Source: Candidatus Bathyarchaeota archaeon (GTDB lineage: Archaea > Thermoproteota > Bathyarchaeia > Bathyarchaeales > Bathycorpusculaceae). Taken from it: a DNA stretch of 64,000 bases. The position numbers and the translations under genes are program-made. Where the stretch lies: positions 32,001-96,000 of the forward strand of contig CAVTZU010000028.1 of NCBI GenBank assembly GCA_963739305.1, written 5' to 3'. Below the pieces are notes generated by a model. That model was not told where the DNA came from. It searched no databases and worked only from the letters and a program-made list of their open reading frames with translations. How positions within the stretch are numbered: position 1 is the stretch's first letter; each line of letters begins with the position of its first letter. Below, one piece after another: positions 1-64,000 of the stretch.

Positions 1-411
1 GAGCACATCCTCAGGAGTGCCCTTCTCCACAAGTTCCCTCATAGTAAGCTCTCCTTCACCGCGAACAACCATGTCGATCTGTGGGCAGGAAAGCATTAAG
101 TCTGGAACACTTGTCGGGTGATACCCGCCTATGACCGTTGTGGCTCCATTCTTCTTAGCGATCTTCGCGAGACGTAGACCTTGGTTATGCTCCGTTGCGG
201 ATAACGAAATGCCCACTAGGTCTGGGCAGTAGAGGTTGATCAGGTCTTGGAATGTTCTGTGTTCCATCTCCATGTCAATGATATGAACGTCTTCAACAGT
301 GTCCTCGATATAAGCCGCAATGTACTCCAAGCCAATAGGTATCAAGTCAAAAGCAAAGCTCAAGCCTTTCCTTCCAGAAGACTTCACCAGCAAGATTCTT
401 TTAAATGACAC
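1..411 (-). CDS. B12-binding radical SAM protein, N-terminal part (runs off window)
   Basis: Manual translation: MSFKRILLVKSSGRKG..PIGLEYIAAY..PDLVGISL..TVIGGYHPT..DMVVRGEGELT, typical of the cobalamin-binding domain of class B radical SAM enzymes; start codon uncertain. Confidence 0.8.
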   Translation of the reverse strand, partial: MSFKRILLVKSSGRKGLSFAFDLIPIGLEYIAAYIEDTVEDVHIIDMEMEHRTFQDLINLYCPDLVGISLSATEHNQGLRLAKIAKKNGATTVIGGYHPTSVPDLMLSCPQIDMVVRGEGELTMRELVEKGTPEDVL

Positions 412-874
412 TCGAAACACCAAAGTTAATGCGAAAACTATTACGGTAACTTATAAAAACCAATCGCGTTCCAGGCACGCTTAGCCGCTTCAATCTGCCT
501 TTTCCTTTGATTTTTCCATGTTATTACACGATATTAATATAAGAGATTTTCAAAAGAAAAGTCACTTTCTACTCCTAAGTCAAACCAACTAGCAGTATTG
601 GAACAGTCAGTATTTCCTTGAAAATCTCTATGTCTCGTTTTACGTTCTGAAATCTCAGTAGCGCGCGCTAAGGTGTACAGGGCGTATACTCGATTTCGAT
701 AACATCTATCTATAGTAGATTCTGACATATCCTTCCTGTTCCATTAATGTCCATAGGTGTATCCTGAATCAGGTATCCAGTCTTTCGCCATCCATGAGGA
801 AGCATGTGGATAGTTGTCCGTTAACCGTCGTCCGTCGCGGTCGCCGCCGTGGTTCGCGGTCGTCGTAGTCCGTC

Positions 875-913
875 CGTCGTGGTTGGTTGGATAAAACTTT
901 ACCCCCAAACCCA
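875..913. repeat. att-like site 1: arm X - 13-bp core ATAAAACTTTACC - arm Y
   Basis: GGATAAAACTTTACCCC at 889-905 is repeated directly at 3207-3223; the flanks are inverted relative to site 2. Confidence 0.75.
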
Positions 914-1030
914 AACCCAAAACCCACGGAACCGACAAAGACTAATAATGAGTTGTCCTACGCATCTAGTTGAGGCTTGTCGGTGAGCCTAGGCAGAAAA
1001 ATTTCAAACGCGCGCGCAGCTGTTGGTAGC

Positions 1031-1768
1031 ATGAACAGCAGAATTGTGTTGCTCACTTTGATCTCAACGTTCCTGTTGTTTGCATTGGTTGTGGCAGCAT
1101 CAGCTCAGACGAGGGTAGTAGGCGTTAGTGTGGGAAACAAGTTTAGGTATAGTTTCATCATTAGCTGGAGTTCAAACGACCCGAGTGCTACACCTCCGTC
1201 CTCCCTAATAGATAACAACAATACAGAATGGATGGAGATTTCCGTTACAGGCATTTCTGGCACAAACATAACAGGACAAACGATTCAACATTACAAGAAC
1301 GGGACCGAAACAACCACGGACGTCTGGATAGACTTATACACTGGACCTAGCGGGAATACGTTGCCCTATTTCATTTCAGCCAACCTAGCAGCAGGCGATT
1401 CTGCCTACACTTCGTCTCCATTCAATACTACTTGGATCATGAACGAGACCGTGCCTAGAACGTACATAAGCGGTGCAAGAGACACAAACCACATCAACGC
1501 AACGGCCTCGTATGAGACAGAAAGTTTCCCTACTAACATGTACTGGGACAAGTCGACAGGAGTCTTCGTTGAGTTAATGCAAGAAAACACAAATAAGACA
1601 GACGCATACACTGCAACTTCGTTATTCGACATCCAAATCATCAGTCCAGACCTCTGGACAATCCCCGAGTTTCCCGCATGGATCTCCGCACTGCTTATAC
1701 TCATCGCGCTCACGTCAGCCACAATGGTCATCGCTAGACAAAGACAACCCAAAAGACCCTTCCGCTAA
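1031..1768 (+). CDS. Secreted/surface protein with C-terminal PEF-CTERM-like sorting signal
   Basis: Signal peptide (MNSRIVLL..ASAQ); many N-x-S/T sequons; C-terminal IPEFP + hydrophobic helix + basic tail. ATG 1031 preferred over ORF start 977. Confidence 0.8.
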   Translation: MNSRIVLLTLISTFLLFALVVAASAQTRVVGVSVGNKFRYSFIISWSSNDPSATPPSSLIDNNNTEWMEISVTGISGTNITGQTIQHYKNGTETTTDVWIDLYTGPSGNTLPYFISANLAAGDSAYTSSPFNTTWIMNETVPRTYISGARDTNHINATASYETESFPTNMYWDKSTGVFVELMQENTNKTDAYTATSLFDIQIISPDLWTIPEFPAWISALLILIALTSATMVIARQRQPKRPFR

Positions 1769-2005
1769 ACCTTCTTTCCACAGCGCGCGACCACCAATAG
1801 AACGCAAACACAAAATCAAATACAAATAACCCCTCTTTCCTTTTGTTCGAGATTATGCTTGACCATTATGTCGCGCTCGCATAACGCTCGCGCTCCAACC
1901 CTCAAAAACTGGAAACAACAACTAGAACGCGTTTATAATCTGAAGATAAAACCTTACCTCAACCAATCAAGTGATTTCTTTATAGGGCGAGTCTCTACTG
2001 ATTAC

Positions 2006-2233
2006 ATGGAGATTGAAAGTTTGGATAGAAGAGCCAAACTAATCGGTCTTGGCGTCCTTCTGATCATCAGTGGCATAGTAATTCCATTTCTCTGGGTTAT
2101 TGAGCATCACAACTCACTAAATGGACTGGAAGTGATTACATACGAGTTTCCTCTGCAATACTATGGTGGCGTACTGACAGTCCTTGGCATAATCATAGCT
2201 GTAATAGGGCTGAAATTGAAGGATAAAACGTAA
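2006..2233 (+). CDS. Small two-TM membrane protein
   Basis: Two hydrophobic segments in ORF 1859..2233; the internal ATG at 2006 is more plausible. Confidence 0.6.
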   Translation: MEIESLDRRAKLIGLGVLLIISGIVIPFLWVIEHHNSLNGLEVITYEFPLQYYGGVLTVLGIIIAVIGLKLKDKT

Positions 2234-2304
2234 ACGCGTGCGCGCGCGCTTAAGCCCCTCTGCACCAGGGACCTGAGTGCGCGTTAGCGGGCAATACTTC
2301 GATC

Positions 2305-3102
2305 TTAGGTAGCACCTGTTTCTAAAGTGGTTAAGAGCTGGTCTTCTATCTGTACGTGGTATCTGAAGTGTTCATTCGGGTCCTTTAGCAAGACGTAGGT
2401 CCAGTAGATTCCGAACAACCCAAGAGTTACTAGGTTCAATATGAAGTAGAGAGCAAAGCTTCTGTCAGGCAGTGCCTCCGTTCTTCTTGGCACGGAAAAC
2501 TTGACGCCGCATTTGTCCAGTGTTTTGCTCATGTCTTCCCAGAATCCATCTTCTCTTCTCTCATGCTTGTAGAAGTCCTTCATAAGAAAATACCACACAT
2601 AAAGGGCGGCGATACCCGTGATCACCGACAGAATAGCCCAAAGCACCGCGTTTTTCTCGGTCTCCTCCGCCTTGACTTCTCTCACAGTCCTATCGCCAGA
2701 TGCCAAACCAACTTCCACATCGACACCCTTTCTAGTCGCTATTGCTTTCACTGCGGCCACAACATCCTCAAAAAGGAAAATCTGCCTCTTGAAATGGGCA
2801 TTACGCCTTCGAACCAGCCTGTATATGAGTATTAGATCCACAATGAAACTGACTCCGATAACTACATACACCAATGCTATGATTCCGAAAATACCCGGCA
2901 AAAATTGAGATGCAGAAAACTGACCTGGACTGGAAGTCACCGTTCCAACCGCGAAAAAGAAGGCACCGATGACCAGCGCAAATATCAAGAAACCCATAAT
3001 GAAGGGGAGGAGATAAATGAGTATCCATGCACTCGACATCATCGAGTCGGTCTCCACACGCATCCGAATATCTTTCTTTATGTTTTCATTTTCAACACTC
3101 AA
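2305..3102 (-). CDS. Membrane protein with repeated DUF4234-like segments
   Basis: Repeated LSVITGIAALYVWY / LVTLGLFGIYWTY..NEH segments. Confidence 0.7.
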   Translation of the reverse strand: MSVENENIKKDIRMRVETDSMMSSAWILIYLLPFIMGFLIFALVIGAFFFAVGTVTSSPGQFSASQFLPGIFGIIALVYVVIGVSFIVDLILIYRLVRRRNAHFKRQIFLFEDVVAAVKAIATRKGVDVEVGLASGDRTVREVKAEETEKNAVLWAILSVITGIAALYVWYFLMKDFYKHERREDGFWEDMSKTLDKCGVKFSVPRRTEALPDRSFALYFILNLVTLGLFGIYWTYVLLKDPNEHFRYHVQIEDQLLTTLETGAT

Positions 3103-3198
3103 TCTATTCGCCCCTTTTCGATGAATACATATCCTATCCGACGATTAAAAGTTTTTGACAAAACTACCGCGCGCTGAGTAAGAGAGAGTAAAATAGAG

Positions 3199-3238
3199 TG
3201 GGTTTGGGATAAAACTTTACCCCAACAGCCAGACGACG
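3199..3238. repeat. att-like site 2: inverted arm Y - core - inverted arm X
   Basis: TGGGTTTGGG ATAAAACTTTACC CCAACAGCCAGACGACG. Confidence 0.75.
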
Positions 3239-3343
3239 TTGCAGAAAGGTTATTGCTGGAAGATCGAGTCAAGCGGGTTTATATGAAAATTTATGAAAAA
3301 CCAATTTAGAAATGTGGCTATAAAAAGGATGGAAAAAGGAGCT

Positions 3344-4648
3344 TTATGGTCCTTTCTTGGTGATTTCTTTCACGATGCCCGCGGCCACTGTTGTGCCCAT
3401 GTCCCGTACTGCGAAACGCCCAAGCTCTTCAAATTCCACGAAGGTTTCCATTGCAATTGGGTGAAGCGGTTCCATCTTTACGATAGCCGCGTCTCCCGTC
3501 TTCAGGAACGCAGGTTTCTCTTCGACGACTTGTCCTGTACGTGGGTCGATCTTTCTGATTAGCTCCGTGAATTTGCATGCGATTTGTCCTGTGTGGTAGT
3601 GCAACACTGGCGTGTATCCGGCTGCGACAGCCGTCGGGTGGTAGATTACGATTATCTGTCCGATGAACTCCTTGACTACCGTTGGTGGGCTCGACACGTG
3701 TCCGCATACGTCTCCGCGGTGAATGTCTGTTTTTGCGACTCCTCGAATGTTGAAACCGATGTTGTCGCCTGGTTCGGCCTTCGGGATTCTTTCATGGTGC
3801 ATTTCGAGCGATTTCACTTCGCCTTGTTTGTTCGAGGGCATGAAGATTACGATGTCGTTTTCTTTGATTATGCCAGTCTCAACTCTGCCAACTGGGACGG
3901 TACCTACTCCTGTGATGCTGTAGACATCTTGGATTGGTACCCGCAGCGGTTTGTTCGTGGGTTTTGACGGCACTTCAAACGTGTCCAGAGCTTCGATCAG
4001 TGTCGGTCCGATGTACCATGGCATCTTTTCGCTCTTCTTGACGAGGTTTTCGCCTGTCCAGCCTGAGGTTGGCACGAACGGAATCTTTTCGATCTTGAAG
4101 CCTACCATCTTTAGCATTCTGCTGACTTCGTTCTTGATTTCATTGTAGCGTTCTTGGCTGTAGTTGACGGAGACGTCGTCCATCTTGTTGACGGCGACGA
4201 CTAGTTGTCGTACTCCTAGTGTGAACGCGAGGAATGCGTGTTCTCTGGTTTGTCCGCCTGGTCCGATGCCTGCTTCGAATTCTCCTCTTCTAGCTGAGCA
4301 GAACAGGACGGCACCGTCAGCTTGGCTGGCGCCCGTGATCATGTTTTTTACGAAGTCTCTGTGACCGGGTGCGTCGATGACTGTGAAGTAGAATTTCTTG
4401 GTTTCGAACTTTAGGAATCGAAGGTCGATGGTTACTCCTCGTTCTCTTTCCTCTTTGAGGTTGTCGAGGACCCATGCAAACTTGAAGCTTTCTTTTCCTG
4501 CTGCCTTTGCTTCTTCTTCGAACTGCTTTATGGTTCTCTCGTCGACTGCTCCCGCAAGGTATAGCAGGTGTCCTGTGGTTGTGGATTTTCCGTGGTCAAC
4601 GTGACCCATGATGACGAGGTTTAGGTGTGGCTTTCCGACTTTGCTCAT
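3344..4648 (-). CDS. tuf: Translation elongation factor EF-1 alpha
   Basis: [31 protein letters not shown]; GGAGGAG RBS before ATG 4648. Confidence 0.99.
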
Positions 4649-4717
4649 TTCTTCTCCTCCTATTTTCAATAATTTCCTCTAGATTTTAGTGATTTCGTTA
4701 ACACAACTGTTCGATCA

Positions 4718-4735
4718 GTTATTTTAAGTTTGCCG
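4718..4735 (-). promoter_or_regulatory. Probable BRE/TATA promoter of tuf
   Basis: Minus-strand CGGCAAACTTAAAATAAC about 75 bp upstream of the start. Confidence 0.45.
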
Positions 4736-4874
4736 AGGTTAAAGGTCACTTTGCGTTATTGGATACAAATGGAAACATCGCTGATTCGCGCAGCAAACTT
4801 CCTTTGTTAAGTCTTCCGTTATGACGTCTTAACCGAGTAAAAACGACGATCGGCCATCGTTCTGGTCAGACTGA

Positions 4875-5357
4875 CTACATCATAAAACCATTTCTTGTGA
4901 GAACTATTGCAGTTCCTTTCCTCACAATCGTATTGCATGAAAATTCAACTCCGCCTATACTGAGAGCATCTTTGGTTGCTACGATCGCATGTGGATACCC
5001 TTCAATATGAAAAACGCCATTGACCTCAACCTCAGTTGGTTTGTGAAAGATTAGTTCGAAAATCTTTGCGTTATCACTTTTTCTTGTCAAGGTCATTTTC
5101 TTGATATCGTTCCCTTCCCGTTCCTCTTTGCCTTCGTAGTCCTTATGAATATGAACGAATGAGGTTGACTTGTACACTTTTCCCAACAAATCATTTTTGT
5201 CATCTCTTATTTCAACGTCTATCATAGGTTTAGAATCTGAGGCTCGCAACTCATATTTGAAAAGTTGCTTGTCTTTCCCATTGTCTCTGAAAACTATTGG
5301 TACGTCTACACCAATCAAGCGATTGCTTCCAAAAAGAACGGTAATCAATGATTTCAC
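4875..5357 (-). CDS. Hypothetical beta-rich protein
   Basis: 160 aa ORF with a promoter-like sequence about 30 bp upstream. Confidence 0.65.
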   Translation of the reverse strand: MKSLITVLFGSNRLIGVDVPIVFRDNGKDKQLFKYELRASDSKPMIDVEIRDDKNDLLGKVYKSTSFVHIHKDYEGKEEREGNDIKKMTLTRKSDNAKIFELIFHKPTEVEVNGVFHIEGYPHAIVATKDALSIGGVEFSCNTIVRKGTAIVLTRNGFMM

Positions 5358-5377
5358 CGAGAGTTACTATTCTCTTT

Positions 5378-5412
5378 GTTCAGCTATAACTTTTCCGCAA
5401 AACCAGAAACTG
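5378..5412 (-). repeat. 35-bp direct repeat copy 1 containing a BRE/TATA-like promoter
   Basis: GTTCAGCTATAACTTTTCCGCAAAACCAGAAACTG; 32/35 identical to 5849-5883. Confidence 0.75.
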
Positions 5413-5456
5413 ACTAAGAACCGATAAAAAAGTTGTCTATTGGGGTTGTTCTTAGC

Positions 5457-5801
5457 TTATGCAACGGTATTCCATATTGACTGCGTAATAGGCGTGTGGT
5501 GGTCTTTTATTTTGTGCCATTCTGTCATAAGCTCCTTGATCTCTTTGTGCTCGAAAATTCTCTTCTCCCACTTCTTCATGTCTTCCATGCTTTTGAATTC
5601 ACACATTTCAACGTATGTGCCAGCTACTCCACCGTATTCTTGCTCGAAAATTCGCCACGATATCAGTCCTTCAAAAACCTTCGAGTCTGCCTTCATAATT
5701 TTTCGGAATTTTTTCATCAAAGCCTGAAATTCTGCTCGCTTTCCATCTTTGATCCCGCATGTTAAAACAAAGACGATACCCATATTTCTGTTCACCTCCA
5801 C
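5457..5801 (-). CDS. Dimeric alpha-beta barrel (NIPSNAP/ABM-like) protein
   Basis: IKDGKRAEF..GTYVEMCEFKSMEDMKKW pattern. Confidence 0.65.
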   Translation of the reverse strand: MEVNRNMGIVFVLTCGIKDGKRAEFQALMKKFRKIMKADSKVFEGLISWRIFEQEYGGVAGTYVEMCEFKSMEDMKKWEKRIFEHKEIKELMTEWHKIKDHHTPITQSIWNTVA

Positions 5802-5848
5802 ATCTTGCTATTCGTTCACGCTAGGTCAAACTCTAAGTATATTGTCTG

Positions 5849-5883
5849 GTTCACCTATAGCTTTTCCGCAAAACCAAAAACTG
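5849..5883 (-). repeat. 35-bp direct repeat copy 2
   Basis: GTTCACCTATAGCTTTTCCGCAAAACCAAAAACTG. Confidence 0.75.
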
Positions 5884-6048
5884 GCTTGAAAACATTCCTA
5901 GAGGAGTCTTTTACCGTTTTTCGGGTTTGTGTTTTTCTCTTATTCTTTTTTGGTGTAGTTCCATCGTATGCTTTCTTGGCAATTCTTTCTCGCACACCGT
6001 CAGAGATTTGAGACAAATTCTTAAGGCGTATAAGGCTCTTATTCAAAC

Positions 6049-7620
6049 ATGGCTAAGACCGCATTCGCCTTTAACACGTTGTATTATGGCGATAACCTAG
6101 AAGTTCTTAGAAAGCATTTTTTAGATAACTCTGTTGACCTCGTTTATCTCGACCCACCATTCAATAGCAAAGCTGACTATAACATTCTTTTCAAAGAATC
6201 GACAGGTGAGCAATCAGTAGCCCAGATTCAAGCGTTTAGCGATTTTTGGCATTGGGATAAGAATGCAGAGAGCACGTACTTGGAGATTCAAGAAGATCCG
6301 AACCTAACAGAGATGGTTCAGTTTCTCAAAGCACATCTGGGCAGAAACGACATGATGGCGTACCTTGTAATGATGATAGTAAGGCTAAAAGAACTTCACA
6401 GAGTGCTTGAGCTCACAGGTTCTTTGTATCTTCATTGTGATACAAACGCGAGCCACTACCTCAAATTAGTGCTTGACTCGATTTTTGGGCCTAGGAACTT
6501 TCGGAATGAAATCATCTGGAAGCGCGTCACTGCCCACTCAGATGCGGAAAGGTATGGCAGAGTTGCAGATCGATTACTTTTCTATTCCAAGACTGACGGA
6601 TACAAATTCAACAGACAGAGCAGGGCTCGCAAAGAAGACTACATAAAGACAAAGTTCTCTCATGTAGACAAAGAAGGCAGACATTTCAGACTCGATAATC
6701 TAAATCCGCCTGGAGGTCGAGGACCTATTTACGAGTTTCACGGGATAACCAGACCCTGGAGATTCACGCAAGAAAAGATGCTGCAACTTGAAAAGCAAGG
6801 TCTGATTTATACTAAATCAAGAATACCGCAACTTGTACGATACTTAGATGAGCTTGAAGCGAAAGGCGGAGCAGCGGTGCATGAGATTTGGGACGATATT
6901 CCGCCTATCAATTCAATGGCTAAGGAACGGATGGGCTTTCAGACGCAGAAACCGATACCGTTGCTTGAACGAATCATTTCGGCGAGCAGCAACGAGGGCG
7001 ATTTGGTTCTTGATCCATTCTGTGGTTGCGGAACGACTATCATGGCTGCTCAAAAACTGAAAAGAACATGGATAGGAATAGACATAACGCACCTGGCAAT
7101 TTCACTCATCAGATCACGACTTAAAGAAATTCATATAGTGGCTAACAAGGACTATAAAATCATTGGCGAACCTGCCGATTTTGAAAGTGCGAGAGAACTA
7201 GCAGAAACAAATCCGTATCAGTTTCAGTGGTGGGCTCTTTCGTTGATTGATGCAAGACCTGCTGGACAAACAAACGAGAGTCAACAAGGAAAGAAGGGTG
7301 CAGACAAGGGCATAGATGGATGGTTGACTTTCCGAGAGACTGACAATCTAAATCTGAAAAGAATAGTGATTCAAGTGAAGGGTGGAACACATATAGGTGC
7401 TCAGATTGTGAGAGACTTAATCGGAACGGTTCAAGCTACTAAATCAGCAATGGGCATACTCATAACTTTGTATGAACCCACAGAACAGATGAAGCAAGCA
7501 GCGATGGAAGCAGAATACTACGAATCGCCAACATGGGGACACAAATACCCAAAGATTCAGATAATGACAATTCCCGAACTGCTTAAGGGCTCGAAACCCA
7601 TTCTGCCACACACTCACTGA
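6049..7620 (+). CDS. N6/N4 DNA methyltransferase (beta class) fused to a C-terminal Mrr-like PD-(D/E)XK domain
   Basis: YLDPPF, TQKP..LL, LDPFCGCGT; C-terminal DKGIDG..IQVKGG. Confidence 0.92.
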   Translation: MAKTAFAFNTLYYGDNLEVLRKHFLDNSVDLVYLDPPFNSKADYNILFKESTGEQSVAQIQAFSDFWHWDKNAESTYLEIQEDPNLTEMVQFLKAHLGRNDMMAYLVMMIVRLKELHRVLELTGSLYLHCDTNASHYLKLVLDSIFGPRNFRNEIIWKRVTAHSDAERYGRVADRLLFYSKTDGYKFNRQSRARKEDYIKTKFSHVDKEGRHFRLDNLNPPGGRGPIYEFHGITRPWRFTQEKMLQLEKQGLIYTKSRIPQLVRYLDELEAKGGAAVHEIWDDIPPINSMAKERMGFQTQKPIPLLERIISASSNEGDLVLDPFCGCGTTIMAAQKLKRTWIGIDITHLAISLIRSRLKEIHIVANKDYKIIGEPADFESARELAETNPYQFQWWALSLIDARPAGQTNESQQGKKGADKGIDGWLTFRETDNLNLKRIVIQVKGGTHIGAQIVRDLIGTVQATKSAMGILITLYEPTEQMKQAAMEAEYYESPTWGHKYPKIQIMTIPELLKGSKPILPHTH

Positions 7621-7728
7621 AACATAAGTACTATTCTTAAAGAAAATCGCGTATGCCTAAGACTATTTCACGTTCAAAGTCTGCCCAAAGGTTTTATTTC
7701 TCTAATGACAGTCTAATGAATGGTTTGA

Positions 7729-8541
7729 ATGGAAGACAAAATAGCGGCATATCAACAGCGACGGAAAGATCGAACAAGATCTTTGAGGATAATAGTCGTA
7801 TTTTGGGCAGCCTATGTGACCATAGCCACCTTAGTAACGTATTATGAACGCGTTACTTTCTACATTTTTTCTCAATCGGATATATAGGAGCATTTGTAAC
7901 ATTTTTTGCGTTTTTGAAAGCCCACTCTCCAGAAAAGTATGAAATCAGGATAAGTTATGATTTCTCAACAGCAATGTCATTTCTGAAGATGAGTGAAAAG
8001 GAAAAAGGACGAGCAGCAGGTCGTCATAGAAGGAAGGCTGCCAACTACATCAGAAGTGCGCTGGACTGGGTGAGTAGGCTCTCAAACCTCGCTGAACGCT
8101 CTGAGATAATGGAAAAAGAGATGTGTGAAAGACTCGAGACATTCAGAGTCGATGTTGAGAAATTCGTTTTGCCGCGAATAGCAATTCAAGAAGACGCAAA
8201 TCGTCTTGAACCAATGCTCAGTGGATTTTCCAAATTCTTCGCAGATCAATGGGAATCATATGGAATGAAACAACTTGACGAGATAAACAAGAATGTCCAA
8301 AGTTTGGGCAATCCTTCAAAACAATTGGGAACTTTTCGGACTGCCTTGCGTAGTTTTGTCAAATATAAAGCCGATAACTCTGCTTCTTTCGTCGATTCTA
8401 GGCTTTGGCGCAGCAACTGCCATCATTTTAGGCATTCTCACTGTTGACGCATTTGGATGGATCAGATCGAACGTTGGTTCTTTCATACTTGCTGGTACTG
8501 CACTAAGTGCATCTATCGCAGGGATATTCACGAGAAGCTAG
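7729..8541 (+). pseudogene. Membrane protein gene with two frameshifts
   Basis: MEDKIAAYQQRR..VVFWAAYV (from ATG 7729) joins ORF 7914..8447 by a frameshift near 7865, and joins the hydrophobic tail of ORF 8293..8541 by another near 8368. Confidence 0.6.
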
Positions 8542-8653
8542 AAGCGGGCATGCTTTCATGTTCATTTTTACTTAGGTCTCTCTCAGTTTGCTTAATGTCG
8601 TTTCGGGAAAGGTCTTTTATCTGAAAATCGGGGCAGGTTTCATTGTGGGCTTG

Positions 8654-8857
8654 ATGGAGACAAAACAGAAAGCAATACTTCATTATCTTCAGAACGAACC
8701 GGTTGAAATTCCAAAAGACGATCTGTTCGTCAGCATAACCCTTCACAGATTGCCCGCGACGTTGGTGCGGTTGTTCGCTTTGAAAGTTGCGTATCAATAT
8801 CCCGGCGGAATAAGCGAAGCAATCCAAGACCTAATGAAGAAAGCAATCAGAGATTGA
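8654..8857 (+). CDS. Small ribbon-helix-helix-like DNA-binding protein
   Basis: VSITLHRLPATLVRLF..GGISEAIQDLMKKAI strand-helix-helix pattern. Confidence 0.65.
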   Translation: METKQKAILHYLQNEPVEIPKDDLFVSITLHRLPATLVRLFALKVAYQYPGGISEAIQDLMKKAIRD

Positions 8858-8950
8858 TATTTACTGCGCGCAAAACAGGCCCAAACTGTGCCAGAACAGC
8901 GGTATTCTGCCAAGTTTTCTGGTTACGAAGCGTTCTTGAGCTTACCTACC

Positions 8951-9116
8951 GAGAAGTTTGAACTTCTCTCCAAACGGTATCGCTTACTGACAAGCTAGAT
9001 TTTCTTTGTAAAGTAAAGGCGAATCATATTAGGATCCAAATATGTTAAGTAGGAAGGTCTAGAAAAAAAGGAAGTAAGAGGCTCTAATACTGCTTCGGGA
9101 GAAGTTTGAACTTCTC
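8951..9116. repeat. Pair of identical 18-bp quasi-palindromes GAGAAGTTTGAACTTCTC (8951-8968, 9099-9116)
   Basis: Read directly; related pair at 17025-17213. Confidence 0.85.
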
Positions 9117-9460
9117 GGAGTGAGAAGGGCTACTTGGTTCTGTGATTCCAATAGGTATGCAGTCCGGTCTATTCCTGCCACGACCACACTTTTTGTAATG
9201 GTTGAGAACTCGAAAAATGTTGAAGAAAAAACGAACCAATAGCACCTCAGCGAGGCGTGCCCACTATTATACGATACTCTTCAGAATCTGAAAAGCGCGA
9301 ATCCAAAAGAAACGAATTTCAAATTCTCATGTATAATCTGTCAAATAGGTTCGCCTTCGTTTCTCTACGGCATTTTTCCCTTAGAAATCGTAAGTCGTCG
9401 AAGTAGGCTAACGCATATAGGATTTAAGCGGCTAGCTGATTCAGGTGAGAGGATGCGTCT

Positions 9461-9811
9461 GTGGACCAAAGGTTATCAGCTATTTATCCTAAACGGAATC
9501 CTGAAGAGCGTTTCATCGCATTAGAAGAGGTCAAAATGCTTCTGAAGTCTAGGCTTGTCAACGTAGATTGTATGCTTGAAGTCCTTTTCAAATCAAATTA
9601 TGGATGCATTGACTTCAACATTGGCGACATCGCAATTCAATTTGTGCGCGGTTTTGGAGTGTGGTCTGAAAGAAGGGATGTGATTCAAATGACAGTTGAG
9701 CTTCAAAAAGATGATGTTGGAGAAATAATTGGATATGAGTATACCCTTGTTGAACTTGGGAGGATAAACGCGCAGAAACTAGCAAAATCAGACATTCGGG
9801 AGGAGGGCTGA
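9461..9811 (+). CDS. Hypothetical protein
   Basis: 116 aa ORF preceded by GGTGA RBS; abuts the next gene. Confidence 0.6.
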   Translation: MDQRLSAIYPKRNPEERFIALEEVKMLLKSRLVNVDCMLEVLFKSNYGCIDFNIGDIAIQFVRGFGVWSERRDVIQMTVELQKDDVGEIIGYEYTLVELGRINAQKLAKSDIREEG

Positions 9812-9973
9812 TTGAAAGCTCACTATGCCATCGAGAACGGTAGAATCTTGCGGACCAACCCCTTCTGTCCGAGATGTGGTGAAGGAGTTTTTATGGCAGA
9901 CAAAGGTGAATGGTGGTCATGCGGAAAATGCGGAGACAGATACAACAAGAAAGCTTTTGCGCGTCGCTGCTGA
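9812..9973 (+). CDS. rps27ae: Ribosomal protein eS31 (S27ae)-like zinc-ribbon protein, 53 aa, not in the ORF track
   Basis: MKAHYAIENGRILRTNPFCPRCGEGVFMADKGEWWSCGKCGDRYNKKAFARRC; GGAGGAGG RBS. Confidence 0.8.
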   Translation: MKAHYAIENGRILRTNPFCPRCGEGVFMADKGEWWSCGKCGDRYNKKAFARRC

Positions 9974-10038
9974 AATTGACTCCATATAACAAAAACTGAT
10001 TTAATGCCGCTCAAAGCAAGACTTGGTGAGAAGGAATG

Positions 10039-10600
10039 TTGGTGAAAGCAGATCCTAAAGACATTTTCCAAAAATTCATGAAGGATTCCGAGATCAAGGG
10101 TTCTTGACCAAACGCACGATACCAGGAATGACAAAGATCCTGAAGAGATATTTCTTTGAAATGGGAAAAAGCATGGGCTTCGAACCCTTGACAACAATGA
10201 GCGGAAAGGAGAAGAGCTTCGAGTACCTGTTAGATCTCTGTTGGAATGTCATAGATCAGAAGGAAATATGGCTTGAAATGGTATTGGAAAGCGAATTGAG
10301 TGAGCGAAAAGTTGAGAGTACTTTATACGACTTCGAGAAGCTAACTGACGTGAAAGCCTTCCTCAAAATCGGAATTTTCCACCCACAAATCAAGCGAGTT
10401 GAAGAAATAGCGTTAAGATGCGCCGAATTGATAAGGCGACACAGGATCAAGATCACGGGAACAATACTTGGTGATTTTCTTGACCGAGAGACAGAGAAAC
10501 AGAAGATGGTACCTGAAAGCCTCTGGTTTGCTGTTTGACAACATGGGCAAAGCCAAGATGAAAATGCAAGAGAAAGAATTCGACTGGTGAAGGCGCGCAC
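10039..10600 (+). pseudogene. Frameshifted PD-(D/E)XK-like protein
   Basis: YLLDLCW..LESELS..DFEKL in ORF 10104..10538; the N-terminus (VKADPKDIFQKF) is in another frame; a GCGCGC tract follows at 10593. Confidence 0.5.
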
Positions 10601-10675
10601 GAGATGATGGGCTTTAAACCTTTCGCAAAATCGATATTGTTAAGTTATTTGTGGCGCGCGCAAAAATTAGAAAAG

Positions 10676-11197
10676 CTAGTCTACCACAAATGACTTAAGA
10701 GTATCCGCAACATCCGTGAGCGTTCGATTGCATTGTGCGATCAGTTTTCCTAAGCACTTTGCATACTTTTTATCTTCGATCAGACCTTCCCATGCCCTTA
10801 TGTCTTCATCTTTTGGTTTTTCGTTGTTCATCTCTGTAATTTGAGCTTGTAATCGACTGCATTCTTGCTTCCAACCCGTTTCCTTAGATTCGAGTTCTTT
10901 AACGAGTTGAAGTGCGATCTCCGCTTGTTTTCGTTTTATTCTGTAGTATGGCAGAGTCTTCTCGAGAAAAGCCCTCTGTATCCCCATTATCTTCAGAATC
11001 CAGTAGTACATTGTGTTTCGTTTTGACGGCTCCTTGAAGGTCTTCTTATACACTGTACCACCGTATCTCGAAAGGGCCTTCACAAAGTCAGCATCAGTCT
11101 GTCCAAGCACGATCGCTATTGCGTATTTGCCTGACTTCAAGATCGAACCATCGCCGTCGAAAATGCCTGCGACGTACGCTGCTTGATCACTTCTCAT
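10676..11197 (-). CDS. Stand-alone single-motif LAGLIDADG endonuclease-like protein
   Basis: AAYVAGIFDGDGSI; LPYYRIKRKQAEI. Confidence 0.85.
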   Translation of the reverse strand: MRSDQAAYVAGIFDGDGSILKSGKYAIAIVLGQTDADFVKALSRYGGTVYKKTFKEPSKRNTMYYWILKIMGIQRAFLEKTLPYYRIKRKQAEIALQLVKELESKETGWKQECSRLQAQITEMNNEKPKDEDIRAWEGLIEDKKYAKCLGKLIAQCNRTLTDVADTLKSFVVD

Positions 11198-11399
11198 ATC
11201 TTCGAAATGTTTGCTTGCTTGAAATCTCTGTCTGTAGAGACTCTCTTCCCGTTTGCATCGCCTCCTGCGTAGTTATTGGCACCTCACCGACTTGATGACT
11301 AACCAATTCCCAACTCGCCGAATCTGGATTAAGGATAGCAATATCGATTTTCTAGAAGTATAATAAAGCGGTTGCGGGGGCGCGCTGGAATAGGAGATA

Positions 11400-12310
11400 C
11401 TACGATTGCAGATTTCTCTCGTATGCTTGCTTTATTAATTCAACAGCATATGTCACCTGATCGCTTGAACGGACCTTAAACCTAATGTCTCCCGTCGCCC
11501 AATGGCCTACGTTGCTACAATCTTCTGCGATGTGAGCTGGGTCGCGTAAATCGTTAATTGGGACATCGAGGTACACCTTGACGGCTGAAGATTGTATTAC
11601 GAATTCCGTGAAGTTACGCTTCATTTCGTATGCAATGTAATGTTTCTTCACTTTTTCCCGTATATCGGGGTTCATGTCATAAAATCGATGTTCAATTTTC
11701 TCAAATATGCCCTTGATGACGTTGTTCTTCTTGCCGAGGCGGTCATCAGAGTATACACTTTGATTTCCTTTCTTATTCGCGCGGTAGGGTTACTTGTCCG
11801 AAAACCAGAAACCTGCCCAAACTGTGGCTTCAGTCGTCTAAGAAATCACAGGGCCTTCGAAAAAATATACTTCCACTATTTAAATGGCATGTTCGGGTTC
11901 GAAGCGCCTAACTGATAGGCGTTAAATGATTTCGCAATAAAGATTATTTTAGACTGGAACCAATCAACGTCCATTCTCACATTAATTCTTCGCTCAAGGG
12001 CAAGCTGGAAATCCCCCTTATGGCTCAAAAGCAAGTTGAGATACGAATAGCCCTGATCTATTAGGCTGTAGTCCTCGGATTCTTTGTATTCGATTATGAC
12101 CAGCGATTTGCTTTCTGGGTCGAATGCAACAGTGTCTATGCGAAAGGGCGGAACATTTCTATATTCGGTTTCAACAAACCTCAGTCCAAAAATCTCCTCA
12201 AGGTTATTTTCAACGAGCGTTTGAAGTTCTTTCTCGTTCCTGATTTTGGAAGTGCTAATTAACTTGACCTTTCCGTTTATCACCTTGAATAATGTCACGA
12301 ATCTCACCAC
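11400..12310 (-). pseudogene. Decayed NucS-like PD-(D/E)XK endonuclease with C-terminal DUF5655-like domain
   Basis: EKELQTLVENNLE..RIDTVAFD..IIEYK..IDQG; C-terminal YIAY..NF..GHWATGD; in-frame TAG at 11876 plus further stops/frameshift between the halves. Confidence 0.8.
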
Positions 12311-12445
12311 AGTTTACAAGTTTATTGTTTCACTTTCTTGTCAATTTAAATCTTAGTGAACAGTGCGCGCTTAGAATGTGCTAAAACGATGGTTATTCTA
12401 CGTATCGGAGAGAAATTGCGCGCGCGACTTGCTGCCACTCCGCAT

Positions 12446-14848
12446 TTAATGACAAACCACATCTATCTGTTGTCTGCAGCCAGCGTTCGGACATCTCAGT
12501 CTTTTCATGTCTTGGTAATATTTGAGAAATGCGCCACAATCAGGACAACTAAAATCCAGATGCAATTCATGAATGGCAATGCAAAATCTCCTTACTTCTT
12601 CTATCGAAACGTTTTCCGCTTCCAGATTATCATGAGACAGAAGATTTCCCATTATTGTTGTGGCCTCCAGTTCTTGGAAGCATTCAGAGGTTTTTTGCTT
12701 GAATGCGCTATCAACTAGAAGTGTTTCCAATCTTGCTTTTGCTGGTGTAAACAAGTCAGCGACAGTGTATCCGCTCGTCTTGAAGATTGGGCGAGCCATT
12801 ATGTCCTCACAAATGTTCTTCAGAAGCCACTCTAGATAACGCCTCCCTTCGTTTGCTGCTCCTGATCTGTCACTTGAACCGATTTTACTCTCTATGTATT
12901 CCCAACGAGGCTTGAAAGGCTCGACTATCGGACCTGTTTCAAGAGTCCATTTAGTTATTTCCATATTCTTGCATTCCCCAGTTATCCCAAAAGCACGTTG
13001 GTTTGCACATAGTTGGTCGTACCATATTGCGTCATGCGTCGTTATGAAGAGCTGATAGTTTCTAAATTGCTCAAACAAGAGTTTGCAGATTAGTCCCCTA
13101 TGCTGTGAATCAATTGTTGTCACGACATCGTCGAGCACTATGAAGTTACAGTCTTTATTGAATTTCTTTGCGAACGCGAGAAAAACACACAGACCCAATG
13201 AATCGAGATGCCCTTCACTTGTAAAGGCTCTCGGGTCCTCTTTGGATCCGAACGATTCAATTTTCAGATCAGTGCTTGCCCTTCGAGCCATTTCAACGTT
13301 AATCTCAACGTTCTTGTGTGGTTCGTTTGGATGAAGCGTTGAATAAAACGTGTTAACGTTTCCCCTGATTGAATCATACACTTCATTCATCTTCATCTTT
13401 TTAGTCTCACAAAAAGCCTCATACACTTTTTTCGCGTCAATGCTTTGTTTCTCTTCTGTGACAAGAGCATCATCAATCTCTCTTAGTTCTTTGACCAGAA
13501 CGCTGACTTTGTTCGCGAGGTCAATCACGTTCATCTTCTCTTTCCAATCCCTTGTGACTCCGATTTCTTTGAACAGCTTTTTGCATTTCGTGCGCGAGAG
13601 TCTTATCAGCCTCTCGACTGTCTTCATATATTCTGCGAATTGATCGACTGACATCTCTTTCTCTAGTTTGAGCTCCTTGGCTAACTTGAGTTTCTCTTTG
13701 AGTTTCGTCAATCTTTCCCGTGCTTTTTCAAGACCTGTGCGTGTCCTGTTCAGCTGTTCAAGTGGCTTGATCTTTTCGCAAACGCTCTCTATGTTTTCCA
13801 AGAGCGAGCCAAGTTTGTCTTCCAGGTCAGAAACACTTTGTCTGACTTCGGTTGCCTCTTTCGAGAGCCCGCTTAATGTCTGAAGACGACTCTTAATCTG
13901 TTCAATCAGTTTTTGTCTATCGACATCCTGTCCGCAGAAAGGGCAGATGCCTCTTTCATCCTTTTCAACAACCTGTTGCCCTTTCACAAGGAAATCCCTC
14001 AGAAACATTTCCTTCTTGGATTTCTCTTCTAGTAATGGCTTCATTTTGGCGTTAAGCTCACTTAGGCAATCGGTAATTTCATCGTCAATAGAAAAATGTT
14101 CGAGTTCTTCTATGGCCTCGTTGAGTTTCAATACCTGCTCTATGCCAGCAGATTCCTTGAAAGTTTTAAGAAATTCGTCGCTAATCTTGCCAGTATCATC
14201 AAACGATGTCAGAGGTGTGAATTTGACCTTGTTGAGCTTTGTATTCAAAGAATCCAAAGCATGTTTCGCGTCCGCAATATCTTCACTTAGATATCCCGAA
14301 ATGTTTGTCAGAACAGTTTCTCTTCTTTCTTTCCTCATTACAAAGTTGCTGTTCAGCTCTTCAGATGCTCTTTTCATGGCAAGTTCAAAATTGTCCAACC
14401 GCTCTACTCCAATAATGCTTGCAATTGCTCGGAATCTTTCTGCGGGAATGCTCGCGATGAACTTGAGAATTTGCGACCTTCGCAGAACAAACGTCCCTCT
14501 TTGACCTTCCTCAAAGTACTTCAGCATTTGTCCTGATGGTTCAGGTTTGGCTTCAAAAGTGCGCTCTAGCGTTACATTTCCTGGATAGAATGCAACCTTG
14601 ATGCTAACATCTTCCTTATTGAAGTTCTTGTGTGGACCATGTTTCGAAAGAGACAGACTCTGGGTTCCCTCACCTTCAAACATAGACAATTTGCCAGTAA
14701 AAAAGAACTCGAATGCCTCAACTATTGAGCTCTTGCCAGTAGCATTCTCTCCCTTGAGAAAGAAGTTCTTACCATCAAGAATCAATTCAAGATCTGAAAT
14801 ACCTCTAAACGCATGTATGCTGACGGATTTAATGCTGGGCATTTTCAT
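12446..14848 (-). CDS. Rad50/RloC-like ABC ATPase with zinc hook, HEPN-like C-terminus and zinc ribbon
   Basis: Walker A GENATGKS, CPFCG hook within a coiled coil, signature TSEGH, Walker B IVLDD, TTHD; C-terminal RYLEWLL..GNLLSH, CPDC..CPNAGC. Confidence 0.85.
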   Translation of the reverse strand: MKMPSIKSVSIHAFRGISDLELILDGKNFFLKGENATGKSSIVEAFEFFFTGKLSMFEGEGTQSLSLSKHGPHKNFNKEDVSIKVAFYPGNVTLERTFEAKPEPSGQMLKYFEEGQRGTFVLRRSQILKFIASIPAERFRAIASIIGVERLDNFELAMKRASEELNSNFVMRKERRETVLTNISGYLSEDIADAKHALDSLNTKLNKVKFTPLTSFDDTGKISDEFLKTFKESAGIEQVLKLNEAIEELEHFSIDDEITDCLSELNAKMKPLLEEKSKKEMFLRDFLVKGQQVVEKDERGICPFCGQDVDRQKLIEQIKSRLQTLSGLSKEATEVRQSVSDLEDKLGSLLENIESVCEKIKPLEQLNRTRTGLEKARERLTKLKEKLKLAKELKLEKEMSVDQFAEYMKTVERLIRLSRTKCKKLFKEIGVTRDWKEKMNVIDLANKVSVLVKELREIDDALVTEEKQSIDAKKVYEAFCETKKMKMNEVYDSIRGNVNTFYSTLHPNEPHKNVEINVEMARRASTDLKIESFGSKEDPRAFTSEGHLDSLGLCVFLAFAKKFNKDCNFIVLDDVVTTIDSQHRGLICKLLFEQFRNYQLFITTHDAIWYDQLCANQRAFGITGECKNMEITKWTLETGPIVEPFKPRWEYIESKIGSSDRSGAANEGRRYLEWLLKNICEDIMARPIFKTSGYTVADLFTPAKARLETLLVDSAFKQKTSECFQELEATTIMGNLLSHDNLEAENVSIEEVRRFCIAIHELHLDFSCPDCGAFLKYYQDMKRLRCPNAGCRQQIDVVCH

Positions 14849-14999
14849 TCCTTCCCTTAAAGACTTCCAGAAGTTTCTCTTTTGAGTCGAGCTCGTTGTT
14901 TTCCCAGAGCCTTTTCAGCCCAGCTAAAACGTTGGCGGAGACTCTTTCCGCTTCAATCTTCCTGAGGAATTGCTCCAAGACCTCTTGTTCAATGCCCAA
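14829..14999 (-). CDS. 56-aa helical protein overlapping the ATPase start (not in the ORF track)
   Basis: MGIEQEVLEQFLRKIEAERVSANVLAGLKRLWENNELDSKEKLLEVFKGRNENAQH; TTG start after GGTGTGA. Confidence 0.7.
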   Translation of the reverse strand: MGIEQEVLEQFLRKIEAERVSANVLAGLKRLWENNELDSKEKLLEVFKGRNENAQH

Positions 15000-15688
15000 A
15001 TCATCACACCATTATCGTGTTTTCGGTTGCGACAGACAGAGTTCAACTATTTCTTTTATCTTCTATTAGGATTTTTGGTTTAACGTGCTTCTCGGAGATA
15101 TCGCAAAGCGCAGTGCGTGCGCCTAAACCCCTAAAAATGAGCGCAAACCCTACGATCTATTTTTCTTAACAGAACAGCGCGCCGCAATCTTCAATTACCA
15201 TGCTTTTCACATTTGTTCGCACTTGATGTTACAATAGTGGACAAACGATCATTTCGGCGCCGATATACCGCGCGTGATACAAACGTTCAGTTTTCATTCA
15301 ATAACACTTATCTATCTGTGTACGACGGCACCTCTTTAAGGGGGGTATGGAGGTGAAAACGGACGAAATCCAAGTACAGGAAACTTTTGCCAAGTGAAGT
15401 TTACGTCGGTGTATCTGGCAGAACTGGACTTCCATATGGTAGAGTCAAATGGTCCAGGAAAAGACGATAGACTGCTTCATCGCTTTTGCCCAAACGGAGT
15501 GTTTCGCGCACTGAAGGCAACACGCGCTGGTGGATGCAAGCGCTACAAGTTTTCTGCAGATGAGTGCACAGAAATCTTAAATTTCCAAGGCAACAGAAGA
15601 CAAACGAGAGGTCCAGGTTGAGTAAAAGGAGAATGATTTGTGGAGATTTAGCCATTGTAGGAATAGTAGCAATGGGACAAGCGGTAAT

Positions 15689-16651
15689 ATGGAAAGCAAG
15701 ACAATCGCAGCTAGCCTCTTTTCTCTATTCTTAGTTCTCAGCCTGGTTTGCTCTTGTTCGGCTCAGAACGAAACTAACACAGCCCACGTATCGGACAAAG
15801 CAGTTTCATTTGTTCTTTCAAACTTCAATTCGACAATAGGCTTATGTTCTGAAGTCCCACACGGGACGCCAAACAGCCAGAATTTCAATGGCGACGTTTT
15901 CTGGATAACAAGCGATAACCTTCTAGCATATGCACTTCTGCAACAGTATAACGCATCAGTGGCCAACACCATACTGCAAACCATGAAAGCCTATGCAGCA
16001 GCTCATACCGACTTGCCAACAGATAGTCGGGGAATTCCCGTAAGCTATAAGCATGAACCCATCATAAACGATTCTTTTCCAGATGACTTTCAACCAAGAG
16101 GATACGTCTATTGCGACCTAACTTTAACTGACTCGTATGAAGTCAAAATTGAAGTGAATAACGGTTCGATCTGGCCAGACTGGCAAAACTATTCTGACGA
16201 ACTGGCATGGATGGGTTTGAGCTGTCTTAACAAAGGGGGCGCGCTCTATTATTCTCAGGCGCAGACACTCTATTATCAGATGATGAGTATGTGGGATGGC
16301 AAAGGATTCAATGACACACAATATCGCCATCTTGGATATTACGAAACATTCAAGCTAGGTCTAGCCATTTACCTAAGAAAAGACTTGGGCCTAAATCAAA
16401 CACAAGCAGAACAGGAGATGGATTCAATTATCCAACTATGCAAGAAAGAAAACGGTGGAATCTGCGTCAACTACAACGACAATTTAGACACTTGGGGAAA
16501 TCCAAATACAGAAACCACCGCATTAATTGGATTAGCTTACACCGAAGTGACTAACCCAATTCCAGAGTTTCCATCATTCCTAATTCTGCCACTATTCATG
16601 ATAGCAACGCTTCTAGCAATCACAGTCTGCAAGAGAAGACGTGTGACCTGA
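15689..16651 (+). CDS. Secreted alpha/alpha-barrel-like protein with PEF-CTERM-like signal
   Basis: Signal peptide; SDNLLA, WDGKGF, YETFKLGL, NTETTAL; C-terminal IPEFP-TM-KRRR. Confidence 0.75.
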   Translation: MESKTIAASLFSLFLVLSLVCSCSAQNETNTAHVSDKAVSFVLSNFNSTIGLCSEVPHGTPNSQNFNGDVFWITSDNLLAYALLQQYNASVANTILQTMKAYAAAHTDLPTDSRGIPVSYKHEPIINDSFPDDFQPRGYVYCDLTLTDSYEVKIEVNNGSIWPDWQNYSDELAWMGLSCLNKGGALYYSQAQTLYYQMMSMWDGKGFNDTQYRHLGYYETFKLGLAIYLRKDLGLNQTQAEQEMDSIIQLCKKENGGICVNYNDNLDTWGNPNTETTALIGLAYTEVTNPIPEFPSFLILPLFMIATLLAITVCKRRRVT

Positions 16652-17024
16652 GCGAGCCCGATTTGAAAGCAAGCGTCGATATAGAAGGCTGCTCCGCTAG
16701 AGAGATGCACATTCAGAAGACGCCAGAAAACGAAAAATGTTGAACTTTCCAGAGCCAAATAGCGCCGCAGTCCGAAACTCTCTCACCACGACGATACTTT
16801 TTGTGGTGCTTGATCGCGAGTCAACCGTTATGAAACTATTTGCTGAGGTTGAGAACGAACTAACCACTACTGAATCTCTTGTAACACTCGAAAATTGTTC
16901 AACTTTTTACGACCCAATAGCAGCGCAGTTCTGCCTAGGTTCCGAGCTTCCGTACTCTTTACGACCAAGTCACGTAGAACAAACGATTTTTGATTTGATT
17001 TGGCTTTGCTTAACTACCTCCTCC

Positions 17025-17213
17025 GAGAAGCCACGGCTTCTCTCGGAAGTCAAACGACGTTCGTCTTCTACATGATTCCTACCGAGTGGTATGTGGGGAG
17101 TAGCCCTTTCAGAGCTGCCCAGGCTAGGCAGACGACGATGGAAAAGCGAGTTCTCGATCTGAAAAAATGAGGCATCTTCGCTATTACCTCTTACCGAGAA
17201 GTTCGAACTTCTC
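17025..17213. repeat. Pair of 18-bp palindromes GAGAAGCCACGGCTTCTC (17025-17042) and GAGAAGTTCGAACTTCTC (17196-17213)
   Basis: Both are flanked by CC..TCGGA; the second lies 40 bp beyond the integrase stop. Confidence 0.85.
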
Positions 17214-17253
17214 TCGGAGCTAAATTGGGATCGAGGTGCAAAAAAAGAGATTC

Positions 17254-18378
17254 TTAAGCCTCGTTTGAGAGCAAGAGTTTTCCAGAGGGCAACGTGGCTA
17301 CGTAGCGAAAGCCTTCTTCTAATTTCTGCCCAAGTTCTGACTCTTTGACGATGACTTGGCATTTTCCGCTTCCAGGCGGGCACTGTTCTGGGTTCTTCTT
17401 GACTTTCTGCCTGAGCATTTGTAATTCTTGCATCCGTTTGAGAACGTCTTCGGGCAAGCGTTTTTTCAACTCTTCGATCTCTTTGGCTCTCTTGTCGAGA
17501 TCGATGTTCCGTGTAAAGCACGTTAGTTCTTGGACTTTCGCGTAGTCGGTCCTTAGAGAGTCCACCGAGACGTATGCGCTCTCGCTCGTGACTTTGCCGA
17601 CGATAAGCTTGAATTTCTCTGTGCTCATAACCGATGCGAGACGGTCGATTAGGAATTTCCTTAGTGCGTGAAACCTTATCCGCTTATCACCTGTCGCTAG
17701 TCCAGCTTTCTTTACCAAACGCTTGACGACGCGTGAAAGCATGATTTCTGAGCTATAATCTAGCATTTGGTCTGACTGCGAAGTTTTCGCTTCGCGCGCG
17801 AGTTTTTCGAGCATCTGCTTAACGATTGGAACCGCGTCGTAATCGAGAAATGGATATGCTTTGACGGATTCTTTTCCCGTGTTCAGGGGGCCTATTCCGA
17901 TCGGTGCTTCGCGCGAGAGGTACGGCTCGAAGTCGCCTCGACGCAGCTTTAAGAAATCTGACGGACGCAGGCCGAGACTCTTGCCGACTCTGATGATATA
18001 CTTCTCTGGCAAGTCGCCTACGTCGTCTAGTTTCCGTAAGTCTTCTGTCGAAAACCTGTAATCTTCTTGCGCGTTGTGCGTTTCTCCGAGCCGTTTTGTC
18101 TCAGTTCGCCTAAATTGCAGTTGAGTTCTGTGGTAGCTAAAGAAACTCCGAGCAGCCGTTATTATGACTCTCGCTGAGTTCGGTGTTAAGCCGCTGTCCA
18201 GTAAGGCCTGTTTGCAAGCCATGACTTTTCGTTCCCAAGCGTACTTTACTTGGTCGTCGGTCGAGCTAACTGACTGCTTGCGATCTGCTAAGATTTCGTC
18301 GCCTGTCATCTTGACGAATCTTAAGAAATGGATAAACGCTTCTGAGTAAGTTCGACTCGTAGACTTTTTCTGAGCCAC
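17254..18378 (-). mobile_element. Tyrosine recombinase/integrase
   Basis: GLRPSD (R), TGKE (K), FHALRK (HxxR), LIVGK, ESAY (Y); N-terminal SAM-like core-binding domain; the frame stays open upstream to about 18438. Confidence 0.92.
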
Positions 18379-18494
18379 TAGCCATTCGTTCGTCGCGTTA
18401 TCGTTTGGGTATGATATTCTTTCTTTGTTTCTCGTCTTCTAACTTCCTTAAGAAGACTAAAGGCACTGCCTCTCGTATAGATTTCCGACAAATT

Positions 18495-18522
18495 AGGTTA
18501 GAAATTTTAAGATTTCTAACAT
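18495..18522. promoter_or_regulatory. 11-6-11 inverted repeat (dif/operator-like) upstream of the integrase
   Basis: AGGTTAGAAAT TTTAAG ATTTCTAACAT; 10/11 arm symmetry. Confidence 0.6.
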
Positions 18523-18670
18523 ACAAAGTCGGTTTGCTTTGTAGCTGCGCCGTAAGAAAAGTTGACTCGCGCGCGCGAATGAGTAGGATTTTGAGTTTAT
18601 GTTTTCATATTTTTTCCTGTCCTGCATTTTAAAATATGCGCACAAACATCTATTCTAGTGGGAAACTACC

Positions 18671-19573
18671 ATGCCCATAAACGAACTTGACCTCCTTCTA
18701 ACTTACAAATGCAACCTAGAATGCGATCACTGCTTTGTCTTCGGCAGCCCAAATGCAAGAGGGGTAATGAAAATTGCTGGCATACGAGAAATACTGAAGG
18801 AAGCAAAAAAGATCAGGAGCATTGACTGGATATACATTGAAGGTGGCGAACCTGTTCTTTACTATCCAATTCTCTTGTGGGCGTTGCGTGAAGCAAAGAA
18901 GCAGGGGTTCAAGACTGGCTTTATTACGAATGCTTATTGGGCAACGTCGATTGAAGACGCAAAAGAATGGCTGAAACCTATTTCAGAAATAGGCATATCG
19001 GACGTGATAATAAGCGATGATCTCTTCCATTACGGCAAGGAAGAAGAAAGCCTTTCCAAATATGCTTTTCAAGCAGCTAAAGAGTTAGCGGTGCCTGCTA
19101 GTAACATCAGTATAGAGCAACCCAAAGAATATATGGCTGGGAAAGAATGGAAAGGGAAGCCTGTCACAGAAGGGGCTGTGCTATTCAAAGGAAGACCTGC
19201 TGAAAAACTCGTCGAAGGCTTGCCGAGGAGACCGTGGCAAGAATTTGACAAGTGCTTAGACGAGGATTTCTCCAACCAGAAGCGGGTGCACATCGACCCG
19301 TTTGGTTATGTTCACCTGTGTCAAGGCATAACCATGGGAAACATGAAGAAGACCCCGCTTCACCGATTGTTTGAACAGTTCGACCCACACAAGCACCCTA
19401 TATGTGAACCAATTCTAAATGGAGGCCCAGCTGAACTTGTCAGAACATACCATGTTGATCACGAAGAAGGCTACGTGGACGAATGCCACCTATGCTATTC
19501 AACCCGGCTGAAACTGCGAAAGATATTTCCACAGATTCTTGCACCAGACCAGATGTACGGAGTCTTCACTTAG
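18671..19573 (+). CDS. Radical SAM protein
   Basis: CNLECDHC motif, EGGEP, TNAYWA, C-terminal Cys cluster. Confidence 0.93.
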   Translation: MPINELDLLLTYKCNLECDHCFVFGSPNARGVMKIAGIREILKEAKKIRSIDWIYIEGGEPVLYYPILLWALREAKKQGFKTGFITNAYWATSIEDAKEWLKPISEIGISDVIISDDLFHYGKEEESLSKYAFQAAKELAVPASNISIEQPKEYMAGKEWKGKPVTEGAVLFKGRPAEKLVEGLPRRPWQEFDKCLDEDFSNQKRVHIDPFGYVHLCQGITMGNMKKTPLHRLFEQFDPHKHPICEPILNGGPAELVRTYHVDHEEGYVDECHLCYSTRLKLRKIFPQILAPDQMYGVFT

Positions 19574-19594
19574 AGCACGCGCAGAAAAAAGGAA

Positions 19595-20446
19595 TCATGG
19601 GTAGTGCTGGTTGAAGTGGCCGGCTAGGATGATGGCATCGTAGATGTCGATTGTGTTGTCACCGTTGATGTCGGCGTTGACATTCCAATGCAAATTGCCC
19701 ACGTGGGTGTTGAAACCTCCTGCAAGCGTTATCGCGTCATAAATATCCACGGTGAAGTCGCCATTCACGTCGCCTGGCATGGTCAAGACCATGGAGGTGC
19801 CAGCTGTCAGATTGCCTGCAAGTGCCCCTATGTTGCAGTTGCCATAGGCAAAGCCTGTGGTGTTCCAAATGAATTGGACGGTTGCGGAGTTGTCAGTTGC
19901 TAAGGTAACGTTTTGTGATCCTAGGATAGTTGTGTTAGCGTAGGCTGTGACGTTGAAGGTCTCACTTTGGTTGCCCATGTTCATGAGCATTACGTTCACA
20001 GGCAGTTGACAACCTTGACCAACAACATTCTTAGATGGCGCAACGCTCATCACAGCGCTCGCGCTGCACAGGCTGCCATTTATCCAATCTAGGAAATAGG
20101 TTTGTGAATGCTCATCAAAACTAATCGTTCCGTTGATTACAACCATGTTCCCGACAACAAACCCTTCGGGAAATGTGCATCCCAGTTGCCCATTAAAAGT
20201 CAAAAACATAAAAGAACCACATGGATTCGGGTCAAGGCTTGGGTCAATGCTGTCTACAATTATGCCAGCGTAGACCGCGCTCACATTAGCGTAGCTTAAA
20301 GTACCGACCACGGTGTAAGTCGCCACAGTCGCGCGTGCGCGCGCACCCCCTAGGCAGGCTACTAAAATGATACAGATTATTCCAAGCGCGATAAGGACGC
20401 CTTTGCTGGCGATTTTCGTTTCTTTTGTTTCATTCACGTTTGACAT
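19595..20446 (-). CDS. Mosaic surface protein: N-terminal TM, OB-like segment, CARDB/Ig-like domain, dockerin-like repeat
   Basis: SKNVVGQG..NMGNQSETFNVT; GDVNGDFTVDIYD..ADINGDNTIDIYD. Confidence 0.8.
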   Translation of the reverse strand: MSNVNETKETKIASKGVLIALGIICIILVACLGGARARATVATYTVVGTLSYANVSAVYAGIIVDSIDPSLDPNPCGSFMFLTFNGQLGCTFPEGFVVGNMVVINGTISFDEHSQTYFLDWINGSLCSASAVMSVAPSKNVVGQGCQLPVNVMLMNMGNQSETFNVTAYANTTILGSQNVTLATDNSATVQFIWNTTGFAYGNCNIGALAGNLTAGTSMVLTMPGDVNGDFTVDIYDAITLAGGFNTHVGNLHWNVNADINGDNTIDIYDAIILAGHFNQHYP

Positions 20447-20546
20447 CCTACCATAGCAGTGTCCAGTGTAAGATATAAGTCCGCGCGCCCTACTGGCGAC
20501 ACGCAGAAATAACGGGTTGATACAGAATAGTCCTGCGATGATGTGA

Positions 20547-20717
20547 ATGGTGGATTATGTAAACGGGAGCGCTAATGACAACTGGTACTGGTGCAAGAAC
20601 TGGACTCAATACACCACGTACATCTACGAACAGCTATCAGGAACGCGACGTCCACCAAAGTTACACCTTTGCCCTCAATGCAAAGCAAAGGAAGACAACA
20701 AAGACTGCACAACATAG
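20547..20717 (+). CDS. 56-aa Cys/Trp-containing small protein (not in the ORF track)
   Basis: MVDYVNGSANDNWYWCKNWTQY..LCPQCKAKEDNKDCTT. Confidence 0.55.
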   Translation: MVDYVNGSANDNWYWCKNWTQYTTYIYEQLSGTRRPPKLHLCPQCKAKEDNKDCTT

Positions 20718-20898
20718 CGCATGCTCGCGCCTACTCATATCCGTTTATTCAGTCGCTGACGGCGCTCAACCACCCACAGCGCACGCTCAAAGATGTTCAA
20801 AAAACGATTTGAGGCATAAAATTGCTAAATGTCGCATGCGCTAACACGTTGAAAACTAATCGCGAAACTGGGGGTTTCTAGCGAAGGTCGATAGGTTT

Positions 20899-21142
20899 GT
20901 GGGAATAATACTAGTGAATACGGAGAACAAAGTTCTTCTGCAACTTAGGTCAAAGGATGACTATCTTTATCCAGATTGCTGGACCTTGCCTGGCGGGAGG
21001 GTTGAGGAGGGTGAAATTCTTGAACAGGCCATTGTCAGGGAAGTGAAGGAGGAGTTGGGGTGGGATCTTCGCGGATGCGGTCTTTTCAGGACTATTGTTT
21101 TAAACGATTCCGATGGGATCATGGAGCGCCATAAGCGCGCGC
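20899..21142 (+). pseudogene. NUDIX hydrolase truncated at a (GC)4 tract
   Basis: Complete Nudix box GGRVEEGEILEQAIVREVKEELG; the sequence becomes non-Nudix-like after GCGCGCGC at 21135-21142. Confidence 0.75.
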
Positions 21143-21217
21143 AAATTCCAAGATCAGGCAGGCATCCTGTTGCCCCGCTTCGTAGAGAACTGGGAAAACG
21201 GGGCAAGCCCTGCTCGA

Positions 21218-23281
21218 TCATGCAATTTGCAACGTAAAACGTTCAATTTGCCGAGCACAGTCTGATGGGTTCTCCACGGTTATCATTTCTTTCTGGAAAT
21301 AACCCGGCAACAGACGTTTTACGTAGTGCTGAATGGCTCGATCATCCAGAATCACGATGTATCCTTTATCTTCCGCAGATCTGTGGACACGCCCGCAGGC
21401 CTGAACCAGTCGAAGTATTGCCGGGGTTAGATAAGCATAGGTTCTCCCATTTCCTGGAAACTGTTGTTCAAGATAATCTACCAGTGATTCCTGGTAAGCA
21501 TCCCACGTTGCATAGGGCAACCCGACAGCGACAACTCCTTTCAACACGTTGTGTGGGTAGTCCATTCCCTCGCTCAGTTTGCCACCCATCACCCCGTAAA
21601 GAACGCTGTTGTTTGAGCGTGTTAGCTTCTGGATCACATCATTTCGCCTAGTGTCCTGCTCTTCCATGATTATTGCCCTGTTCGTCTCTATTGAAGAGGC
21701 AACCCTTCGCATCAATTGATAACTCGTGAAGAAAACCGCCAGGTTACCCTGAGTAGAGTCCGATATGGCTTCAATATATTTCTTCCATTTGTCAAGCATT
21801 TGGTCAGTTCTTCTCTTGAACTCTGACGACACGTCCTTGGCTACCATTATGAGCCTGTTCTTTCGTGGAAAAGGAGGATCAAACTCTTTCAAACAAGTTT
21901 GGTTTGCCTTGTATAGCATTAAATCTCTATAGACGTCGGGAGGTGACAAGAAACCGCTCATGAGAATGGTTCCTCGTGCTTCCCTCAAGACGAGATCGAC
22001 GATTTCTCTTCCGTCGAAACTTCGGACTTCTAGCGTAACTTGGTCTTTCTGGCCTCTTTCGATCAGATGGAAGTATTCTGATCCAACGTTCTTGAAGAAG
22101 CTCTCCATGAACGTGCCGATTCGAAAATTGTAGCTCGCGATCCTCGTTGAACCAGATTTAAGCTGCTTCTGTTTGACACTTTCTCCATACTCTTGAAGCA
22201 TCGCAGCGGCTTCCAGGCCTGAGACACCATTGTGAGCTAGAAACAAGTCATTGATCTCTTGAGGGTTAAGTCGCTTGAGCTCTTCATTTCTCAAAGTTTG
22301 ACGGGCGTGCCTAAAAATGTCCTCCATCACAAGGTTCAGAAGTTCTCTGACCGAACCTACCGACTCATGCTCGAAGATTTCAGTCTCCTTAACGGCTCGT
22401 TCCACGAAGCTCATCGTCAACTTGTCGGAAAGAAGCTCTCTGGCAAAAGTTGGAAGATTGTGCGCTTCATCGACAATCAGGAAAACTTTCGAAAAGCCAG
22501 ATCCGAAACCCTTCATAATCGTCTCCCTGATCTTGGGATCAAAAACGTAGTGATACGTCCCAAGAAAAACATTCACTCTCGGCAGAACCCTCTTGAGGGC
22601 TTCGTGAGGGCAGAACCCGCGTTCAGACATCACGTCAACGGATTCCTCTGGCGCAAGAATTCTTCGGGCGCATTCAAGAGCCAATTCTTCCGCCTCTCTT
22701 TTGCCCTTCACAAGGTTCATGTAGAATCTGCAGAAGGGCTTGGTCGACGACTCGCAGTTATCCTTCAGCCTCTTGCACTCTTCAAAAAAGTCTACATAAG
22801 ATAAGTCGCCCCGAGCGTTCATGGGACACATGTCCTGTTTGCTGAAGAATGAGATTGCTGAAATGTTTCTCGAGAGCGCTTTCAACTCCTTGAGGTATAT
22901 GTGCAATTGACTTCTGGTTCTGAAGCAGATCACAAGTCTGTTTTCTTCGAGCTGAGGCAGAACGGCAAGCAGGGATGCGAGCGATTTGCCTACGCCACAA
23001 GGAGCACTACCGAAGAAAACCTCTCTATTTTTCAGCGCCTCGGTTGCTGCTTGAACAAACTCCATCTGTTCTTTACGAGCTTCATAGTTCTCAGGGAGAA
23101 GTTTTCCTTTCTGGCTCGTCCCTTTCGCCTTTTGGCGAACAGTTTTGGGAAGCTCAGAAACCCTGTTTGCAGATATCAGATAAGTGCCACAGTCACTGCA
23201 AAAACGGTTACTTTCATACTCTTCTGAAGAATAGGTTCGGCCACAAGTGTGGCAAGCATAGTTTCGGGGCAAGCTTTTCAA
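21218..23281 (-). CDS. XPD/Rad3/DinG-family Fe-S DNA helicase with N-terminal zinc ribbon
   Basis: APCGVGKS, Fe-S cysteines, DEAH, SEGMD, QACGRVHR. Confidence 0.95.
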   Translation of the reverse strand: MKSLPRNYACHTCGRTYSSEEYESNRFCSDCGTYLISANRVSELPKTVRQKAKGTSQKGKLLPENYEARKEQMEFVQAATEALKNREVFFGSAPCGVGKSLASLLAVLPQLEENRLVICFRTRSQLHIYLKELKALSRNISAISFFSKQDMCPMNARGDLSYVDFFEECKRLKDNCESSTKPFCRFYMNLVKGKREAEELALECARRILAPEESVDVMSERGFCPHEALKRVLPRVNVFLGTYHYVFDPKIRETIMKGFGSGFSKVFLIVDEAHNLPTFARELLSDKLTMSFVERAVKETEIFEHESVGSVRELLNLVMEDIFRHARQTLRNEELKRLNPQEINDLFLAHNGVSGLEAAAMLQEYGESVKQKQLKSGSTRIASYNFRIGTFMESFFKNVGSEYFHLIERGQKDQVTLEVRSFDGREIVDLVLREARGTILMSGFLSPPDVYRDLMLYKANQTCLKEFDPPFPRKNRLIMVAKDVSSEFKRRTDQMLDKWKKYIEAISDSTQGNLAVFFTSYQLMRRVASSIETNRAIIMEEQDTRRNDVIQKLTRSNNSVLYGVMGGKLSEGMDYPHNVLKGVVAVGLPYATWDAYQESLVDYLEQQFPGNGRTYAYLTPAILRLVQACGRVHRSAEDKGYIVILDDRAIQHYVKRLLPGYFQKEMITVENPSDCARQIERFTLQIA

Positions 23282-23386
23282 AGCAAACTAGGCTTCAGAC
23301 CAGCAACATATACTTTGTTGGCATGGTAAACGCAAAAACGCGAGGAACACGCGCTGTACGGGTTCCTTTTTGAGTTTCAGTCCTGC

Positions 23387-23653
23387 TCAAGTGCGCGCTC
23401 CGGATTGCAGATCTTTGGTTGATGTCGCCCCGTCTTTCCGCCAGAGCTTTCTGAACCCTTCTTCCTGCTCTGGTGTAATCTTGAACCCGAGTTTTTCTTC
23501 CAGAAAAATTCCTACTAGGCGAACTGCAAAATAGGCTTCAGCCGAGTTATTTGTCCTCTTCTGTAACAGATCCAGAACCTTCTTTGACACTCGCAAGCAT
23601 TTCTGTATATCAACCGGAACTTTGGCAGAAGTCTCTGTCTTTTTTGCGCACAT
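23387..23653 (-). CDS. Hypothetical protein
   Basis: 88 aa helical ORF. Confidence 0.6.
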   Translation of the reverse strand: MCAKKTETSAKVPVDIQKCLRVSKKVLDLLQKRTNNSAEAYFAVRLVGIFLEEKLGFKITPEQEEGFRKLWRKDGATSTKDLQSGART

Positions 23654-23799
23654 ACCGTTTTCCCGCCAGCAAGTCTATTTCACTAGGTCAATAAATGTTT
23701 CTAAGGTTTTGTGTTCGACGCACAACACAATAGTTTGGGCACTATTGGAACAAACTTAAAAGCCGACTTTTCGAATTAAGAGTTGGACGAGTTCAATAA

Positions 23800-24978
23800 A
23801 TGCCAGCCAATTTGCCCCCAGACGCAAGAAAGAAATGGGCAGAGGTCGAGGAAACACACAACCCTCGGGAAAGACTCCAGAAAATGGAGGAGTTCCTTAG
23901 CCTTGTCCCAAAGCACAAGGGCACAGCAAAAACGTGTGCACAAGTCAAGAAACAAATGTCTTCACTGCGAAAGGAAATCGAAGAGAAGAAAAAGAAGAAA
24001 AAAGCCAGCAAGGGCGGTCCGAAAACCTTCATCGAGAAAGAAGGAGCAGCGCAGGTTGCTCTCATAAGCATGACCAAGGCAGGAAGGAGCAGTCTCCTAT
24101 CGTCACTAACGCGGGCTAAAGTTGAAATCTCAACCAACTTGTACGCAACGAGGAGCCCGATTCCAGGAATTATGACATATCAGGACCTTCAGATCCAGAT
24201 AATAGAGGCCCCTGCACTCATGGAGGGAGCAGCAGACGGCAAAGCGTGGGGACTTCAAACCCTCGGCATAGCCAGAAACGCTGACGGCCTCATCATCGTA
24301 GTCGACCTTGCACAGGACCCAGTCAAACAGTTATCTATAATTCTCGATGAATTGAGCAGAGCACGAATATCGACCATCAAACCCACGTCAAAGGTCGAGA
24401 TCGAAAGAAAATACATGGGCATTGGCTTGCGAATAATAGTGTTCGGAAGACTTGTCAACTGCACTTTCAAGGAAGTCGAAGAACTCCTGAAAGGCTACAA
24501 CGTCACCGACGCGATCGTGAAGATTTCCGGTGACGCAACACTCAGTGACATTGAAGAAGCCATATTCGAAATAATGGTTTACAGACCAACGGTGATAATT
24601 GCAAACAAAATTGACCTCCAAGGAGCTGAAGGGAACCTTAAGCGGCTTCAAGCCTATCTCGGCAACCGACTTCCAGCAGTTGCTGTTTCAGCCTTGACGG
24701 GAACTGGATTGGACAAGATCGGCGAGAACCTGTTCAACACGCTTGAGATAATACGCATTTACACCAAGGAACCAAACGAGAGGGAATACTCGAAAAAACC
24801 GTTTATCCTGAGGAAAGGATCAACGATATTCAACCTTGCGAAAAGCATCCATAGCGATTTCAAAGACGACTTCTACTTTGCCAGGGTCTGGTCCGAGCGA
24901 CTAGTCTTCAGTCCCCAAAAAGTCGGCTCCACGTTCAAGCTTCAAGACGGAGACGTAGTGGAAATCCATCTGAAATAG
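23800..24978 (+). CDS. DRG/OBG-family GTPase with TGS domain (degenerate G1/G3)
   Basis: MPANLP, PKHKGT, ANKID, IRIYTKEP, DGDVVEIH. Confidence 0.93.
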   Translation: MPANLPPDARKKWAEVEETHNPRERLQKMEEFLSLVPKHKGTAKTCAQVKKQMSSLRKEIEEKKKKKKASKGGPKTFIEKEGAAQVALISMTKAGRSSLLSSLTRAKVEISTNLYATRSPIPGIMTYQDLQIQIIEAPALMEGAADGKAWGLQTLGIARNADGLIIVVDLAQDPVKQLSIILDELSRARISTIKPTSKVEIERKYMGIGLRIIVFGRLVNCTFKEVEELLKGYNVTDAIVKISGDATLSDIEEAIFEIMVYRPTVIIANKIDLQGAEGNLKRLQAYLGNRLPAVAVSALTGTGLDKIGENLFNTLEIIRIYTKEPNEREYSKKPFILRKGSTIFNLAKSIHSDFKDDFYFARVWSERLVFSPQKVGSTFKLQDGDVVEIHLK

Positions 24979-25002
24979 AAAACAATGAAGAAAATAAACA
25001 GC

Positions 25003-25605
25003 CTATCTGGAAGCTTGAGCAACCCTTTCAATTTCGTTGCGTTTAGCAACAGCAAAGCTTTTCATGTCATTGTTCCCGGCCATTATCAGCTCTTCAGCCA
25101 AGCATTCATCTATCGAACGCGGGTTGTTCGACGATGCTTGCCTGGCACCGTCCGAGATGTGCCGCAGTGCGAGATCAACTCTTCTCTGAGGTGAAACGTC
25201 CACCGATAGGTGGTACACGACTCCACCGTAGCTGACTCTTGTCGTGTCTTCGCACGGAGACGAGTTCTCCACGGCTTTGACCAAGACTTCGACTGGGTTT
25301 TTGCCCGTTCGCAAGTTGATTATTTCCAGTGCGTTCTTCACTACGTTTGTCACCTTGGCTTTCTTTCCGGAGTTCTTGCCTGGACGCATCAGATTGTTTG
25401 CCACTCTTTCGACGATGTTGACGCCTGCCTTCCGAAAACGTTTGTGCTCGTGCCTTCCCATACTGTGCGGAATCACGACTGGCCTCAGGGAAATGTACCT
25501 TTGCAGCCCGGGATCCTTCACTTCCACGTTCTTGAAGCTCCATTTCCCGAAAAGCTTGATCTCTTTCGACTGTTTCTCTTCCTGCTTCTGACTCAAAACA
25601 CTCAC
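25003..25605 (-). CDS. rps7: 30S ribosomal protein uS7
   Basis: [30 protein letters not shown]. Confidence 0.99.
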
Positions 25606-26042
25606 CGAGCCGGCTTCTGCTTCCGCCCATAAACGAGTTCGTTAAGTGAAACTCCGTTAACTGTTATGACCTTCCAACGAACGCCCGGAATGTCTCCCAT
25701 GCTTCTCCCACGAGAGCCTCCTATGCCTTCAACTAATACCTCATCGTGCTCGTCGACAACGTTCAAGGCACCATCTCCGGGAAGGAAAGCCGTTATGAGA
25801 CGACCGTTCTTAATGAGCTGCGTTCTCACGCACTTACGAATGGCACTGTTGGGCTGCTTGCTCTCGACCCCGACCTTCTCAAGAACGATACCGCGACCCA
25901 TGGGTGATCCTTCTAGAGGATCCGCTTTGACGTCAAGCCTCAACATTCGACGCTTGTAATACCGAATACTCCAGCGAAACCTCTGCCTCTTTTCAACAAG
26001 CGCTCTTGCGGCAAATTCGCCTTTCGGGGACTTAGAACCCAT
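25602..26042 (-). CDS. rps12: 30S ribosomal protein uS12
   Basis: [20 protein letters not shown]. Confidence 0.99.
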
Positions 26043-26153
26043 TGAAAGATTTCCTCTCGCTACGTCTAATCACAAGTCTAATATTTAAACTGAACTACGA
26101 TGGTCGCAGCCCTCTTTTGAAGAAAAATGCCACGTTATTCCTTGTTTGCCGAT

Positions 26154-27059
26154 TTAGGTTTCAGAACTGAAGAGATTCTGCAGATAGATTTTGCCCTTCC
26201 CTAAAGTTCCGCCGTAGTTTGCGGCAGTTATCCTCTTCACGCCGTGGACTGTTGTGGCACTTTCTATCCCGACTTTCATCGCCATGTTCAAATCTTCAGG
26301 TCTCAGCGCACTGACTATGACTTCGTAAACGCATCTGACTCCATCAGGAATCATGCTTCCCTCCATCTTCGCCAACGTCGGGCAATACGCGTCGTTGGTC
26401 GTGGCCACAGCATCCTTGTAGGTCTTTCCACCGACCTTAGTCCCTGACGACGCGAACTTACCGAGCACATAAGGAATTCTCTTTGCAGCATCAACTGCCC
26501 GCTCCGCTGCTTCCAACGCTGCCGCATCCGTCTGCGCGAAGATCAAAAACATACCACCCGTCACGCCTTTCGCTATTCCAAACTTCTTTTCAACATAGAA
26601 ATAACCGTCCATCCTCGGTATCCTGAAGACTTCTCGTCCGAAAGCTTTGACTTCCTCCTCAAACCCGTCGCCGAACGCCTGAATCATCGTTCCCTTGATA
26701 TCAACGAAATCCACCGCCATCTCTCTCGGCAGGGCATCGAACACGCTCGTCTTCGGATAAGGCATAACGCCCTTTCTTATTCTCAATACCGAACACTCCT
26801 TCAGTGCCTCGGCCTTCCTGTCAAGAAATTGAAGAATAAACCCTGGTCTGCCGTCAGGAGTCTCTTCAAGCTTCGCCTCAACCTCAATCGATGCTTCACA
26901 AGGCGGAACAGTAGCCGACCTCCCCAGCCCCTTTGCTTCCAACGCGGATTCCAGAGCCCATTTCCTGTTGACAGACGTTATCAGCACCCTGGCAACCCGC
27001 ACCGTGAAAGTCTCACAGAAAGTATCATCAATCGGAACTCCATTAATCCTCAAATCCAA
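26154..27059 (-). CDS. ftr: Formylmethanofuran:H4MPT formyltransferase homologue (divergent)
   Basis: INGVPIDDTFCETF, TPDGRPG, FGDGFE, TNDAYCPTL, ANYGGTLG. Confidence 0.85.
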   Translation of the reverse strand: MDLRINGVPIDDTFCETFTVRVARVLITSVNRKWALESALEAKGLGRSATVPPCEASIEVEAKLEETPDGRPGFILQFLDRKAEALKECSVLRIRKGVMPYPKTSVFDALPREMAVDFVDIKGTMIQAFGDGFEEEVKAFGREVFRIPRMDGYFYVEKKFGIAKGVTGGMFLIFAQTDAAALEAAERAVDAAKRIPYVLGKFASSGTKVGGKTYKDAVATTNDAYCPTLAKMEGSMIPDGVRCVYEVIVSALRPEDLNMAMKVGIESATTVHGVKRITAANYGGTLGKGKIYLQNLFSSET

Positions 27060-27209
27060 CTCAGATCACCCGTTTCCACTGGCCCCTATTTCTCCATAGC
27101 TCATGGTTCTTCTAAGACTTTTCAATACTCATTCTTGAATCGTGGCTAAAAACTTAATTGGTCACGGCATTCCATTATCTTCAGCGAAGGGTTTTCACGA
27201 GGTTTCAAG

Positions 27210-28538
27210 ATGAACATTACAGAAGTCACAAAAATCATTCAAAAAGAAAATGTGAGAGAGATTGCCCTCCAGTTCGCCGACATATCAGGGATCTTGCACT
27301 CTCTCTGGATACCTTCTGAACTTTTCTCAAAAACTGCTGAAGAAGGAATACACACGGACGGTTCATCCGTTGACATGGTGGATATAAGCGAAAGCGACTT
27401 GAAACTGAAACCAGACCCAAGCACGTTTACCATACTTCCCCCAGGTCTTTTCGCTCAGAAGACAGCGAGGGTCGCCTGCGACATCTACGAACCTGAATCA
27501 AGAAAAACACTCGAAATTGATCCGCGGCACATACTGAAGAAAGTCATCGAGGACGCCAAGAAGATTTTTGGAAACACGATCACATACAACGCATGCAGTG
27601 AAATTGAATACTTTGTTTTCGACAAAGCAGAAAACGGGGCGATAAGACTGATTGATAACGCCGGGTACCTTGCTAGCCCGCCAGCCGACGCCGGCGCAGA
27701 TTTGAGGCTTGAGATCACCGAAAACCTCAGAAACATAGGCATCCTTGTTGAAAAACACCATCACGAAGTGCCCCCTGGAAAATCCGAGTTGAATTTGGCC
27801 TACTGCGACGCTTTGAAGATGGCTGACACAATATACCTAGTGAAGTTCCTTGTAAAAATGATGGCCGCCAGAAGGGGACTCGTCGCCTCATTCATGCCCA
27901 AGCCATTTCATGACGGATATGGATGCGGACTGCACACGCACGTCAGCCTAACCGATGACAAAAAAAGGAAGAACCTGTTCTACGACCCGAAAGGAACCTG
28001 CGGCCTCAGCAAGACGGCGTTGCAGTTCATCGCGGGCATCTTGTGCCACGCAAGAGCTCTAGCAGCAATCACTAACCCTTCAGTCAACTCTTACAAAAGG
28101 CTCGTTCCAGGCTGGGAGGCTCCTGTTTACCTTTCTTGGGCAAAGTACAACAGGTCGGTCCTTGTCAGGGTGCCCCCTGGAAAAGAGATGAGGACCAGGC
28201 TGGAGTACAGGCCGACGGATGGATCCTGCAACTTCTACCTTGCTTTTGCAGCTATATTGGCCGCAGGGCTGGATGGGATAAGAAGAGGAGTTGAGCTTCC
28301 GGATCCCGTCGAAGAAGACATATACGCCATGACTGAGAAGGAGAGAGCTGAAAGAGGCATCGCAATACTCCCTGGAAATCTCGGGGAGGCTTTGGTCGAA
28401 TTCTCAAAGGACAAGTGCTTGCAGGATACCTTGGGGCATCCTTTCTGCAGAGAATTCCTGAGGATAAAGAGCAAAGAATGGCGAGACTTCAACCTGACCG
28501 TCCATGAATGGGAACGGAAAAGATACTTGGACGTCTAG
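27210..28538 (+). CDS. glnA: Glutamine synthetase type I family protein
   Basis: DGSS, EIEYF, HHEV, FMPKP, GLHTHVSL, NSYKRLVPGWEAP, RLEYR. Confidence 0.93.
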   Translation: MNITEVTKIIQKENVREIALQFADISGILHSLWIPSELFSKTAEEGIHTDGSSVDMVDISESDLKLKPDPSTFTILPPGLFAQKTARVACDIYEPESRKTLEIDPRHILKKVIEDAKKIFGNTITYNACSEIEYFVFDKAENGAIRLIDNAGYLASPPADAGADLRLEITENLRNIGILVEKHHHEVPPGKSELNLAYCDALKMADTIYLVKFLVKMMAARRGLVASFMPKPFHDGYGCGLHTHVSLTDDKKRKNLFYDPKGTCGLSKTALQFIAGILCHARALAAITNPSVNSYKRLVPGWEAPVYLSWAKYNRSVLVRVPPGKEMRTRLEYRPTDGSCNFYLAFAAILAAGLDGIRRGVELPDPVEEDIYAMTEKERAERGIAILPGNLGEALVEFSKDKCLQDTLGHPFCREFLRIKSKEWRDFNLTVHEWERKRYLDV

Positions 28539-28560
28539 TAGGACACAGAAGGGGAAAGAC

Positions 28561-29832
28561 TTGGCCAAAAAAGCGGATTTCGCAATAATCAATGCAAATG
28601 AGCTCATGACCGTAGGAGGAACAAGCTACAAGCCCCGAGCTCGGGAAAAAATGAGTGATCTTGGAATAGTGAAGAATGGAGCTGTAGCAGTCAAGAATGG
28701 AAGGATAATTTCGGTTGGCACGACGAAAAAAGTCGTGGAAGAACTAGAAGACGGATTTGAAACCATCGACGCCACCGGAAAGCTTGTTACTCCAGGGCTA
28801 ATCGACCCCCACGTGCATCTTGTTTTCGGCGGCTCGAGGGAAGAAGAACTCGAACAGATGGCTGTCAAGGGCATTCCGTACTTGGAAATCAAAGCAAAAG
28901 GAGGAGGAATGCCCACAACCCTCAGGAAAACAGCGGAGACATCCACGGAAGAACTCCTCAAACGAACAGTGAAGATACTTGACACCATGTTGATCCACGG
29001 CACCACAACGATAGAAGCAAAAAGCGGGTATGAAATGACCTTGCAAGGCGAAATCAGACAGCTAGAGATCATCAGAAAACTCGACGATACTCATCCGATC
29101 GACCTAGTCCCAACTTTCATGGCCCAAGGTATCCCGTTTGAATACGAAAACAAGGTCGACCGACTGACAGACGAGATCGTTGAAGAATGGGTTCCAGAGG
29201 TAGCGAAGAAAAAGCTCGCAGAGTATTGTGACGTGTTCTGCGAGAAAGGCTACTTCAACGTGGAGCAGTCGAGGCGAATACTTGAAGCCGGAAAGAAATC
29301 GGGTATGAAGCCGAGGATTCACGCTGACTGGCTGGCCCACAGTGGAGGCGCAAAGCTGGGCGCAGAGTTAGGAGTCGTCTCTGCCGACCACCTGATCTTC
29401 ACGCCGCAAGATGAGATCGACACCTTGGTTAGAAAAGGTATTATGGGAACGTTTCTGCCGACGACACCGTTCTGTTATTTGGGAACTTATGCGAAGGCGA
29501 GGGACATAATCAACAGAGGGTTGCCTGTTGCGTTAGGGACCGACCTGAGCGCAGCTGACTGGTGTGAATCAATGCAGATGATGATGACGATCGCTATACT
29601 CCAGATGAGGATGACCACAGAAGAGGCATTTGTGGCCTCAACGATCAACGCGGCTCATGCCGTGGAACGCGCCCATGAAATCGGTAGCCTAGAAGAAGGA
29701 AAGAAAGCCGACATCGTGATTTTCGACGCCCCCAACCACAAGTACGTCTCATATCATTATGGCGTCAACCTAGCTGAGAAAGTCTTCAAAGACGGAAAGC
29801 TTGCAGCTGAGAGAGGAAGAAGAGTAAAGTAG
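28561..29832 (+). CDS. hutI: Imidazolonepropionase
   Basis: PGLIDPHVHLVFGGSR, GTTTIEAKSGY, CDVFCEKGYF, SADHL. Confidence 0.9.
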   Translation: MAKKADFAIINANELMTVGGTSYKPRAREKMSDLGIVKNGAVAVKNGRIISVGTTKKVVEELEDGFETIDATGKLVTPGLIDPHVHLVFGGSREEELEQMAVKGIPYLEIKAKGGGMPTTLRKTAETSTEELLKRTVKILDTMLIHGTTTIEAKSGYEMTLQGEIRQLEIIRKLDDTHPIDLVPTFMAQGIPFEYENKVDRLTDEIVEEWVPEVAKKKLAEYCDVFCEKGYFNVEQSRRILEAGKKSGMKPRIHADWLAHSGGAKLGAELGVVSADHLIFTPQDEIDTLVRKGIMGTFLPTTPFCYLGTYAKARDIINRGLPVALGTDLSAADWCESMQMMMTIAILQMRMTTEEAFVASTINAAHAVERAHEIGSLEEGKKADIVIFDAPNHKYVSYHYGVNLAEKVFKDGKLAAERGRRVK

Positions 29833-29902
29833 ACAACAAAAACGAGAGATATTGAAGAGAAAACGTATTCAGGCCATGAACGATGACTCTATTCGCCCTC
29901 AC

Positions 29903-31456
29903 TCACCTTTCAAGTATGAACGTCTTCTTGTGCAGTGTTGGCGTTGGTATTCGTTCCATCAGCATCCTGTCAGCAGGCTTATTGCTAAGCCCGACTGGTT
30001 GAAGCTTCTGCGCAAGCTCAAGGGCTGATTCGAGTTTTGTGCTTCTTTCAGCAAATATCTCCATCATGACCTGGTCTTTTTTGACGTGATCGCCCAGTTT
30101 TGTTTTCAGCAGCAGCCCGGCTCCTTTGTCTCTTGGCGCGCCCGCTTCTTTAGCTATCCTCGCGATTCCTTCGTTGCTCACCCAGAGGACTTCTCCATCC
30201 TGAGGCGCCTTCAACACAGAGGTTTCGTGTCCGACGATGATATCTTCCGGTTTTACTTTCGAATTACCGCCCTGAGCCTCGATTATTTCGCGAAGCTTTT
30301 TCTCGGCTTTTCCTGATTTCAAGAATTCCTCAGCTACTTGTTTTCCGTTCTTGGTTCCAACCATATCCAAAAGTATGCCGGCAAGGTTGACGACCTTCTC
30401 TTGAAGGTCAGGGGGACCGTGACCCATAATAGTCGAGAGAGCTTCTCTTGCTTCTAACGCCGGTCCAACCGCGCTCCCAAGGGGCTGTTCACCGAAGGTG
30501 ACTCCGACTTGAACGTTCATTCCTAAACGTTTTCCCAAGTCCATGAAATCGGCTGCAAGAGCTTCTGCCTCACCGATGGTTTTTATCTTCGCTCCTCTTC
30601 CGGTTGGTATGTCCAACACGACGTGCGTCGCACCTATGGCTTTCTTCTTGCTCATGATTGAAGGAAGAAGCATTGGGTCTATCGCCAACGGATACTCGAC
30701 TTGAATAAAGATATCATCAGCAGGCGCCAACTCGAGTGCCCCTCCCCACACCAAGCAGCCATTCGTCTTTTCGACGACGCCTCTTATTTCATCAACCGAC
30801 AATTTTACTGGACACAAAACTTCCACGCGATCTGCAGTTCCGGCTGGCGAGGTCACGGCTCTTGATGACGTTTTTGGGATCGTGAAACCAGCAGCTGCGA
30901 TTATCGGCACGACGAGGATTGACGTCTTGTCTCCCGGAATGCCGCCGATGCTGTGTTTGTCGAGTATCGGCTTCTTCCCCAGCGCCAAGGTGCTTCCAGT
31001 CTCCACCATTGCCCTAGACAACGATTCAGCTTCTTCCATGCTCATCCCGTGAATGTAAAGAGCGGTGAGAAAAGATGCTAGTTCAATGTTGCTGAGGTGG
31101 CCTTCAACGACATCATGGATTATTGAGACTATCTCATTTTCTCGCAGCCGACTGTTGTTGATTTTTGCCTGGATGTAACTGAGCGATTCTGGAAGATTGA
31201 CAGATTCGACTTCAACGTTCTCTTCCCCTACTATGTCCAGTTTCTTAGCTGGCTCTTCATAGAGACCGATTGACTTGCGCGAGAAATTGGCGGCTACGTT
31301 CACTATCGCGACCGCCTCCTTATCCCTGTAGGATATTCTCACTCTGTCAGAAGAGAGAACGCCCAGGTAGTTTGCAGATGTCTCATCAAGCACCGCAACG
31401 CTTCTACCGCCTGCTTGTATATGCAGAAGTTTCGCCTTGAGCTTCATCAATACCAC
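29903..31456 (-). CDS. AMP phosphorylase
   Basis: DKHSIGGIPG, PKTSSRAVTSPAGTAD; N-terminal extension typical of archaeal AMPpase. Confidence 0.96.
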   Translation of the reverse strand: MVLMKLKAKLLHIQAGGRSVAVLDETSANYLGVLSSDRVRISYRDKEAVAIVNVAANFSRKSIGLYEEPAKKLDIVGEENVEVESVNLPESLSYIQAKINNSRLRENEIVSIIHDVVEGHLSNIELASFLTALYIHGMSMEEAESLSRAMVETGSTLALGKKPILDKHSIGGIPGDKTSILVVPIIAAAGFTIPKTSSRAVTSPAGTADRVEVLCPVKLSVDEIRGVVEKTNGCLVWGGALELAPADDIFIQVEYPLAIDPMLLPSIMSKKKAIGATHVVLDIPTGRGAKIKTIGEAEALAADFMDLGKRLGMNVQVGVTFGEQPLGSAVGPALEAREALSTIMGHGPPDLQEKVVNLAGILLDMVGTKNGKQVAEEFLKSGKAEKKLREIIEAQGGNSKVKPEDIIVGHETSVLKAPQDGEVLWVSNEGIARIAKEAGAPRDKGAGLLLKTKLGDHVKKDQVMMEIFAERSTKLESALELAQKLQPVGLSNKPADRMLMERIPTPTLHKKTFILER

Positions 31457-31530
31457 ACCCGCACACTATAAGCGCGGTTGAAATTAAAGCCTTTAAGCAA
31501 CCTAGACCAAACAATTCGAAGCACAGGGGT

Positions 31531-32766
31531 TTGCTAATCTTGAGATACGTGGATTTTGTCGACTTGAAATACAAGCCGAACGAGACGGAAGTTATCTGCA
31601 CCTTCCTAGTCGAGCCACAAGGAGTAAGCATGAAAGAAGCCGCAGGTGCAGTTGCTGCTGAAAGCTCCATAGGAACGTGGACAGAGCTGACAACGATCAA
31701 ACCATACGTCGAAAGACTTGCCGCTCACGTGTTCAGCATCAAAGACAACACTGCAAAAATCGCGTATCCAATAGAGCTCTTCGAGCCTGGAAACATGCCT
31801 AACATCCTCAGTAGCGTCGCGGGAAACGTCTTCGGACTGAGAACTCTGAAAAACCTGCACCTCGACGACGTGGATTTCCCAGACAGGCTTGCAAAAAGCT
31901 TCAAAGGCCCAAAGTACGGAGTCGAAGGAGTCCGCAAAATCTTGAAAGTCTACGATCGCCCGTTGGTGGGAACGATCATCAAACCAAAGCTCGGCCTGAA
32001 AACTAATGACCACGCTGAAGTCGCCTTCGAGGCGTGGGCTGGAGGGTGTGACATCGTCAAGGACGACGAGAACCTGAGCAGCCAAAAGTTCAACACCTTC
32101 GAAGATCGGTTAGTGCGCACGCTTGAAAGTAGAGACCGAGCCGAAAAAGAGACAGGCGAAAGAAAAGTCTACATGATCAACGTCACGGCGGAAACAAATG
32201 AAATGCTGAGAAGAGCCGAACTCGTCCTCAAACATGGTGGAGAATACGCGATGATCGACATACTCACATGCGGCTTCTCAGCCCTGCAAACATTCAGGGA
32301 GCGGAACTTCAACCTCGTGATTCACGCACACAGAGCCGGACACGCTGCCGTTACAAAAAACCCCAAACACGGAATCTCGATGCGCGTCTTGTCAAAAATA
32401 GCGCGAATAATAGGAGTCGATCAACTTCACGTTGGCACAGTGGTTGGAAAAATGTTTGAAACAAAACAGGAAGTCGCAGAAAACTGCGACGCCCTGAAAA
32501 TGCCAATGGCAAGCATGAAAAAAGTCATGCCGGTCGCCTCAGGCGGGCTATATCCCGCGCTTGTTCCAGCGCTAGTGGAATTCTTCGGCGCCGACTTTGT
32601 CATCCAAGCGGGAGGAGGCATCCACGGTCACAAAGACGGCACGATGGCAGGAGCCAAAGCCATGAGACAAGCCGTGGACGCGGCGTTGAAAGGCGTAACT
32701 CTAGCAGAATACTCGCGGAAACACAAGGAATTGAAAGCAGCCCTCGAAACCTGGAAGAACGCTTGA
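31531..32766 (+). CDS. rbcL: RuBisCO form III large subunit
   Basis: AESSIGTW, KPKLGL, VKDDENL, HAHRAGH, SGG, GGGIHGH. Confidence 0.97.
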   Translation: MLILRYVDFVDLKYKPNETEVICTFLVEPQGVSMKEAAGAVAAESSIGTWTELTTIKPYVERLAAHVFSIKDNTAKIAYPIELFEPGNMPNILSSVAGNVFGLRTLKNLHLDDVDFPDRLAKSFKGPKYGVEGVRKILKVYDRPLVGTIIKPKLGLKTNDHAEVAFEAWAGGCDIVKDDENLSSQKFNTFEDRLVRTLESRDRAEKETGERKVYMINVTAETNEMLRRAELVLKHGGEYAMIDILTCGFSALQTFRERNFNLVIHAHRAGHAAVTKNPKHGISMRVLSKIARIIGVDQLHVGTVVGKMFETKQEVAENCDALKMPMASMKKVMPVASGGLYPALVPALVEFFGADFVIQAGGGIHGHKDGTMAGAKAMRQAVDAALKGVTLAEYSRKHKELKAALETWKNA

Positions 32767-32774
32767 CAGCCTAG

Positions 32775-33704
32775 CTATTCGAAGACCCACGGATACTTTC
32801 TGTGCATCACTTCAGTTACGGAATGAGGAGAGACAATTCCCTCTTCACATATTATGCCATGGATAAAATCTCTTCTCGTGACGTCGAACGCCGGATTTCT
32901 AATGACGAGCTCCTTCGGCGGGTCCTTCCAAACCTCGCGAGGACTCCTTTCCTCGATTTTCTCGTAGTCCCCGTACATCGTCGCAGGATCAAACTTCAAC
33001 AATTCAGAGACCACGTAGAACGGTGTCCGAGATTCAGCTGCGACCAGGGCAACCGTGCTCGTTCCAATTTTGTTAATCACGTTTCCTTCCGAAGTGATAG
33101 CGTCGGCACCTACGAGGACCAAATCAACGTCATTCATGAAGAACCGAGCTGCGGAATCAACGATAAAACTCGTTTTCACGCCGATTTCCAGCATTTCCTT
33201 GGCAGTCGTCTGCCCCTGAAGTACAGGCCTGGTTTCCGTGCAAATCATTTCGAACGATTTTCCTTCACGCTTCGCCTCTTTCAGCAGGTTTGTGACCGTT
33301 GAGGAGTGACAGTGGGTCAGAATCACCGAGTCATGTCTGATTCTTCGGGCCCCAATCTCGGCTATTCTCTTGCTGGACTCTTCGAGTTGTGAAAGAAACT
33401 GCCCTGAAGCCTGAGAAACTATTTCCGCAAGCTTTTTCACGTTTCTCTCTTCATTCTTTTCGACCCTGTTAACGATGAGCCTTAGAGCATTCCTCATCAA
33501 AGGTTCAGTGGGTCTTGAAGAGAAGAAGATGTCCTTTGCTTTGACAAGCTCTCTGACAAAGTCCTTTTTCGTCGGAGCTTCGGTTCTATCTGCAAGCGCT
33601 TCCACAGCTTTTATTGCAGCGATAGCCACGTTTCTTGCACCCTGAACCTCAAGTCGCCTTATCCTCTTCACAGTTGATTGAACTGCGTCGGACAACTGAT
33701 TCAC
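32775..33704 (-). CDS. Ribose-1,5-bisphosphate isomerase (eIF-2B family)
   Basis: RPTEP, THCHSS, ETRP, GADAI, NKIGT, NPAFDVT; clustered with AMPpase and RuBisCO. Confidence 0.93.
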   Translation of the reverse strand: MNQLSDAVQSTVKRIRRLEVQGARNVAIAAIKAVEALADRTEAPTKKDFVRELVKAKDIFFSSRPTEPLMRNALRLIVNRVEKNEERNVKKLAEIVSQASGQFLSQLEESSKRIAEIGARRIRHDSVILTHCHSSTVTNLLKEAKREGKSFEMICTETRPVLQGQTTAKEMLEIGVKTSFIVDSAARFFMNDVDLVLVGADAITSEGNVINKIGTSTVALVAAESRTPFYVVSELLKFDPATMYGDYEKIEERSPREVWKDPPKELVIRNPAFDVTRRDFIHGIICEEGIVSPHSVTEVMHRKYPWVFE

Positions 33705-33754
33705 CTTCGATTGATCGTCCGCAAAATACTACATGAAAGTAGAATAAGCTTTCC

Positions 33755-34351
33755 CTATCTGGCGTACCGATCGTTCGTCCAAACGTCCGCCGTATCGCTG
33801 TATCCGAGTCTCTCCCAGTACCCAAGCTCCTTCTTCAAAGTGAAAGTTATCCTGATGACCCACAAGGCGCTCTTGTAGGCATACTTCTCTGGAACAACGA
33901 GCCTCAAAGGAAACCCAATGCCTTCCTCGAGCGGCTTGCCGTTCAAACCATAAGCCAGCACGACATCGTCACCCGAAAGTTCTTCGGTCGACAGTGAAGT
34001 CGTGTATCCGTCGGCGCACAGAAACGTGACGAACTTGGCATTCTCTCTGGGCTTAACTAGATTGATAATCTCGCTGAAACGTATGCCTTCCCATTTGCAG
34101 TCGAGAACGCTCCATCCTTCAACGCAGTGAAAGTTGCTTACAGAATGAACCTTTGGAAGCCCAAGCACAGCATTCCAGTTCAGTCTAACTGGGTTCTCGA
34201 CTTCGCCGCCGATTTCCAAAATGTAGGTTTTCAAGTCGATCTTGGGGTTGGATCGAGCGATACCCGGATGGTCGATCCCCCATCTAAGGAGACTTTTTAT
34301 CGGTCTCTGACCGGGAGGAAGCTTGCCTCGGTCTTTTTTTCCTTGATTCAT
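33755..34351 (-). CDS. Molybdopterin-dependent oxidoreductase (sulfite oxidase family)
   Basis: LPPGQ, FHCVEGWS, GFPLRLVVP, GYWE. Confidence 0.92.
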   Translation of the reverse strand: MNQGKKDRGKLPPGQRPIKSLLRWGIDHPGIARSNPKIDLKTYILEIGGEVENPVRLNWNAVLGLPKVHSVSNFHCVEGWSVLDCKWEGIRFSEIINLVKPRENAKFVTFLCADGYTTSLSTEELSGDDVVLAYGLNGKPLEEGIGFPLRLVVPEKYAYKSALWVIRITFTLKKELGYWERLGYSDTADVWTNDRYAR

Positions 34352-34427
34352 TATCGCTCAAGAAGAATGATTCCGTGTCGGAAATAAGCCTTGCGAGAGC
34401 AAATTCTCCATTGTGACAAAATAGCGT

Positions 34428-35531
34428 TCAAGCGGATTCAAAGAAACTTGTAAGTCGAGCCTGCTCCTCTTCAATCACAGCGAGGTTCGATAGTTTCACC
34501 CCGACTCTTCGAATGTCCAGCTCGCTCTCTTCAATAAACTTCTCGAACAGTTCTCTCACTATCCTCTTCATCAAATAGACGCTGTTTGACGGCGAATCTA
34601 AAGACCTCGACCTTGAATAAGTCCTCAGATCAACCGTGATCGCAATTATTCCTACCGTTTTGAAAGTCAATCTCTCTTCCAAGACCCTGTTATAGAGGTC
34701 ATCGCACAGTTCCGTTGCCTTCTCCATGACAGCGTCAACGTCACGAGTGTTCTGTCTCAATGTTGCGATTCTGCTTATCGATTCTGCTTCCCCTTTTTCT
34801 TGCACAGGCTCATTGTCCAGTCCCTGTGAGGCGTTGTAGAAGTATGTCCCGAGAGTCTTACCGAAGACGCCGACAAGCTTCTGCACATCAGTCTTAGCAA
34901 GTTCGCCGATTGTGCAGACGTGCATGCTCTGCATCCTCATCAGGGTTTTCTTTCCAACACCGATCAAACGGTCGACGGGCAAGGGCTGAAGGAAGCTTGA
35001 TACATGATTCGGGGTTACGACGGTCAACCCGTCAGGTTTTTTTTCGTCCGCGGCAATCTTGGCGATCAATTTGTTAGGTCCAACGCCTATCGAGCAAGTG
35101 AGCCGCTCCAGCTTGAACAGTTCGTTCTTGACTGTTCTCCCGAATTCCTCGGCAAAAGAAAAGTCTGCTTTCGTCTTGTCTGAAACATCCAGAAAAGCTT
35201 CGTCAATCCCCACCTGCTCGAACGCATCAGCAAACCTCTTCAAAACGGTCATCACTCTCCCAGAGACTTCCTCATAGAAGTCGTAGTCAACGGGCAGAAA
35301 AACCGAATCAACGCCTTCTAGCTTCTTCTTGGCAAGATAAATCGGTATGCCCGACCTCACCCCATATTTCCTTGCAACATAGTTCGCCGTGCTGACAGCT
35401 CCACTGTCCTCAGTGCGTCCAGAATAGACGCAGACGACAACGGGTTTCTCCTTTATCGACGGGTTCCTCAACTCCTCGCATTGAGCAAAGAAGTAGTCCA
35501 GATCAACGAGCATGATAACTCTGGAAGCCAA
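34428..35531 (-). CDS. dinB: Y-family DNA polymerase IV
   Basis: VDLDYFFAQ, STANYVAR, IDEAFLD, KPDG. Confidence 0.96.
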   Translation of the reverse strand: MASRVIMLVDLDYFFAQCEELRNPSIKEKPVVVCVYSGRTEDSGAVSTANYVARKYGVRSGIPIYLAKKKLEGVDSVFLPVDYDFYEEVSGRVMTVLKRFADAFEQVGIDEAFLDVSDKTKADFSFAEEFGRTVKNELFKLERLTCSIGVGPNKLIAKIAADEKKPDGLTVVTPNHVSSFLQPLPVDRLIGVGKKTLMRMQSMHVCTIGELAKTDVQKLVGVFGKTLGTYFYNASQGLDNEPVQEKGEAESISRIATLRQNTRDVDAVMEKATELCDDLYNRVLEERLTFKTVGIIAITVDLRTYSRSRSLDSPSNSVYLMKRIVRELFEKFIEESELDIRRVGVKLSNLAVIEEEQARLTSFFESA

Positions 35532-35597
35532 GGACCCATACCCACTGATGAAAAACTGCAGAAATGATTTACGTCTTTCCTCTTCCCAAGTTTCAAA

Positions 35598-35987
35598 CTA
35601 CGTTTCCGTTACCTGAAGCTCCAACCTCTCGCCGCTACGATTGTAGACCGCAACGCAGGCCTCGCCGTCGAAAGGAGATGCCACGATCATAAGAACCCTT
35701 CCGAACATGTGGTTAAGATCGGTCGTTGACGGCCTGAAGTTGCCAGAAGGGTGAGAGTGAACTGTTCCCATTATCGAAAAATCCATGGGCATCATATAAA
35801 TCGGGATATGAGCGAAGCCGTGTCCGTAACTGGCCAATGGAGGAACAAGCAAGTCCGTGACCACAACCAGGTCCTTGGTCTTTTTTCCTCTCAGAAGCAA
35901 GATCGTTTCTTTCGGGAAAAGCCTTTTTGCACCCTCGAAAATCGCTTCTAACAATTCTCGCCTGATTGAAACCGCCTTCGTTCCCAT
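35598..35987 (-). CDS. JAMM/MPN+ metalloprotease
   Basis: E..HSHPSGNFRPSTTD. Confidence 0.9.
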   Translation of the reverse strand: MGTKAVSIRRELLEAIFEGAKRLFPKETILLLRGKKTKDLVVVTDLLVPPLASYGHGFAHIPIYMMPMDFSIMGTVHSHPSGNFRPSTTDLNHMFGRVLMIVASPFDGEACVAVYNRSGERLELQVTET

Positions 35988-36144
35988 GCTTCAACGCTCC
36001 ATCGCTTCAACTCGCCCCGCGCATTCAAATATACCTTTAGCCCTCACCAGCCCTGAAAACCGACGTCAGCCCAAGCGTGCCCTGCAAGGAAAGCCGAGTT
36101 TTCAAGCGTCGGTCAGATGCTCTCCAGCAGCTGATCACGCATAT

Positions 36145-36378
36145 TCACGGGTAGGTGTGAGCGTCCACTTCAACTTCTCTTGGCAGCCTTTTTATCCTAA
36201 TCTCTATGCTTGCTGGCTCTTCTTTCCCCGTCTCCTTCAGAGTCTTCAAGAGACCGATCATCATGTTCGCCAGAGTCTCCTGCATGAAATGGTTCAGAGG
36301 CAACTTGATATTGTTCAGTCGCACTTCAGTTTCGAAACTCTTCTTCAACACTCTATGTTTGGAACTCAACAAATTCAC
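36145..36378 (-). CDS. Small hypothetical protein
   Basis: 77 aa ORF with LPLNHFMQETLAN pattern; start uncertain. Confidence 0.55.
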   Translation of the reverse strand: MNLLSSKHRVLKKSFETEVRLNNIKLPLNHFMQETLANMMIGLLKTLKETGKEEPASIEIRIKRLPREVEVDAHTYP

Positions 36379-36514
36379 CCTTGAGAACAGTCTGCTGCCA
36401 ACGCTGATAACGATTACGGTGAACAGAAGCTGGGAACTGCCCCCTTTTTAGGGGGCGCGAAATAATCAAAACACACTTAAGAGCATCCAGCACTTTTTGA
36501 CACGGTCGTGAATA

Positions 36515-37315
36515 TTGCGAACCTGGCGGCTATTGAAACCTGAAACGCACAGCGCGTTCATGAATATGGCGATCGACGAGAGCATCCTGAAATCGAAGAC
36601 AGATCATCTCGTGCCTAGTACGGTCCGTTTTTACCGTTGGGAACCATCTGCTGTTTCAATTGGAAGGTTCCAAGATGCAGAGAAAGAAACTCACTTGGCA
36701 AACTGCAGAAAACACGGCATCGACGTCGTCAGGAGGATAACGGGCGGAGGCGCGGTGTACCACGATTCTGCAGACGAGATCACGTACAGCGTAATCGCCG
36801 ACAGAGATGATCTCGGAACAGAAGACATCGCTGACATCTACGCCAAGATCTATTCTGGCCTGACCAAAGCACTTGCAATACTTGGAGTAAACGCGGATTT
36901 TAACCAGGGCAGCGTAAAGGCATGCCCTAACCTAACCGTCAGAGGCAGAAAAATATCTGGAAGTGCTCAGGCTCACAGACACGGGGTAGTATTGCAGCAT
37001 GGAACTCTGCTTACCAAAGTCAACCTTGAAAGGATGTTCAGGTTTCTGCGGGTACCGTGGGCACAAACCTGTTTTCAAGTTGTGAGGGTTGCTGAAAGCA
37101 GGATCACTTCGATAAGCTCTGAAACCGGACGAGACTCATCTGACGACGAAATAATCAATGCACTCGTGAGAGGCTTTGAAAGCGGCTTGGACATAAAAAT
37201 GAAGAACGGAAGATTGACTCCAAAAGAGCTTGAATCTGCCGAAGACCTTTGCGAGACGAAATATGCTACAGACGCCTGGAACCTCAGGAGCTGCAGCTCA
37301 CTCCAAGAGCAGTAG
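36515..37315 (+). CDS. Lipoate-protein ligase A / octanoyltransferase family
   Basis: NMAIDE, RRITGGGAVYHD, KISGSAQ, QHGT. Confidence 0.93.
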   Translation: MRTWRLLKPETHSAFMNMAIDESILKSKTDHLVPSTVRFYRWEPSAVSIGRFQDAEKETHLANCRKHGIDVVRRITGGGAVYHDSADEITYSVIADRDDLGTEDIADIYAKIYSGLTKALAILGVNADFNQGSVKACPNLTVRGRKISGSAQAHRHGVVLQHGTLLTKVNLERMFRFLRVPWAQTCFQVVRVAESRITSISSETGRDSSDDEIINALVRGFESGLDIKMKNGRLTPKELESAEDLCETKYATDAWNLRSCSSLQEQ

Positions 37316-37817
37316 CAAGTCGCCTCAGATCTTCGTCGCTCATCCATTCAGTCTTCAGATAAAGACAGATTCTCTGTTCACTCATTCCGAGCCTGCGGGC
37401 CTCTTTGACCGCAGCTCGATAAGCTTCAATCTCCGTTGGTCTCTCGGTGTACGAGTAGTGGATGTCGAAAAGCTCCTTTCCCTCGTTGAACTGTTTGACG
37501 TGGACGAGTTCATGTATCAGATCGAGGTATATGTCGACTTTGTCGCCTTCGTTCATGTACCTCGTGCTTATCATCAGGTGACCGTCAAGATTATCGACAA
37601 ACATGTAGCCGCCTATCCACGTGAACTCGATCTTCAGATTTTCTAGAATCTCATCGGTTTTTTCTCCGAATGTGTCTCTGACGGCCTGGACTTTTTCCAT
37701 ACCTTTGAAGTAGTCGGTGAAATAGTGGGTCGAGCCCCTCGTGCTTAAGATCTGTCTCAAGCGCAACAATCTGATAAGTCGAAATACGTTTGGAACCAGA
37801 ATTTCAGCGGCGTTCAT
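37284..37817 (-). CDS. HExxH zincin-like protein
   Basis: IHELVHVKQ..YTERPTEIEAY; the true start is probably downstream of 37817. Confidence 0.75.
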   Translation of the reverse strand: MNAAEILVPNVFRLIRLLRLRQILSTRGSTHYFTDYFKGMEKVQAVRDTFGEKTDEILENLKIEFTWIGGYMFVDNLDGHLMISTRYMNEGDKVDIYLDLIHELVHVKQFNEGKELFDIHYSYTERPTEIEAYRAAVKEARRLGMSEQRICLYLKTEWMSDEDLRRLATALGVSCSS

Positions 37818-37875
37818 TTTCTCCAGACACTCTTCAAGGATTTTTGAGTTAATTTCCTCTTAACCAAAGCTTGCT

Positions 37876-39309
37876 TCAGTGTTTCTCAATTCTCCATCTA
37901 ACGCCCTGAGCAGTATCTTCGACTATTACGCCCATGATTCTGAGTTGATCTCTTAGCTCGTCAGCCGTTTTCCAGTCTTTGGATTTTCGGGCTTCCTCTC
38001 GTTTTCGAATCAGCTCCATCGCTTCGCTTGGAAGTTCTTCTGTCTTTTTCACTTGGCCGATGACGCCTAAAGCCTCGTCGAATTTGAGCATCAAGCCGTA
38101 CACTTCACGTCCTTCTTCCTTGCTTACCTCACCATTATCCAAAAGATTGTTTACGTCTCTGACAAAATCGAAAAGATGAGCTAGAGCGACGCTTATGTTC
38201 AGGTCGTCATCCATAGCCGACTCAAATCCCCTTTGCACACCGTCGACAAGTTGTTTCAGTTTGTCCCCTGCAGGTTTGCCGTTTGTCTCAAGCAGACGAT
38301 GCACGAAGTTTCTCAAACGATCAAGCGCTTTCTGGGCTGCTTCCAACCCTTCAAAAGTGAAGTTGATCTGCTGCCTGTAATGCACGGACATCATCAAATA
38401 TCGGATCGCAATTGGATCAAAGCCTTTCCCGGTTAGATCCTTCAGAGTGTAATAATTGTGAAGTCTCTTGGCCATCTTCTTTCCTTCAACGAGCAAGTGT
38501 TCGTTGTGCAGCCAATAGTTCACAAATTTCTTCCCCGTCGCCGATTCGCTCTGGGCTATCTCGTTTTCATGATGCGGAAACAGGTTATCGACGCCGCCGC
38601 AGTGAATGTCAAAGGTTTCTCCCAAATACTTCATCGACATCGCGGAGCACTCGACGTGCCAGCCGGGTCTTCCTTTGCCCACCTCCGTTTCCCAGTAAAC
38701 GTCGCCGTCATCCTTGTCCCAAGCCTTCCACAGAACGAAATCAGACGCCTCTTCCTTGGCGTACTCATCGACCTTAACTCTCGCGCCTGGCTTGAGATCT
38801 TCAACTTGAATCTTGGCAAGCTTCCCGTAGTCTTTGACCTTTGATATGTTGAAGTAGATCGAGCCGTCTTCCCCTCTATACGCGTAGCCTTTTTCCAGAA
38901 GCTTCTTAACGAGTGCCACCATTTCCGGAATATGATCGGTTGCTTTCGGATAGTGAGTAGCTCTCTCAAGGTTCAATGCATCAATGTCTTCGAAGAACGC
39001 TTTGGTGAATCGCTCCGTATACTCCTTCAACTGTACACCCTGAGTTCTCGATGCCTTGATGGTCCTGTCATCCACATCCGTCAAATTCATAACATGTACA
39101 ACTTGAAAGCCTCGGTACTCAAGCCACCTTTTCAGCATGTCTTCGAACAGGAATGCCCTCAAGTTGCCAATGTGAACGTAATCATAGACCGTGGGGCCAC
39201 AAGTGTACATCTTCACGTGGCCCGGTTCCATTGGAACGAACCTCTCCTTTTCGCGCGTCAGAGTGTTGAAAAACTGAATGCTACTGGACTGCATACTCGC
39301 TTTTCCCAT
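37876..39309 (-). CDS. cysS: Cysteine--tRNA ligase
   Basis: CGPTVY, HIGN, GRPGWHVEC, KMAK. Confidence 0.98.
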   Translation of the reverse strand: MGKASMQSSSIQFFNTLTREKERFVPMEPGHVKMYTCGPTVYDYVHIGNLRAFLFEDMLKRWLEYRGFQVVHVMNLTDVDDRTIKASRTQGVQLKEYTERFTKAFFEDIDALNLERATHYPKATDHIPEMVALVKKLLEKGYAYRGEDGSIYFNISKVKDYGKLAKIQVEDLKPGARVKVDEYAKEEASDFVLWKAWDKDDGDVYWETEVGKGRPGWHVECSAMSMKYLGETFDIHCGGVDNLFPHHENEIAQSESATGKKFVNYWLHNEHLLVEGKKMAKRLHNYYTLKDLTGKGFDPIAIRYLMMSVHYRQQINFTFEGLEAAQKALDRLRNFVHRLLETNGKPAGDKLKQLVDGVQRGFESAMDDDLNISVALAHLFDFVRDVNNLLDNGEVSKEEGREVYGLMLKFDEALGVIGQVKKTEELPSEAMELIRKREEARKSKDWKTADELRDQLRIMGVIVEDTAQGVRWRIEKH

Positions 39310-39443
39310 AGAGAATGAGACGGAGCATATTTAAGCATTATACCATCAAACGACAACTTTAGCCTGGGACCGTTCAGTCATTCCGAGCAACCGATACGAA
39401 TAATAACGGTTCACAATCATTTCATTCAGCAGTCGGTGAAAGA

Positions 39444-40670
39444 ATGAACAAACTTAAACTCCTCGTCTTGATTGAAATGGCTATTCTCGCCGTTTCCGCC
39501 ACGTCTTTAGTTTCTCGTTCATTCTGCCAATCCTCCAATGACGTTTGGATCGTTCACGACACGATTGATCCTACTCTCGAAGGGGTGAGATGGCAAGAAA
39601 CCGGAGTAATCGATCAGGCTCCATCTTGGATAACCGACGGCAGATGGCTCGAGGTGTCAACGCGGGAAAATCTGGTCAGCCCCAACGACATCTTCGTCTC
39701 GATGTATGAACTTTTCAACTGGTCACTCGTGAAAACAGCGTACAATCTTCAGTTCGCCACGTTCAATGATTTCACCCAGTATCTAGTTAACAATCCCGAC
39801 TGGTGGCTCGAAGAGACTTGGCTACTAGATACATCTTGGTACGGAATAGCGACCAACACAACAGGCATAAGCTGGTCATTCAACCAGCTCAACTCTGAAG
39901 CGCAACTCTGGACATGGTACCACATCACACGCATACCTGAATATTTCGTCGGAAGCGAACGACTGTCCAACTGGCTCGTCGGTTTTGACTTGACACCAAT
40001 TTCAATCGGAAACTTGGAGATCTACCAGTTTTCTGAGGACACAAATCAGGCAGGGTCTCAGTACAACCTCTACTTCAAAGCTCCAGCCAACATTCTCACG
40101 CAGCACTCCAACAACTACACCCTCACTCTCGGAGTCAACCCACTCAATGCTGGTCGAACGCTCAATATCGACCAGTGGGTTGACGTGAACATGCCTGCAG
40201 ACACGGAAATAAAGGAGACATCACCATCCAACATGTCCCTTATGAAGGGCAACACTGCCACTTTTGTAATATCCAAAGATGATCCTCTTCCAACCTCATT
40301 CACAGTGGTAAGCGGTTCGCCGTCGAAGAGCTTCAGTCAAGTAGTCTGGGAAAGCGCGAGCGTCTGGTTGCTGACCCCGGGAGGATGGGCAGCCATGGCC
40401 ACACTCGTGGTTCTCTCCTATACGGCTTTCAGAGGCAGAAGAATCTGGGGCCGAAGCAAGCTATACCACCGGATGTACAAGAGCATGGTTACGATTTTCA
40501 ACCTCTACTCCTCAGATATCATAAAGTTTCACCAAGAAATGGCCAACATCTCATCCTCTGTCTTCAACCTGCTCATCGAAGACAAGATCACTGACGAACA
40601 GTTCGAAAAACTGCTTGTAAGAAGGGATGATCTCGTGAAAAGAGTGCAAGGGGAACCCCCGAAACCTTAA
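39444..40670 (+). CDS. Type I membrane/surface protein
   Basis: Signal peptide, sequon-rich ectodomain, one TM, cytoplasmic helical tail. Confidence 0.8.
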   Translation: MNKLKLLVLIEMAILAVSATSLVSRSFCQSSNDVWIVHDTIDPTLEGVRWQETGVIDQAPSWITDGRWLEVSTRENLVSPNDIFVSMYELFNWSLVKTAYNLQFATFNDFTQYLVNNPDWWLEETWLLDTSWYGIATNTTGISWSFNQLNSEAQLWTWYHITRIPEYFVGSERLSNWLVGFDLTPISIGNLEIYQFSEDTNQAGSQYNLYFKAPANILTQHSNNYTLTLGVNPLNAGRTLNIDQWVDVNMPADTEIKETSPSNMSLMKGNTATFVISKDDPLPTSFTVVSGSPSKSFSQVVWESASVWLLTPGGWAAMATLVVLSYTAFRGRRIWGRSKLYHRMYKSMVTIFNLYSSDIIKFHQEMANISSSVFNLLIEDKITDEQFEKLLVRRDDLVKRVQGEPPKP

Positions 40671-40765
40671 CAAAACGAGAAGGCACCAACGGAAAAGCGT
40701 GAATTTGTGGAATAGCTCTCTACTTTCTTGCAGTTCGATCCGAGACAGAAATTCGTTTTCGGCAT

Positions 40766-41584
40766 TTATGGTGGTGGCGGAGGAGGAGGCGGAATCATGG
40801 TGAAGTTAGGGGTCGATTCCGTCAAGGTTTCAAAGAAGTTTTGGAAGTTGAAATGACCTCCGAGAAGGTCTCTTAGAACTATCAAGAACAAGGGCAGAGT
40901 GAAAACTATGTTCAAGAGTAGCCCATACAGAGGTAATCCCACAAAGGCCAAAACGATCGCTATGCTGTTCCAAACCATATGGTTAGCAACTCCCAAAAAG
41001 GAAAGGAGCAAAAACAGAGTGGCGGAGTTATCGGAAGACCTATTCGGCGAGGGGCGACGTGAAAACATTACGAAAAAACTCATGCCTACGAATGCAGTCC
41101 ATATTGGATGCATGAAAATTACTATCAGTCTCGTCAAGACCGTTTCCACAGTCGGCGAGGAGGCCACGTAGATTATGAATTCTGAGACCCCGAACCCCAA
41201 ACCTGCAGCAGCACCAAGAGCAGCTCCGTAGCGACGATTTGGAATCATCTTCCACATAAAAAGGACAACTACTAACACACCCAAAGCTTTGAACAACTCC
41301 TCCAAAATTGGCGCAAAAATAGCTGTCGTCACGGCGAAACCCACCCCTATCAAGAACACTAGTTCGACTACAAAGGACAATCCCATGCTCGCCAAAGCTG
41401 AGAAGATAAACGCTACGATGAGGCCAGAGTTGGGAGACTTTCCCTCAGGAAGCTGTGACGAATATTCAAGAGCGGAAAGTCTAGATCTGATGCGAGGAAA
41501 AAAGTTCGTTCCAGGACCGTGTAATCCCGTCAAAAGTTTCTGACGTGGAGGCGGAGGAGGAGGCGGAAGCGGTGGTTGTTCCAT
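40766..41584 (-). CDS. PrsW-family intramembrane protease with poly-Pro termini
   Basis: APILEELFK, GFGVSE, MHPIWT, NHMVWN. Confidence 0.88.
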   Translation of the reverse strand: MEQPPLPPPPPPPRQKLLTGLHGPGTNFFPRIRSRLSALEYSSQLPEGKSPNSGLIVAFIFSALASMGLSFVVELVFLIGVGFAVTTAIFAPILEELFKALGVLVVVLFMWKMIPNRRYGAALGAAAGLGFGVSEFIIYVASSPTVETVLTRLIVIFMHPIWTAFVGMSFFVMFSRRPSPNRSSDNSATLFLLLSFLGVANHMVWNSIAIVLAFVGLPLYGLLLNIVFTLPLFLIVLRDLLGGHFNFQNFFETLTESTPNFTMIPPPPPPPP

Positions 41585-41625
41585 TTGATTCCCGACATGG
41601 AGTACGTTTTCAAAGTGGCCGACCT

Positions 41626-42150
41626 CTACGGCGGTGGAGGCGGAGGAGGAGGCGGAGGAACCGTGGCAAAAACCTCTTTTACCGAAACCACCGTGGTTCC
41701 TGCCATGCGGTCAAAATATCTCTGTCTAGGGTCGGGTCCAGGAGTCGCTATGCCAATGAGGAAGTCGATGAGAAAGATGATCCAGAAAATCTTGCTCAAG
41801 TTTCTGGTCAGCACCTTGTTACTGGGCGCCTTGCTCCCGTCGAGCATCTGCACCTTCAAGCCCATCACTCTTTTTCCCAAGGTTGCAGCAGACGTTGAGG
41901 ATTCTAAGACCACGGAGTATATCACCCAGAGCAGGCCATAAAAAAGCGGCCAGAGTAACACATAAACAGCCCATGAGAGGGGGCCCAGAGCTTTTGCAAG
42001 TGGTGCTCCTCCGTTCCAAACGAGCGCCCACCATATGACCCACCCTATTATGGCAAAGGGGATGCTGTCGATTATGGCGGCGACGATTCTTAGAAGCCAG
42101 TGAGTACCCATGTCAACATGGGGATTTGGAGCTCCGTAGCCTGTAGACAT
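41626..42150 (-). CDS. RDD-family membrane protein with poly-Pro tail
   Basis: LRIVAAIID, TLGKRVMGLKV, QRYFDRMAGT. Confidence 0.92.
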   Translation of the reverse strand: MSTGYGAPNPHVDMGTHWLLRIVAAIIDSIPFAIIGWVIWWALVWNGGAPLAKALGPLSWAVYVLLWPLFYGLLWVIYSVVLESSTSAATLGKRVMGLKVQMLDGSKAPSNKVLTRNLSKIFWIIFLIDFLIGIATPGPDPRQRYFDRMAGTTVVSVKEVFATVPPPPPPPPPP

Positions 42151-42329
42151 TCTTTCAGCTCGCCTAGTAATCAGTATGATTCGTTTTTATTACTTTCTGT
42201 CTCTCCGAGAAAAAAGCGGTGCATACATCGAAGTGCTGACGAAACAAGCTTGAAAACAGAAGATGAACTCAAGAGTCTCAAAGCTTATAAACTGTTTCTC
42301 CAGATGAAATCACAAGGTGAAGTGACAAA

Positions 42330-42698
42330 ATGTCTAAGCAAGAAAAAGCGATGACAAAGGACCGTCTCATCGGCATGAAAGTCATAAACGCGGATGGTAA
42401 CAGTGCAGGAACCATCAAAGACATAGCGTTCACTGTCGGAAAGATGGGCATGACACTCCTCATCAAAACTGAGGATGGCGAGGACGTTGAGGTCCCGTGG
42501 GACCAAATTCAAGCAGCAGGAGACTTCGTCCTGCTGAAGCCTGCAGCTGCCCAGCCACAACCTTTCGTAACACAGCTAGGAGGGCAACCTCAACAGGCCC
42601 AAACGCAACAACCAACATGCCCTACTTGCGGGGGACCGTTGACTTACATTCAGCAATACCAGCGATGGTACTGTTACAAAGACAAGAAGTACGTCTAA
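42330..42698 (+). CDS. PRC-barrel protein with C-terminal CPTC..RWYC zinc ribbon
   Basis: LIGMKVINADG..GTIKDI..VPWDQI..GDFVLL. Confidence 0.88.
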   Translation: MSKQEKAMTKDRLIGMKVINADGNSAGTIKDIAFTVGKMGMTLLIKTEDGEDVEVPWDQIQAAGDFVLLKPAAAQPQPFVTQLGGQPQQAQTQQPTCPTCGGPLTYIQQYQRWYCYKDKKYV

Positions 42699-42754
42699 AA
42701 GAGCTACACCTCGATTTTTTCTTCTTTTCCTTCCGTCTGGCCAAAAGATAATTG

Positions 42755-43336
42755 CTAGACATATTTCTTTTCGTTCTGACAATACCATCTGTTGTATTGT
42801 TGAATGAAAGTCAGAGGCTGACCGCATGTCGGACAAACAGGGGCGGCTGCCATTGGTGGCGGCGGAGGGGCTCTTGAGATATGGGATAAATTGAATATTC
42901 CAGGCATCGCGAAGGGTCTCTTTTCAAGCATTCCGCCAAAATACCCGCCGATCATGAAAAATACGAATGCAAACAGTACGCTTATGAGCCATCCCAGAAA
43001 GGTACTGCCAGCTGTGTTCGGAGTCAGGACGGCTGAAATTATCGTTTGAAAAAGAGTAATTATTGTGTAGATGAATGCCGTGAAGAATCCGGCGCTGAGA
43101 CCTTCCATCTCGAGCTTTTCACCCGTTGCATGGAATCTGAAGTTGAGGTAGGAAGCTACCATTCCTCCCGGTATCGTGAAAAAGACGTCAGCCACGACGA
43201 GTATCCCGACGAATTGGATCATGTCCTTGGCACCGCCCGTTGCGGAGACAAGAGCGAATTCACCGAACAGGAAACCAATCAGACCTGCAACGAGGTAATC
43301 CAGCAAGGATCCTTCTCTTGAAGCCATACGAACCAC
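42755..43336 (-). CDS. Four-TM protein with poly-Pro and CPTC..RWYC zinc ribbon
   Basis: Hydrophobic helices; CPTCGQPLTFIQQYNRWYC. Confidence 0.8.
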   Translation of the reverse strand: MVRMASREGSLLDYLVAGLIGFLFGEFALVSATGGAKDMIQFVGILVVADVFFTIPGGMVASYLNFRFHATGEKLEMEGLSAGFFTAFIYTIITLFQTIISAVLTPNTAGSTFLGWLISVLFAFVFFMIGGYFGGMLEKRPFAMPGIFNLSHISRAPPPPPMAAAPVCPTCGQPLTFIQQYNRWYCQNEKKYV

Positions 43337-43585
43337 CCATCTAACGTCCAGTTTCTCTGCTCTTGTTTTTCACAGGTATTTAACACTTTATACCTCATGC
43401 GCGATGGCCTGCAGCGGTCTGCTGTGGTAGGTTGCCAAAAATCACCGACCATACAACGACGAAGTATAGAGCAAGCGTGAAATCTCAAGACTTTCCGAAT
43501 TTCGCCAGAGAAATCGAATACCCTTGTTATAGAAAAACCTCAGAGAAACATATAAGACTGCAGATACGGGATATTCCTGAACAAA

Positions 43586-44722
43586 ATGTATCCTGAAACA
43601 AAAAGTTTCGGCGTTTTCGAACCTTTGGTGGGTTCGTGGTATGAATCACTGAAAAACCCCGGAAAGTCTCAAGAGCAGCTCCTCACCAGTTTACTGGAGA
43701 AATATTCCAAGACGCAATATGGAAACGATCATGGAGCGGCAAGGATCAAGGGAATCACCGACTTCAGGGAACATTTTCCTAGGCTGGACTACAAAGGACT
43801 AGCCCCTTATCTATCCGAAGTTATCAACGGCAACTACGGTTCACTTCTACCCGAGCCCTTGGCTTGCTGGGTAATGACACGCGGATCCACAGGCCCAGCA
43901 AAAGTGTTACCTGCCACTCAGACACACATTGAACAAATACTCACCTGCGGATCGAGAGCGCTAATAAACTATGCTCTCAGGACCAAAAACTATGAGCTCT
44001 TTGACGGCAAAATTTTCAACCTGAACTTCCCGTCGAACGTTCACACTATGACGATGAATGGACAAGAGATGACATATGGCTACAGCTCCGGAACCTATGC
44101 GAGACTAATTCCCGCATTAGAGCAGATCCAACTTCTGCCCAAACAAGAAGACATAGACTCCACCGGATCAGGAATCACCAAGAGAGATTGGGAAAACAGG
44201 TTTGAGATTGCCTATGAGCAAGCTTTGAGCCAGAACGTCGAAGCCGCGATGGGCGTGACACCAGTTATCTTAGCGTTTGCCAAGTATGTCACGAGAAAAC
44301 ATGGAAAGAAACCGAAGGATCTGTGGAAACTGAAAGCACTGTTCTGTACTAGTGTTCGAAAAATCCAGTTTAGGTACGCACCTACACTTAGAAAGTATTT
44401 TGGGCAGATACCGGTAATTGAAATGTACAGCGCGACGGAAGGCGTGTTTGGTCAACAGCTCGACGAGCTGCCCTACATCACTCCCAACTATGACAGTTAC
44501 TTTTTCGAGGTGGTGACCAGCCGTGGACTCAAGATGTTGCATGAACTGAAAAGAGGAGAATGGGGAGAACTCCTTGTGTCATCATGCATGTTTCCAAGAT
44601 ACGCGATCGGAGACATGATCGAAGCAGCAGGAAAGGATCACTTCAGAGTCTTCGGAAGACAAAACTTTCGAACGATACTGGAGCACCGACTGCACAGAAT
44701 GTTTCTTGGATGGTCAATCTAG
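43586..44722 (+). CDS. GH3-family (adenylate-forming) protein
   Basis: TRGSTG, YSATEG, RYAIGD; N-terminal TQYG..F..HFPRLDY. Confidence 0.85.
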   Translation: MYPETKSFGVFEPLVGSWYESLKNPGKSQEQLLTSLLEKYSKTQYGNDHGAARIKGITDFREHFPRLDYKGLAPYLSEVINGNYGSLLPEPLACWVMTRGSTGPAKVLPATQTHIEQILTCGSRALINYALRTKNYELFDGKIFNLNFPSNVHTMTMNGQEMTYGYSSGTYARLIPALEQIQLLPKQEDIDSTGSGITKRDWENRFEIAYEQALSQNVEAAMGVTPVILAFAKYVTRKHGKKPKDLWKLKALFCTSVRKIQFRYAPTLRKYFGQIPVIEMYSATEGVFGQQLDELPYITPNYDSYFFEVVTSRGLKMLHELKRGEWGELLVSSCMFPRYAIGDMIEAAGKDHFRVFGRQNFRTILEHRLHRMFLGWSI

Positions 44723-45135
44723 GGCGCCGGGTGCCTCTTTCTCAACACCAATGCCCCGTACGCCGCTGCAACGATGATTATTAACCCGACGAGTACGAGG
44801 AAGAACGCCCAGAGGAACCGCCATTCGAAAGTGCGGTACATCCCGAGCCACCAAACCAGTCCCAAGAAGACCAGAATTAAGCCTCCAACCAGAGGCCCCA
44901 AGAATCCGTACTCGCCCTTCTCGTGTTTCTCTCCCTTTTCTTGCTTCTCGTGCTTCTCGTGTTTCTCACTTTTCTCCTCGTCCTTCTCGCGCCTTCGATA
45001 TTCTCTTCGCGTAGCTGGAGCCGGAGGAGGAGTGGCAGCCTGCTGCATCTTCAGAGGAGCTCCACACTTAGAGCAGAAACTCATTTCTTCAGTAATTGGG
45101 GAACCACATTTTGGACAGTAGGACATACTCTGCAC
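44719..45135 (-). CDS. Zinc-ribbon + two-TM protein with EKxEK repeats
   Basis: YCPKCG..FCSKCG; EKSEKHEKHEKQEKGEKHEK. Confidence 0.85.
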   Translation of the reverse strand: MQSMSYCPKCGSPITEEMSFCSKCGAPLKMQQAATPPPAPATRREYRRREKDEEKSEKHEKHEKQEKGEKHEKGEYGFLGPLVGGLILVFLGLVWWLGMYRTFEWRFLWAFFLVLVGLIIIVAAAYGALVLRKRHPAP

Positions 45136-45175
45136 CTGTTTGTTACTTTTATTCGGAACAATTAGTATTTAAAAC

Positions 45176-45748
45176 ATGCTAAACTCGGCAAGTGTTATAT
45201 ACGCTCACAGAGCTAGAATATTTCGAAAGGAGGCAGGCCATTTGAGTTCGCAAGGATTCTCACACCAACATCGCGAAGGAATTCTCAGTGCGATTTCTGC
45301 CGGTGTCTTCTTTGTTTTGATCGGATCACTGTTCATAATTCACCCAAATCTATATGATAACCTGGTCTCTTTCTTCTCAGACTTCAAAGTAGCCGCTGCT
45401 TTTGGTACCAATAACATCACGTTACCTATACCGATCGACGTTGCATCACACGTCAGTGTGTACACTGCTGCGGAGCAATTCAGCCTGGCATGGGGAGTTT
45501 TCCTCGTGGCAGCAATTGTTGTAAGGTTTGCAGTGAACACGCCGACCAGGAGGAAGGCACAGAACATTTCGGACATAATCTTCTGGTTTGGAACAGCCTA
45601 TCTCATTCAAACCTGGTTGATTGGTCAGGCTAAATGGTTCGAATTCTGGGCACTTACAATCATTCTCCTCGGAATCTCGCTCGTGGCAAGAGCAATATAC
45701 CTTGCTTTAGTTTCAGCAACTCGCCACCAAAATGTGAAAACCCAATAG
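45176..45748 (+). CDS. Membrane protein
   Basis: Four hydrophobic segments; the start is probably TTG at about 45242. Confidence 0.7.
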   Translation: MLNSASVIYAHRARIFRKEAGHLSSQGFSHQHREGILSAISAGVFFVLIGSLFIIHPNLYDNLVSFFSDFKVAAAFGTNNITLPIPIDVASHVSVYTAAEQFSLAWGVFLVAAIVVRFAVNTPTRRKAQNISDIIFWFGTAYLIQTWLIGQAKWFEFWALTIILLGISLVARAIYLALVSATRHQNVKTQ

Positions 45749-45772
45749 ACCAGCAGACTTCGGGGTGACAGA

Positions 45773-46186
45773 TTGCCCATTTCTTACTCAGAAGCCCCAG
45801 ATGTCAAAAAACTCGCAGATGAAATCGCCGAAAGCCTCGAATTCTTCCACGTCGTTCCGCAGTATGTGTTTTGTCTCAGAAGCAAAGGCTCGAGTTCCAG
45901 ACGAACCATCGCCCGCATTCACGGACTCGGCAAGGTGTGGCAGGAGACACTTAACATACCGCCGTCCTACGTAATTGAGGTCATTTCTGAACGGTACGAC
46001 AGACTTACCCAGGACGAAAAAGAGAAAACGGTCATCCATGAACTCCTACATGTTCCTGCAGCCTTCGCTGGAGGTTTTCGTCCCCACAAAGGATACATCA
46101 ACGATGAAATCGTCGACAAACTTCACGGGACATTTCGCAAACGGAGACAATCTGGAGGACAAGTTTTTAAGGAACATATGGAATGA
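45773..46186 (+). CDS. Putative metallopeptidase
   Basis: RSKGS..IARIHGL..YVIEVISE..IHELLHVP. Confidence 0.88.
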   Translation: MPISYSEAPDVKKLADEIAESLEFFHVVPQYVFCLRSKGSSSRRTIARIHGLGKVWQETLNIPPSYVIEVISERYDRLTQDEKEKTVIHELLHVPAAFAGGFRPHKGYINDEIVDKLHGTFRKRRQSGGQVFKEHME

Positions 46187-46236
46187 AAGAGGAAAACTGA
46201 AAATCATCGTCATCAGTTCACAATGAGAGAACCATC

Positions 46237-47844
46237 ATGAAATATTCCATGAAAAGCCTTGCCCACAACGGAATCTATGTTCCTCAGTTCGATTACAGGG
46301 GATTTAGTGTCAGGATACAAGGTCAGCCTATTAAGTTGTCGAGAAAGACAGAACAAATGACTGTGTTCTGGATAAGAAAAAGACAATCCCTAACTTCTCC
46401 TCCTGACAAAAAGTTCTACGAGAACTTCATCAAAGACTTCTTGCATGCCTTGAAATCAGAAAACCCCAATATCAGCTCTCTGCAGAGTTTTGAAAACGGC
46501 TACCTAGACAGCCTCGACGAGAACGAGTGGATGCATGACGAACACGCGCGAATCGACTTCTCAGAAATCGCAACATACGTCCAGCAAGAGCAAGAGAAGA
46601 GAACAAACATGCCCAAAGAGGAAAAGAAAAAACTCGCAGCTGAAAGAAAACTTGCTCGAGATGCACTAAGGGAAAGGTATGGATACGCAGTCGTTGACGG
46701 AAACAAACTTGAGATAGCAAACTGGACCGCCGAGCCATCCTGCATTTTCGCTGGGCGGGGAGACCATCCTAAGAGAGGGAAATGGAAAGAAGGACCCGCG
46801 GAGCAAGACATAATTCTGGACCTATCTTCTGACAGTCCGATGCCCCCTGGCAACTGGAAAGGCAGAATCTGGGAACCTGAGAAGATGTACATTGCAAAAT
46901 GGGAGGACAAGCTGACAGGAAAAATAAAGTACGTTTGGTTCTCCGACTCCGCCTTTCTGAAACAAAAAGCAGAAGAAGAGAAGTTCAAAAAGGCTGGAAA
47001 GCTCAGCAAGGAAATACCAAAGGTCAAAGCTCACATCTTGAAAAACCTTAGCGCCGAAGACCTAGACACACGAAAGACAGCAACGGTCAGCTGGCTCATC
47101 CTAGAAGTAAACATGAGAGTCGGCGACGAAAAAGATCCAGGCGAGGCCGACACGGTAGGCGCAATCACCTTGAGGCCCGAACACATAAAGATTGAAGGAA
47201 ACAAACTGAATTTTGATTTCTTAGGAAAAGACTGCGTAAGATGGACAAAATCGATCGAGGCCCCGCCCGTGGTCATAAAGAACATGCAAGAATTTTCCAA
47301 AATGAGCAAAGAATACCTTTTCGAAGGAATAAACTCAAGGAGGGTGTCACGATTCCTTTCAAAACAGATGGAAGGATTAACAGCAAAGGTGTTCAGAACA
47401 TGGAAATGCACAACGACTGTCAAGGAACATCTTGAAACGTGCAGCGTCACGAAAAACGATCCTGAGTACTCCAAGCAATACTGTGCAAAAATGGCTAATC
47501 TGAAAGCGGCGATAATAGCTAATCACAAGCGCAAGATCCCGCTGAACTACGAAGATAGACTTGCCAAAAAGCACGCACATGCCAAAGAACTCGAGATGAA
47601 GCTGAAAGAACGAAAAGAACAAGGCAAGAGCACCGAGACTCTCATGAAGAGACTGGAAAAGAGCAAGATTGATGCAAAACTTGCAGAAGAAACGAAAGAA
47701 TACAACCTTGGCACCTCTCTCAAATCTTACATCGACCCCATGACATATGTAAGATGGGCGAAAGATGTGGATTTTTCACTCGACAAGCTTTATCCTAAAA
47801 CCCTTCGAAAGAAGTTCAGCTGGGCCTTAGGACCGGAAAGCTGA
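46237..47844 (+). CDS. DNA topoisomerase IB (eukaryote-type)
   Basis: GRGDHPKRG, MRVGDEK, FLGKD, AKVFRT, ANH, TSLKSYIDP: catalytic R-K-R-H-Y. Confidence 0.95.
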   Translation: MKYSMKSLAHNGIYVPQFDYRGFSVRIQGQPIKLSRKTEQMTVFWIRKRQSLTSPPDKKFYENFIKDFLHALKSENPNISSLQSFENGYLDSLDENEWMHDEHARIDFSEIATYVQQEQEKRTNMPKEEKKKLAAERKLARDALRERYGYAVVDGNKLEIANWTAEPSCIFAGRGDHPKRGKWKEGPAEQDIILDLSSDSPMPPGNWKGRIWEPEKMYIAKWEDKLTGKIKYVWFSDSAFLKQKAEEEKFKKAGKLSKEIPKVKAHILKNLSAEDLDTRKTATVSWLILEVNMRVGDEKDPGEADTVGAITLRPEHIKIEGNKLNFDFLGKDCVRWTKSIEAPPVVIKNMQEFSKMSKEYLFEGINSRRVSRFLSKQMEGLTAKVFRTWKCTTTVKEHLETCSVTKNDPEYSKQYCAKMANLKAAIIANHKRKIPLNYEDRLAKKHAHAKELEMKLKERKEQGKSTETLMKRLEKSKIDAKLAEETKEYNLGTSLKSYIDPMTYVRWAKDVDFSLDKLYPKTLRKKFSWALGPES

Positions 47845-47984
47845 ACATGCGGGATATCTTCATTGGTTTGAAAAAAAACGAGTTTTAGTTTTCATCGACA
47901 TGAACAGATATTGATTCCAAGGAACGGCTCAGCTCACAACCATATAATCCAAAAGGCATATCTACGAAAAAAGATATAGTTGAG

Positions 47985-48053
47985 GGAGAATGGTAGAAAG
48001 TTTTTCCTGCGGGGAAAGGAGAAAGTTGAAAAATCTGGTTTCTACCATTCTCC
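47985..48053. repeat. Perfect 15-bp inverted repeat with 39-bp spacer
   Basis: GGAGAATGGTAGAAA / TTTCTACCATTCTCC. Confidence 0.8.
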
Positions 48054-48229
48054 ACACAAGAAGAGTCAATAACATTCTGCTCTTAACCTTGTCGTTAGTT
48101 TTCGATTTTGTCAACATCCCAGACTATCTTGAGGGAAAAACAAGGATGCATTTTTGAGGGCCGCAAAGACGTCTTGCTGCCCTCCTGTTCAGCTCGCATG
48201 CACAGGTTTCCGACATTTTCTTCTCGTCG

Positions 48230-48655
48230 TTATTCTGCGTACTTTCTGGCCTGCATGAAAAGGGTGACACATACAAGAAGAAGCAGGAGTGATGATATTG
48301 CCAGACCAGCGATGTTCCATGAATCGTGGATCGAGAACCAGAATGAAACGAAGAAACTGCCGATCATCCCGATTAGTGCACCAAGGATCGTTCCAAAGTA
48401 CAGAGATGCCACCGAATGTCTTTCCTGTAGGTTCTGTGCCGTCTTGATCGTTTCTACGCTGTCCAAAAGCGTCTTCAGAGTCTCAGTTGGGACAGTCACG
48501 TCAAGTTGCCGATGGTCCTCTGCTCGCAGCAAGTACGAATGCAGATCAAGAGTTGCTTGCCAAAAGTCCTGCAGAACATCTCTCATATTTTCATGATGCA
48601 TATCCGCTGCCGTGGGTCTTGGATCGGCATCCGCATCGTCTTGATTTTGGTTCAA
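48230..48655 (-). CDS. Hypothetical protein with two C-terminal TMs
   Basis: 141 aa ORF. Confidence 0.6.
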   Translation of the reverse strand: MNQNQDDADADPRPTAADMHHENMRDVLQDFWQATLDLHSYLLRAEDHRQLDVTVPTETLKTLLDSVETIKTAQNLQERHSVASLYFGTILGALIGMIGSFFVSFWFSIHDSWNIAGLAISSLLLLLVCVTLFMQARKYAE

Positions 48656-48797
48656 CCAGCTCTACCTCTGTTCGTCTGCATCTCCACATTGATAGTCTTC
48701 TCACGATTATGAACCTTGTCTTCAGCCAAGAATCAAGAACTCGCATTCAGCCGTGAAGGTTTGGTTGGAACAAGGCTTTTATTCTAAGGCAGTTCTT

Positions 48798-48815
48798 ACG
48801 TGAATTAATTCACGT
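48798..48815. promoter_or_regulatory. Perfect 18-bp palindrome, operator-like
   Basis: ACGTGAATTAATTCACGT between a T/A box and ATG 48834. Confidence 0.55.
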
Positions 48816-48833
48816 GGAAATAAGGGATGACGA

Positions 48834-49100
48834 ATGAGAGGAGCACTTGTTTTCCTCGCAGTCTTCATCATAGTTCTGCTGGCGACCATAGCTTATCCAG
48901 ATCTGCCGCTAGGCAAACAGATCTACAACGCCCTCAACCTTCCAACCCCTGATTACTTAGTTCTAGGTATTCAAGTAACAACGCTAATAGAAGCAGTCTT
49001 CAACGGAGTAATCTATGGCATAGTAGTTTGGATCATCTACACGATTGCTGACCGAGCGACCAGAAAGAAACCTCAACCACAACAAAGCCAAAAATCATAA
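48834..49100 (+). CDS. Small two-TM protein
   Basis: 88 aa ORF. Confidence 0.75.
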   Translation: MRGALVFLAVFIIVLLATIAYPDLPLGKQIYNALNLPTPDYLVLGIQVTTLIEAVFNGVIYGIVVWIIYTIADRATRKKPQPQQSQKS

Positions 49101-49199
49101 CAAGCCAGCTAAGAAAAGAACCCTCAACACCACATTCTTTTTCTTTGACAAAGCAACATAGGCAGATTCTTCAATGCATGTTTATCTTAGAAAGTTGAG

Positions 49200-49274
49200 T
49201 GGACGGGCCGGGATTTGAACCCGGGACCTCCACGATGCCAACGTGGCGATCATACCAGGCTGATCTACCCGCCC
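49200..49274 (-). tRNA. tRNA-Ala(GGC)
   Basis: GGGCGGG/CCCGTCC acceptor with G3:U70; anticodon arm CCACG-TTGGCAT-CGTGG; T-loop GTTCAAATC; no intron, CCA not encoded. Confidence 0.97.
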
Positions 49275-49709
49275 GCTACATAGCGGTTCTCAAACCCACA
49301 AACAGCACATTAAGCTTTGACTTCTTGTCGCTGTCTGGCTCAGCTTCGGTTTACCATAGACTTTGACTAGGTCAATGAACACAGTTATTCTTAAACCATT
49401 CGAGAGTAAAAGGGGTCTAAAGACGAATCCGCACTTCGTTTTCCTAGTTTTGTTCATCCAACTCGTTTGATCAGAAACGTTTTTAACATTAAGAACAGAA
49501 TAACTTTGTCTCATCCGAATCAGCTTCGCGGCACTTCTATTTATCTTCACGTCCGCTTCATAGTCCTGTTCTTATTTCCAAGTCTCCCCTGCATTTGGCA
49601 CACTTCATCCTTCAGGCATGGTGATTGCAATAATCGCCGTTATTTGGATACGATGGGTTCTAAGTAAAACAATGACACATTCTCAATCAACAAGTAGTCG
49701 TACGAACGA

Positions 49710-51263
49710 CTATCCGCAGTGCAAGTATTGCCCGAGAATCTTTTCGATCTCCTCTGGCTTGCTGAACAAATCATTCCACAAATTTCGGTCGTCATAGCAA
49801 GTCAATTTCTGAATTGTTCTATCGATAATTCTTGACGGGAAGACATCGTCAGCCTCGTAGTATTCTCGATCTCTCTGTAGGTTCTCAGCAGCTTCAATGC
49901 AGGAATGAGGCAACGGTCCAAACGAATCGTGTTCATTTTTCGTCGGTTGTGAGTGAAAGGCTTCCGACTCCCTCAAGGACTTCGCCGCGTTGTCAAGCCC
50001 ATAGTTTGCAGCCAAAGCCAACCCTGCTAGAATTAGATGCGTATTGGCGAAGGCATCTGGGGCTCTGTACTCAAACGTCTCTCGGCAGCTACTACTCATC
50101 TCTGCTTTCGTTCTGTGCTTCCACCACAAAGGTATCCGAACCAACGCTAGACGATTCCTGTCGCTCCAACAGATGTGCATCGGCGACTCTTTGCCCGCAA
50201 TGAACCGCAGGTATGAAACAGGCGTTGGGTTACCGAAAGCGACAAGGCTAGGCGTGAACTTCAGTATTCCAGCAATCATGCATAGTGCTTCTTTGCTCAG
50301 ACTCCCGTTTGATTTCGAAACGATATTTCGTCCTCTTTTCAAGGCGCATAAATGAACGTGCATTCCGTTGCCTGCGTGATCCAAATTGATTTTCGGAGAA
50401 AATGAAGCAAAAACTCCGTGCCTCGCGCAGACGTTTCGAACAACCCACTTTGCAATGACTGCCGTGTCGGCCATGTCCCCGAGGCTTTGAGCGGTTAACT
50501 CGATTTCATGTTGTTCCGCTGTTGTCTCGTCCTTGTTGATTATCTTCCCAACTTCGCCGTGTCCATACTTTGTCCGGATGCCCATAACGCTCAGCGTAGC
50601 CAATACTTCGTTTCGAATCTCTTCGAAACTTGCGAACGGAGAAGACTCGTGATAATTCGCATCCGGGGATCCTGGAAAAAGGATTTCAGTTCGTTGTTTT
50701 TCAATGATGTAGAACTCAAGCTCAATCAATGCCTTCATGGTGGTGTTGTTTGAGGATTGCAGTTTTTTCTCAGCTCTTGTCAACACGCTTTGTGGAGCAA
50801 TATTCAATGGTTTCCCGTTTTCATCTCTGTAGTCGCATAGTACGTTTAGTGTCGGCAAAATTGTGAAGGGATTTGTGAAGAACCTATCAGTTCGCGGAGT
50901 TATGTAGATGTCGCTTTTTTCAGGTTCGATGAATGAGAACAGGCTTGAACCATCTGCGCGTTCGCCAAACTCAAGAATCTCTTTGACTCGTTCTTTGTCG
51001 GTTGTGGAGAAGCTGAGGGTTTTCAGTCTACCGTCTTCAGGTATGTGACACAAGTTTAGTATTTTCAAGTTGTTTTTGGAGATGGCTTTGAATGCAGCCT
51101 CTTTCTCTGAGAAATTCACCATGTTGTGCATTGATGAACCTTCTGCGAGCACTTCTAGGATTCCAGATTCTGATATTTTAACTCTCCCGATGAAAACTTG
51201 TTTCATGTTCAACTGTTGTACATGATTGGGAATAATGATAGTTAGCTCTTCACAACGATACAT
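49710..51263 (-). CDS. Second, divergent glutamine synthetase-family protein
   Basis: GERADGSSLF, ELEFY, HGEVG, GNGMHVH, NRLALVRIP, EYRAPD; the true start is probably near 51130. Confidence 0.88.
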   Translation of the reverse strand: MYRCEELTIIIPNHVQQLNMKQVFIGRVKISESGILEVLAEGSSMHNMVNFSEKEAAFKAISKNNLKILNLCHIPEDGRLKTLSFSTTDKERVKEILEFGERADGSSLFSFIEPEKSDIYITPRTDRFFTNPFTILPTLNVLCDYRDENGKPLNIAPQSVLTRAEKKLQSSNNTTMKALIELEFYIIEKQRTEILFPGSPDANYHESSPFASFEEIRNEVLATLSVMGIRTKYGHGEVGKIINKDETTAEQHEIELTAQSLGDMADTAVIAKWVVRNVCARHGVFASFSPKINLDHAGNGMHVHLCALKRGRNIVSKSNGSLSKEALCMIAGILKFTPSLVAFGNPTPVSYLRFIAGKESPMHICWSDRNRLALVRIPLWWKHRTKAEMSSSCRETFEYRAPDAFANTHLILAGLALAANYGLDNAAKSLRESEAFHSQPTKNEHDSFGPLPHSCIEAAENLQRDREYYEADDVFPSRIIDRTIQKLTCYDDRNLWNDLFSKPEEIEKILGQYLHCG

Positions 51264-51330
51264 TTTAGGGATTCGCTAAGTTTATTTATAAAGCGTCAGT
51301 GTTATAGGGTGAAGAAACAACGGAGTTTCA

Positions 51331-51906
51331 GTGATGTCTCGGAAGATTCCGTCGAAGGACGAAGCACTTGAAGCGTTGGATTTCATAGTGAATGTTCTCA
51401 AGGAGCATGAGAAGGACCTTGATAGACTGATAAGCGAACTTGGTAACGTTACTGAAAAGATGGGTGACACGGGCGAACTTACTGGAAAGGTCGAGAAGGT
51501 TGAGGAGCGGTTGACAACGCTTCAAAACGATATTTCGAACCTGATAACACAGATTTCCACTTCACGCGAACAGCCAGTAGCTTCCGTGCCCATATCGTTG
51601 CAGGTTTCTTCAAAGCCCAAGGCTGAGGAGACGCAGGTTAAGGAGAGAGAGGTTCGTGGACCTCCAGTTATACTTCGATGCAAGGAGTGGGAAGATTTCC
51701 AGAATGTGGCGGGACAGGCACAGACTCTTTCTTTCATGTATCGAGAGGCAGAAAGAACATTTCAGGTTGATGCAGTGAAGGACTACCAGATTATCACTTA
51801 TAGTGGTCCGCTTCCTAAGGGAGCGGCGATGTTGAAGGCATGGCTCTCGAAGCAGCTGGATGTTGCTGAGAAGAAGATTCTTGAAGGCATTTTGGCCATA
51901 GGCTAG
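51331..51906 (+). CDS. Coiled-coil hypothetical protein
   Basis: N-terminal heptads, globular C-terminus. Confidence 0.8.
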   Translation: MMSRKIPSKDEALEALDFIVNVLKEHEKDLDRLISELGNVTEKMGDTGELTGKVEKVEERLTTLQNDISNLITQISTSREQPVASVPISLQVSSKPKAEETQVKEREVRGPPVILRCKEWEDFQNVAGQAQTLSFMYREAERTFQVDAVKDYQIITYSGPLPKGAAMLKAWLSKQLDVAEKKILEGILAIG

Positions 51907-52146
51907 AATTATTTGCAAATATGTGTATGTTTCTGGACTTAACAATGTTTTTATATTAGACTTGACTCTTAAGTCTTACGATGTGCGGAGGGTCGAGGTT
52001 GAAGGCCAACCACAGAGCCAATACGATTTTTTTCCGTTCTCGAAGCCTTCTCCTTTCTCCTCAGTGACGGAAAATGGCCGAGTGGCTGACTAACAGACGA
52101 TGAACCCCCCACATCAAACAGAAGAAACACCTGGAAGCCGGAATCG

Positions 52147-52293
52147 ATGGACCAAACATCAATGACAATACAAAAAATCAACGAAGAATTCGTAAACTTC
52201 AGAAAAACAATGGAAGAACTCTACATGCTAAAACGGGTGGCTTCAGACTTGAAGAACTACCGACGAATGATAAAACTCAAAAAGTACGATTAG
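52147..52293 (+). CDS. 48-aa helical hypothetical protein
   Basis: MDQTSMTIQKINEEFVNFRKTMEELYMLKRVASDLKNYRRMIKLKKYD, manual translation. Confidence 0.4.
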   Translation: MDQTSMTIQKINEEFVNFRKTMEELYMLKRVASDLKNYRRMIKLKKYD

Positions 52294-52416
52294 ACCGACG
52301 ACTCACTGATTCACAGATAGCACAATCCGTCTTCGATCCGATTCTTCAGCATGAAAAAGGTGCGAAAAGACTTTTAGAATCCTTTTCGGAACTATAGTGA
52401 TTAGGAAGTCGATATT

Positions 52417-52914
52417 ATGAAGGATAGAACGGCGAACAACGTTCATGACGCCTTCGTGGGTGAAGCAAAAGCTTACCAGCGCCTCCTAATGTTCGCACAA
52501 AAGGCTGACCAGGAATCATTGCCGCAGATAGCTCATCTCTTCAGAGCCGTAGCCGCGGCTGAGGGCGTTCACTCACGCAGGCACTTCGCGTTGCTTGAAT
52601 CTGTTTCAGACACACAGAGCAACCTGGAAAAAGCGTTTCAATCCGAGACCGCAGTGAATGGTGTTCACTATTTGAGGATGCTGCAAGAAGCAGAAGAGGA
52701 CGGTGAAGAGGCAGCGTCATTTGTCTTCTCCCAAGCAAGGGACGTTGAAGCTGAGCATGCCAGATTGTACGAAAGGGCACTCACTGACCTGATAGCGCAA
52801 CGATCGACTGAATACTATGTCTGTTCAGTGTGCGGACACGTCCACGAACGCGAAGCGCCAGAAACCTGTCCCATCTGCGGAGCACCAAAGACAGCTTTCG
52901 AAAAGGTTCCTTAG
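52417..52914 (+). CDS. Rubrerythrin
   Basis: AFVGEAKA, EGVH, EAEH, CSVCG..CPICG. Confidence 0.95.
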   Translation: MKDRTANNVHDAFVGEAKAYQRLLMFAQKADQESLPQIAHLFRAVAAAEGVHSRRHFALLESVSDTQSNLEKAFQSETAVNGVHYLRMLQEAEEDGEEAASFVFSQARDVEAEHARLYERALTDLIAQRSTEYYVCSVCGHVHEREAPETCPICGAPKTAFEKVP

Positions 52915-53008
52915 AGACAATTCTCTTCCGTTTTTTAGGCATGCCGTAACGCTTTCTTCAAAAAAGTATAGTAGATACATTCTGCAATAGATCTACTAAT
53001 GCAACTGT

Positions 53009-53338
53009 GTGAGTCACATGGAATTTTGCGAAAAGTGCGGTTCCCGCATGGTCAGAACCAAGGAAGGTTTCGCCTGTTCGAGATGCGGCATCGCAAGATA
53101 TGCAAATCCTGACTCTCGAACTTTGAAAAGGAAGGATCGAGAAAGCAGCGTCTATGTTCTGGGGGAATCGACGACAGAACATTCAAAAACTGACCGCCGA
53201 TGTCCAAAATGTGGAAATGAAGAGGCTTTTTACTGGTTTTCCGGCGTTTCCGGTGAACACGCGGGCATCCGTCAGGAAAGGACAATAGAGCATTTCAAAT
53301 GCACGAAATGTGCTTTCTCTTGGACTGGAGAATCATAG
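53009..53338 (+). CDS. TFS/RpoM-like double zinc-ribbon protein lacking the catalytic DE
   Basis: MEFCEKCGSRM..CSRCG; CPKCGNEEAFYW..FKCTKC..W. Confidence 0.85.
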   Translation: MSHMEFCEKCGSRMVRTKEGFACSRCGIARYANPDSRTLKRKDRESSVYVLGESTTEHSKTDRRCPKCGNEEAFYWFSGVSGEHAGIRQERTIEHFKCTKCAFSWTGES

Positions 53339-53386
53339 AAAACGCATTTTGTCGAATGCTCTAGTCATCACAGAGCGGCCGTTTCA

Positions 53387-54097
53387 TCATGAGCGGTAAC
53401 CGCATAGACTCGATGTGCACGTTGCACAGATTTTCTGGTGTTCAAGGTTAGAAAGGACTATTCGACTCAAGATCCAGTACATTGTTGTCACGAGAAAGTA
53501 CATCTCAACCACGACAGTTCCATTCGTCTCAATTACTCCGATCAACATGAAAAGCGCCCCAGCCACGAACAATACGTTCAGGATGAAATGAAACCAACTT
53601 ACTGACATTAACGCCTTCGCATACTGCAAAAGGCCAAGCAGGACAGCACTGAAACCGAACCAGAATATGAACACAGCTACTTCATGCACTGCAAACGCGT
53701 TGACCGCGTAAGATAAGCTTCCAAGTATCGCAATCAAGGCACCCGTAAGTAAGCCAGAGCATCCTGCACAGTAGACCTTATTCCTGATCTTCAAGACATG
53801 AGTGCTGAACCTGCCACATGACGGATGATGACCCTCGTACACTATTGTCCTCTGATCATCTTGAATGGCTCCAGCTTTTTTCAGTTGACTTTGATCATCT
53901 GCCTGCTTGTGAAGGGTTAGCTTTGAGCACTTGGAAGGCAACAATGCTGCCAACCCACCTAAGAAGCATATGCCCATGAATACTGAGATGACAACTTCCT
54001 TGGGCAGAACAGTTCCCGCAGGCTTGTACATGACTGTTAACCAGACTACCAGAATCAGGCAAATCAAAGAACTGGTGGTGAACGCCCATGAGGCCAC
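53387..54097 (-). CDS. Membrane protein with His/Cys motifs
   Basis: GHHPSC..H..CAGC plus six TMs. Confidence 0.75.
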   Translation of the reverse strand: MASWAFTTSSLICLILVVWLTVMYKPAGTVLPKEVVISVFMGICFLGGLAALLPSKCSKLTLHKQADDQSQLKKAGAIQDDQRTIVYEGHHPSCGRFSTHVLKIRNKVYCAGCSGLLTGALIAILGSLSYAVNAFAVHEVAVFIFWFGFSAVLLGLLQYAKALMSVSWFHFILNVLFVAGALFMLIGVIETNGTVVVEMYFLVTTMYWILSRIVLSNLEHQKICATCTSSLCGYRS

Positions 54098-54130
54098 ATT
54101 AGTTTTTCTCAGCTGTGTATCCTCCTGGCG

Positions 54131-56770
54131 TCAGGCGGTTTGGTCTAGACGATGAGCAAAACGTCTATAGAACCATCTCTTCAGGATCTCGACCATCAAC
54201 AGGTAGGCGGCAACGAAGACCAACAGGAAGACAAAAAAGGCTCCCGGAAGTCTCGCAAAACTGAACCAACCGTTAACAATTGGTATAAATGGTAGAATTA
54301 TAGCGACGAAGACCACGGTCAGACTCGCAAATAGCAGAGTCTTGCTGGGTCTGCTCTTGAAGAAAGGCGATCTTCTTGTGCGTATAACGAATATCACAAG
54401 CGTTTGAGTGCACAAAGATTCTACAAACCAAGCAGTCTGGAAGATTGACTCAAAAAGTGACTCAGAAGGAGTGAATCCGCGGAAGAGCGCGAGCATTACC
54501 AAGAATGTCAAGAAGTCGAAAATGCTGCTGATCGGTCCGAAGAAGACCATGAAGTTTCTGATGTAGGAAATGTCAAGTCTCTTTGGTTTGCGAACGTATT
54601 CGGGATCGACGTTGTCCGTTGGAATCGCTATCTCAGAAAAATCATAAAGAAGGTTGTTAAGGAGGATTTGAATCGGGAGCATCGGCAGGAAGGGCAAGAA
54701 AAGAGAAGCGCCTGCAGCGCTAAACATGTTTCCAAAGTTGGAGCTTATTCCCATCAATATGTACTTCATAGTGTTGCCAAATGTCTTCCTTCCTTCGAGA
54801 ACTCCTTCACTGAGCACTGTCAGGTCTTTATGAAGGAGAATGATGTCTGCCGACTCTCTGGCAACGTCGACCGCGTTCTCAACCGATATGCCGACGTCTG
54901 CGATGTGCATTGAGGTGGCGTCGTTGATACCGTCGCCGAGAAAGCCCACGACGTGTCTGTTGCGTTTTAGTGCGTTCATGATTCTGTCTTTTTGAGATGG
55001 GCTTACCCTTGCGAAGACGTTGGCTTCTTCAACAACTCTTGAAAGACCCGGATCTTGAAGTTTAGCGATGTCGTTTCCAACGACGATTCCTTTGATCTCA
55101 AAACCGAGTTGTTCACAGACTTTCCGGGTTACCAGCTCGTTGTCGCCTGTCAGAATCTTAAGTTCTATCCCGGCTTCCTTGATCAAGCGAAGAGACTCTC
55201 TTGAGCTCTGCTTCGGCGGATCCATGAACGCTACGAAACCCAAGAAAACCATATCACACTCATCCGCGATTGAATACGCGGACTTCTCTTCGATTTTCTT
55301 ATATGCCACTCCAAGAACCCTGAACCCTTGCGAACTCAACTTGTGATAATTATCCTCAATTCTCTTCTCCTGCTCCTCAGTCAAGCTAAGTACCTGATTG
55401 TCGAGCTCAAACTGAGAACAGACCCTGACTATTTCTTCCAACGCCCCCTTCGTGAGGAAAAGTCTCTCACCTTCGCGCCCGACAGTAATTGAAACTCGTC
55501 TCCTCACGAAATCGAACGGGACTTCGTCTATTTTCTCATAGCCCACTATGTCGAGATTTTTGAATCTGAGTATGGCGGTGTCGAGAGGGCTCTTCAACCC
55601 TGTTTCATATTGACTGTTTAGGTACGCATAAAGGAGAACCTTGTCGTCGTCTTTTCCCTCAGGGTCCGTGTGCAAGACAAGGGTGATTACGTTTTCAGTA
55701 AGTGTGCCAGTTTTGTCTGTGCATAGCACGTCCATGTTTCCGAAGTTCTGAATCGATGCCAGACGCTTCACAATCACGCTTTTCTTGGACATGGCCAAAG
55801 CGCCCTTCGACAGGTTCACCGAGATAATCATCGGAAGAAGCTCAGGCGTTAGGCCCACTGCCAGAGCCACAGCGAAAAGGAGTGATTCTAAGACTCCCCT
55901 TTTGAAAAGCGCATTTATGAAGAAAACAACTATGACCAGAACCAATGCGACTTGCATCAGTAGAAGACCGAACCGTCTGAGTCCCCTTTCAAATTCTGTT
56001 TCGGGCTCCCTTTCCGTGAGAGTTTTCGCAATTTTCCCAAATTCGGTTGAGCTCCCCGTCCTTGCAACGGCAGCTACCCCTGTTCCGCTGACGACCGAGG
56101 TTCCTTGGAAAACGTAGTTGTCCCTTTCGGCCAATGCTGCACTCTTGACCGCGAGTGGCGCGCTCGTCTTTTCAACCGGAAATGATTCACCAGTCAACGC
56201 TGACTGGTCAACGTACAGGTCCTTTGAAGTTATTATTCTAGAATCTGCTGGTATGATGTCTCCAGCTGAAAGGTATGTTATGTCTCCGGGCACTATTTCG
56301 GACAGATTGACTTCGGTCTTAACGCCGTTTCTTAGAACAGTCGCAGTGGTGACTACTCTTCTCTTGAGAAGCTCAACTGACCTTTCAGCCTTTGACTCTT
56401 GATAAACATCAAGGACTACGCTCAGGAGCACGATTGAGAATATGATTAGAGCAGGAACAGTCTCTCCTGTGATGCCTGAAATCAGGCCTGCTGCAAGAAG
56501 TATGACAACCAAGGGGTTTCTCAGGTGGTAAAGAATCTCAACTAAGCCTGTCCGCTTCTTTCTCTTTGCAAGCTCGTTGCGACCGAATGTTTCAGCGCGA
56601 TTCTCGGCTTCTTGAGCGGACAAGCCATTCTGAGAAGTATTTAATCTAGAGAGCACGTCATCTACTGGCAGACTTAGAAGCTCATCAGTACTCACCGATT
56701 GAGATTCGCTCGATGCCTGTTCCGCTTCTTTCTTTTTGGCCGACCGTGCGAATCCCATTAATGCCACCAT
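54131..56770 (-). CDS. mgtA: Magnesium-translocating P-type ATPase
   Basis: TGES, TPELLP, DKTGT, PFDFVRRR, GDGIND, SSNFGN. Confidence 0.96.
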   Translation of the reverse strand: MVALMGFARSAKKKEAEQASSESQSVSTDELLSLPVDDVLSRLNTSQNGLSAQEAENRAETFGRNELAKRKKRTGLVEILYHLRNPLVVILLAAGLISGITGETVPALIIFSIVLLSVVLDVYQESKAERSVELLKRRVVTTATVLRNGVKTEVNLSEIVPGDITYLSAGDIIPADSRIITSKDLYVDQSALTGESFPVEKTSAPLAVKSAALAERDNYVFQGTSVVSGTGVAAVARTGSSTEFGKIAKTLTEREPETEFERGLRRFGLLLMQVALVLVIVVFFINALFKRGVLESLLFAVALAVGLTPELLPMIISVNLSKGALAMSKKSVIVKRLASIQNFGNMDVLCTDKTGTLTENVITLVLHTDPEGKDDDKVLLYAYLNSQYETGLKSPLDTAILRFKNLDIVGYEKIDEVPFDFVRRRVSITVGREGERLFLTKGALEEIVRVCSQFELDNQVLSLTEEQEKRIEDNYHKLSSQGFRVLGVAYKKIEEKSAYSIADECDMVFLGFVAFMDPPKQSSRESLRLIKEAGIELKILTGDNELVTRKVCEQLGFEIKGIVVGNDIAKLQDPGLSRVVEEANVFARVSPSQKDRIMNALKRNRHVVGFLGDGINDATSMHIADVGISVENAVDVARESADIILLHKDLTVLSEGVLEGRKTFGNTMKYILMGISSNFGNMFSAAGASLFLPFLPMLPIQILLNNLLYDFSEIAIPTDNVDPEYVRKPKRLDISYIRNFMVFFGPISSIFDFLTFLVMLALFRGFTPSESLFESIFQTAWFVESLCTQTLVIFVIRTRRSPFFKSRPSKTLLFASLTVVFVAIILPFIPIVNGWFSFARLPGAFFVFLLVFVAAYLLMVEILKRWFYRRFAHRLDQTA

Positions 56771-57263
56771 TCATGACTACAGACTATAAGATCTAAGTCT
56801 AAACCAGACAGATTGAAACGCTCATGTACGTCTAATCTAATAATCGTTTTGGCAAACCGCCTCACTGCGCTCTGTTTGTAGTCTTCCAACAAAGGGAAAA
56901 CGGATTTGGGAGACTCTTGTTTCGGGAAAATGGAAATGACGATTGCGCGTGTGTTAATGCCGATGTTCAAGCGCGATGACTCTTGTAGCGCGTCTGAACC
57001 AATAGTCCACGGAAGGGAATGTTTTTCGTGAAACCCCTGACTCCTCAAGAGAACTCGCAGATGATTGCCGGAATATTGTCAGATCATTTCTACTTGATTT
57101 TTCGGATCGTCCAAAAGCGTACCTGGAATATTAGAAAATCGCAATCGAGGAACAATGAAAAGCTCAAGTCCATCGATTGGCAAAACAAAAGCCGAAAAAG
57201 ATAAAGGGTTCAGGGGAACTCGAATAAGCGCGCTATAGAGAGAAGGTGTTATGAGGTACTGGA

Positions 57264-58232
57264 ATGATTCCGGTTGAAATTTCGTTTGTCAGAAAGTCGT
57301 ATGGTGATTTGAAGGCGGTCGATGGAGTCTCCTTTTCTGTTCAGGAAGGTGAGGTCTTCGCCCTTCTTGGCCCAAACGGAGCGGGTAAGACAACGCTGAT
57401 AGAGATTCTGGAGGGCTTGCGGAAAAGGGATGAAGGCAATGTGAAGGTGCTGGGTCTCGATCCTTGGGGGAACGGCTATGTGCTTCACAGAAGAATCGGG
57501 GTTATACCGCAGGATTTTACGTTCTTCGACAAGCAGAATCCGAGGGAAGCACTGGAATATTACGCTGCTCTTTTTGGGGTGAAAATTGATGCAGATCAGA
57601 TACTGCGGGAAGTGGTTTTGGACGATTCGGCGAATGTTCTTTTTGAGAACCTTTCTGGTGGGCAGAAGCAGAAGCTTGGTCTCGCGCTTGCACTAGTGAA
57701 TTCTGCCGAACTTCTTTTCCTAGACGAACCCACCACGGGACTTGATCCGAATGCGCGAAGGTCGATCTGGGATGTGATAAGAGGGCTGAGGAGCAAGGGC
57801 CGGACGGTAATTCTAACTACTCATTACCTTGATGAGGCTGCGCAGCTTTCAGACAGGGTAGCCATCATGGATCATGGACATGTCGTAGCGATGGGAACTT
57901 CCGATGAGATCATCGAAGCTCACGGCTCAGGGGAAAGACTGGAAATACACGGAACAGAGGAGTTGGCCGCTTACCTCAAAGCAAACACAAACTTGAACGT
58001 CCAATCTAACGGGAAGGGTCTGATCAGTATAGCAATCACTCAGAAACGCGATGCACTGACAGCCTTGACAGCTGTTGAACGATCTGGGCTCGAATGGCGA
58101 GACCTGCATACTCGTCGCGACAGTCTGGATGACGTATTCGTGAAACTTGTGGCTGGGAGGATTGATGAGAAAGGCGAGATAAGAGTCGAAAACACTGGTA
58201 GCAATTCGAATGGTCAGGGGAGGCGAAAATAG
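57264..58232 (+). CDS. ABC transporter ATP-binding protein
   Basis: GPNGAGKT, LSGGQ, LDEPT, TTH. Confidence 0.96.
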   Translation: MIPVEISFVRKSYGDLKAVDGVSFSVQEGEVFALLGPNGAGKTTLIEILEGLRKRDEGNVKVLGLDPWGNGYVLHRRIGVIPQDFTFFDKQNPREALEYYAALFGVKIDADQILREVVLDDSANVLFENLSGGQKQKLGLALALVNSAELLFLDEPTTGLDPNARRSIWDVIRGLRSKGRTVILTTHYLDEAAQLSDRVAIMDHGHVVAMGTSDEIIEAHGSGERLEIHGTEELAAYLKANTNLNVQSNGKGLISIAITQKRDALTALTAVERSGLEWRDLHTRRDSLDDVFVKLVAGRIDEKGEIRVENTGSNSNGQGRRK

Positions 58233-59327
58233 ATGGCTAATGCACGAAGAATCATTTCTGACCTCCGATTGTTTGGTCGTGGCTACCTTAGAAACGCAGC
58301 AGGCCTGTTCTTCGGACTAATTTTCCCTGTCATCCTCATACTCATCTTCGGAGCGATTTTCTCATCGGGTTTTTCAGGATCAATTACGCTCTACTATCAG
58401 AACCACGACGGTGGGCAGATCTCCACATCTTTTCTGAACACGCTCAACAGCACAGGCACCGTTAAATTAGTTTCAGTCAGTGATTCGGAGAACTTCTCTC
58501 AATATCTGTCAGCCCATTCCGCTTCGGATGGATTGATCATACCCCCTGATTTCTCGGCGAACTACTTGGCAGGCCAGCGTGTTAACGTCACGCTTTACGG
58601 TAACCCATCTCAAAGTTCCAGTTCAATCGTGATTGGAACCGTCACTGGAGTGATAAACGGGTTCAACTTGGCTCGCTACGGAGGCTCATCGATCATCGGA
58701 ATAAGTCAGACTACCGCTAATACTCAGGTGACCAAATACATCGATTTTCTCGTTCCAGGCCTCGTCGGCTTCTCAATACTCGTAAGCCCGATGTTTTCTC
58801 TCGTCAACATATCATCTGAATACAAGAGAATAAAGCTGTTCAAGCAGTTGTCGTTAACTCCTCTAACCAAGATCGAGTGGCTAGCGTCGAAGGTTCTCTT
58901 TTACATCCTTTTGTCGGCAAGCTCATTTCTCCTGATGACTGTGGTCGGAGTGTTTGTCTTTGGGGCACACATCGTGCTTTCACTGTGGCTAATACCATTC
59001 CTCGTATTGGGACCGATGTTCTTCGCATCGCTGGGTATGCTGGTTGGAACTATCTCTAAAAGCACAGAAACCGCCAGTGTCGTAGGAAACATCATAACGT
59101 TTCCGATGATGTTCCTCTCAGGCACGTTCTTCCCGATCACGCTCATGCCAACATATCTTCAATACTTCGCGCATGTCCTGCCCCTATTCTACATAATAGA
59201 TGGACTCAACGGCGTCATGATTTACGGCAACTATGTGCAAGCACTTATCGACTTGGCCGTCGTTGCAGCAATCACGATAATTGCGTTCGTGGCGGCAGCA
59301 AGACTATTCAAGTGGAGAGAAGACTAA
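58233..59327 (+). CDS. ABC-2 type permease
   Basis: YIDFLVPG, PMMFLSGTFFP. Confidence 0.95.
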   Translation: MANARRIISDLRLFGRGYLRNAAGLFFGLIFPVILILIFGAIFSSGFSGSITLYYQNHDGGQISTSFLNTLNSTGTVKLVSVSDSENFSQYLSAHSASDGLIIPPDFSANYLAGQRVNVTLYGNPSQSSSSIVIGTVTGVINGFNLARYGGSSIIGISQTTANTQVTKYIDFLVPGLVGFSILVSPMFSLVNISSEYKRIKLFKQLSLTPLTKIEWLASKVLFYILLSASSFLLMTVVGVFVFGAHIVLSLWLIPFLVLGPMFFASLGMLVGTISKSTETASVVGNIITFPMMFLSGTFFPITLMPTYLQYFAHVLPLFYIIDGLNGVMIYGNYVQALIDLAVVAAITIIAFVAAARLFKWRED

Positions 59328-59422
59328 ATTCGAAGATAACACCCGCGAGCTCCAAGCGTATCTCTCCACATCTTCCGGAAAATGAAAAAAGCCCTCAAAA
59401 AGTGCGGTCAGTTCGTTGAAGA

Positions 59423-59444
59423 GTGCGGGGGGTGGGATTTGAAC
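59423..59444 (-). mobile_element. tRNA 3'-end fragment (Leu-like); probable att site
   Basis: Minus strand GTTCAAATCCCACCCCCCGCAC = T-loop plus acceptor 3' strand; the rest of the cloverleaf is absent. Confidence 0.7.
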
Positions 59445-59515
59445 TCGCCCCGAGCCAGCGTTTCTGAAGTATTACGAAACGACTCCCGCAAATTCCCCCT
59501 TTTTACAAATCTATG

Positions 59516-59662
59516 CTATAGCTTTTGAAAACCAATCATAGAGTCTGAAGCCGGGATAACTTCTTTAACTTTTTTCCAAGGAGTTTTCTTGACATCTGCT
59601 TCAAGATCGTCTTCAGCTTCAAAGATCTGCAGCCATCTTTGGAAATGGCTTTCATCTGACAC
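59516..59662 (-). CDS. 48-aa hypothetical protein
   Basis: MSDESHFQRWLQIFEAEDDLEADVKKTPWKKVKEV.., manual translation. Confidence 0.35.
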   Translation of the reverse strand: MSDESHFQRWLQIFEAEDDLEADVKKTPWKKVKEVIPASDSMIGFQKL

Positions 59663-59751
59663 TCAAGACTAACTTCGTATCGGTCTCGAATTAGACTAAG
59701 AGAATATGGGATAAAAAAAAGGAGGGAAGCGATTGATTTCCAACAGTCGAT

Positions 59752-60510
59752 CTACATGATATATGGCAGAAGTCTTGGCAGGATGTCGCCCAAAGCTCTG
59801 TAGACAATGTATGTTAGGGTCGTTCCACCGAGAAGGTAACCTCCGTACTGAGTGAATTGGGACATGAGGCTCTGAGCATAGTTTGCTGCAGTCCAACAGT
59901 TGATTGCCGAACAAGCTTGAACGAAGAACATTTGTAATTGTTGGTCAAGGTATGCTTTGCAGAGGTTAATTGATGATAGGCTGCCTGAGTATGCTTGAAT
60001 ACACCGGCTGTTCACACAGGAATAAGCTGTGAATGAAATCTGTGCTTTGCAATCCCAAGTAGTAGTTCCGACGACAGTGAAGTAGCCTATCAGTGAACAG
60101 GGCCATCTTCCGTTCACGTTGGACCACCTGTAGAAATCCATTTCAAGGACAAGATTTCCGTTGCTCTTAGCTGTTATGTAGATTTCACTTCCATCAGGAC
60201 GCCAATATCCACCAGAGATGGTAAATGTCGCATGAGCCGATTGAGTCATCAAGAGACCTAGGATAAATGGCAGCAATGCGAAGGCCAACACCCGAAATGC
60301 CTCAGTTGCTTTCAAAATTCTTTCCTCCTTCGATTTCTTGTCCAGTCTGTTCATTTCTGGTCCCGCTAGGACCGTCGCCTTGAGGTCGGCTGGACAGACT
60401 TGCTTGAACCCTGTTTTTGACCTCCCAGTTGCCGCCGGCGGTTGAGGCCAGGACACATTTAGACGCCTCTTTTCGAACTGGGTTTTCAGAAAAACTGGAG
60501 CGAACAGCAC
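59752..60510 (-). CDS. Secreted Cys-rich protein with hydrophobic C-terminus
   Basis: Signal-like LAFALLPFILGLLMTQSAHA; 7 Cys in the mature part; the true start is probably near 60354. Confidence 0.6.
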   Translation of the reverse strand: MLFAPVFLKTQFEKRRLNVSWPQPPAATGRSKTGFKQVCPADLKATVLAGPEMNRLDKKSKEERILKATEAFRVLAFALLPFILGLLMTQSAHATFTISGGYWRPDGSEIYITAKSNGNLVLEMDFYRWSNVNGRWPCSLIGYFTVVGTTTWDCKAQISFTAYSCVNSRCIQAYSGSLSSINLCKAYLDQQLQMFFVQACSAINCWTAANYAQSLMSQFTQYGGYLLGGTTLTYIVYRALGDILPRLLPYIM

Positions 60511-60522
60511 ACAGATCGTACA

Positions 60523-60798
60523 TCAGTCGGTCCCTCCAATGTAACCTTGAAGCTCATAGTCTTCTTGCAGTTTCGCAGATGATCGTCTTCTTTTGATAAT
60601 AGAGACTTTTTGAATCGAAACTATTCTGTTTCCTTTGATTTCTGTCTCATAAGCTCGTTCACCGTGATCATCTAGCAAAATAACTTTAGCAACTGTTCGG
60701 TCGTTGTCACTCGCGGTACCGTCTGAGGTTGCTATCAGTATGCTGTCAGTACGTGCCCCATTCTGAAGTCTTGGCCTTTCCTGGGCATTCTGTTTCAA
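60523..60798 (-). CDS. Hypothetical protein
   Basis: 91 aa ORF in tandem with its neighbours. Confidence 0.5.
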   Translation of the reverse strand: MKQNAQERPRLQNGARTDSILIATSDGTASDNDRTVAKVILLDDHGERAYETEIKGNRIVSIQKVSIIKRRRSSAKLQEDYELQGYIGGTD

Positions 60799-60863
60799 TT
60801 TTCATCCCTCGCTGATCTGAGCGGTGAAAACCCAGCAAATCTGATTCATCTGTCAGCCACCGC

Positions 60864-61049
60864 CTACCTTGTGTACTGGGATGGATCTGGGATGGTTCTG
60901 TCACTAGCACTCCCGATTAGGAGGGCTATCTCTGCCATAGCCATTTGCGGAAAATCTTTGAGAACGTCAAGTCTGCCTGAGAAACCTGTGGCTACCACTA
61001 TGTCTTCGTAGAATATAACATAGTACTGAAGCACGGGCGTTATTTTCAT
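60864..61049 (-). CDS. Hypothetical protein
   Basis: 61 aa ORF. Confidence 0.35.
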   Translation of the reverse strand: MKITPVLQYYVIFYEDIVVATGFSGRLDVLKDFPQMAMAEIALLIGSASDRTIPDPSQYTR

Positions 61050-61440
61050 GATTCTTAGGATGGCTCCATCTTTGTCGGCAGTTGGCGAAAGTCAACATTG
61101 CGGCCTTTCGTATCATCCTGTCCCTGTGGGTCATCAAGTAATTTCTTTGGGCTATATCGAGATCGAAACTGATTTTTGCGCTAAATTCAACCAATACGTT
61201 TGTCATTTTTCGTTCCCAAATCCTGATGATGTTATCGAGTAAACATAACGATGTCCCACACAAACGGTGGATGTGAATAACCTTTGGTGTCGCGATGTAA
61301 CAGAAATCTTGAAAGCAACGTGAAAGGTCACAGCATGAAACGAAATGTTGAGAGACACGACGAAATGTTGCAGAATTGAACAAAATGTCAATCAATGCGA
61401 CTTTATGCAGCCTTAATCCTATTCAGGGCGTTGGCGGATA

Positions 61441-61893
61441 TTGATGCGTGCAGGGATCAAAATGAAACGAAGTTGCTCTAGAACCTTGCTGATGCACTTG
61501 AATGTTGTCACTCTGCCCCGACTCAAAGGAAACTTAGAATCCGTCTTTGCTGATGATGAACAAGACGCCAAGCATCTCGTTTCAGATGCTAAAGGGTTCA
61601 GCAATGTGATTATTCTTAGGAAGGTCGAGTCCATTGATGGTGTATTCGTAAGACTGCCCAACGGGCAAAATATCGGCTCGTTAGGGGTGATGTTGGATTA
61701 TCTGGAAAAATCACATGTTGATGTCGGCGCGTATAGTAATGGCAGAGAATGTCCTTTTTATCGATTCGTCTACACTGATTTTTACGGTCCTAAGCAGGTG
61801 CGCAAGAAGATTTATGAGGTCGTGGCTCCCTCAATAGCTTCACTCGAGCCATGTTACTCGTTCCTCAAGAAGTACTTTGGTGGTAAAGATTGA
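61441..61893 (+). CDS. Hypothetical protein, translationally coupled to the next gene
   Basis: Stop overlaps the TTG start at 61890. Confidence 0.6.
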   Translation: MMRAGIKMKRSCSRTLLMHLNVVTLPRLKGNLESVFADDEQDAKHLVSDAKGFSNVIILRKVESIDGVFVRLPNGQNIGSLGVMLDYLEKSHVDVGAYSNGRECPFYRFVYTDFYGPKQVRKKIYEVVAPSIASLEPCYSFLKKYFGGKD

Positions 61894-63695
61894 CCGAGGA
61901 AAAAGCTGAAGCACTTCCGATAGACTATTTTGCGTCCATTGGAATTGGAAATCGAATTCTTAAGTTGTTGCGCGATATTCCCTTTGAAGAAGCTCGTTTG
62001 GGCGGATATACTGAAACTAAGTTGAAGAAACTTCTTTCAAATTACAGACGACAGCTGATTGCGAGGAATTTGGTAAGATCAACAAAACCTGCACAAGAAG
62101 AACAGAAGTCTGAAGCTTCTGGGAAAGAGTCGAAGAGTCACGGCAAGAGGTCGCTCTATGAAGAACTTGAAGCACTGGAAGAATCATGTCAAATAGAAAT
62201 TCGTAGGGAAGAAGGAGAACCTCCTCGTTACAGCTTGAGTAACAATGCGCTATTCTACATTCATAGTCTATTTCCAACCGCACTGAATTTCCATACGGTG
62301 GCGGAGAGATGCATAAAAGCCCCATCGTTCAAATGGAGCCCACGTCCAATAGGAGAGTCTGAACTCCTTCTGGATGAGATAATCTTGGTCCCAGGTTCTC
62401 TGATACTTGCAGGGGAACATAGTGTATTGCTGGGTCAGCCTGCCATAGTCTTACCAATACCTCTCCATGTAATGGTTCACGCGACGGTTTACCAGTGCAA
62501 AAAGACCACGGAGGTTATTAAGCTCCCCCCAACATTCCCATCTCCGAACTCTTTGATCGGAGAAATAAGTACGTTTCCAGGAACGCCAGAACGCAGTCGT
62601 ACTCAAGATTATAAATTCAACGAGCAAGTGAAGTCGGTTGTGGATCTATTTCAGAAGAAATTAATAGCCTTTAACGAGAGCTCAAATTATTATGTCGTGC
62701 TGGACATCCGGAGTCAAATCCCCCCTTCTGTCGGTCTCGGTAGCAGCGGAGCATTATGTGCTGCCTTGGCAATCTTGCTTGATCGCATAAAATATTTCGG
62801 GGACAAAAGTCCAATCGATAACCTAAATCAGAAAGATCTGGGCAATCTGTTCGACGACAAGAAGTCTAGACTTATGGAGATATTTCTCAACGCATCGGAA
62901 TTCGAAGCAGTTGTCCATGGAGAAAGCTCCGGAGTTGGACCGTTCGCCAGCTTGGTCGGAGACGACTGTTTCACGCCTTTATGGTATGATTTAGGTGTCA
63001 GACCGGATGATAAAGTTGCCAAAGGAAAAAGTCGACTGAGTCAACACTTGAATCGAAGGAACAAAGGAGCGAAGTGCACATTAGACCTGAAATGTAAGAG
63101 AGGATCTGAAGAGGCCAGGAGATATCTGAGCAGATATTTGGGATTAGCCGCTGTCTATACGACTCAAAGTCGTCCAGAGCTAAAGTCAAAACAAGCCGAA
63201 TCTTCGTACTGGCATTCTTTAGGAAGACCTGACTGTCGCCGCGATTTCTTTGCGATTACACAGAAGTTGTGGGACAACTTATGCCATGTAAACAAAGAAA
63301 GCGAAGCTGATGATGACATACAAGATGTAATCACTTGCGTCAATCTTTTCGGAGGGTATGAAGAGGGATATCTGAAGATGTTGCGCCAAGAAAGCGAAGC
63401 GACGCCTCGAGAACTAGTATACCACATGCGCGGATTCGGTCTAGGGGCAAAGTACGTAGGCGTAGGTTTTGGGGGAGATATTGTTGTGATTGGCCGAAAG
63501 GAGAAGTTAGGAATGATGCTATTTCCAAGTTACTTCCCCGTGCACTTTAGCAGTGTAAATCTCACTGACGACGAGAAAGTAACTCCTTCGATAGACGTGA
63601 AAGCACGGCCATTGATAATTCAAAAAGACAAATTCGTGGAAGAACTCATGCCCCAATTCATGAAACGCGCCCAACGGGCTTATTTGAGCTACTAG
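61890..63695 (+). CDS. GHMP (mevalonate kinase-like) protein with about 165-aa N-terminal extension (possible winged helix)
   Basis: PGSLILAGEHSV, SQIPPSVGLGSSGA, EAVVHGESSGVG, GAKYVGVGFGGD. Confidence 0.85.
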   Translation: MTEEKAEALPIDYFASIGIGNRILKLLRDIPFEEARLGGYTETKLKKLLSNYRRQLIARNLVRSTKPAQEEQKSEASGKESKSHGKRSLYEELEALEESCQIEIRREEGEPPRYSLSNNALFYIHSLFPTALNFHTVAERCIKAPSFKWSPRPIGESELLLDEIILVPGSLILAGEHSVLLGQPAIVLPIPLHVMVHATVYQCKKTTEVIKLPPTFPSPNSLIGEISTFPGTPERSRTQDYKFNEQVKSVVDLFQKKLIAFNESSNYYVVLDIRSQIPPSVGLGSSGALCAALAILLDRIKYFGDKSPIDNLNQKDLGNLFDDKKSRLMEIFLNASEFEAVVHGESSGVGPFASLVGDDCFTPLWYDLGVRPDDKVAKGKSRLSQHLNRRNKGAKCTLDLKCKRGSEEARRYLSRYLGLAAVYTTQSRPELKSKQAESSYWHSLGRPDCRRDFFAITQKLWDNLCHVNKESEADDDIQDVITCVNLFGGYEEGYLKMLRQESEATPRELVYHMRGFGLGAKYVGVGFGGDIVVIGRKEKLGMMLFPSYFPVHFSSVNLTDDEKVTPSIDVKARPLIIQKDKFVEELMPQFMKRAQRAYLSY

Positions 63696-63708
63696 AAGAA
63701 TAAAGACC

Positions 63709-64000
63709 TTGTCAAAAGTCACGGTAGTGTCTCATCCAATTCAAGGTTTGGTCAAATATCACGGTCTCAAAGACCCTTTGAAAAGAATACCTTTTCATGA
63801 TTCTATATCAGTCTGCGTGGAAGGTCTTGCAACAAGAACCACGGTCGAAATAATGGAAAATAATGCTCCCGATTACATTTGGATTAATGGTTTCAGCCTT
63901 AAGGGTTCAGCAAGAAGACGCGTTGAACTTGTTCTAAACATACTGAGAAGGAAAAGCCCGAACCAAATGCGGGATAAAGATTGTGTCGCAAAACAATATT
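63709..64000 (+). CDS. mvaD: Phosphomevalonate/diphosphomevalonate decarboxylase, N-terminal part (probable +1 frameshift at 63952-63955)
   Basis: Manual translation MSKVTVVSHPIQGLVKYHGLKDPLKRIPFHDSISVC matches the haloarchaeal-type HPIQGLVKYHG..P(Y/F)HDSISV motif. Confidence 0.88.
   Translation, partial: MSKVTVVSHPIQGLVKYHGLKDPLKRIPFHDSISVCVEGLATRTTVEIMENNAPDYIWINGFSLKGSARRRVELVLNILRRKSPNQMRDKDCVAKQY

Follow-up and report, generated by a model that had tools for sequence, protein, structure and literature searches.

A lineage-specific GCGCGC palindrome, iterated between genes in a bathyarchaeal genome, is found at some rearrangement junctions

Background

One study attributes HIP sequences, which are over-represented palindromes, to neutral mutation or biased repair (PMC4390886), and another argues that HIP1 of cyanobacteria is maintained by selection (PMC5861425). 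In the case of REPs, insertion sequences are known to target a palindrome that the host already has (PMC1525189). Here we describe a G/C palindrome in a 64-kb stretch of archaeal DNA, hereafter the window, and in related genomes. The host is a peat or soil archaeon; the palindrome occurs hundreds of times between its genes, and also in relatives. An earlier note on this DNA had read the tracts as scars of an integron-like gene-shuffling system belonging to a recombinase-bearing island in the first 23.4 kb. In the following, a tract is an alternating G/C run of at least 6 nt, G000 is the MAG holding the window, and G001, G002, G005, G008 and G010 are other genomes compared.

Results

A specific palindrome iterated between genes

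We found 899 tracts in G000: 575 in its 471 kb of intergenic sequence and 324 in its 1,846 kb of coding sequence, a 7-fold higher intergenic density. Gene calling here was crude and relied on longest ORFs with a codon-usage score. GCGCGC ranks first among all hexamers in observed over expected occurrence (1.55, 4th-order Markov model, genome-wide), and the most frequent intergenic octamer is GCGCGCGC (exact counts of 152 intergenic and 26 coding, and of 18 and 6 for CGCGCGCG). Enrichment over a Markov background and a strong intergenic bias, comparisons which the earlier note had proposed, are present. The consensus is (T)A-GCGCGC(GC)-T(A), with GCGCGC or GCGCGCGC as its core and (T)A-GCGCGCGC-T(A) as its fullest form. 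T occupies flank position +1 in 72% of tracts and A position +2 in 48%; the dominant forms start with G, end with C, and are of even length and at most 10 nt. From three to four repeat units, other dinucleotides drop 15-20-fold and GC only to 0.7, and AGCGCGCGCT is present in 82 copies but its reversed control in only 4. These counts point to a specific motif rather than to composition or slippage.

Tracts are carried by 34% of convergent, 24% of divergent and 22% of tandem spacers. They peak 0-20 nt 3' of stops, few lie within 50 nt upstream of starts, and 79 genes are flanked by tracts on both sides (33 expected). The motif is present in 10 of 10 sister species, one of whose genomes is a single 2.35-Mb contig with comparable motif density, and in at least five other genera of the family. 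The tracts thus appear to represent one intergenic palindrome, specific to this lineage and highly iterated across the genome, the genus and several related genera. Such a distribution speaks against a property of this island or of its tyrosine recombinase.

Tracts in the window

The window holds 28 tracts, 23 starting in 1-23400 and five in 23401-64000, which upholds the concentration described earlier. On these crude calls, six of the 23 island tracts lie inside genes and the other 17 between them; the tract at 1009 was scored as genic because the longest ORF starts at TTG 977, the ATG at 1031 being 13 nt downstream of the tract. From the intergenic and coding rates of the whole genome, one would expect 10.8 tracts in the island and 14.1 in the rest of the window, where only one intergenic tract occurs against 8.1 expected. 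Sliding segments of 23.4 kb (n = 325) contain a median of 6 tracts and at most 32, with the 95th percentile at 19; the segment over the island contains 22. The G+C content of the island (42-47%) is below that of the rest of the window. The island tracts, to which no strand is assigned, are:

661-668: GCGCGCGC, A..T flanks
1009-1017: CGCGCGCGC, 13 nt upstream of ATG 1031
1783-1789: GCGCGCG, 14 nt past stop of 1031-1768
2240-2249: (GC)5, convergent spacer, 6 nt past stop of 1859-2233
3168-3174: CGCGCGC, between 2305-3102 (minus strand) and aEF-1alpha
8866-8871: GCGCGC, 8 nt past stop of ORF 8588-8857
10593-10598: GCGCGC, first of a pair 55 nt apart
10654-10661: GCGCGCGC, 14 nt past stop of LAGLIDADG fragment
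11380-11385: GCGCGC, 14 nt past stop of PDC-S18 C-terminal piece
11778-11783: CGCGCG, gap separating both PDC-S18 pieces
12365-12370: GCGCGC, 54 nt upstream of PDC-S18 N-terminal piece
12418-12426: GCGCGCGCG, 19 nt past stop of LmuB-like gene
15177-15182: GCGCGC, divergent spacer
15269-15274: CGCGCG, divergent spacer
16239-16244: GCGCGC, within ORF 15638-16651
17793-17800: CGCGCGCG, within integrase ORF
17910-17915: CGCGCG, within integrase ORF
18568-18577: (CG)5, start of radical-SAM (rSAM) unit homology to G005
20330-20344: two adjoining tracts (CGCGCG, T, GCGCGCGC), dockerin ORF codons 34-39
20482-20488: CGCGCGC, 35 nt upstream of dockerin gene
21135-21142: GCGCGCGC, NUDIX cut-off point, 75 nt past XPD stop
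23393-23398: GCGCGC, 111 nt upstream of XPD

The genes among which they lie are:

1031-1768, plus: secreted or membrane-anchored protein, no Pfam family, tract-bracketed
3344-4669, minus: aEF-1alpha, conserved anchor gene
6049-7620, plus: N6/N4 DNA methylase fused to Mrr-type nuclease domain
10676-11197, minus: LAGLIDADG homing-endonuclease fragment
11400-12310, minus: PDC-S18 (DUF5655) defence-candidate gene, split into two ORFs
12446-14848, minus: SMC/AAA ATPase, LmuB-like (Lamassu)
17254-18378, minus: tyrosine-recombinase-like ORF (Phage_integrase E 7e-5, below Pfam cut-off)
18671-19573, plus: radical-SAM gene (protein 90-92% identical in other species, contexts differ)
19595-20446, minus: dockerin-domain protein, multi-copy family member
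20899-21134, plus: NUDIX hydrolase gene, 5' half, residues 1-78 of about 145
21218-23281, minus: XPD/Rad3 helicase, unrelated locus in relatives
23800-24978, plus: first conserved gene past the variable region, adjoining aEF-1alpha in G002

Seventeen of the 18 positions listed in the earlier note are tracts to within about 2 nt; at 19575 there is only CGCGC inside GAGCACGCGCAG. Tracts at 11778, 16239, 17793, 17910 and 20330/20337, mostly within ORFs, were missing from that list. Several tracts do lie near gene ends, six of them (1783, 2240, 8866, 10654, 11380 and 12418) at 6-19 nt past a stop. Among the genes said to be bracketed, 1031-1768 is, as is 11400-12310, though the latter is one broken PDC-S18 gene (of 302 profile positions, 11876-12310 matches 2-136 and 11400-11675 matches 217-301); 18671-19573 has its left tract at 18568-18577 and no true right tract. 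Domain joins had also been placed at tracts within 19595-20446. These were not confirmed: the ends of the multi-copy segments there (19595-19785 and 19834-19963) do not fall on tracts, and the tracts at 20330-20344 lie about 100 nt from the ORF start at 20446.

Flexible regions are tract-dense

In relatives, the neighbours of aEF-1alpha are orthologues of 26920-27990 on contig C28 and of 23800-24978. The variable region 1-23800 is inserted DNA that parts aEF-1alpha from its usual neighbour, with a cargo of defence genes, gene fragments and the relocated XPD. No tract lies in the aEF-1alpha spacers of G001, G002 and G008, against more than 17 in the G000 insertion at this place. Over 800 kb of G001, spacers carry 8.6 tracts per 10 kb where syntenic, 16.9 at breakpoints and 16.6-20.1 next to accessory genes. 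In matched comparisons within G001, tracts occur in 1/21 syntenic against 14/34 breakpoint divergent spacers, and in 5/20 against 18/25 spacers of 300-600 bp; the density in divergent spacers is 2.1 per 10 kb where syntenic and 17.4 where not, an 8-fold difference. Flexible DNA such as 1-23800 is thus rich in tracts, and syntenic core DNA is tract-poor.

Homology junctions at tracts

Of 233 intergenic homology ends, 28 fall no more than 3 nt from a tract; for positions drawn at random from those spacers the expectation is 6.7, and no more than 15 occurred in any of 500 trials. The G000 statistics rest partly on redundant strain-variant contigs of the MAG. Breakpoints therefore do fall at tracts above matched spacer positions, as the shuffling reading had predicted. 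Tracts also lie within 30 nt of 10 of 72 contig ends (about 1 expected).

Several junctions are clean. Two of these are between strain variants: contig C2 has 4.2 kb with a tract on each side between X and Y, which a single tract separates in C3, and C13 and C17 carry different cassettes, of 2.0 and 2.9 kb, between common tracts. Homology of the rSAM unit to G005 (91% identical) begins exactly at the tract at 18568 in both genomes. The NUDIX gene is truncated at a tract, as had been noted: similarity to relatives of 141-160 aa is confined to residues 1-78, the tract begins in codon 79, and a full-length relative has unrelated sequence at the tract position. A G001 homologue at the tract at 1783, 71% identical, has a tract at the same homology end. 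One conserved gene keeps a hairpin and T-run past its stop in eight other species; in G000 a tract overlies its TAG, and new DNA follows. Four small gene-unit copies, each an independent case, have tracts on both sides where the paralogue has none; no terminal inverted repeats were found in these copies or cassettes.

Most tracts are not recent breakpoints. Homology is continuous through 49 tracts in strain-variant alignments (35 identical including flanks), and a peat contig runs through the tract at 18568, diverging only at about 18504; the earlier note had held that such continuity would speak against it, and in part it does. Among junctions at 93% identity or more, 14 of 19 are tract-free and three lie at a promoter-like motif instead, and over 80% of homology ends are away from tracts. 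Cross-species ends at 86% identity or more show no significant enrichment (4 of 17 against 1.7 expected, maximum 5), and the signal in G001 self-comparison is due largely to one MITE family. Both genomes have a tract in the same syntenic spacer in 6 cases against 0.96 expected (Fisher p 5e-5), and one tract position is common to G001, G002 and G008; positional conservation of this kind equally fits a selected function. No cutting or joining activity was identified for the motif. Neither the occurrence of Ku-LigD across genera nor that of the PF00145 m5C methylase (not found in G000 or G001, found in 2/10 sister genomes and 0/10 other genera) tracks it.

Discussion

We consider it about an even chance that this lineage-specific, iterated palindrome is a hotspot of DNA breakage and rejoining. 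In the cases above, insertions have a tract copy on each side, deletions and replacements end on a tract, and an IS5-like element and its MITE duplicate GCGCGC as their target. Every insertion would then bring one further tract, and tracts would therefore accumulate in variable regions. The joins may arise by a staggered cut across the palindrome followed by fill-in or, alternatively, by annealing of two tracts through 8 bp of all-G:C microhomology; the local tyrosine recombinase is not needed. Of the original scar reading, the enrichment and the breakpoints stand, and the restriction to an island and the link to the recombinase do not.

A possible but rather unlikely alternative is that the motif is a selected cis-element of gene units, either bound by a dimeric protein (nucleoid, insulator or regulatory) or acting as a signal that marks 3' ends or reinforces stops. 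Its coincidence with junctions would then reflect only the survival of rearrangements whose breaks lie between gene units. A palindrome of 10-12 bp with defined flanks, the stop codon that TAG...CTA gives in both directions, the peak past stops and scarcity before starts, the partly kept positions, strain-variant tracts that vary no more than their surroundings, and HIP1 as a precedent (PMC5861425) are all as expected for such an element. Yet the core is nearly tract-free, as in the rest of the window, and syntenic divergent spacers are 8-fold poorer than non-syntenic ones; tracts also occupy divergent spacers, which have no 3' ends, mark the NUDIX truncation point, and bracket copies whose paralogues do without them.

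It is unlikely that the tracts derive from one transposon family, the IS5-like element and its MITEs, as target-site duplications, empty targets and excision footprints, with two GCGCGC duplications joined in different registers leaving (GC)3, (GC)4 or (GC)5. These elements do use GCGCGC as a duplicated target: it stands at both ends of the MITE and of the 1,080-bp IS, and where G010 has an empty site with a single AGCGCGT, G001 has A-GCGCGC-MITE-GCGCGC-T. Terminal-repeat matches in G001 number 77 (0 for the control), the prevailing G-start, C-end, even-length forms of at most 10 nt would follow, and transposase relatives occur in 3/5 motif-rich genera, with one weak match in five motif-free genera. 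However, MITE ends make up only about 7% of G001 tracts (77 against roughly 1,170 extrapolated), and G000 has about 900 tracts yet two weak terminal-repeat matches and one or two transposase genes. Motif-rich G055 and G056 have no transposase match, the tract-bounded cassettes lack terminal inverted repeats, and the REP precedent (PMC1525189) has insertion sequences targeting palindromes that the host already had.

That the motif arose neutrally, through mutation or biased repair in the form of dinucleotide slippage or a methylation-linked very-short-patch ratchet, with selection clearing coding DNA, is very unlikely. The motif is lineage-specific and HIP sequences offer a precedent (PMC4390886), but the 49 aligned strain-variant tracts show no length polymorphism of plus or minus 2 nt, other dinucleotide repeats are not expanded, phase and flanks are strongly preferred, the m5C methylase is mostly absent, and junction coincidence and patchiness would be left unexplained.

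An integron-like cassette system of the island, with the local tyrosine recombinase acting on (GC)n sites, is largely refuted. The recombinase-like ORF lies 190 nt from the tract at 18568 and the tract-bracketed units look like cassettes; however, the motif spans genome and family, flank comparison found no conserved recombinase arms, paired tracts do not fold (z scores -0.6 to +1.1), the recombinase match is below the Pfam cut-off, the peat contig diverges away from the tract, and no att-like repeat of at least 10 nt was found between 4700-6100 and 18379-18680. That the tracts and junctions are assembly or library artefacts is scarcely credible, since the redundant contigs of the MAG and its tract-enriched contig ends must be set against equal motif densities in all ten sister genomes and in other genera, assembler word sizes far above 8-10 nt, and peat contigs from public runs that reproduce tract-bearing stretches of the window with 0-1 differences.

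Compared with known systems, an integron has attC-like hairpins, which were not found at paired tracts, and the tract-flanked insertions carry one copy of the palindrome on each side, like a target-site duplication.

Alternating G/C tracts in the window and across the genome

Stretches in which G and C alternate over at least 6 nt, referred to here as tracts, occur 28 times in the window; 23 of them begin within positions 1-23400 (the island) and five in the other 40.6 kb. The earlier note had placed tracts at 18 positions, 17 of which are indeed alternating G/C runs, the 18th (19575) being CGCGC alone; six additional tracts, mostly within ORFs, were absent from its list. At genome-wide rates the island would be expected to have 10.8 tracts and the remainder of the window 14.1; therefore the clustering that had been seen by eye is real and more than a matter of chance. 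The G+C content of the tract-rich part is 42-47%, which is below that of the remainder. Seventeen of the 23 island tracts are intergenic according to crude gene calls, made from the longest ORFs and their codon-usage scores, and a stop codon lies 6-19 nt before several of the tracts in the window. Rfam and tRNA scans of positions 1-26000 yielded no match.

The window corresponds to C28:32001-96000 of the source assembly, G000 (2.32 Mb in 36 contigs), whose genes for aEF-1alpha and XPD mark the organism as an archaeon. G000 contains 899 tracts in total. No other hexamer equals GCGCGC in observed/expected ratio (1.55 under a fourth-order Markov model, approximately 2.4-2.7 under lower orders), confirming the excess over background genome-wide. 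Intergenic DNA carries 575 tracts in 471 kb (12.2 per 10 kb) and coding DNA 324 in 1,846 kb (1.76 per 10 kb), a roughly sevenfold difference in density. The spread is patchy: 325 windows of 23.4 kb have a median of six tracts and a maximum of 32, and the island window, with 22, is high without being unique. Density is greatest at 96-116 kb of contig C28, where YcaO/ThiF, glycosyltransferase and flippase genes represent flexible-genome content.

We found 29-464 copies of the octamer GCGCGCGC in all ten sister species searched, compared with 0-14 copies in nine of ten genomes from other genera and 53 in the tenth. The 10-mer AGCGCGCGCT has 82 copies against four for its control; among 40 other genera of the family it reaches 35-63 copies in five, with at most one copy in 24 and none in 12. 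The tracts are thus a trait of the genome and of the lineage; an island-specific system, as originally proposed, does not fit 899 tracts genome-wide and a motif found in all ten sister species and in five other genera. One survey describes GC6 and GC8 patterns as generally suppressed among prokaryotes (PMC4060949), against which this lineage would be unusual.

A specific motif rather than a simple repeat

Phase and flanks are both constrained. Exact GCGCGCGC occurs 152 times in intergenic and 26 times in coding DNA, compared with 18 and six occurrences of the other phase, CGCGCGCG. Immediately outside the motif, 72% of cases have T, and the base beyond is A in 48%. The top intergenic octamer is GCGCGCGC and the top 10-mers are TAGCGCGCGC and AGCGCGCGCT; from these ranks and flank preferences the unit is thus approximately (T)A-GCGCGC(GC)-T(A), in which TAG can be read in both directions. 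No extended motif or MITE surrounds every tract, as conservation does not extend past 2 nt on either side.

Intergenic tracts are 6 nt (178), 7 nt (103), 8 nt (170), 9 nt (83) or 10 nt (38) long, with three longer. From three to four units other dinucleotide repeats drop 15-20-fold, and GC only to 0.7. A slipping microsatellite can be dismissed, as none of the 49 tracts internal to 93 kb of strain-variant alignments changes length by 2 nt in either direction (35 are identical including their flanks) and other dinucleotides show no expansion.

Tracts also have preferred positions relative to genes. Convergent spacers carry one most often (34%), followed by divergent (24%) and tandem (22%) ones. 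Tracts reach about twice the spacer average within the first 20 nt past stop codons, and are scarce within 50 nt upstream of starts.

Gene content and history of the island

In six sister species the gene for aEF-1alpha lies within approximately 1 kb of the orthologue of C28:26920-27990, and in the relative G002 it is flanked on the other side by the orthologue of the window gene at 23800-24978. Therefore the DNA of G000 is inserted or variable over window positions ~4700-23800 and also over some of the sequence left of aEF-1alpha. The aEF-1alpha loci of the sister-species genomes G001, G002 and G008 (approximately 5.4 kb each) contain no tract. Three peat metagenomes carry near-identical flanks and almost no contig cover over ~6.0-18.4 kb. 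Segments of 40-120 nt at 1805-1925, 5372-5420, 5848-5892 and 16557-16653 recur at 80-100% identity on many G000 contigs and in sister genomes; peat contigs stack on these segments and diverge at their edges. The island and its variable surroundings contain the following features.

Window 6049-14848: methylase-Mrr fusion, LAGLIDADG fragment, PDC-S18 and LmuB-like SMC ATPase
Window 11400-12310, minus strand: PDC-S18 (DUF5655) defence-candidate gene, broken into two ORFs
Window 18569-19578: radical-SAM gene with a weak pVip-like match
Window 21218-23281: XPD/Rad3 helicase, a single gene between tracts in the variable region
Island: tyrosine-recombinase-like ORF, a weak match below the Pfam cut-off
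Island: dockerin protein gene
Island: half NUDIX gene

The content of 6049-14848 is typical of a defence island. The split PDC-S18 gene lacks profile positions 137-216, and a CGCGCG tract lies within the gap. The radical-SAM protein is 90-92% identical in other species of the genus, compared with only 82-85% for aEF-1alpha DNA, and its gene context differs from genome to genome; this combination points to recent transfer. The XPD locus is unrelated in G001, G002 and G008, and in G001 the 3' end of XPD also bears a tract.

Tracts at the ends of homology

We compared G000 with itself (matches of at least 150 bp and at least 80% identity). Of 373 distinct homology ends, 43 have a tract no more than 10 nt away, compared with 4.6 for locally shifted positions (maximum 11 in 200 trials). 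Under a stricter null, in which the 233 intergenic ends are set against random positions in the same spacer, 28 ends fall within 3 nt of a tract (6.7 expected, maximum 15 in 500) and 42 within 10 nt (13.5 expected, maximum 24). A tract also lies within 30 nt of 10 of the 72 contig ends, with approximately one expected.

Several G000 contigs overlap redundantly at 95-99% identity (among them C7/C31, C23/C35, C29/C35, C2/C3/C6 and C13/C17), and we read these as strain variants, two or more strains having been binned together. Such a mixture agrees with the 7.8% 'contamination' figure and bears on any statement of copy number. The variants include individual rearrangements. Contig C2 reads X-GCGCGCGCG-4.2 kb-GCGCGCGC-Y and C3 reads X-GCGCGCGC-Y, the 4.2-kb segment carrying cohesin/dockerin and solute-binding/dockerin genes; this indel could not be polarised by other species, in none of which flank Y adjoins X. 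Between C13 and C17 the flanks are 98% identical, and different cassettes lie between shared tracts, with two NosD-like genes (2.0 kb) in one and a STAND ATPase-TPR gene (2.9 kb) in the other; on the right-hand side some 20 nt beside the tract differ too. In four independent cases tracts bracket a 200-400-bp copy of a gene unit whose paralogue has none. We found no terminal inverted repeats on the tract-bracketed gene units, with matches at 4-16 of 30 positions.

Comparison with relatives gives examples within the window. The radical-SAM unit is 91% identical to its counterpart in the sister-species genome G005, and in both genomes this homology starts exactly at a tract, and the G001 homologue of the window gene at 1031-1768 bears a tract at the same homology end. 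Relatives of the NUDIX protein (141-160 aa) match residues 1-78 only and the tract begins in codon 79, which upholds the coincidence of tract and truncation that had been reported; a full-length relative has unrelated sequence where G000 has the tract. In eight other species a hairpin and T-run come after a conserved gene of C2/C3; in G000 this gene has a tract on its TAG and then new DNA. In these last two cases the tract arrived with the event and was absent before it.

The association of tracts with junctions is partial. Homology ends at tracts more often than expected, as the 28 of 233 ends within 3 nt indicate, but it also continues through the 49 internal tracts of the strain-variant alignments. 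Likewise, of 19 internal junctions where the two copies share at least 93% identity, five have a tract (four in both copies, one in a single copy) and the other 14 have none in either copy. One peat-metagenome contig crosses the tract at 18568 and diverges at ~18504. Between species, four of 17 ends at 86% identity or more lie at tracts (1.7 expected, maximum 5), which is not significant; within 800 kb of G001, a single-contig relative, a tract is found within 10 nt at 28 of 78 intergenic ends against 4.4 expected, and these ends mostly represent one repeat family.

A promoter-like motif, GGGTAAAGTTTTATCC, with GGGTTT/CCCAAA repeats alongside, is present at window 880-920 and 3213-3235, at C2:12751, C8:9042 and C8:6376 of G000 and at the ends of contigs C25 and C30, with many copies genus-wide. 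Three of the 19 recent junctions lie at such a motif; with the two contig ends, this suggests that it may be a second junction-linked element.

Tracts and gene order

We classified spacers on the basis of 495 reciprocal best hits between the 800 kb of G001 and G000. Syntenic spacers have 8.6 tracts per 10 kb, with a tract in 10% of them; the corresponding values are 16.9 per 10 kb and 36% for breakpoint spacers, and 16.6-20.1 per 10 kb and 34-36% for spacers beside genes without an orthologue. The contrast between syntenic and breakpoint spacers holds after matching for orientation and length: a tract is present in 1 of 21 syntenic and 14 of 34 breakpoint spacers among those that are divergent, and in 5 of 20 and 18 of 25 among those of 300-600 bp. 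It disappears in spacers of 50-150 bp (3 of 46 and 1 of 26). Six syntenic spacers have a tract in both genomes, with 0.96 expected (P = 5e-5, Fisher's exact test); therefore some tracts are old or selected.

An IS5-like element and a MITE with the motif at their ends

G001 contains a 210-bp MITE with 24-nt terminal inverted repeats that open with GCGCGC; these repeats have 77 matches in G001 and none for the reversed control. The related elements in G001 are as follows.

G001 C1:389080-390159: parent IS5-like element, 1,080 bp, with a split IS5-type DDE transposase
G001:524434-525305: 872-bp derivative with a cupin gene

All three elements end in GCGCGC, and they are also present in G002 and G008. 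An empty site in the sister-species genome G010 has AGCGCGT once, where G001 has A-GCGCGC-MITE-GCGCGC-T; therefore the element duplicates or targets the tract. Insertion sequences that target REPs are described in the literature (PMC1525189), and by analogy the IS5-like element may be read as one whose target is a palindrome of the host. Doubled flanks around an insert, with a single copy where the insert is missing, are seen for the MITE and for the unpolarised 4.2-kb C2/C3 indel; terminal inverted repeats on the insert are confined to the MITE and the IS. The ends of the MITE explain only a few percent of the tracts in G001, and G000 has almost no copies, with two weak matches to the terminal repeats.

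A non-coding repeat family of approximately 230 nt, with an internal inverted repeat and ends that are often (degenerate) tracts, may represent a second MITE or else encode a small RNA. Its copies in G000 are:

C18:31163-31396
C8:44381-44611
C17:52473-52684
C20:123046-123253
C7:12098-12415
C36:67731-67898

Candidate agents and mechanism

The data show that the motif is specific, is concentrated in flexible DNA, exceeds expectation at junctions, is duplicated on either side of inserts and is used as a transposon target. Among possible agents, the IS5-like transposase has a suggestive, incomplete phyletic profile, with relatives in three of five motif-rich genomes and one weak match among five that are motif-free.

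End joining through Ku and LigD was considered as a cause, as G000 has the complete operon:

G000 C32:50048-53119 (L133 4048-7119): Ku-type operon with LigD primase-polymerase (PolDom), Ku, and an ATP ligase-LigD phosphoesterase fusion

Ku is present in eight of 11 genomes of the genus and in none of ten other genera among the relatives, and the operon in five of the 41 genomes searched in the family (one per genus). The explanation fails family-wide: only one of the five other motif-rich genera has Ku, and three of the four other Ku-positive genera have at most one copy of the motif. Ku is thus neither necessary nor sufficient for motif abundance.

A ratchet of m5C methylation and biased repair has been proposed for HIP sequences (PMC4390886). 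Such a methylase/very-short-patch ratchet is rejected here, as the m5C methylase family PF00145 was not found in G000 or G001 and is present in two of ten sister genomes and in none of ten from other genera.

The local tyrosine recombinase, which the earlier note had listed among its candidate mechanisms, is not implicated: the flanks of tracts have no conserved arms, paired tracts do not fold (three pairs, both strands as DNA, z from -0.56 to +1.11, with only the tracts themselves pairing), and no att repeat of at least 10 nt is shared by 4700-6100 and 18379-18680. The idea that tracts are scars or joints is partly supported, as a statistical, genome-wide property; an island-specific system run by a recombinase is not supported.

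The junctions could arise if the palindrome were broken with a stagger and the ends filled in and joined; alternatively, two tracts might anneal as an 8-bp, all-G:C microhomology. Each insertion would add a tract. A bolder proposal, which we consider unlikely, is that these archaea capture and shuffle gene cassettes independently of a recombinase, by cutting and joining at tracts. On this proposal the (T)AGCGCGCGCT(A) palindrome would be cut with a stagger by a sequence-specific activity, and the ends, once filled in, would be joined to whatever DNA fragment is available, so that the palindrome is duplicated. Each inserted fragment would bring a further site for docking, and flexible islands would lengthen into arrays whose units are separated by tracts, in effect an integron without attC or IntI. 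Any pair of units could afterwards be deleted, swapped or inverted by way of the joint, since this is an all-G:C octamer complementary to itself.

Comparison with known systems

Bathyarchaeia are abundant and uncultured, and little is known of how their genomes gain and lose genes. If a sizeable share of the insertion, deletion and replacement junctions bears a 10-nt signature, this would help to map flexible regions in MAGs, and would give a concrete sequence with which to seek the responsible nuclease, transposase or binding protein. It also matters for assembly practice, as contigs of these organisms tend to end at the motif. Our literature search, for which subscription journals and supplementary files were out of reach, found no description of the motif in archaea.

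Z-DNA-prone (CG)n fragile sites share the alternating G and C and a link to instability, which such runs are reported to promote (PMC4060949). Structure alone, however, would give neither the bias of GCGCGCGC over CGCGCGCG (152 to 18 in intergenic DNA) nor the A..T flanks. Moreover, 6-10 nt is short for Z-DNA. The mobile G+C clusters of yeast mitochondria are short, GC-rich palindromes that spread within AT-richer spacers and act as end points for recombination or excision, but they are organellar, tens of nucleotides long and hairpin-forming.

Integron cassettes resemble the tract-bounded units in outline only, as promoter-plus-gene units with a recurring boundary, whose gain, loss or exchange involves single units or several at once. 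The attC sites of integrons are imperfect palindromes of approximately 57-141 nt that fold as single strands, whereas the tract boundary has no folded attC and no conserved core past the palindrome. In place of IntI and an attI site heading a one-directional array, tract-bounded units are found on both strands and on all contigs.

Target-site duplications of the IS5 family are matched by the GCGCGC that is doubled around the element and the 210-bp MITE, with one copy at the empty site, but most tracts and tract-bounded gene units do not lie beside terminal inverted repeats.

REP/BIME sequences are described as intergenic palindromes present in hundreds of copies, often just past genes, and as targets of insertion sequences (PMC1525189, PMC3333891). 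The tracts are like these (and REPINs) in distribution and in their use as an insertion-sequence target. REPs are imperfect hairpins of 20-40 nt tied to RAYT transposases, whereas the present unit, at 8-12 nt, is too short for a hairpin and its flanks are unconserved; nothing like a conserved 20-40-nt hairpin unit was found beyond 2 nt on either side.

The motif itself is an iterated palindrome, and its closest known counterpart is HIP1 (GCGATCGC) of cyanobacteria, an octameric palindrome described as hugely over-represented and of unsettled function (PMC5861425, PMC4390886). Both are lineage-specific, over-represented palindromes that are partly conserved between genomes (PMC5861425, PMC4390886), and here too a single short palindrome lies far above Markov expectation. 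HIP1 is reported to be conserved both within and between ORFs and to be linked to cognate methylases (PMC5861425). The tracts differ in being sevenfold denser in intergenic DNA, in favouring flexible regions and in lying at junctions; they lack the coding abundance of a HIP-like sequence (1.76 per 10 kb in coding versus 12.2 in intergenic DNA), and a search for a cognate orphan methylase of the m5C family PF00145 found none in G000 or G001. Copies of HIP1 are reportedly found at the ends of a deletion in the Synechococcus metallothionein locus. The motif would provide an archaeal counterpart to the long-unexplained HIP1.

Follow-up and report, generated by a model that had tools for sequence, protein, structure and literature searches.

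The region described here lies at the end of the window, i.e. the whole 64,000-nucleotide stretch taken from a Candidatus Bathyarchaeota archaeon contig. The main gene (P0001) occupies positions 61890..63695 of the plus strand, stop codon included, and encodes a 601-aa winged-helix and GHMP-kinase-like protein. The ORF, at the coordinates given by a sequence-only reading of the window, is open over this whole length, with a TTG start; its homologues start at the same place, but with ATG. Upstream on the same strand lies the 143-aa ORF c143 (61462..61893), whose ATG at 61462 is the true start by homologue comparison; it runs 4 nt into the main gene, where its stop and the TTG start codon overlap within TTGA. 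Beyond a divergent intergenic region (61222..61461), a small ORF, c122 (60873..61221, minus strand), was located by tblastn and has homologues of 109–122 aa. Downstream, 13 nt past the main-gene stop, follows the 5' part of a phosphomevalonate-decarboxylase-like (MvaD-like) gene (63709..64000, plus strand), which runs on beyond the window to contig position 96678. In the assembly, c122 is split into two frames near 61073–61087 and the decarboxylase-like gene carries an extra base at 63948. Contigs derived from short-read runs (four runs listed, none of RNA) contradict both: CT inserted behind 61081 in one run's contig restores the c122 frame, and contigs of three runs have one base fewer at 63948, which leaves an intact decarboxylase-like ORF of 322 aa. 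The two frameshifts therefore look like assembly errors. Across the main gene, the variants in the reads are substitutions only.

The larger part of the protein, residues ~161–580 (62370..63629, plus strand), has the GHMP-kinase fold. Pfam PF00288 matches it with 31.1 bits (cut-off 22.3), as it matches all 10 family members, and the AlphaFold2 model shows the two-lobe GHMP fold (pLDDT 70, pTM 0.72). Using this domain, Foldseek returned mevalonate kinase 2r42 (E 5e-11), and VIA-align with residues ~144–580 gave Z 20–23 against GHMP kinases, including 3k17 (Z 23.2, rmsd 3.7, 318 aligned) and galactokinases and mevalonate kinases at Z 21–23. Only mevalonate-kinase-like clusters were matched by the GHMP part in the ESM Atlas, and mevalonate kinase is likewise the best sequence match of the 601-aa protein among solved structures (E 9e-10) and NCBIfam models. 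The scores against the mevalonate-kinase equivalogs are 66.2 bits for TIGR00549 (cut-off 163.05) and 37.8 for NF003036 (cut-off 403).

In mevalonate kinase, Lys13 and Asp204 are the catalytic residues. The sequence-only reading had proposed that the protein retains GLGSSGA and GEH while PGK has become PGS and SG(V/I)D has become SGVG, and all of this holds. The motif II P-loop GLGSSGA is found at residues 282–288 (62733..62753, plus strand) and GEH at residues 175–177. When human and rat mevalonate kinase are aligned by profile, aPGKviLhGEH falls opposite vPGSlilaGEH, and IHGnPSGvD opposite IHGetSGvGPFAS, which makes Ser170 and Gly350 the equivalents of Lys13 and Asp204. The serine thus closes motif I, PGS (residues 168–170; 62391..62399, plus strand), and the glycine lies within SSGVGPFAS (residues 346–354; 62925..62951, plus strand). 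E339, which corresponds to Glu193, is retained along with the serines of the P-loop, and motif III, GLGAKYVGVGFGGD (residues 517–530; 63438..63479, plus strand), is conserved. Nine full-length homologues of 567–614 aa were found, and the resulting 10-member family aligns to the query at 29–66% identity. Its members do share the substitutions: all 10 have S170, G350 and the complete SGVGPFAS stretch, and the P-loop, E339 and motif III do not vary either. At such divergence, this invariance shows that the two substitutions are not due to chance.

A helix-wing pattern had also been suggested for the N-terminus, and two AlphaFold2 models together with fold searches support it. Both models, which were built on 10–12 sequences only and reach pLDDT 70–73, fold the N-terminal ~130 residues into a winged helix, with the helices at pLDDT 85–92; the domain spans residues ~12–127 (61923..62270, plus strand). 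Its secondary structure (H19–28, H32–36, strand 40–41, H42–58, H89–98, hairpin 102–105/113–116 and H118–127) contains the H1-strand-H2-H3-hairpin topology of wHTH domains. VIA-align gave Z 8.2–9.9 against RosR, TubR, PadR, MarR, SmtB and histone H5, the best being RosR 6ez1 (Z 9.9, rmsd 3.7, 86 aligned), followed by TubR (Z 9.8); the 50 matches listed are mostly wHTH regulators, linker histones and ORC winged-helix domains. In Foldseek the top matches are wHTH regulators too, yet all have E ≥ 0.2. At the sequence level, the wHTH regulator PH1932 matches weakly by profile (E 0.1), and the distant relative P0013, labelled an HxlR-family regulator by one source, matches MarR_2 (E 1.6e-4) and TrmB, both below cut-off. 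Both domains of the 601-aa protein are conserved (0.60–0.76), unlike the linkers. Relating the N-terminus to EAD4 of another relative, P0055, found no support in hhalign (probability 0.4%).

Three features weigh against a simple DNA-binding reading of this domain. In Pfam, no wHTH family is matched by any of the 10 family members at E ≤ 1. The expected turn of the helix-turn-helix, between H2 and the recognition helix H3, is occupied by a Lys/Ser/Glu-rich insert of ~29 residues (59–87; 62064..62150, plus strand), which is predicted to be disordered (pLDDT < 50 at residues 67–85 in both models), is less conserved than the flanking helices (0.37 versus 0.60–0.67), varies in length and is missing from P0011, P0013 and P0015 in the alignment. 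Moreover, in the 601-aa protein itself the recognition helix is acidic (LYEELEALEE).

The partner ORF c143 precedes the gene in all five contexts that have upstream sequence, including a Nitrososphaerales branch, and when sorted by contig, c143 clusters and GHMP clusters form pairs. Neither c143 nor c122 nor c150 matched anything in Pfam, NCBIfam, PHROGs or PADLOC. For c143, the ESM Atlas gave no usable match, and a PDB profile search found only a designed Rossmann-type protein (E 0.06). The divergent intergenic region in front of c143 is a candidate promoter/operator and holds blocks conserved in three loci: GATGTGAATAAC (61270–61281), GTCACAGCATGAAAC (61327–61341) and AACAAAATGT (61379–61388). 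Each block occurs once in the genome, and among the loci compared the blocks are absent near unlinked decarboxylase genes. The region also contains a 27-nt direct repeat (61322–61348 and 61362–61388). Its identity between loci (52–69%) is not higher than that of the coding sequence (57–84%), and a search of 61222..61461 for an operator palindrome or inverted repeat found none. A bacterial promoter scan is not relevant to archaeal DNA. There is no support for an RNA element in this region, with no Rfam match at E ≤ 1 and a consensus fold of only −9.9 kcal/mol.

The decarboxylase-like gene lies directly downstream of the main gene in four of six contexts, including the 30%-identical branch L020; it does not follow in G018 or in the Nitrososphaerales locus. 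Among solved structures, its product comes closest to the mevalonate-5-phosphate decarboxylase of Anaerolinea (E 4e-47), and the catalytic Asp and the Arg/Ser motifs are kept in an alignment to 6n0x. Intact homologues score 268–281 bits against NF040704 (cut-off 475), while against TIGR01240 (cut-off 171.35) L019 reaches 171.4 bits and L020 155.1 bits. Elsewhere, the genome encodes a canonical mevalonate kinase (278 bits, contig C1) and two AcnX genes. In G018, the c143–main gene pair lies ~850 bp from a CRISPR array, which is followed by Csa1, Cas1, Cas4 and Cas3-like genes, and in the Nitrososphaerales locus the neighbours are unannotated genes and an AAA+/TPR protein. The gene is rare, being present in 2 of 401 genomes of the source class and in none of 10 same-genus genomes. 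No relative was found in viral contigs searched with the family profile, nor in a first family-profile search of genome contigs. For P0001, c143 and two small neighbours, no family in PADLOC-DB 2.0 (2023 library) matched at E ≤ 1, and PHROGs gave no match for the 601-aa protein.

Judged by sequence, loss of the Lys and the Asp is not peculiar to the 601-aa protein and marks a large GHMP-like clade. Both residues are missing in 96 of 109 alignable relatives, and this Lys/Asp-less group comprises at least 96 clusters at 50% identity. Clade-wide, motif I reads P[GAS][STA], the P-loop GL(G/N)SSG and the Asp204 loop SSGxGPFxS, so that SSGVGPFAS carries the signature of the clade. Among the matches listed, three relatives of ~360–640 aa have no Lys but keep the Asp, so some GHMP enzymes can do without the Lys. 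A long N-terminal extension is also present in the subgroup P0011, P0013–P0017 and P0021. Most members of the clade (P0013–P0107 and others) are 450–850 aa long and have fusion partners other than the winged helix of the 601-aa protein, i.e. C-terminal PNP_UDP_1, methyltransferase or unannotated regions and N-terminal CHAT or EAD4. Examples are EAD4 in P0055 (E 9e-16), CHAT in P0049 (E 1e-8) and a nucleosidase-like PNP_UDP_1 in P0023 (E 7e-9). When 12 clade members were scanned against curated families, none scored above cut-off. An unrooted FastTree tree of the GHMP domain was also built; since it has no root and the coverage filter dropped the canonical Lys/Asp sequences, we draw no clade claim from it. 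In the literature, we found no description of a GHMP kinase domain joined to a winged helix or to conflict-system domains. The sharing of the Lys/Asp-less state across a wide clade, the obligate c143 and the downstream decarboxylase-like gene had all escaped the sequence-only reading.

To explain these features, we tentatively favour a one-component regulator whose kinase-derived domain would sense ATP together with an intermediate of the mevalonate pathway and which would act jointly with c143. The sensor would descend from a mevalonate-kinase-like GHMP kinase fused to an N-terminal winged helix; it keeps the whole Mg-ATP site (P-loop, Ser/Glu ligands and motif III) and no longer has the Lys/Asp pair by which the acceptor hydroxyl is activated. 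From this combination we infer that ATP and mevalonate or mevalonate 5-phosphate may be bound without normal turnover. Occupancy would then be passed to the winged helix, which would bind DNA, and to c143 as an obligate partner. The likely target would be the protein's own three-gene operon (c143, the main gene and the decarboxylase-like gene) together with the divergent small ORF. As an outcome, a decarboxylase branch of isoprenoid-precursor synthesis would be switched on, next to the canonical mevalonate kinase and the AcnX-type genes that the genome otherwise carries. The sequence-only reading had offered two options, a metabolite-sensing transcription regulator or an enzyme with new chemistry. 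The architecture, i.e. a winged helix joined to a GHMP domain that is Lys/Asp-less family-wide, with a canonical kinase encoded separately, fits both; simple DNA binding is the part of that proposal that fared less well, for the reasons given above.

The second option, an active small-molecule kinase with non-canonical chemistry, seems to us somewhat unlikely. Such an enzyme would work without a general base, or its acceptor (e.g. a phosphate or carboxylate) would not require one, and some GHMP kinases, e.g. homoserine kinase, do work without a catalytic base. It could form a two-step accessory route with the decarboxylase-like enzyme, acting on mevalonate or a related hydroxy-acid, while the winged helix would serve autoregulation or dimerisation in a bifunctional enzyme-regulator. 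The strict conservation of every Mg-ATP motif would leave room for catalysis and would suit an active enzyme equally well: neither these motifs nor E339 vary even in members of only 29% identity, and conservation of the SSGVGPFAS loop equals that of an active-site loop. The layout suggests co-transcription with a decarboxylase homologue that looks catalytically intact, and the three relatives that keep the Asp without the Lys agree with activity as well. However, the protein lacks the two residues on which the mechanism of mevalonate kinase depends, and the aligned loop shows no conserved acidic or basic residue that evidently replaces them. A canonical mevalonate kinase is already encoded in the genome, the decarboxylase gene is missing in two of the six contexts, and an obligate small partner and a DNA-binding-type domain are atypical of pathway kinases. 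That the gene simply encodes a second mevalonate kinase of the ordinary type, or that it is decaying and without function, is very improbable. Although some sources name relatives "mevalonate kinase", the protein falls far under both curated mevalonate-kinase cut-offs and lacks both catalytic residues. Decay might be read from the two neighbours that appear frameshifted in the assembly, but the short-read contigs contradict those frameshifts, the reads show only substitutions in the main gene, and its ORF is intact, with both domains conserved across the 10 members.

We consider it distinctly unlikely that the locus is a biological-conflict or defence module, in which the Lys/Asp-less GHMP domain would act as a switch that depends on ATP or as an effector that modifies metabolites, controlled or targeted by the winged helix and c143, with the decarboxylase as a secondary neighbour. 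The fusions of clade relatives to EAD4, CHAT, PNP_UDP_1 nucleosidase-like and methyltransferase domains point in this direction, as do the very patchy spread in the class and genus, the CRISPR array and Cas genes in G018, and the setting of the Nitrososphaerales locus amid unannotated genes and an AAA+/TPR protein. The CRISPR adjacency is, however, a single case, and the link to the decarboxylase in four of six contexts spans the deepest family split. The absence of PADLOC and PHROGs matches and of relatives in the viral contigs also argues against a conflict role, as does an N-terminus unlike the EAD4 region.

A broader proposal, which we regard as unlikely, extends the sensor reading to the whole Lys/Asp-less clade. 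Its members would be prokaryotic ATP-gated small-molecule sensors, Gal3-like, recruited repeatedly: as winged-helix fusions for metabolic gene control, and as EAD4, CHAT and nucleosidase fusions in conflict systems. The protein described here would form with c143 a Gal3/Gal80-style switch that reads a mevalonate-pathway intermediate and turns on a phosphomevalonate-decarboxylase bypass. If this is true, archaeal synthesis of isoprenoid precursors would gain its first dedicated regulator. The mevalonate pathway feeds all archaeal membrane lipids, and to our knowledge little is known about its regulation in archaea; a candidate sensor-regulator physically tied to a pathway gene would make this regulation testable. 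New here, among other points, is that the two substitutions never vary within the family and typify a wider clade, which is uncharacterised. Settling whether the clade consists of sensors or of enzymes with a new chemistry would put right many annotations that read "mevalonate kinase", and the same answer might explain the fusions to conflict-system domains.

Among known systems, mevalonate kinase (EC 2.7.1.36; human/rat 2r3v/1kvk and M. jannaschii 1kkh) has the GHMP fold, GEH, the P-loop, the Glu193/Ser146 equivalents and motif III in common with the 601-aa protein. The latter differs by Ser in place of Lys13, Gly in place of Asp204, several insertions, and ~165 extra N-terminal residues that carry the winged helix; its length is 601 aa versus ~300–390. 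N-terminal winged helices joined to a kinase-like or sugar-binding effector-sensing module are found in ROK-family repressors (NagC, Mlc and XylR) and in archaeal enzyme-regulator fusions such as RbkR and TrmB. These share the layout of a one-component regulator, but their sensor folds are ASKHA, riboflavin-kinase or TrmB rather than GHMP, and no sequence relation to the 601-aa protein was seen. Gal3p of Saccharomyces cerevisiae is a GHMP-family galactokinase paralogue that acts as a ligand sensor. Its likeness lies in a GHMP fold that senses ATP plus a metabolite and regulates transcription by way of a partner protein instead of catalysing a reaction, as we propose for the archaeal protein. 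Gal3p is, however, a eukaryotic protein to which no DNA-binding domain is fused, and its ancestor is galactokinase, whereas the archaeal protein would descend from a mevalonate-kinase-like ancestor, and its partner Gal80p is unrelated to c143.

The main gene (61890..63695, forward strand) is open over 601 codons from a TTG start, which shares the sequence TTGA with the stop codon of the ORF before it. This start is considered sound because the homologues have an ATGA overlap with an ATG start at the same position. A search of all PDB sequences with the family profile gave its best hits to the mevalonate kinases of human (E 9e-10) and rat (E 2.5e-9), and the profile alignment set aPGKviLhGEH opposite vPGSlilaGEH and IHGnPSGvD opposite IHGetSGvGPFAS. 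Ser170 and Gly350 therefore stand at the positions of Lys13 and Asp204 (human/rat numbering), which are catalytic in mevalonate kinase. The motifs quoted in the sequence-only reading were all located (PGS at residues 168-170, GEH at 175-177, GLGSSGA at 282-288 and SSGVGPFAS at 346-354). Its question whether homologues share the substitutions can be answered in the affirmative: S170 and SGVGPFAS are invariant in an alignment of 10 family sequences (A1), together with P168, G175, GLGSSGA, F338-E339 and most of motif III. The protein retains E339 (the Glu193 equivalent), the P-loop serines and motif III (residues 517-530, GLGAKYVGVGFGGD).

The protein belongs to the GHMP superfamily, as judged by its fold and its Pfam match. 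A full-length AlphaFold2 model, built on only 10 sequences (mean pLDDT 70, pTM 0.72), resembles mevalonate kinases, galactokinases and mevalonate diphosphate decarboxylases, with a best Foldseek E of 5e-11 to 2r42 and VIA-align Z scores of 20-23 over residues ~144-580, among them 23.2 for 3k17 (rmsd 3.7, 318 residues) and 21.7 for M. mazei mevalonate kinase. Structure alone did not tell the GHMP subfamilies apart; by sequence, mevalonate kinase is the nearest. Among the defining features of mevalonate kinase that were tested, the protein fails three. It was rejected as the housekeeping kinase, since it scores 66.2 bits against TIGR00549 (cut-off 163.05) and 37.8 bits against NF003036 (cut-off 403), and the source genome (G000) has a canonical mevalonate kinase on contig C1 (277.8 bits). 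The genome also has two genes of the AcnX family (456 and 422 bits), to which archaeal phosphomevalonate dehydratase belongs (PMC11052028). A third GHMP-like frame of 311 aa (L003, G000:C28:4218-4502) lies on the window's own contig, outside the window, and matches weakly both the mevalonate kinase model (40.8 bits) and the MvaD model (26.6 bits).

Residues 1-144 were modelled separately (pLDDT 73; 85-92 in the helices). The predicted topology comprises helices 19-28 and 32-36, a short strand 40-41, helix 42-58, a disordered stretch, helix 89-98, a hairpin 102-105/113-116 and helix 118-127. Using VIA-align against 48,161 PDB representatives, the best rows reached Z 8.2-9.9, and winged-helix proteins made up most of the best 50: RosR (6ez1; Z 9.9, rmsd 3.7, 86 aligned), TubR, PadR, MarR, SmtB/ArsR, histone H5 and ORC winged-helix domains. 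As Z 7-8 is typical for models without a clear match, it is not Z alone that supports a winged helix, but how uniform the list is and how much of the domain is covered. Foldseek gave no row at E ≤ 1e-3 for this model; its top rows, all above that value, were wHTH regulators. None of the ten family members matched a Pfam wHTH family at E ≤ 1, and the family profile reached the wHTH regulator PH1932 at E 0.1. A distant relative, P0013, has sub-threshold matches to MarR_2 (E 1.6e-4) and TrmB, and its JGI name is HxlR-family regulator. Judged by eye, P0013 and two other relatives (P0011 and P0015) do not have the insert seen in the main protein, and their helix-turn-helix is uninterrupted. The helix-wing pattern proposed earlier for the N-terminus thus agrees with the predicted fold, whereas sequence support for it is weak.

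A word-indexed search over 5.8 billion proteins returned 11 at E ≤ 1e-3, including the window's own protein: eight full-length relatives (570-614 aa, 42-64% identity), the 567-aa P0011 (30% identity) and a weakly matching kinase-decarboxylase fusion. One relative is labelled hypothetical protein, Candidatus Bathyarchaeia archaeon. In A1, the majority-residue fraction is 0.60-0.67 in the two halves of the N-terminal domain and 0.69-0.76 in the GHMP lobes, against 0.37 in residues 59-87 and 0.42 in the linker (128-160), which argues that both domains are under constraint. The A1 profile (E ≤ 1e-10) matched 12 of 101 genomes, namely G000 and its 100 nearest relatives. The full-length protein occurs only in G000 (922 bits) and G018 (898 bits), a genome of the same family and a different genus; the other ten matches score 40-47 bits in frames of 326-349 aa, the size of mevalonate kinase. 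None of ten same-genus genomes has the gene by this profile, and of the 401 genomes of the class two match (E ≤ 1e-18).

When 1.84 billion representatives were searched exhaustively with a profile, 1654 proteins passed E ≤ 1e-3; 110 of these passed ≤ 1e-10, and 17 passed ≤ 1e-30. From both protein searches, 159 other proteins (P0003-P0161) were aligned to the A1 profile. Neither Lys nor Asp is present at the two positions in 96 (median 619 aa), both in 10 (median 361 aa, the canonical size) and Asp only in 3 (median 366 aa), while 50 are unaligned at one or both; as the relatives were picked by likeness to this family, these proportions describe its neighbourhood and not GHMP kinases at large. 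Judged from the aligned residues, the Lys/Asp-less state is clade-wide, with P[GAS][STA] in motif I, GL(G/N)SSG and SSGxGPFxS as common motifs. The clade is large, comprising mevalonate-kinase-like proteins of 450-850 aa without Lys13 and Asp204 (P0022-P0107). A Pfam scan of 24 clade-search proteins found fusions to PNP_UDP_1 (P0023, E 7e-9; P0029, below the cut-off at E 9.7e-4), CHAT (P0049, E 1e-8), EAD4 (P0055, a Nostoc protein, E 9e-16) and a methyltransferase (P0031, E 5e-9). None of 12 clade members scanned reached an NCBIfam curated cut-off. Literature searches turned up no account of the winged-helix-GHMP fusion or of the clade.

Gene neighbourhoods could be read in six contexts: the window, G018 (L017), the metagenome contigs L018, L019 and L020, and a Nitrososphaerales MAG (L037); on a seventh contig (L021, 1.6 kb) the gene is only partly present. 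An ORF of 139-143 aa, c143, lies directly upstream with an overlapping start in all five contexts that have upstream sequence; in the window its true start is the ATG at 61462 (forward strand). For the Nitrososphaerales copy, BLASTP gives 27% identity (E 4e-6). A c143 profile search found only 7 clusters, which pair with GHMP clusters by size of the longest contig, and the two genes have neighbouring locus tags in one NCBI record. c143 has no match in Pfam, NCBIfam, PHROGs or PADLOC. Upstream lie two small divergent ORFs, c122 (window, G018 and L019) and c150 (only G018 and L019). At 59752-60798 on the minus strand, the window has ORFs of 252 and 91 aa, without a match in Pfam or PHROGs, where G018 and L019 have a conserved 150-aa ORF; the left border of the cassette therefore differs in this genome. 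Further upstream, at 57264-59327, a 322-aa ABC transporter ATPase directly precedes a 364-aa ABC-2 permease, with no evident link to the cassette.

Downstream, a phosphomevalonate-decarboxylase-like gene follows in four of the six contexts (window, L018, L019 and L020), which include the 30%-identical branch; G018 and L037 lack it. Against NF040704 (cut-off 475) the intact copies reach 268-281 bits, and against TIGR01240 (cut-off 171.35) L019 scores 171.4 and L020 155.1. Among proteins of known structure, the closest is the mevalonate-5-phosphate decarboxylase of Anaerolinea thermophila (E 4e-47), and the downstream gene retains the GSGSAxRS and LDxGP motifs. Phosphomevalonate decarboxylase is reported for Bathyarchaeia and Nitrososphaeria (PMC11052028). 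In 15 of the 100 relatives a related gene (51-56% identity) occurs without the winged-helix gene nearby; in G018 this unlinked type sits on a different contig, and the sole copy in G000 is that of the cassette. For the unlinked gene an unusual yet recurrent neighbourhood was seen: of nine loci read (L028-L036), five have it beside ribosomal stalk genes (L10/P0, 60S acidic protein; Pfam-confirmed for L030, by eye for the others). Just past the window end (L004 9119-14895; G000:C28:97119-102895), methyltransferase, nitroreductase-family, YcaO and ThiF-family proteins are clustered with an AMP-binding-like protein under the Pfam cut-off, a layout like that of azoline-type peptide modification clusters.

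As assembled, both the decarboxylase-like gene and c122 are broken into two frames. We compared 60800-64000 with contigs of four DNA runs from one peat-metagenome study, which may include the sample behind the assembly and so are not independent of the genome. One assembly base at 63948 is absent from the contigs of three runs (no contig of the fourth, X3, covers the site), and without it the decarboxylase-like ORF is intact at 322 aa. Within 61071-61087, one run's contig has CT inserted behind 61081, together with T>C at 61071. Gene decay was thus rejected for both split frames in favour of assembly errors, and as both differences frameshift neighbouring genes, the genome may carry further small indel errors. 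Read variants in the main gene are substitutions only (L24L, S157F, L160F, L222L with I223F, S547N and D580D); at 62555-62556 the contigs of all four runs have AT for GA (L222 silent, I223F), and the assembled GA could be erroneous or represent a minor variant. The divergent intergenic region (61222-61461) can be aligned with its counterparts in G018 and L019 and contains the conserved blocks GATGTGAATAAC, GTCACAG..TGA.AC and AACAAAATGT, the first two occurring once each in the 2.3-Mb genome. Its identity (52-69%) is no higher than that of flanking coding DNA (57-84%), and it gave no inverted repeat, Rfam match or convincing consensus fold. The blocks may serve as operators, or they may be no more than elements of the core promoter.

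The strongest facts are the fusion of a DNA-binding-type fold to a kinase fold with an intact ATP site and neither Lys nor Asp, the obligate, translationally coupled small partner c143, the recurrent tie to a mevalonate-pathway decarboxylase, and the separate housekeeping mevalonate kinase elsewhere in G000. We tentatively favour a one-component regulator, in which the GHMP-derived domain would sense ATP and a mevalonate-pathway intermediate and the protein would act on its own operon. This model is tempered by an insert in the turn of the helix-turn-helix, by the recognition helix, which is acidic in the main protein in particular, and by the shallow alignments under the predicted structures. 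In its main rival, a somewhat doubtful one, the protein would be catalytically active as a kinase by base-independent chemistry and would autoregulate as well; the invariance of every Mg-ATP ligand fits this equally well.

A role in a conflict system would accord with the domain fusions seen among clade relatives, with the patchy distribution and with a single case of CRISPR adjacency. In G018 a CRISPR array (at least 15 repeats of ~37 nt, spacing 74-83) starts ~850 bp downstream of the gene pair, and Csa1, Cas1, Cas4 and Cas3-like genes come after it; array and genes lie at 13495-14600 and 14485-19985 of L017 (G018:C2). However, the decarboxylase link and the lack of a defence-library match weaken this role, and we regard it as improbable. 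That the gene is dead, or encodes just a second kinase of the ordinary type, is very unlikely. As a regulator, the protein would presumably be closest in working logic to Gal3p or to ROK-type regulators, which join a wHTH to a kinase fold, the likeness being one of logic and not of descent.
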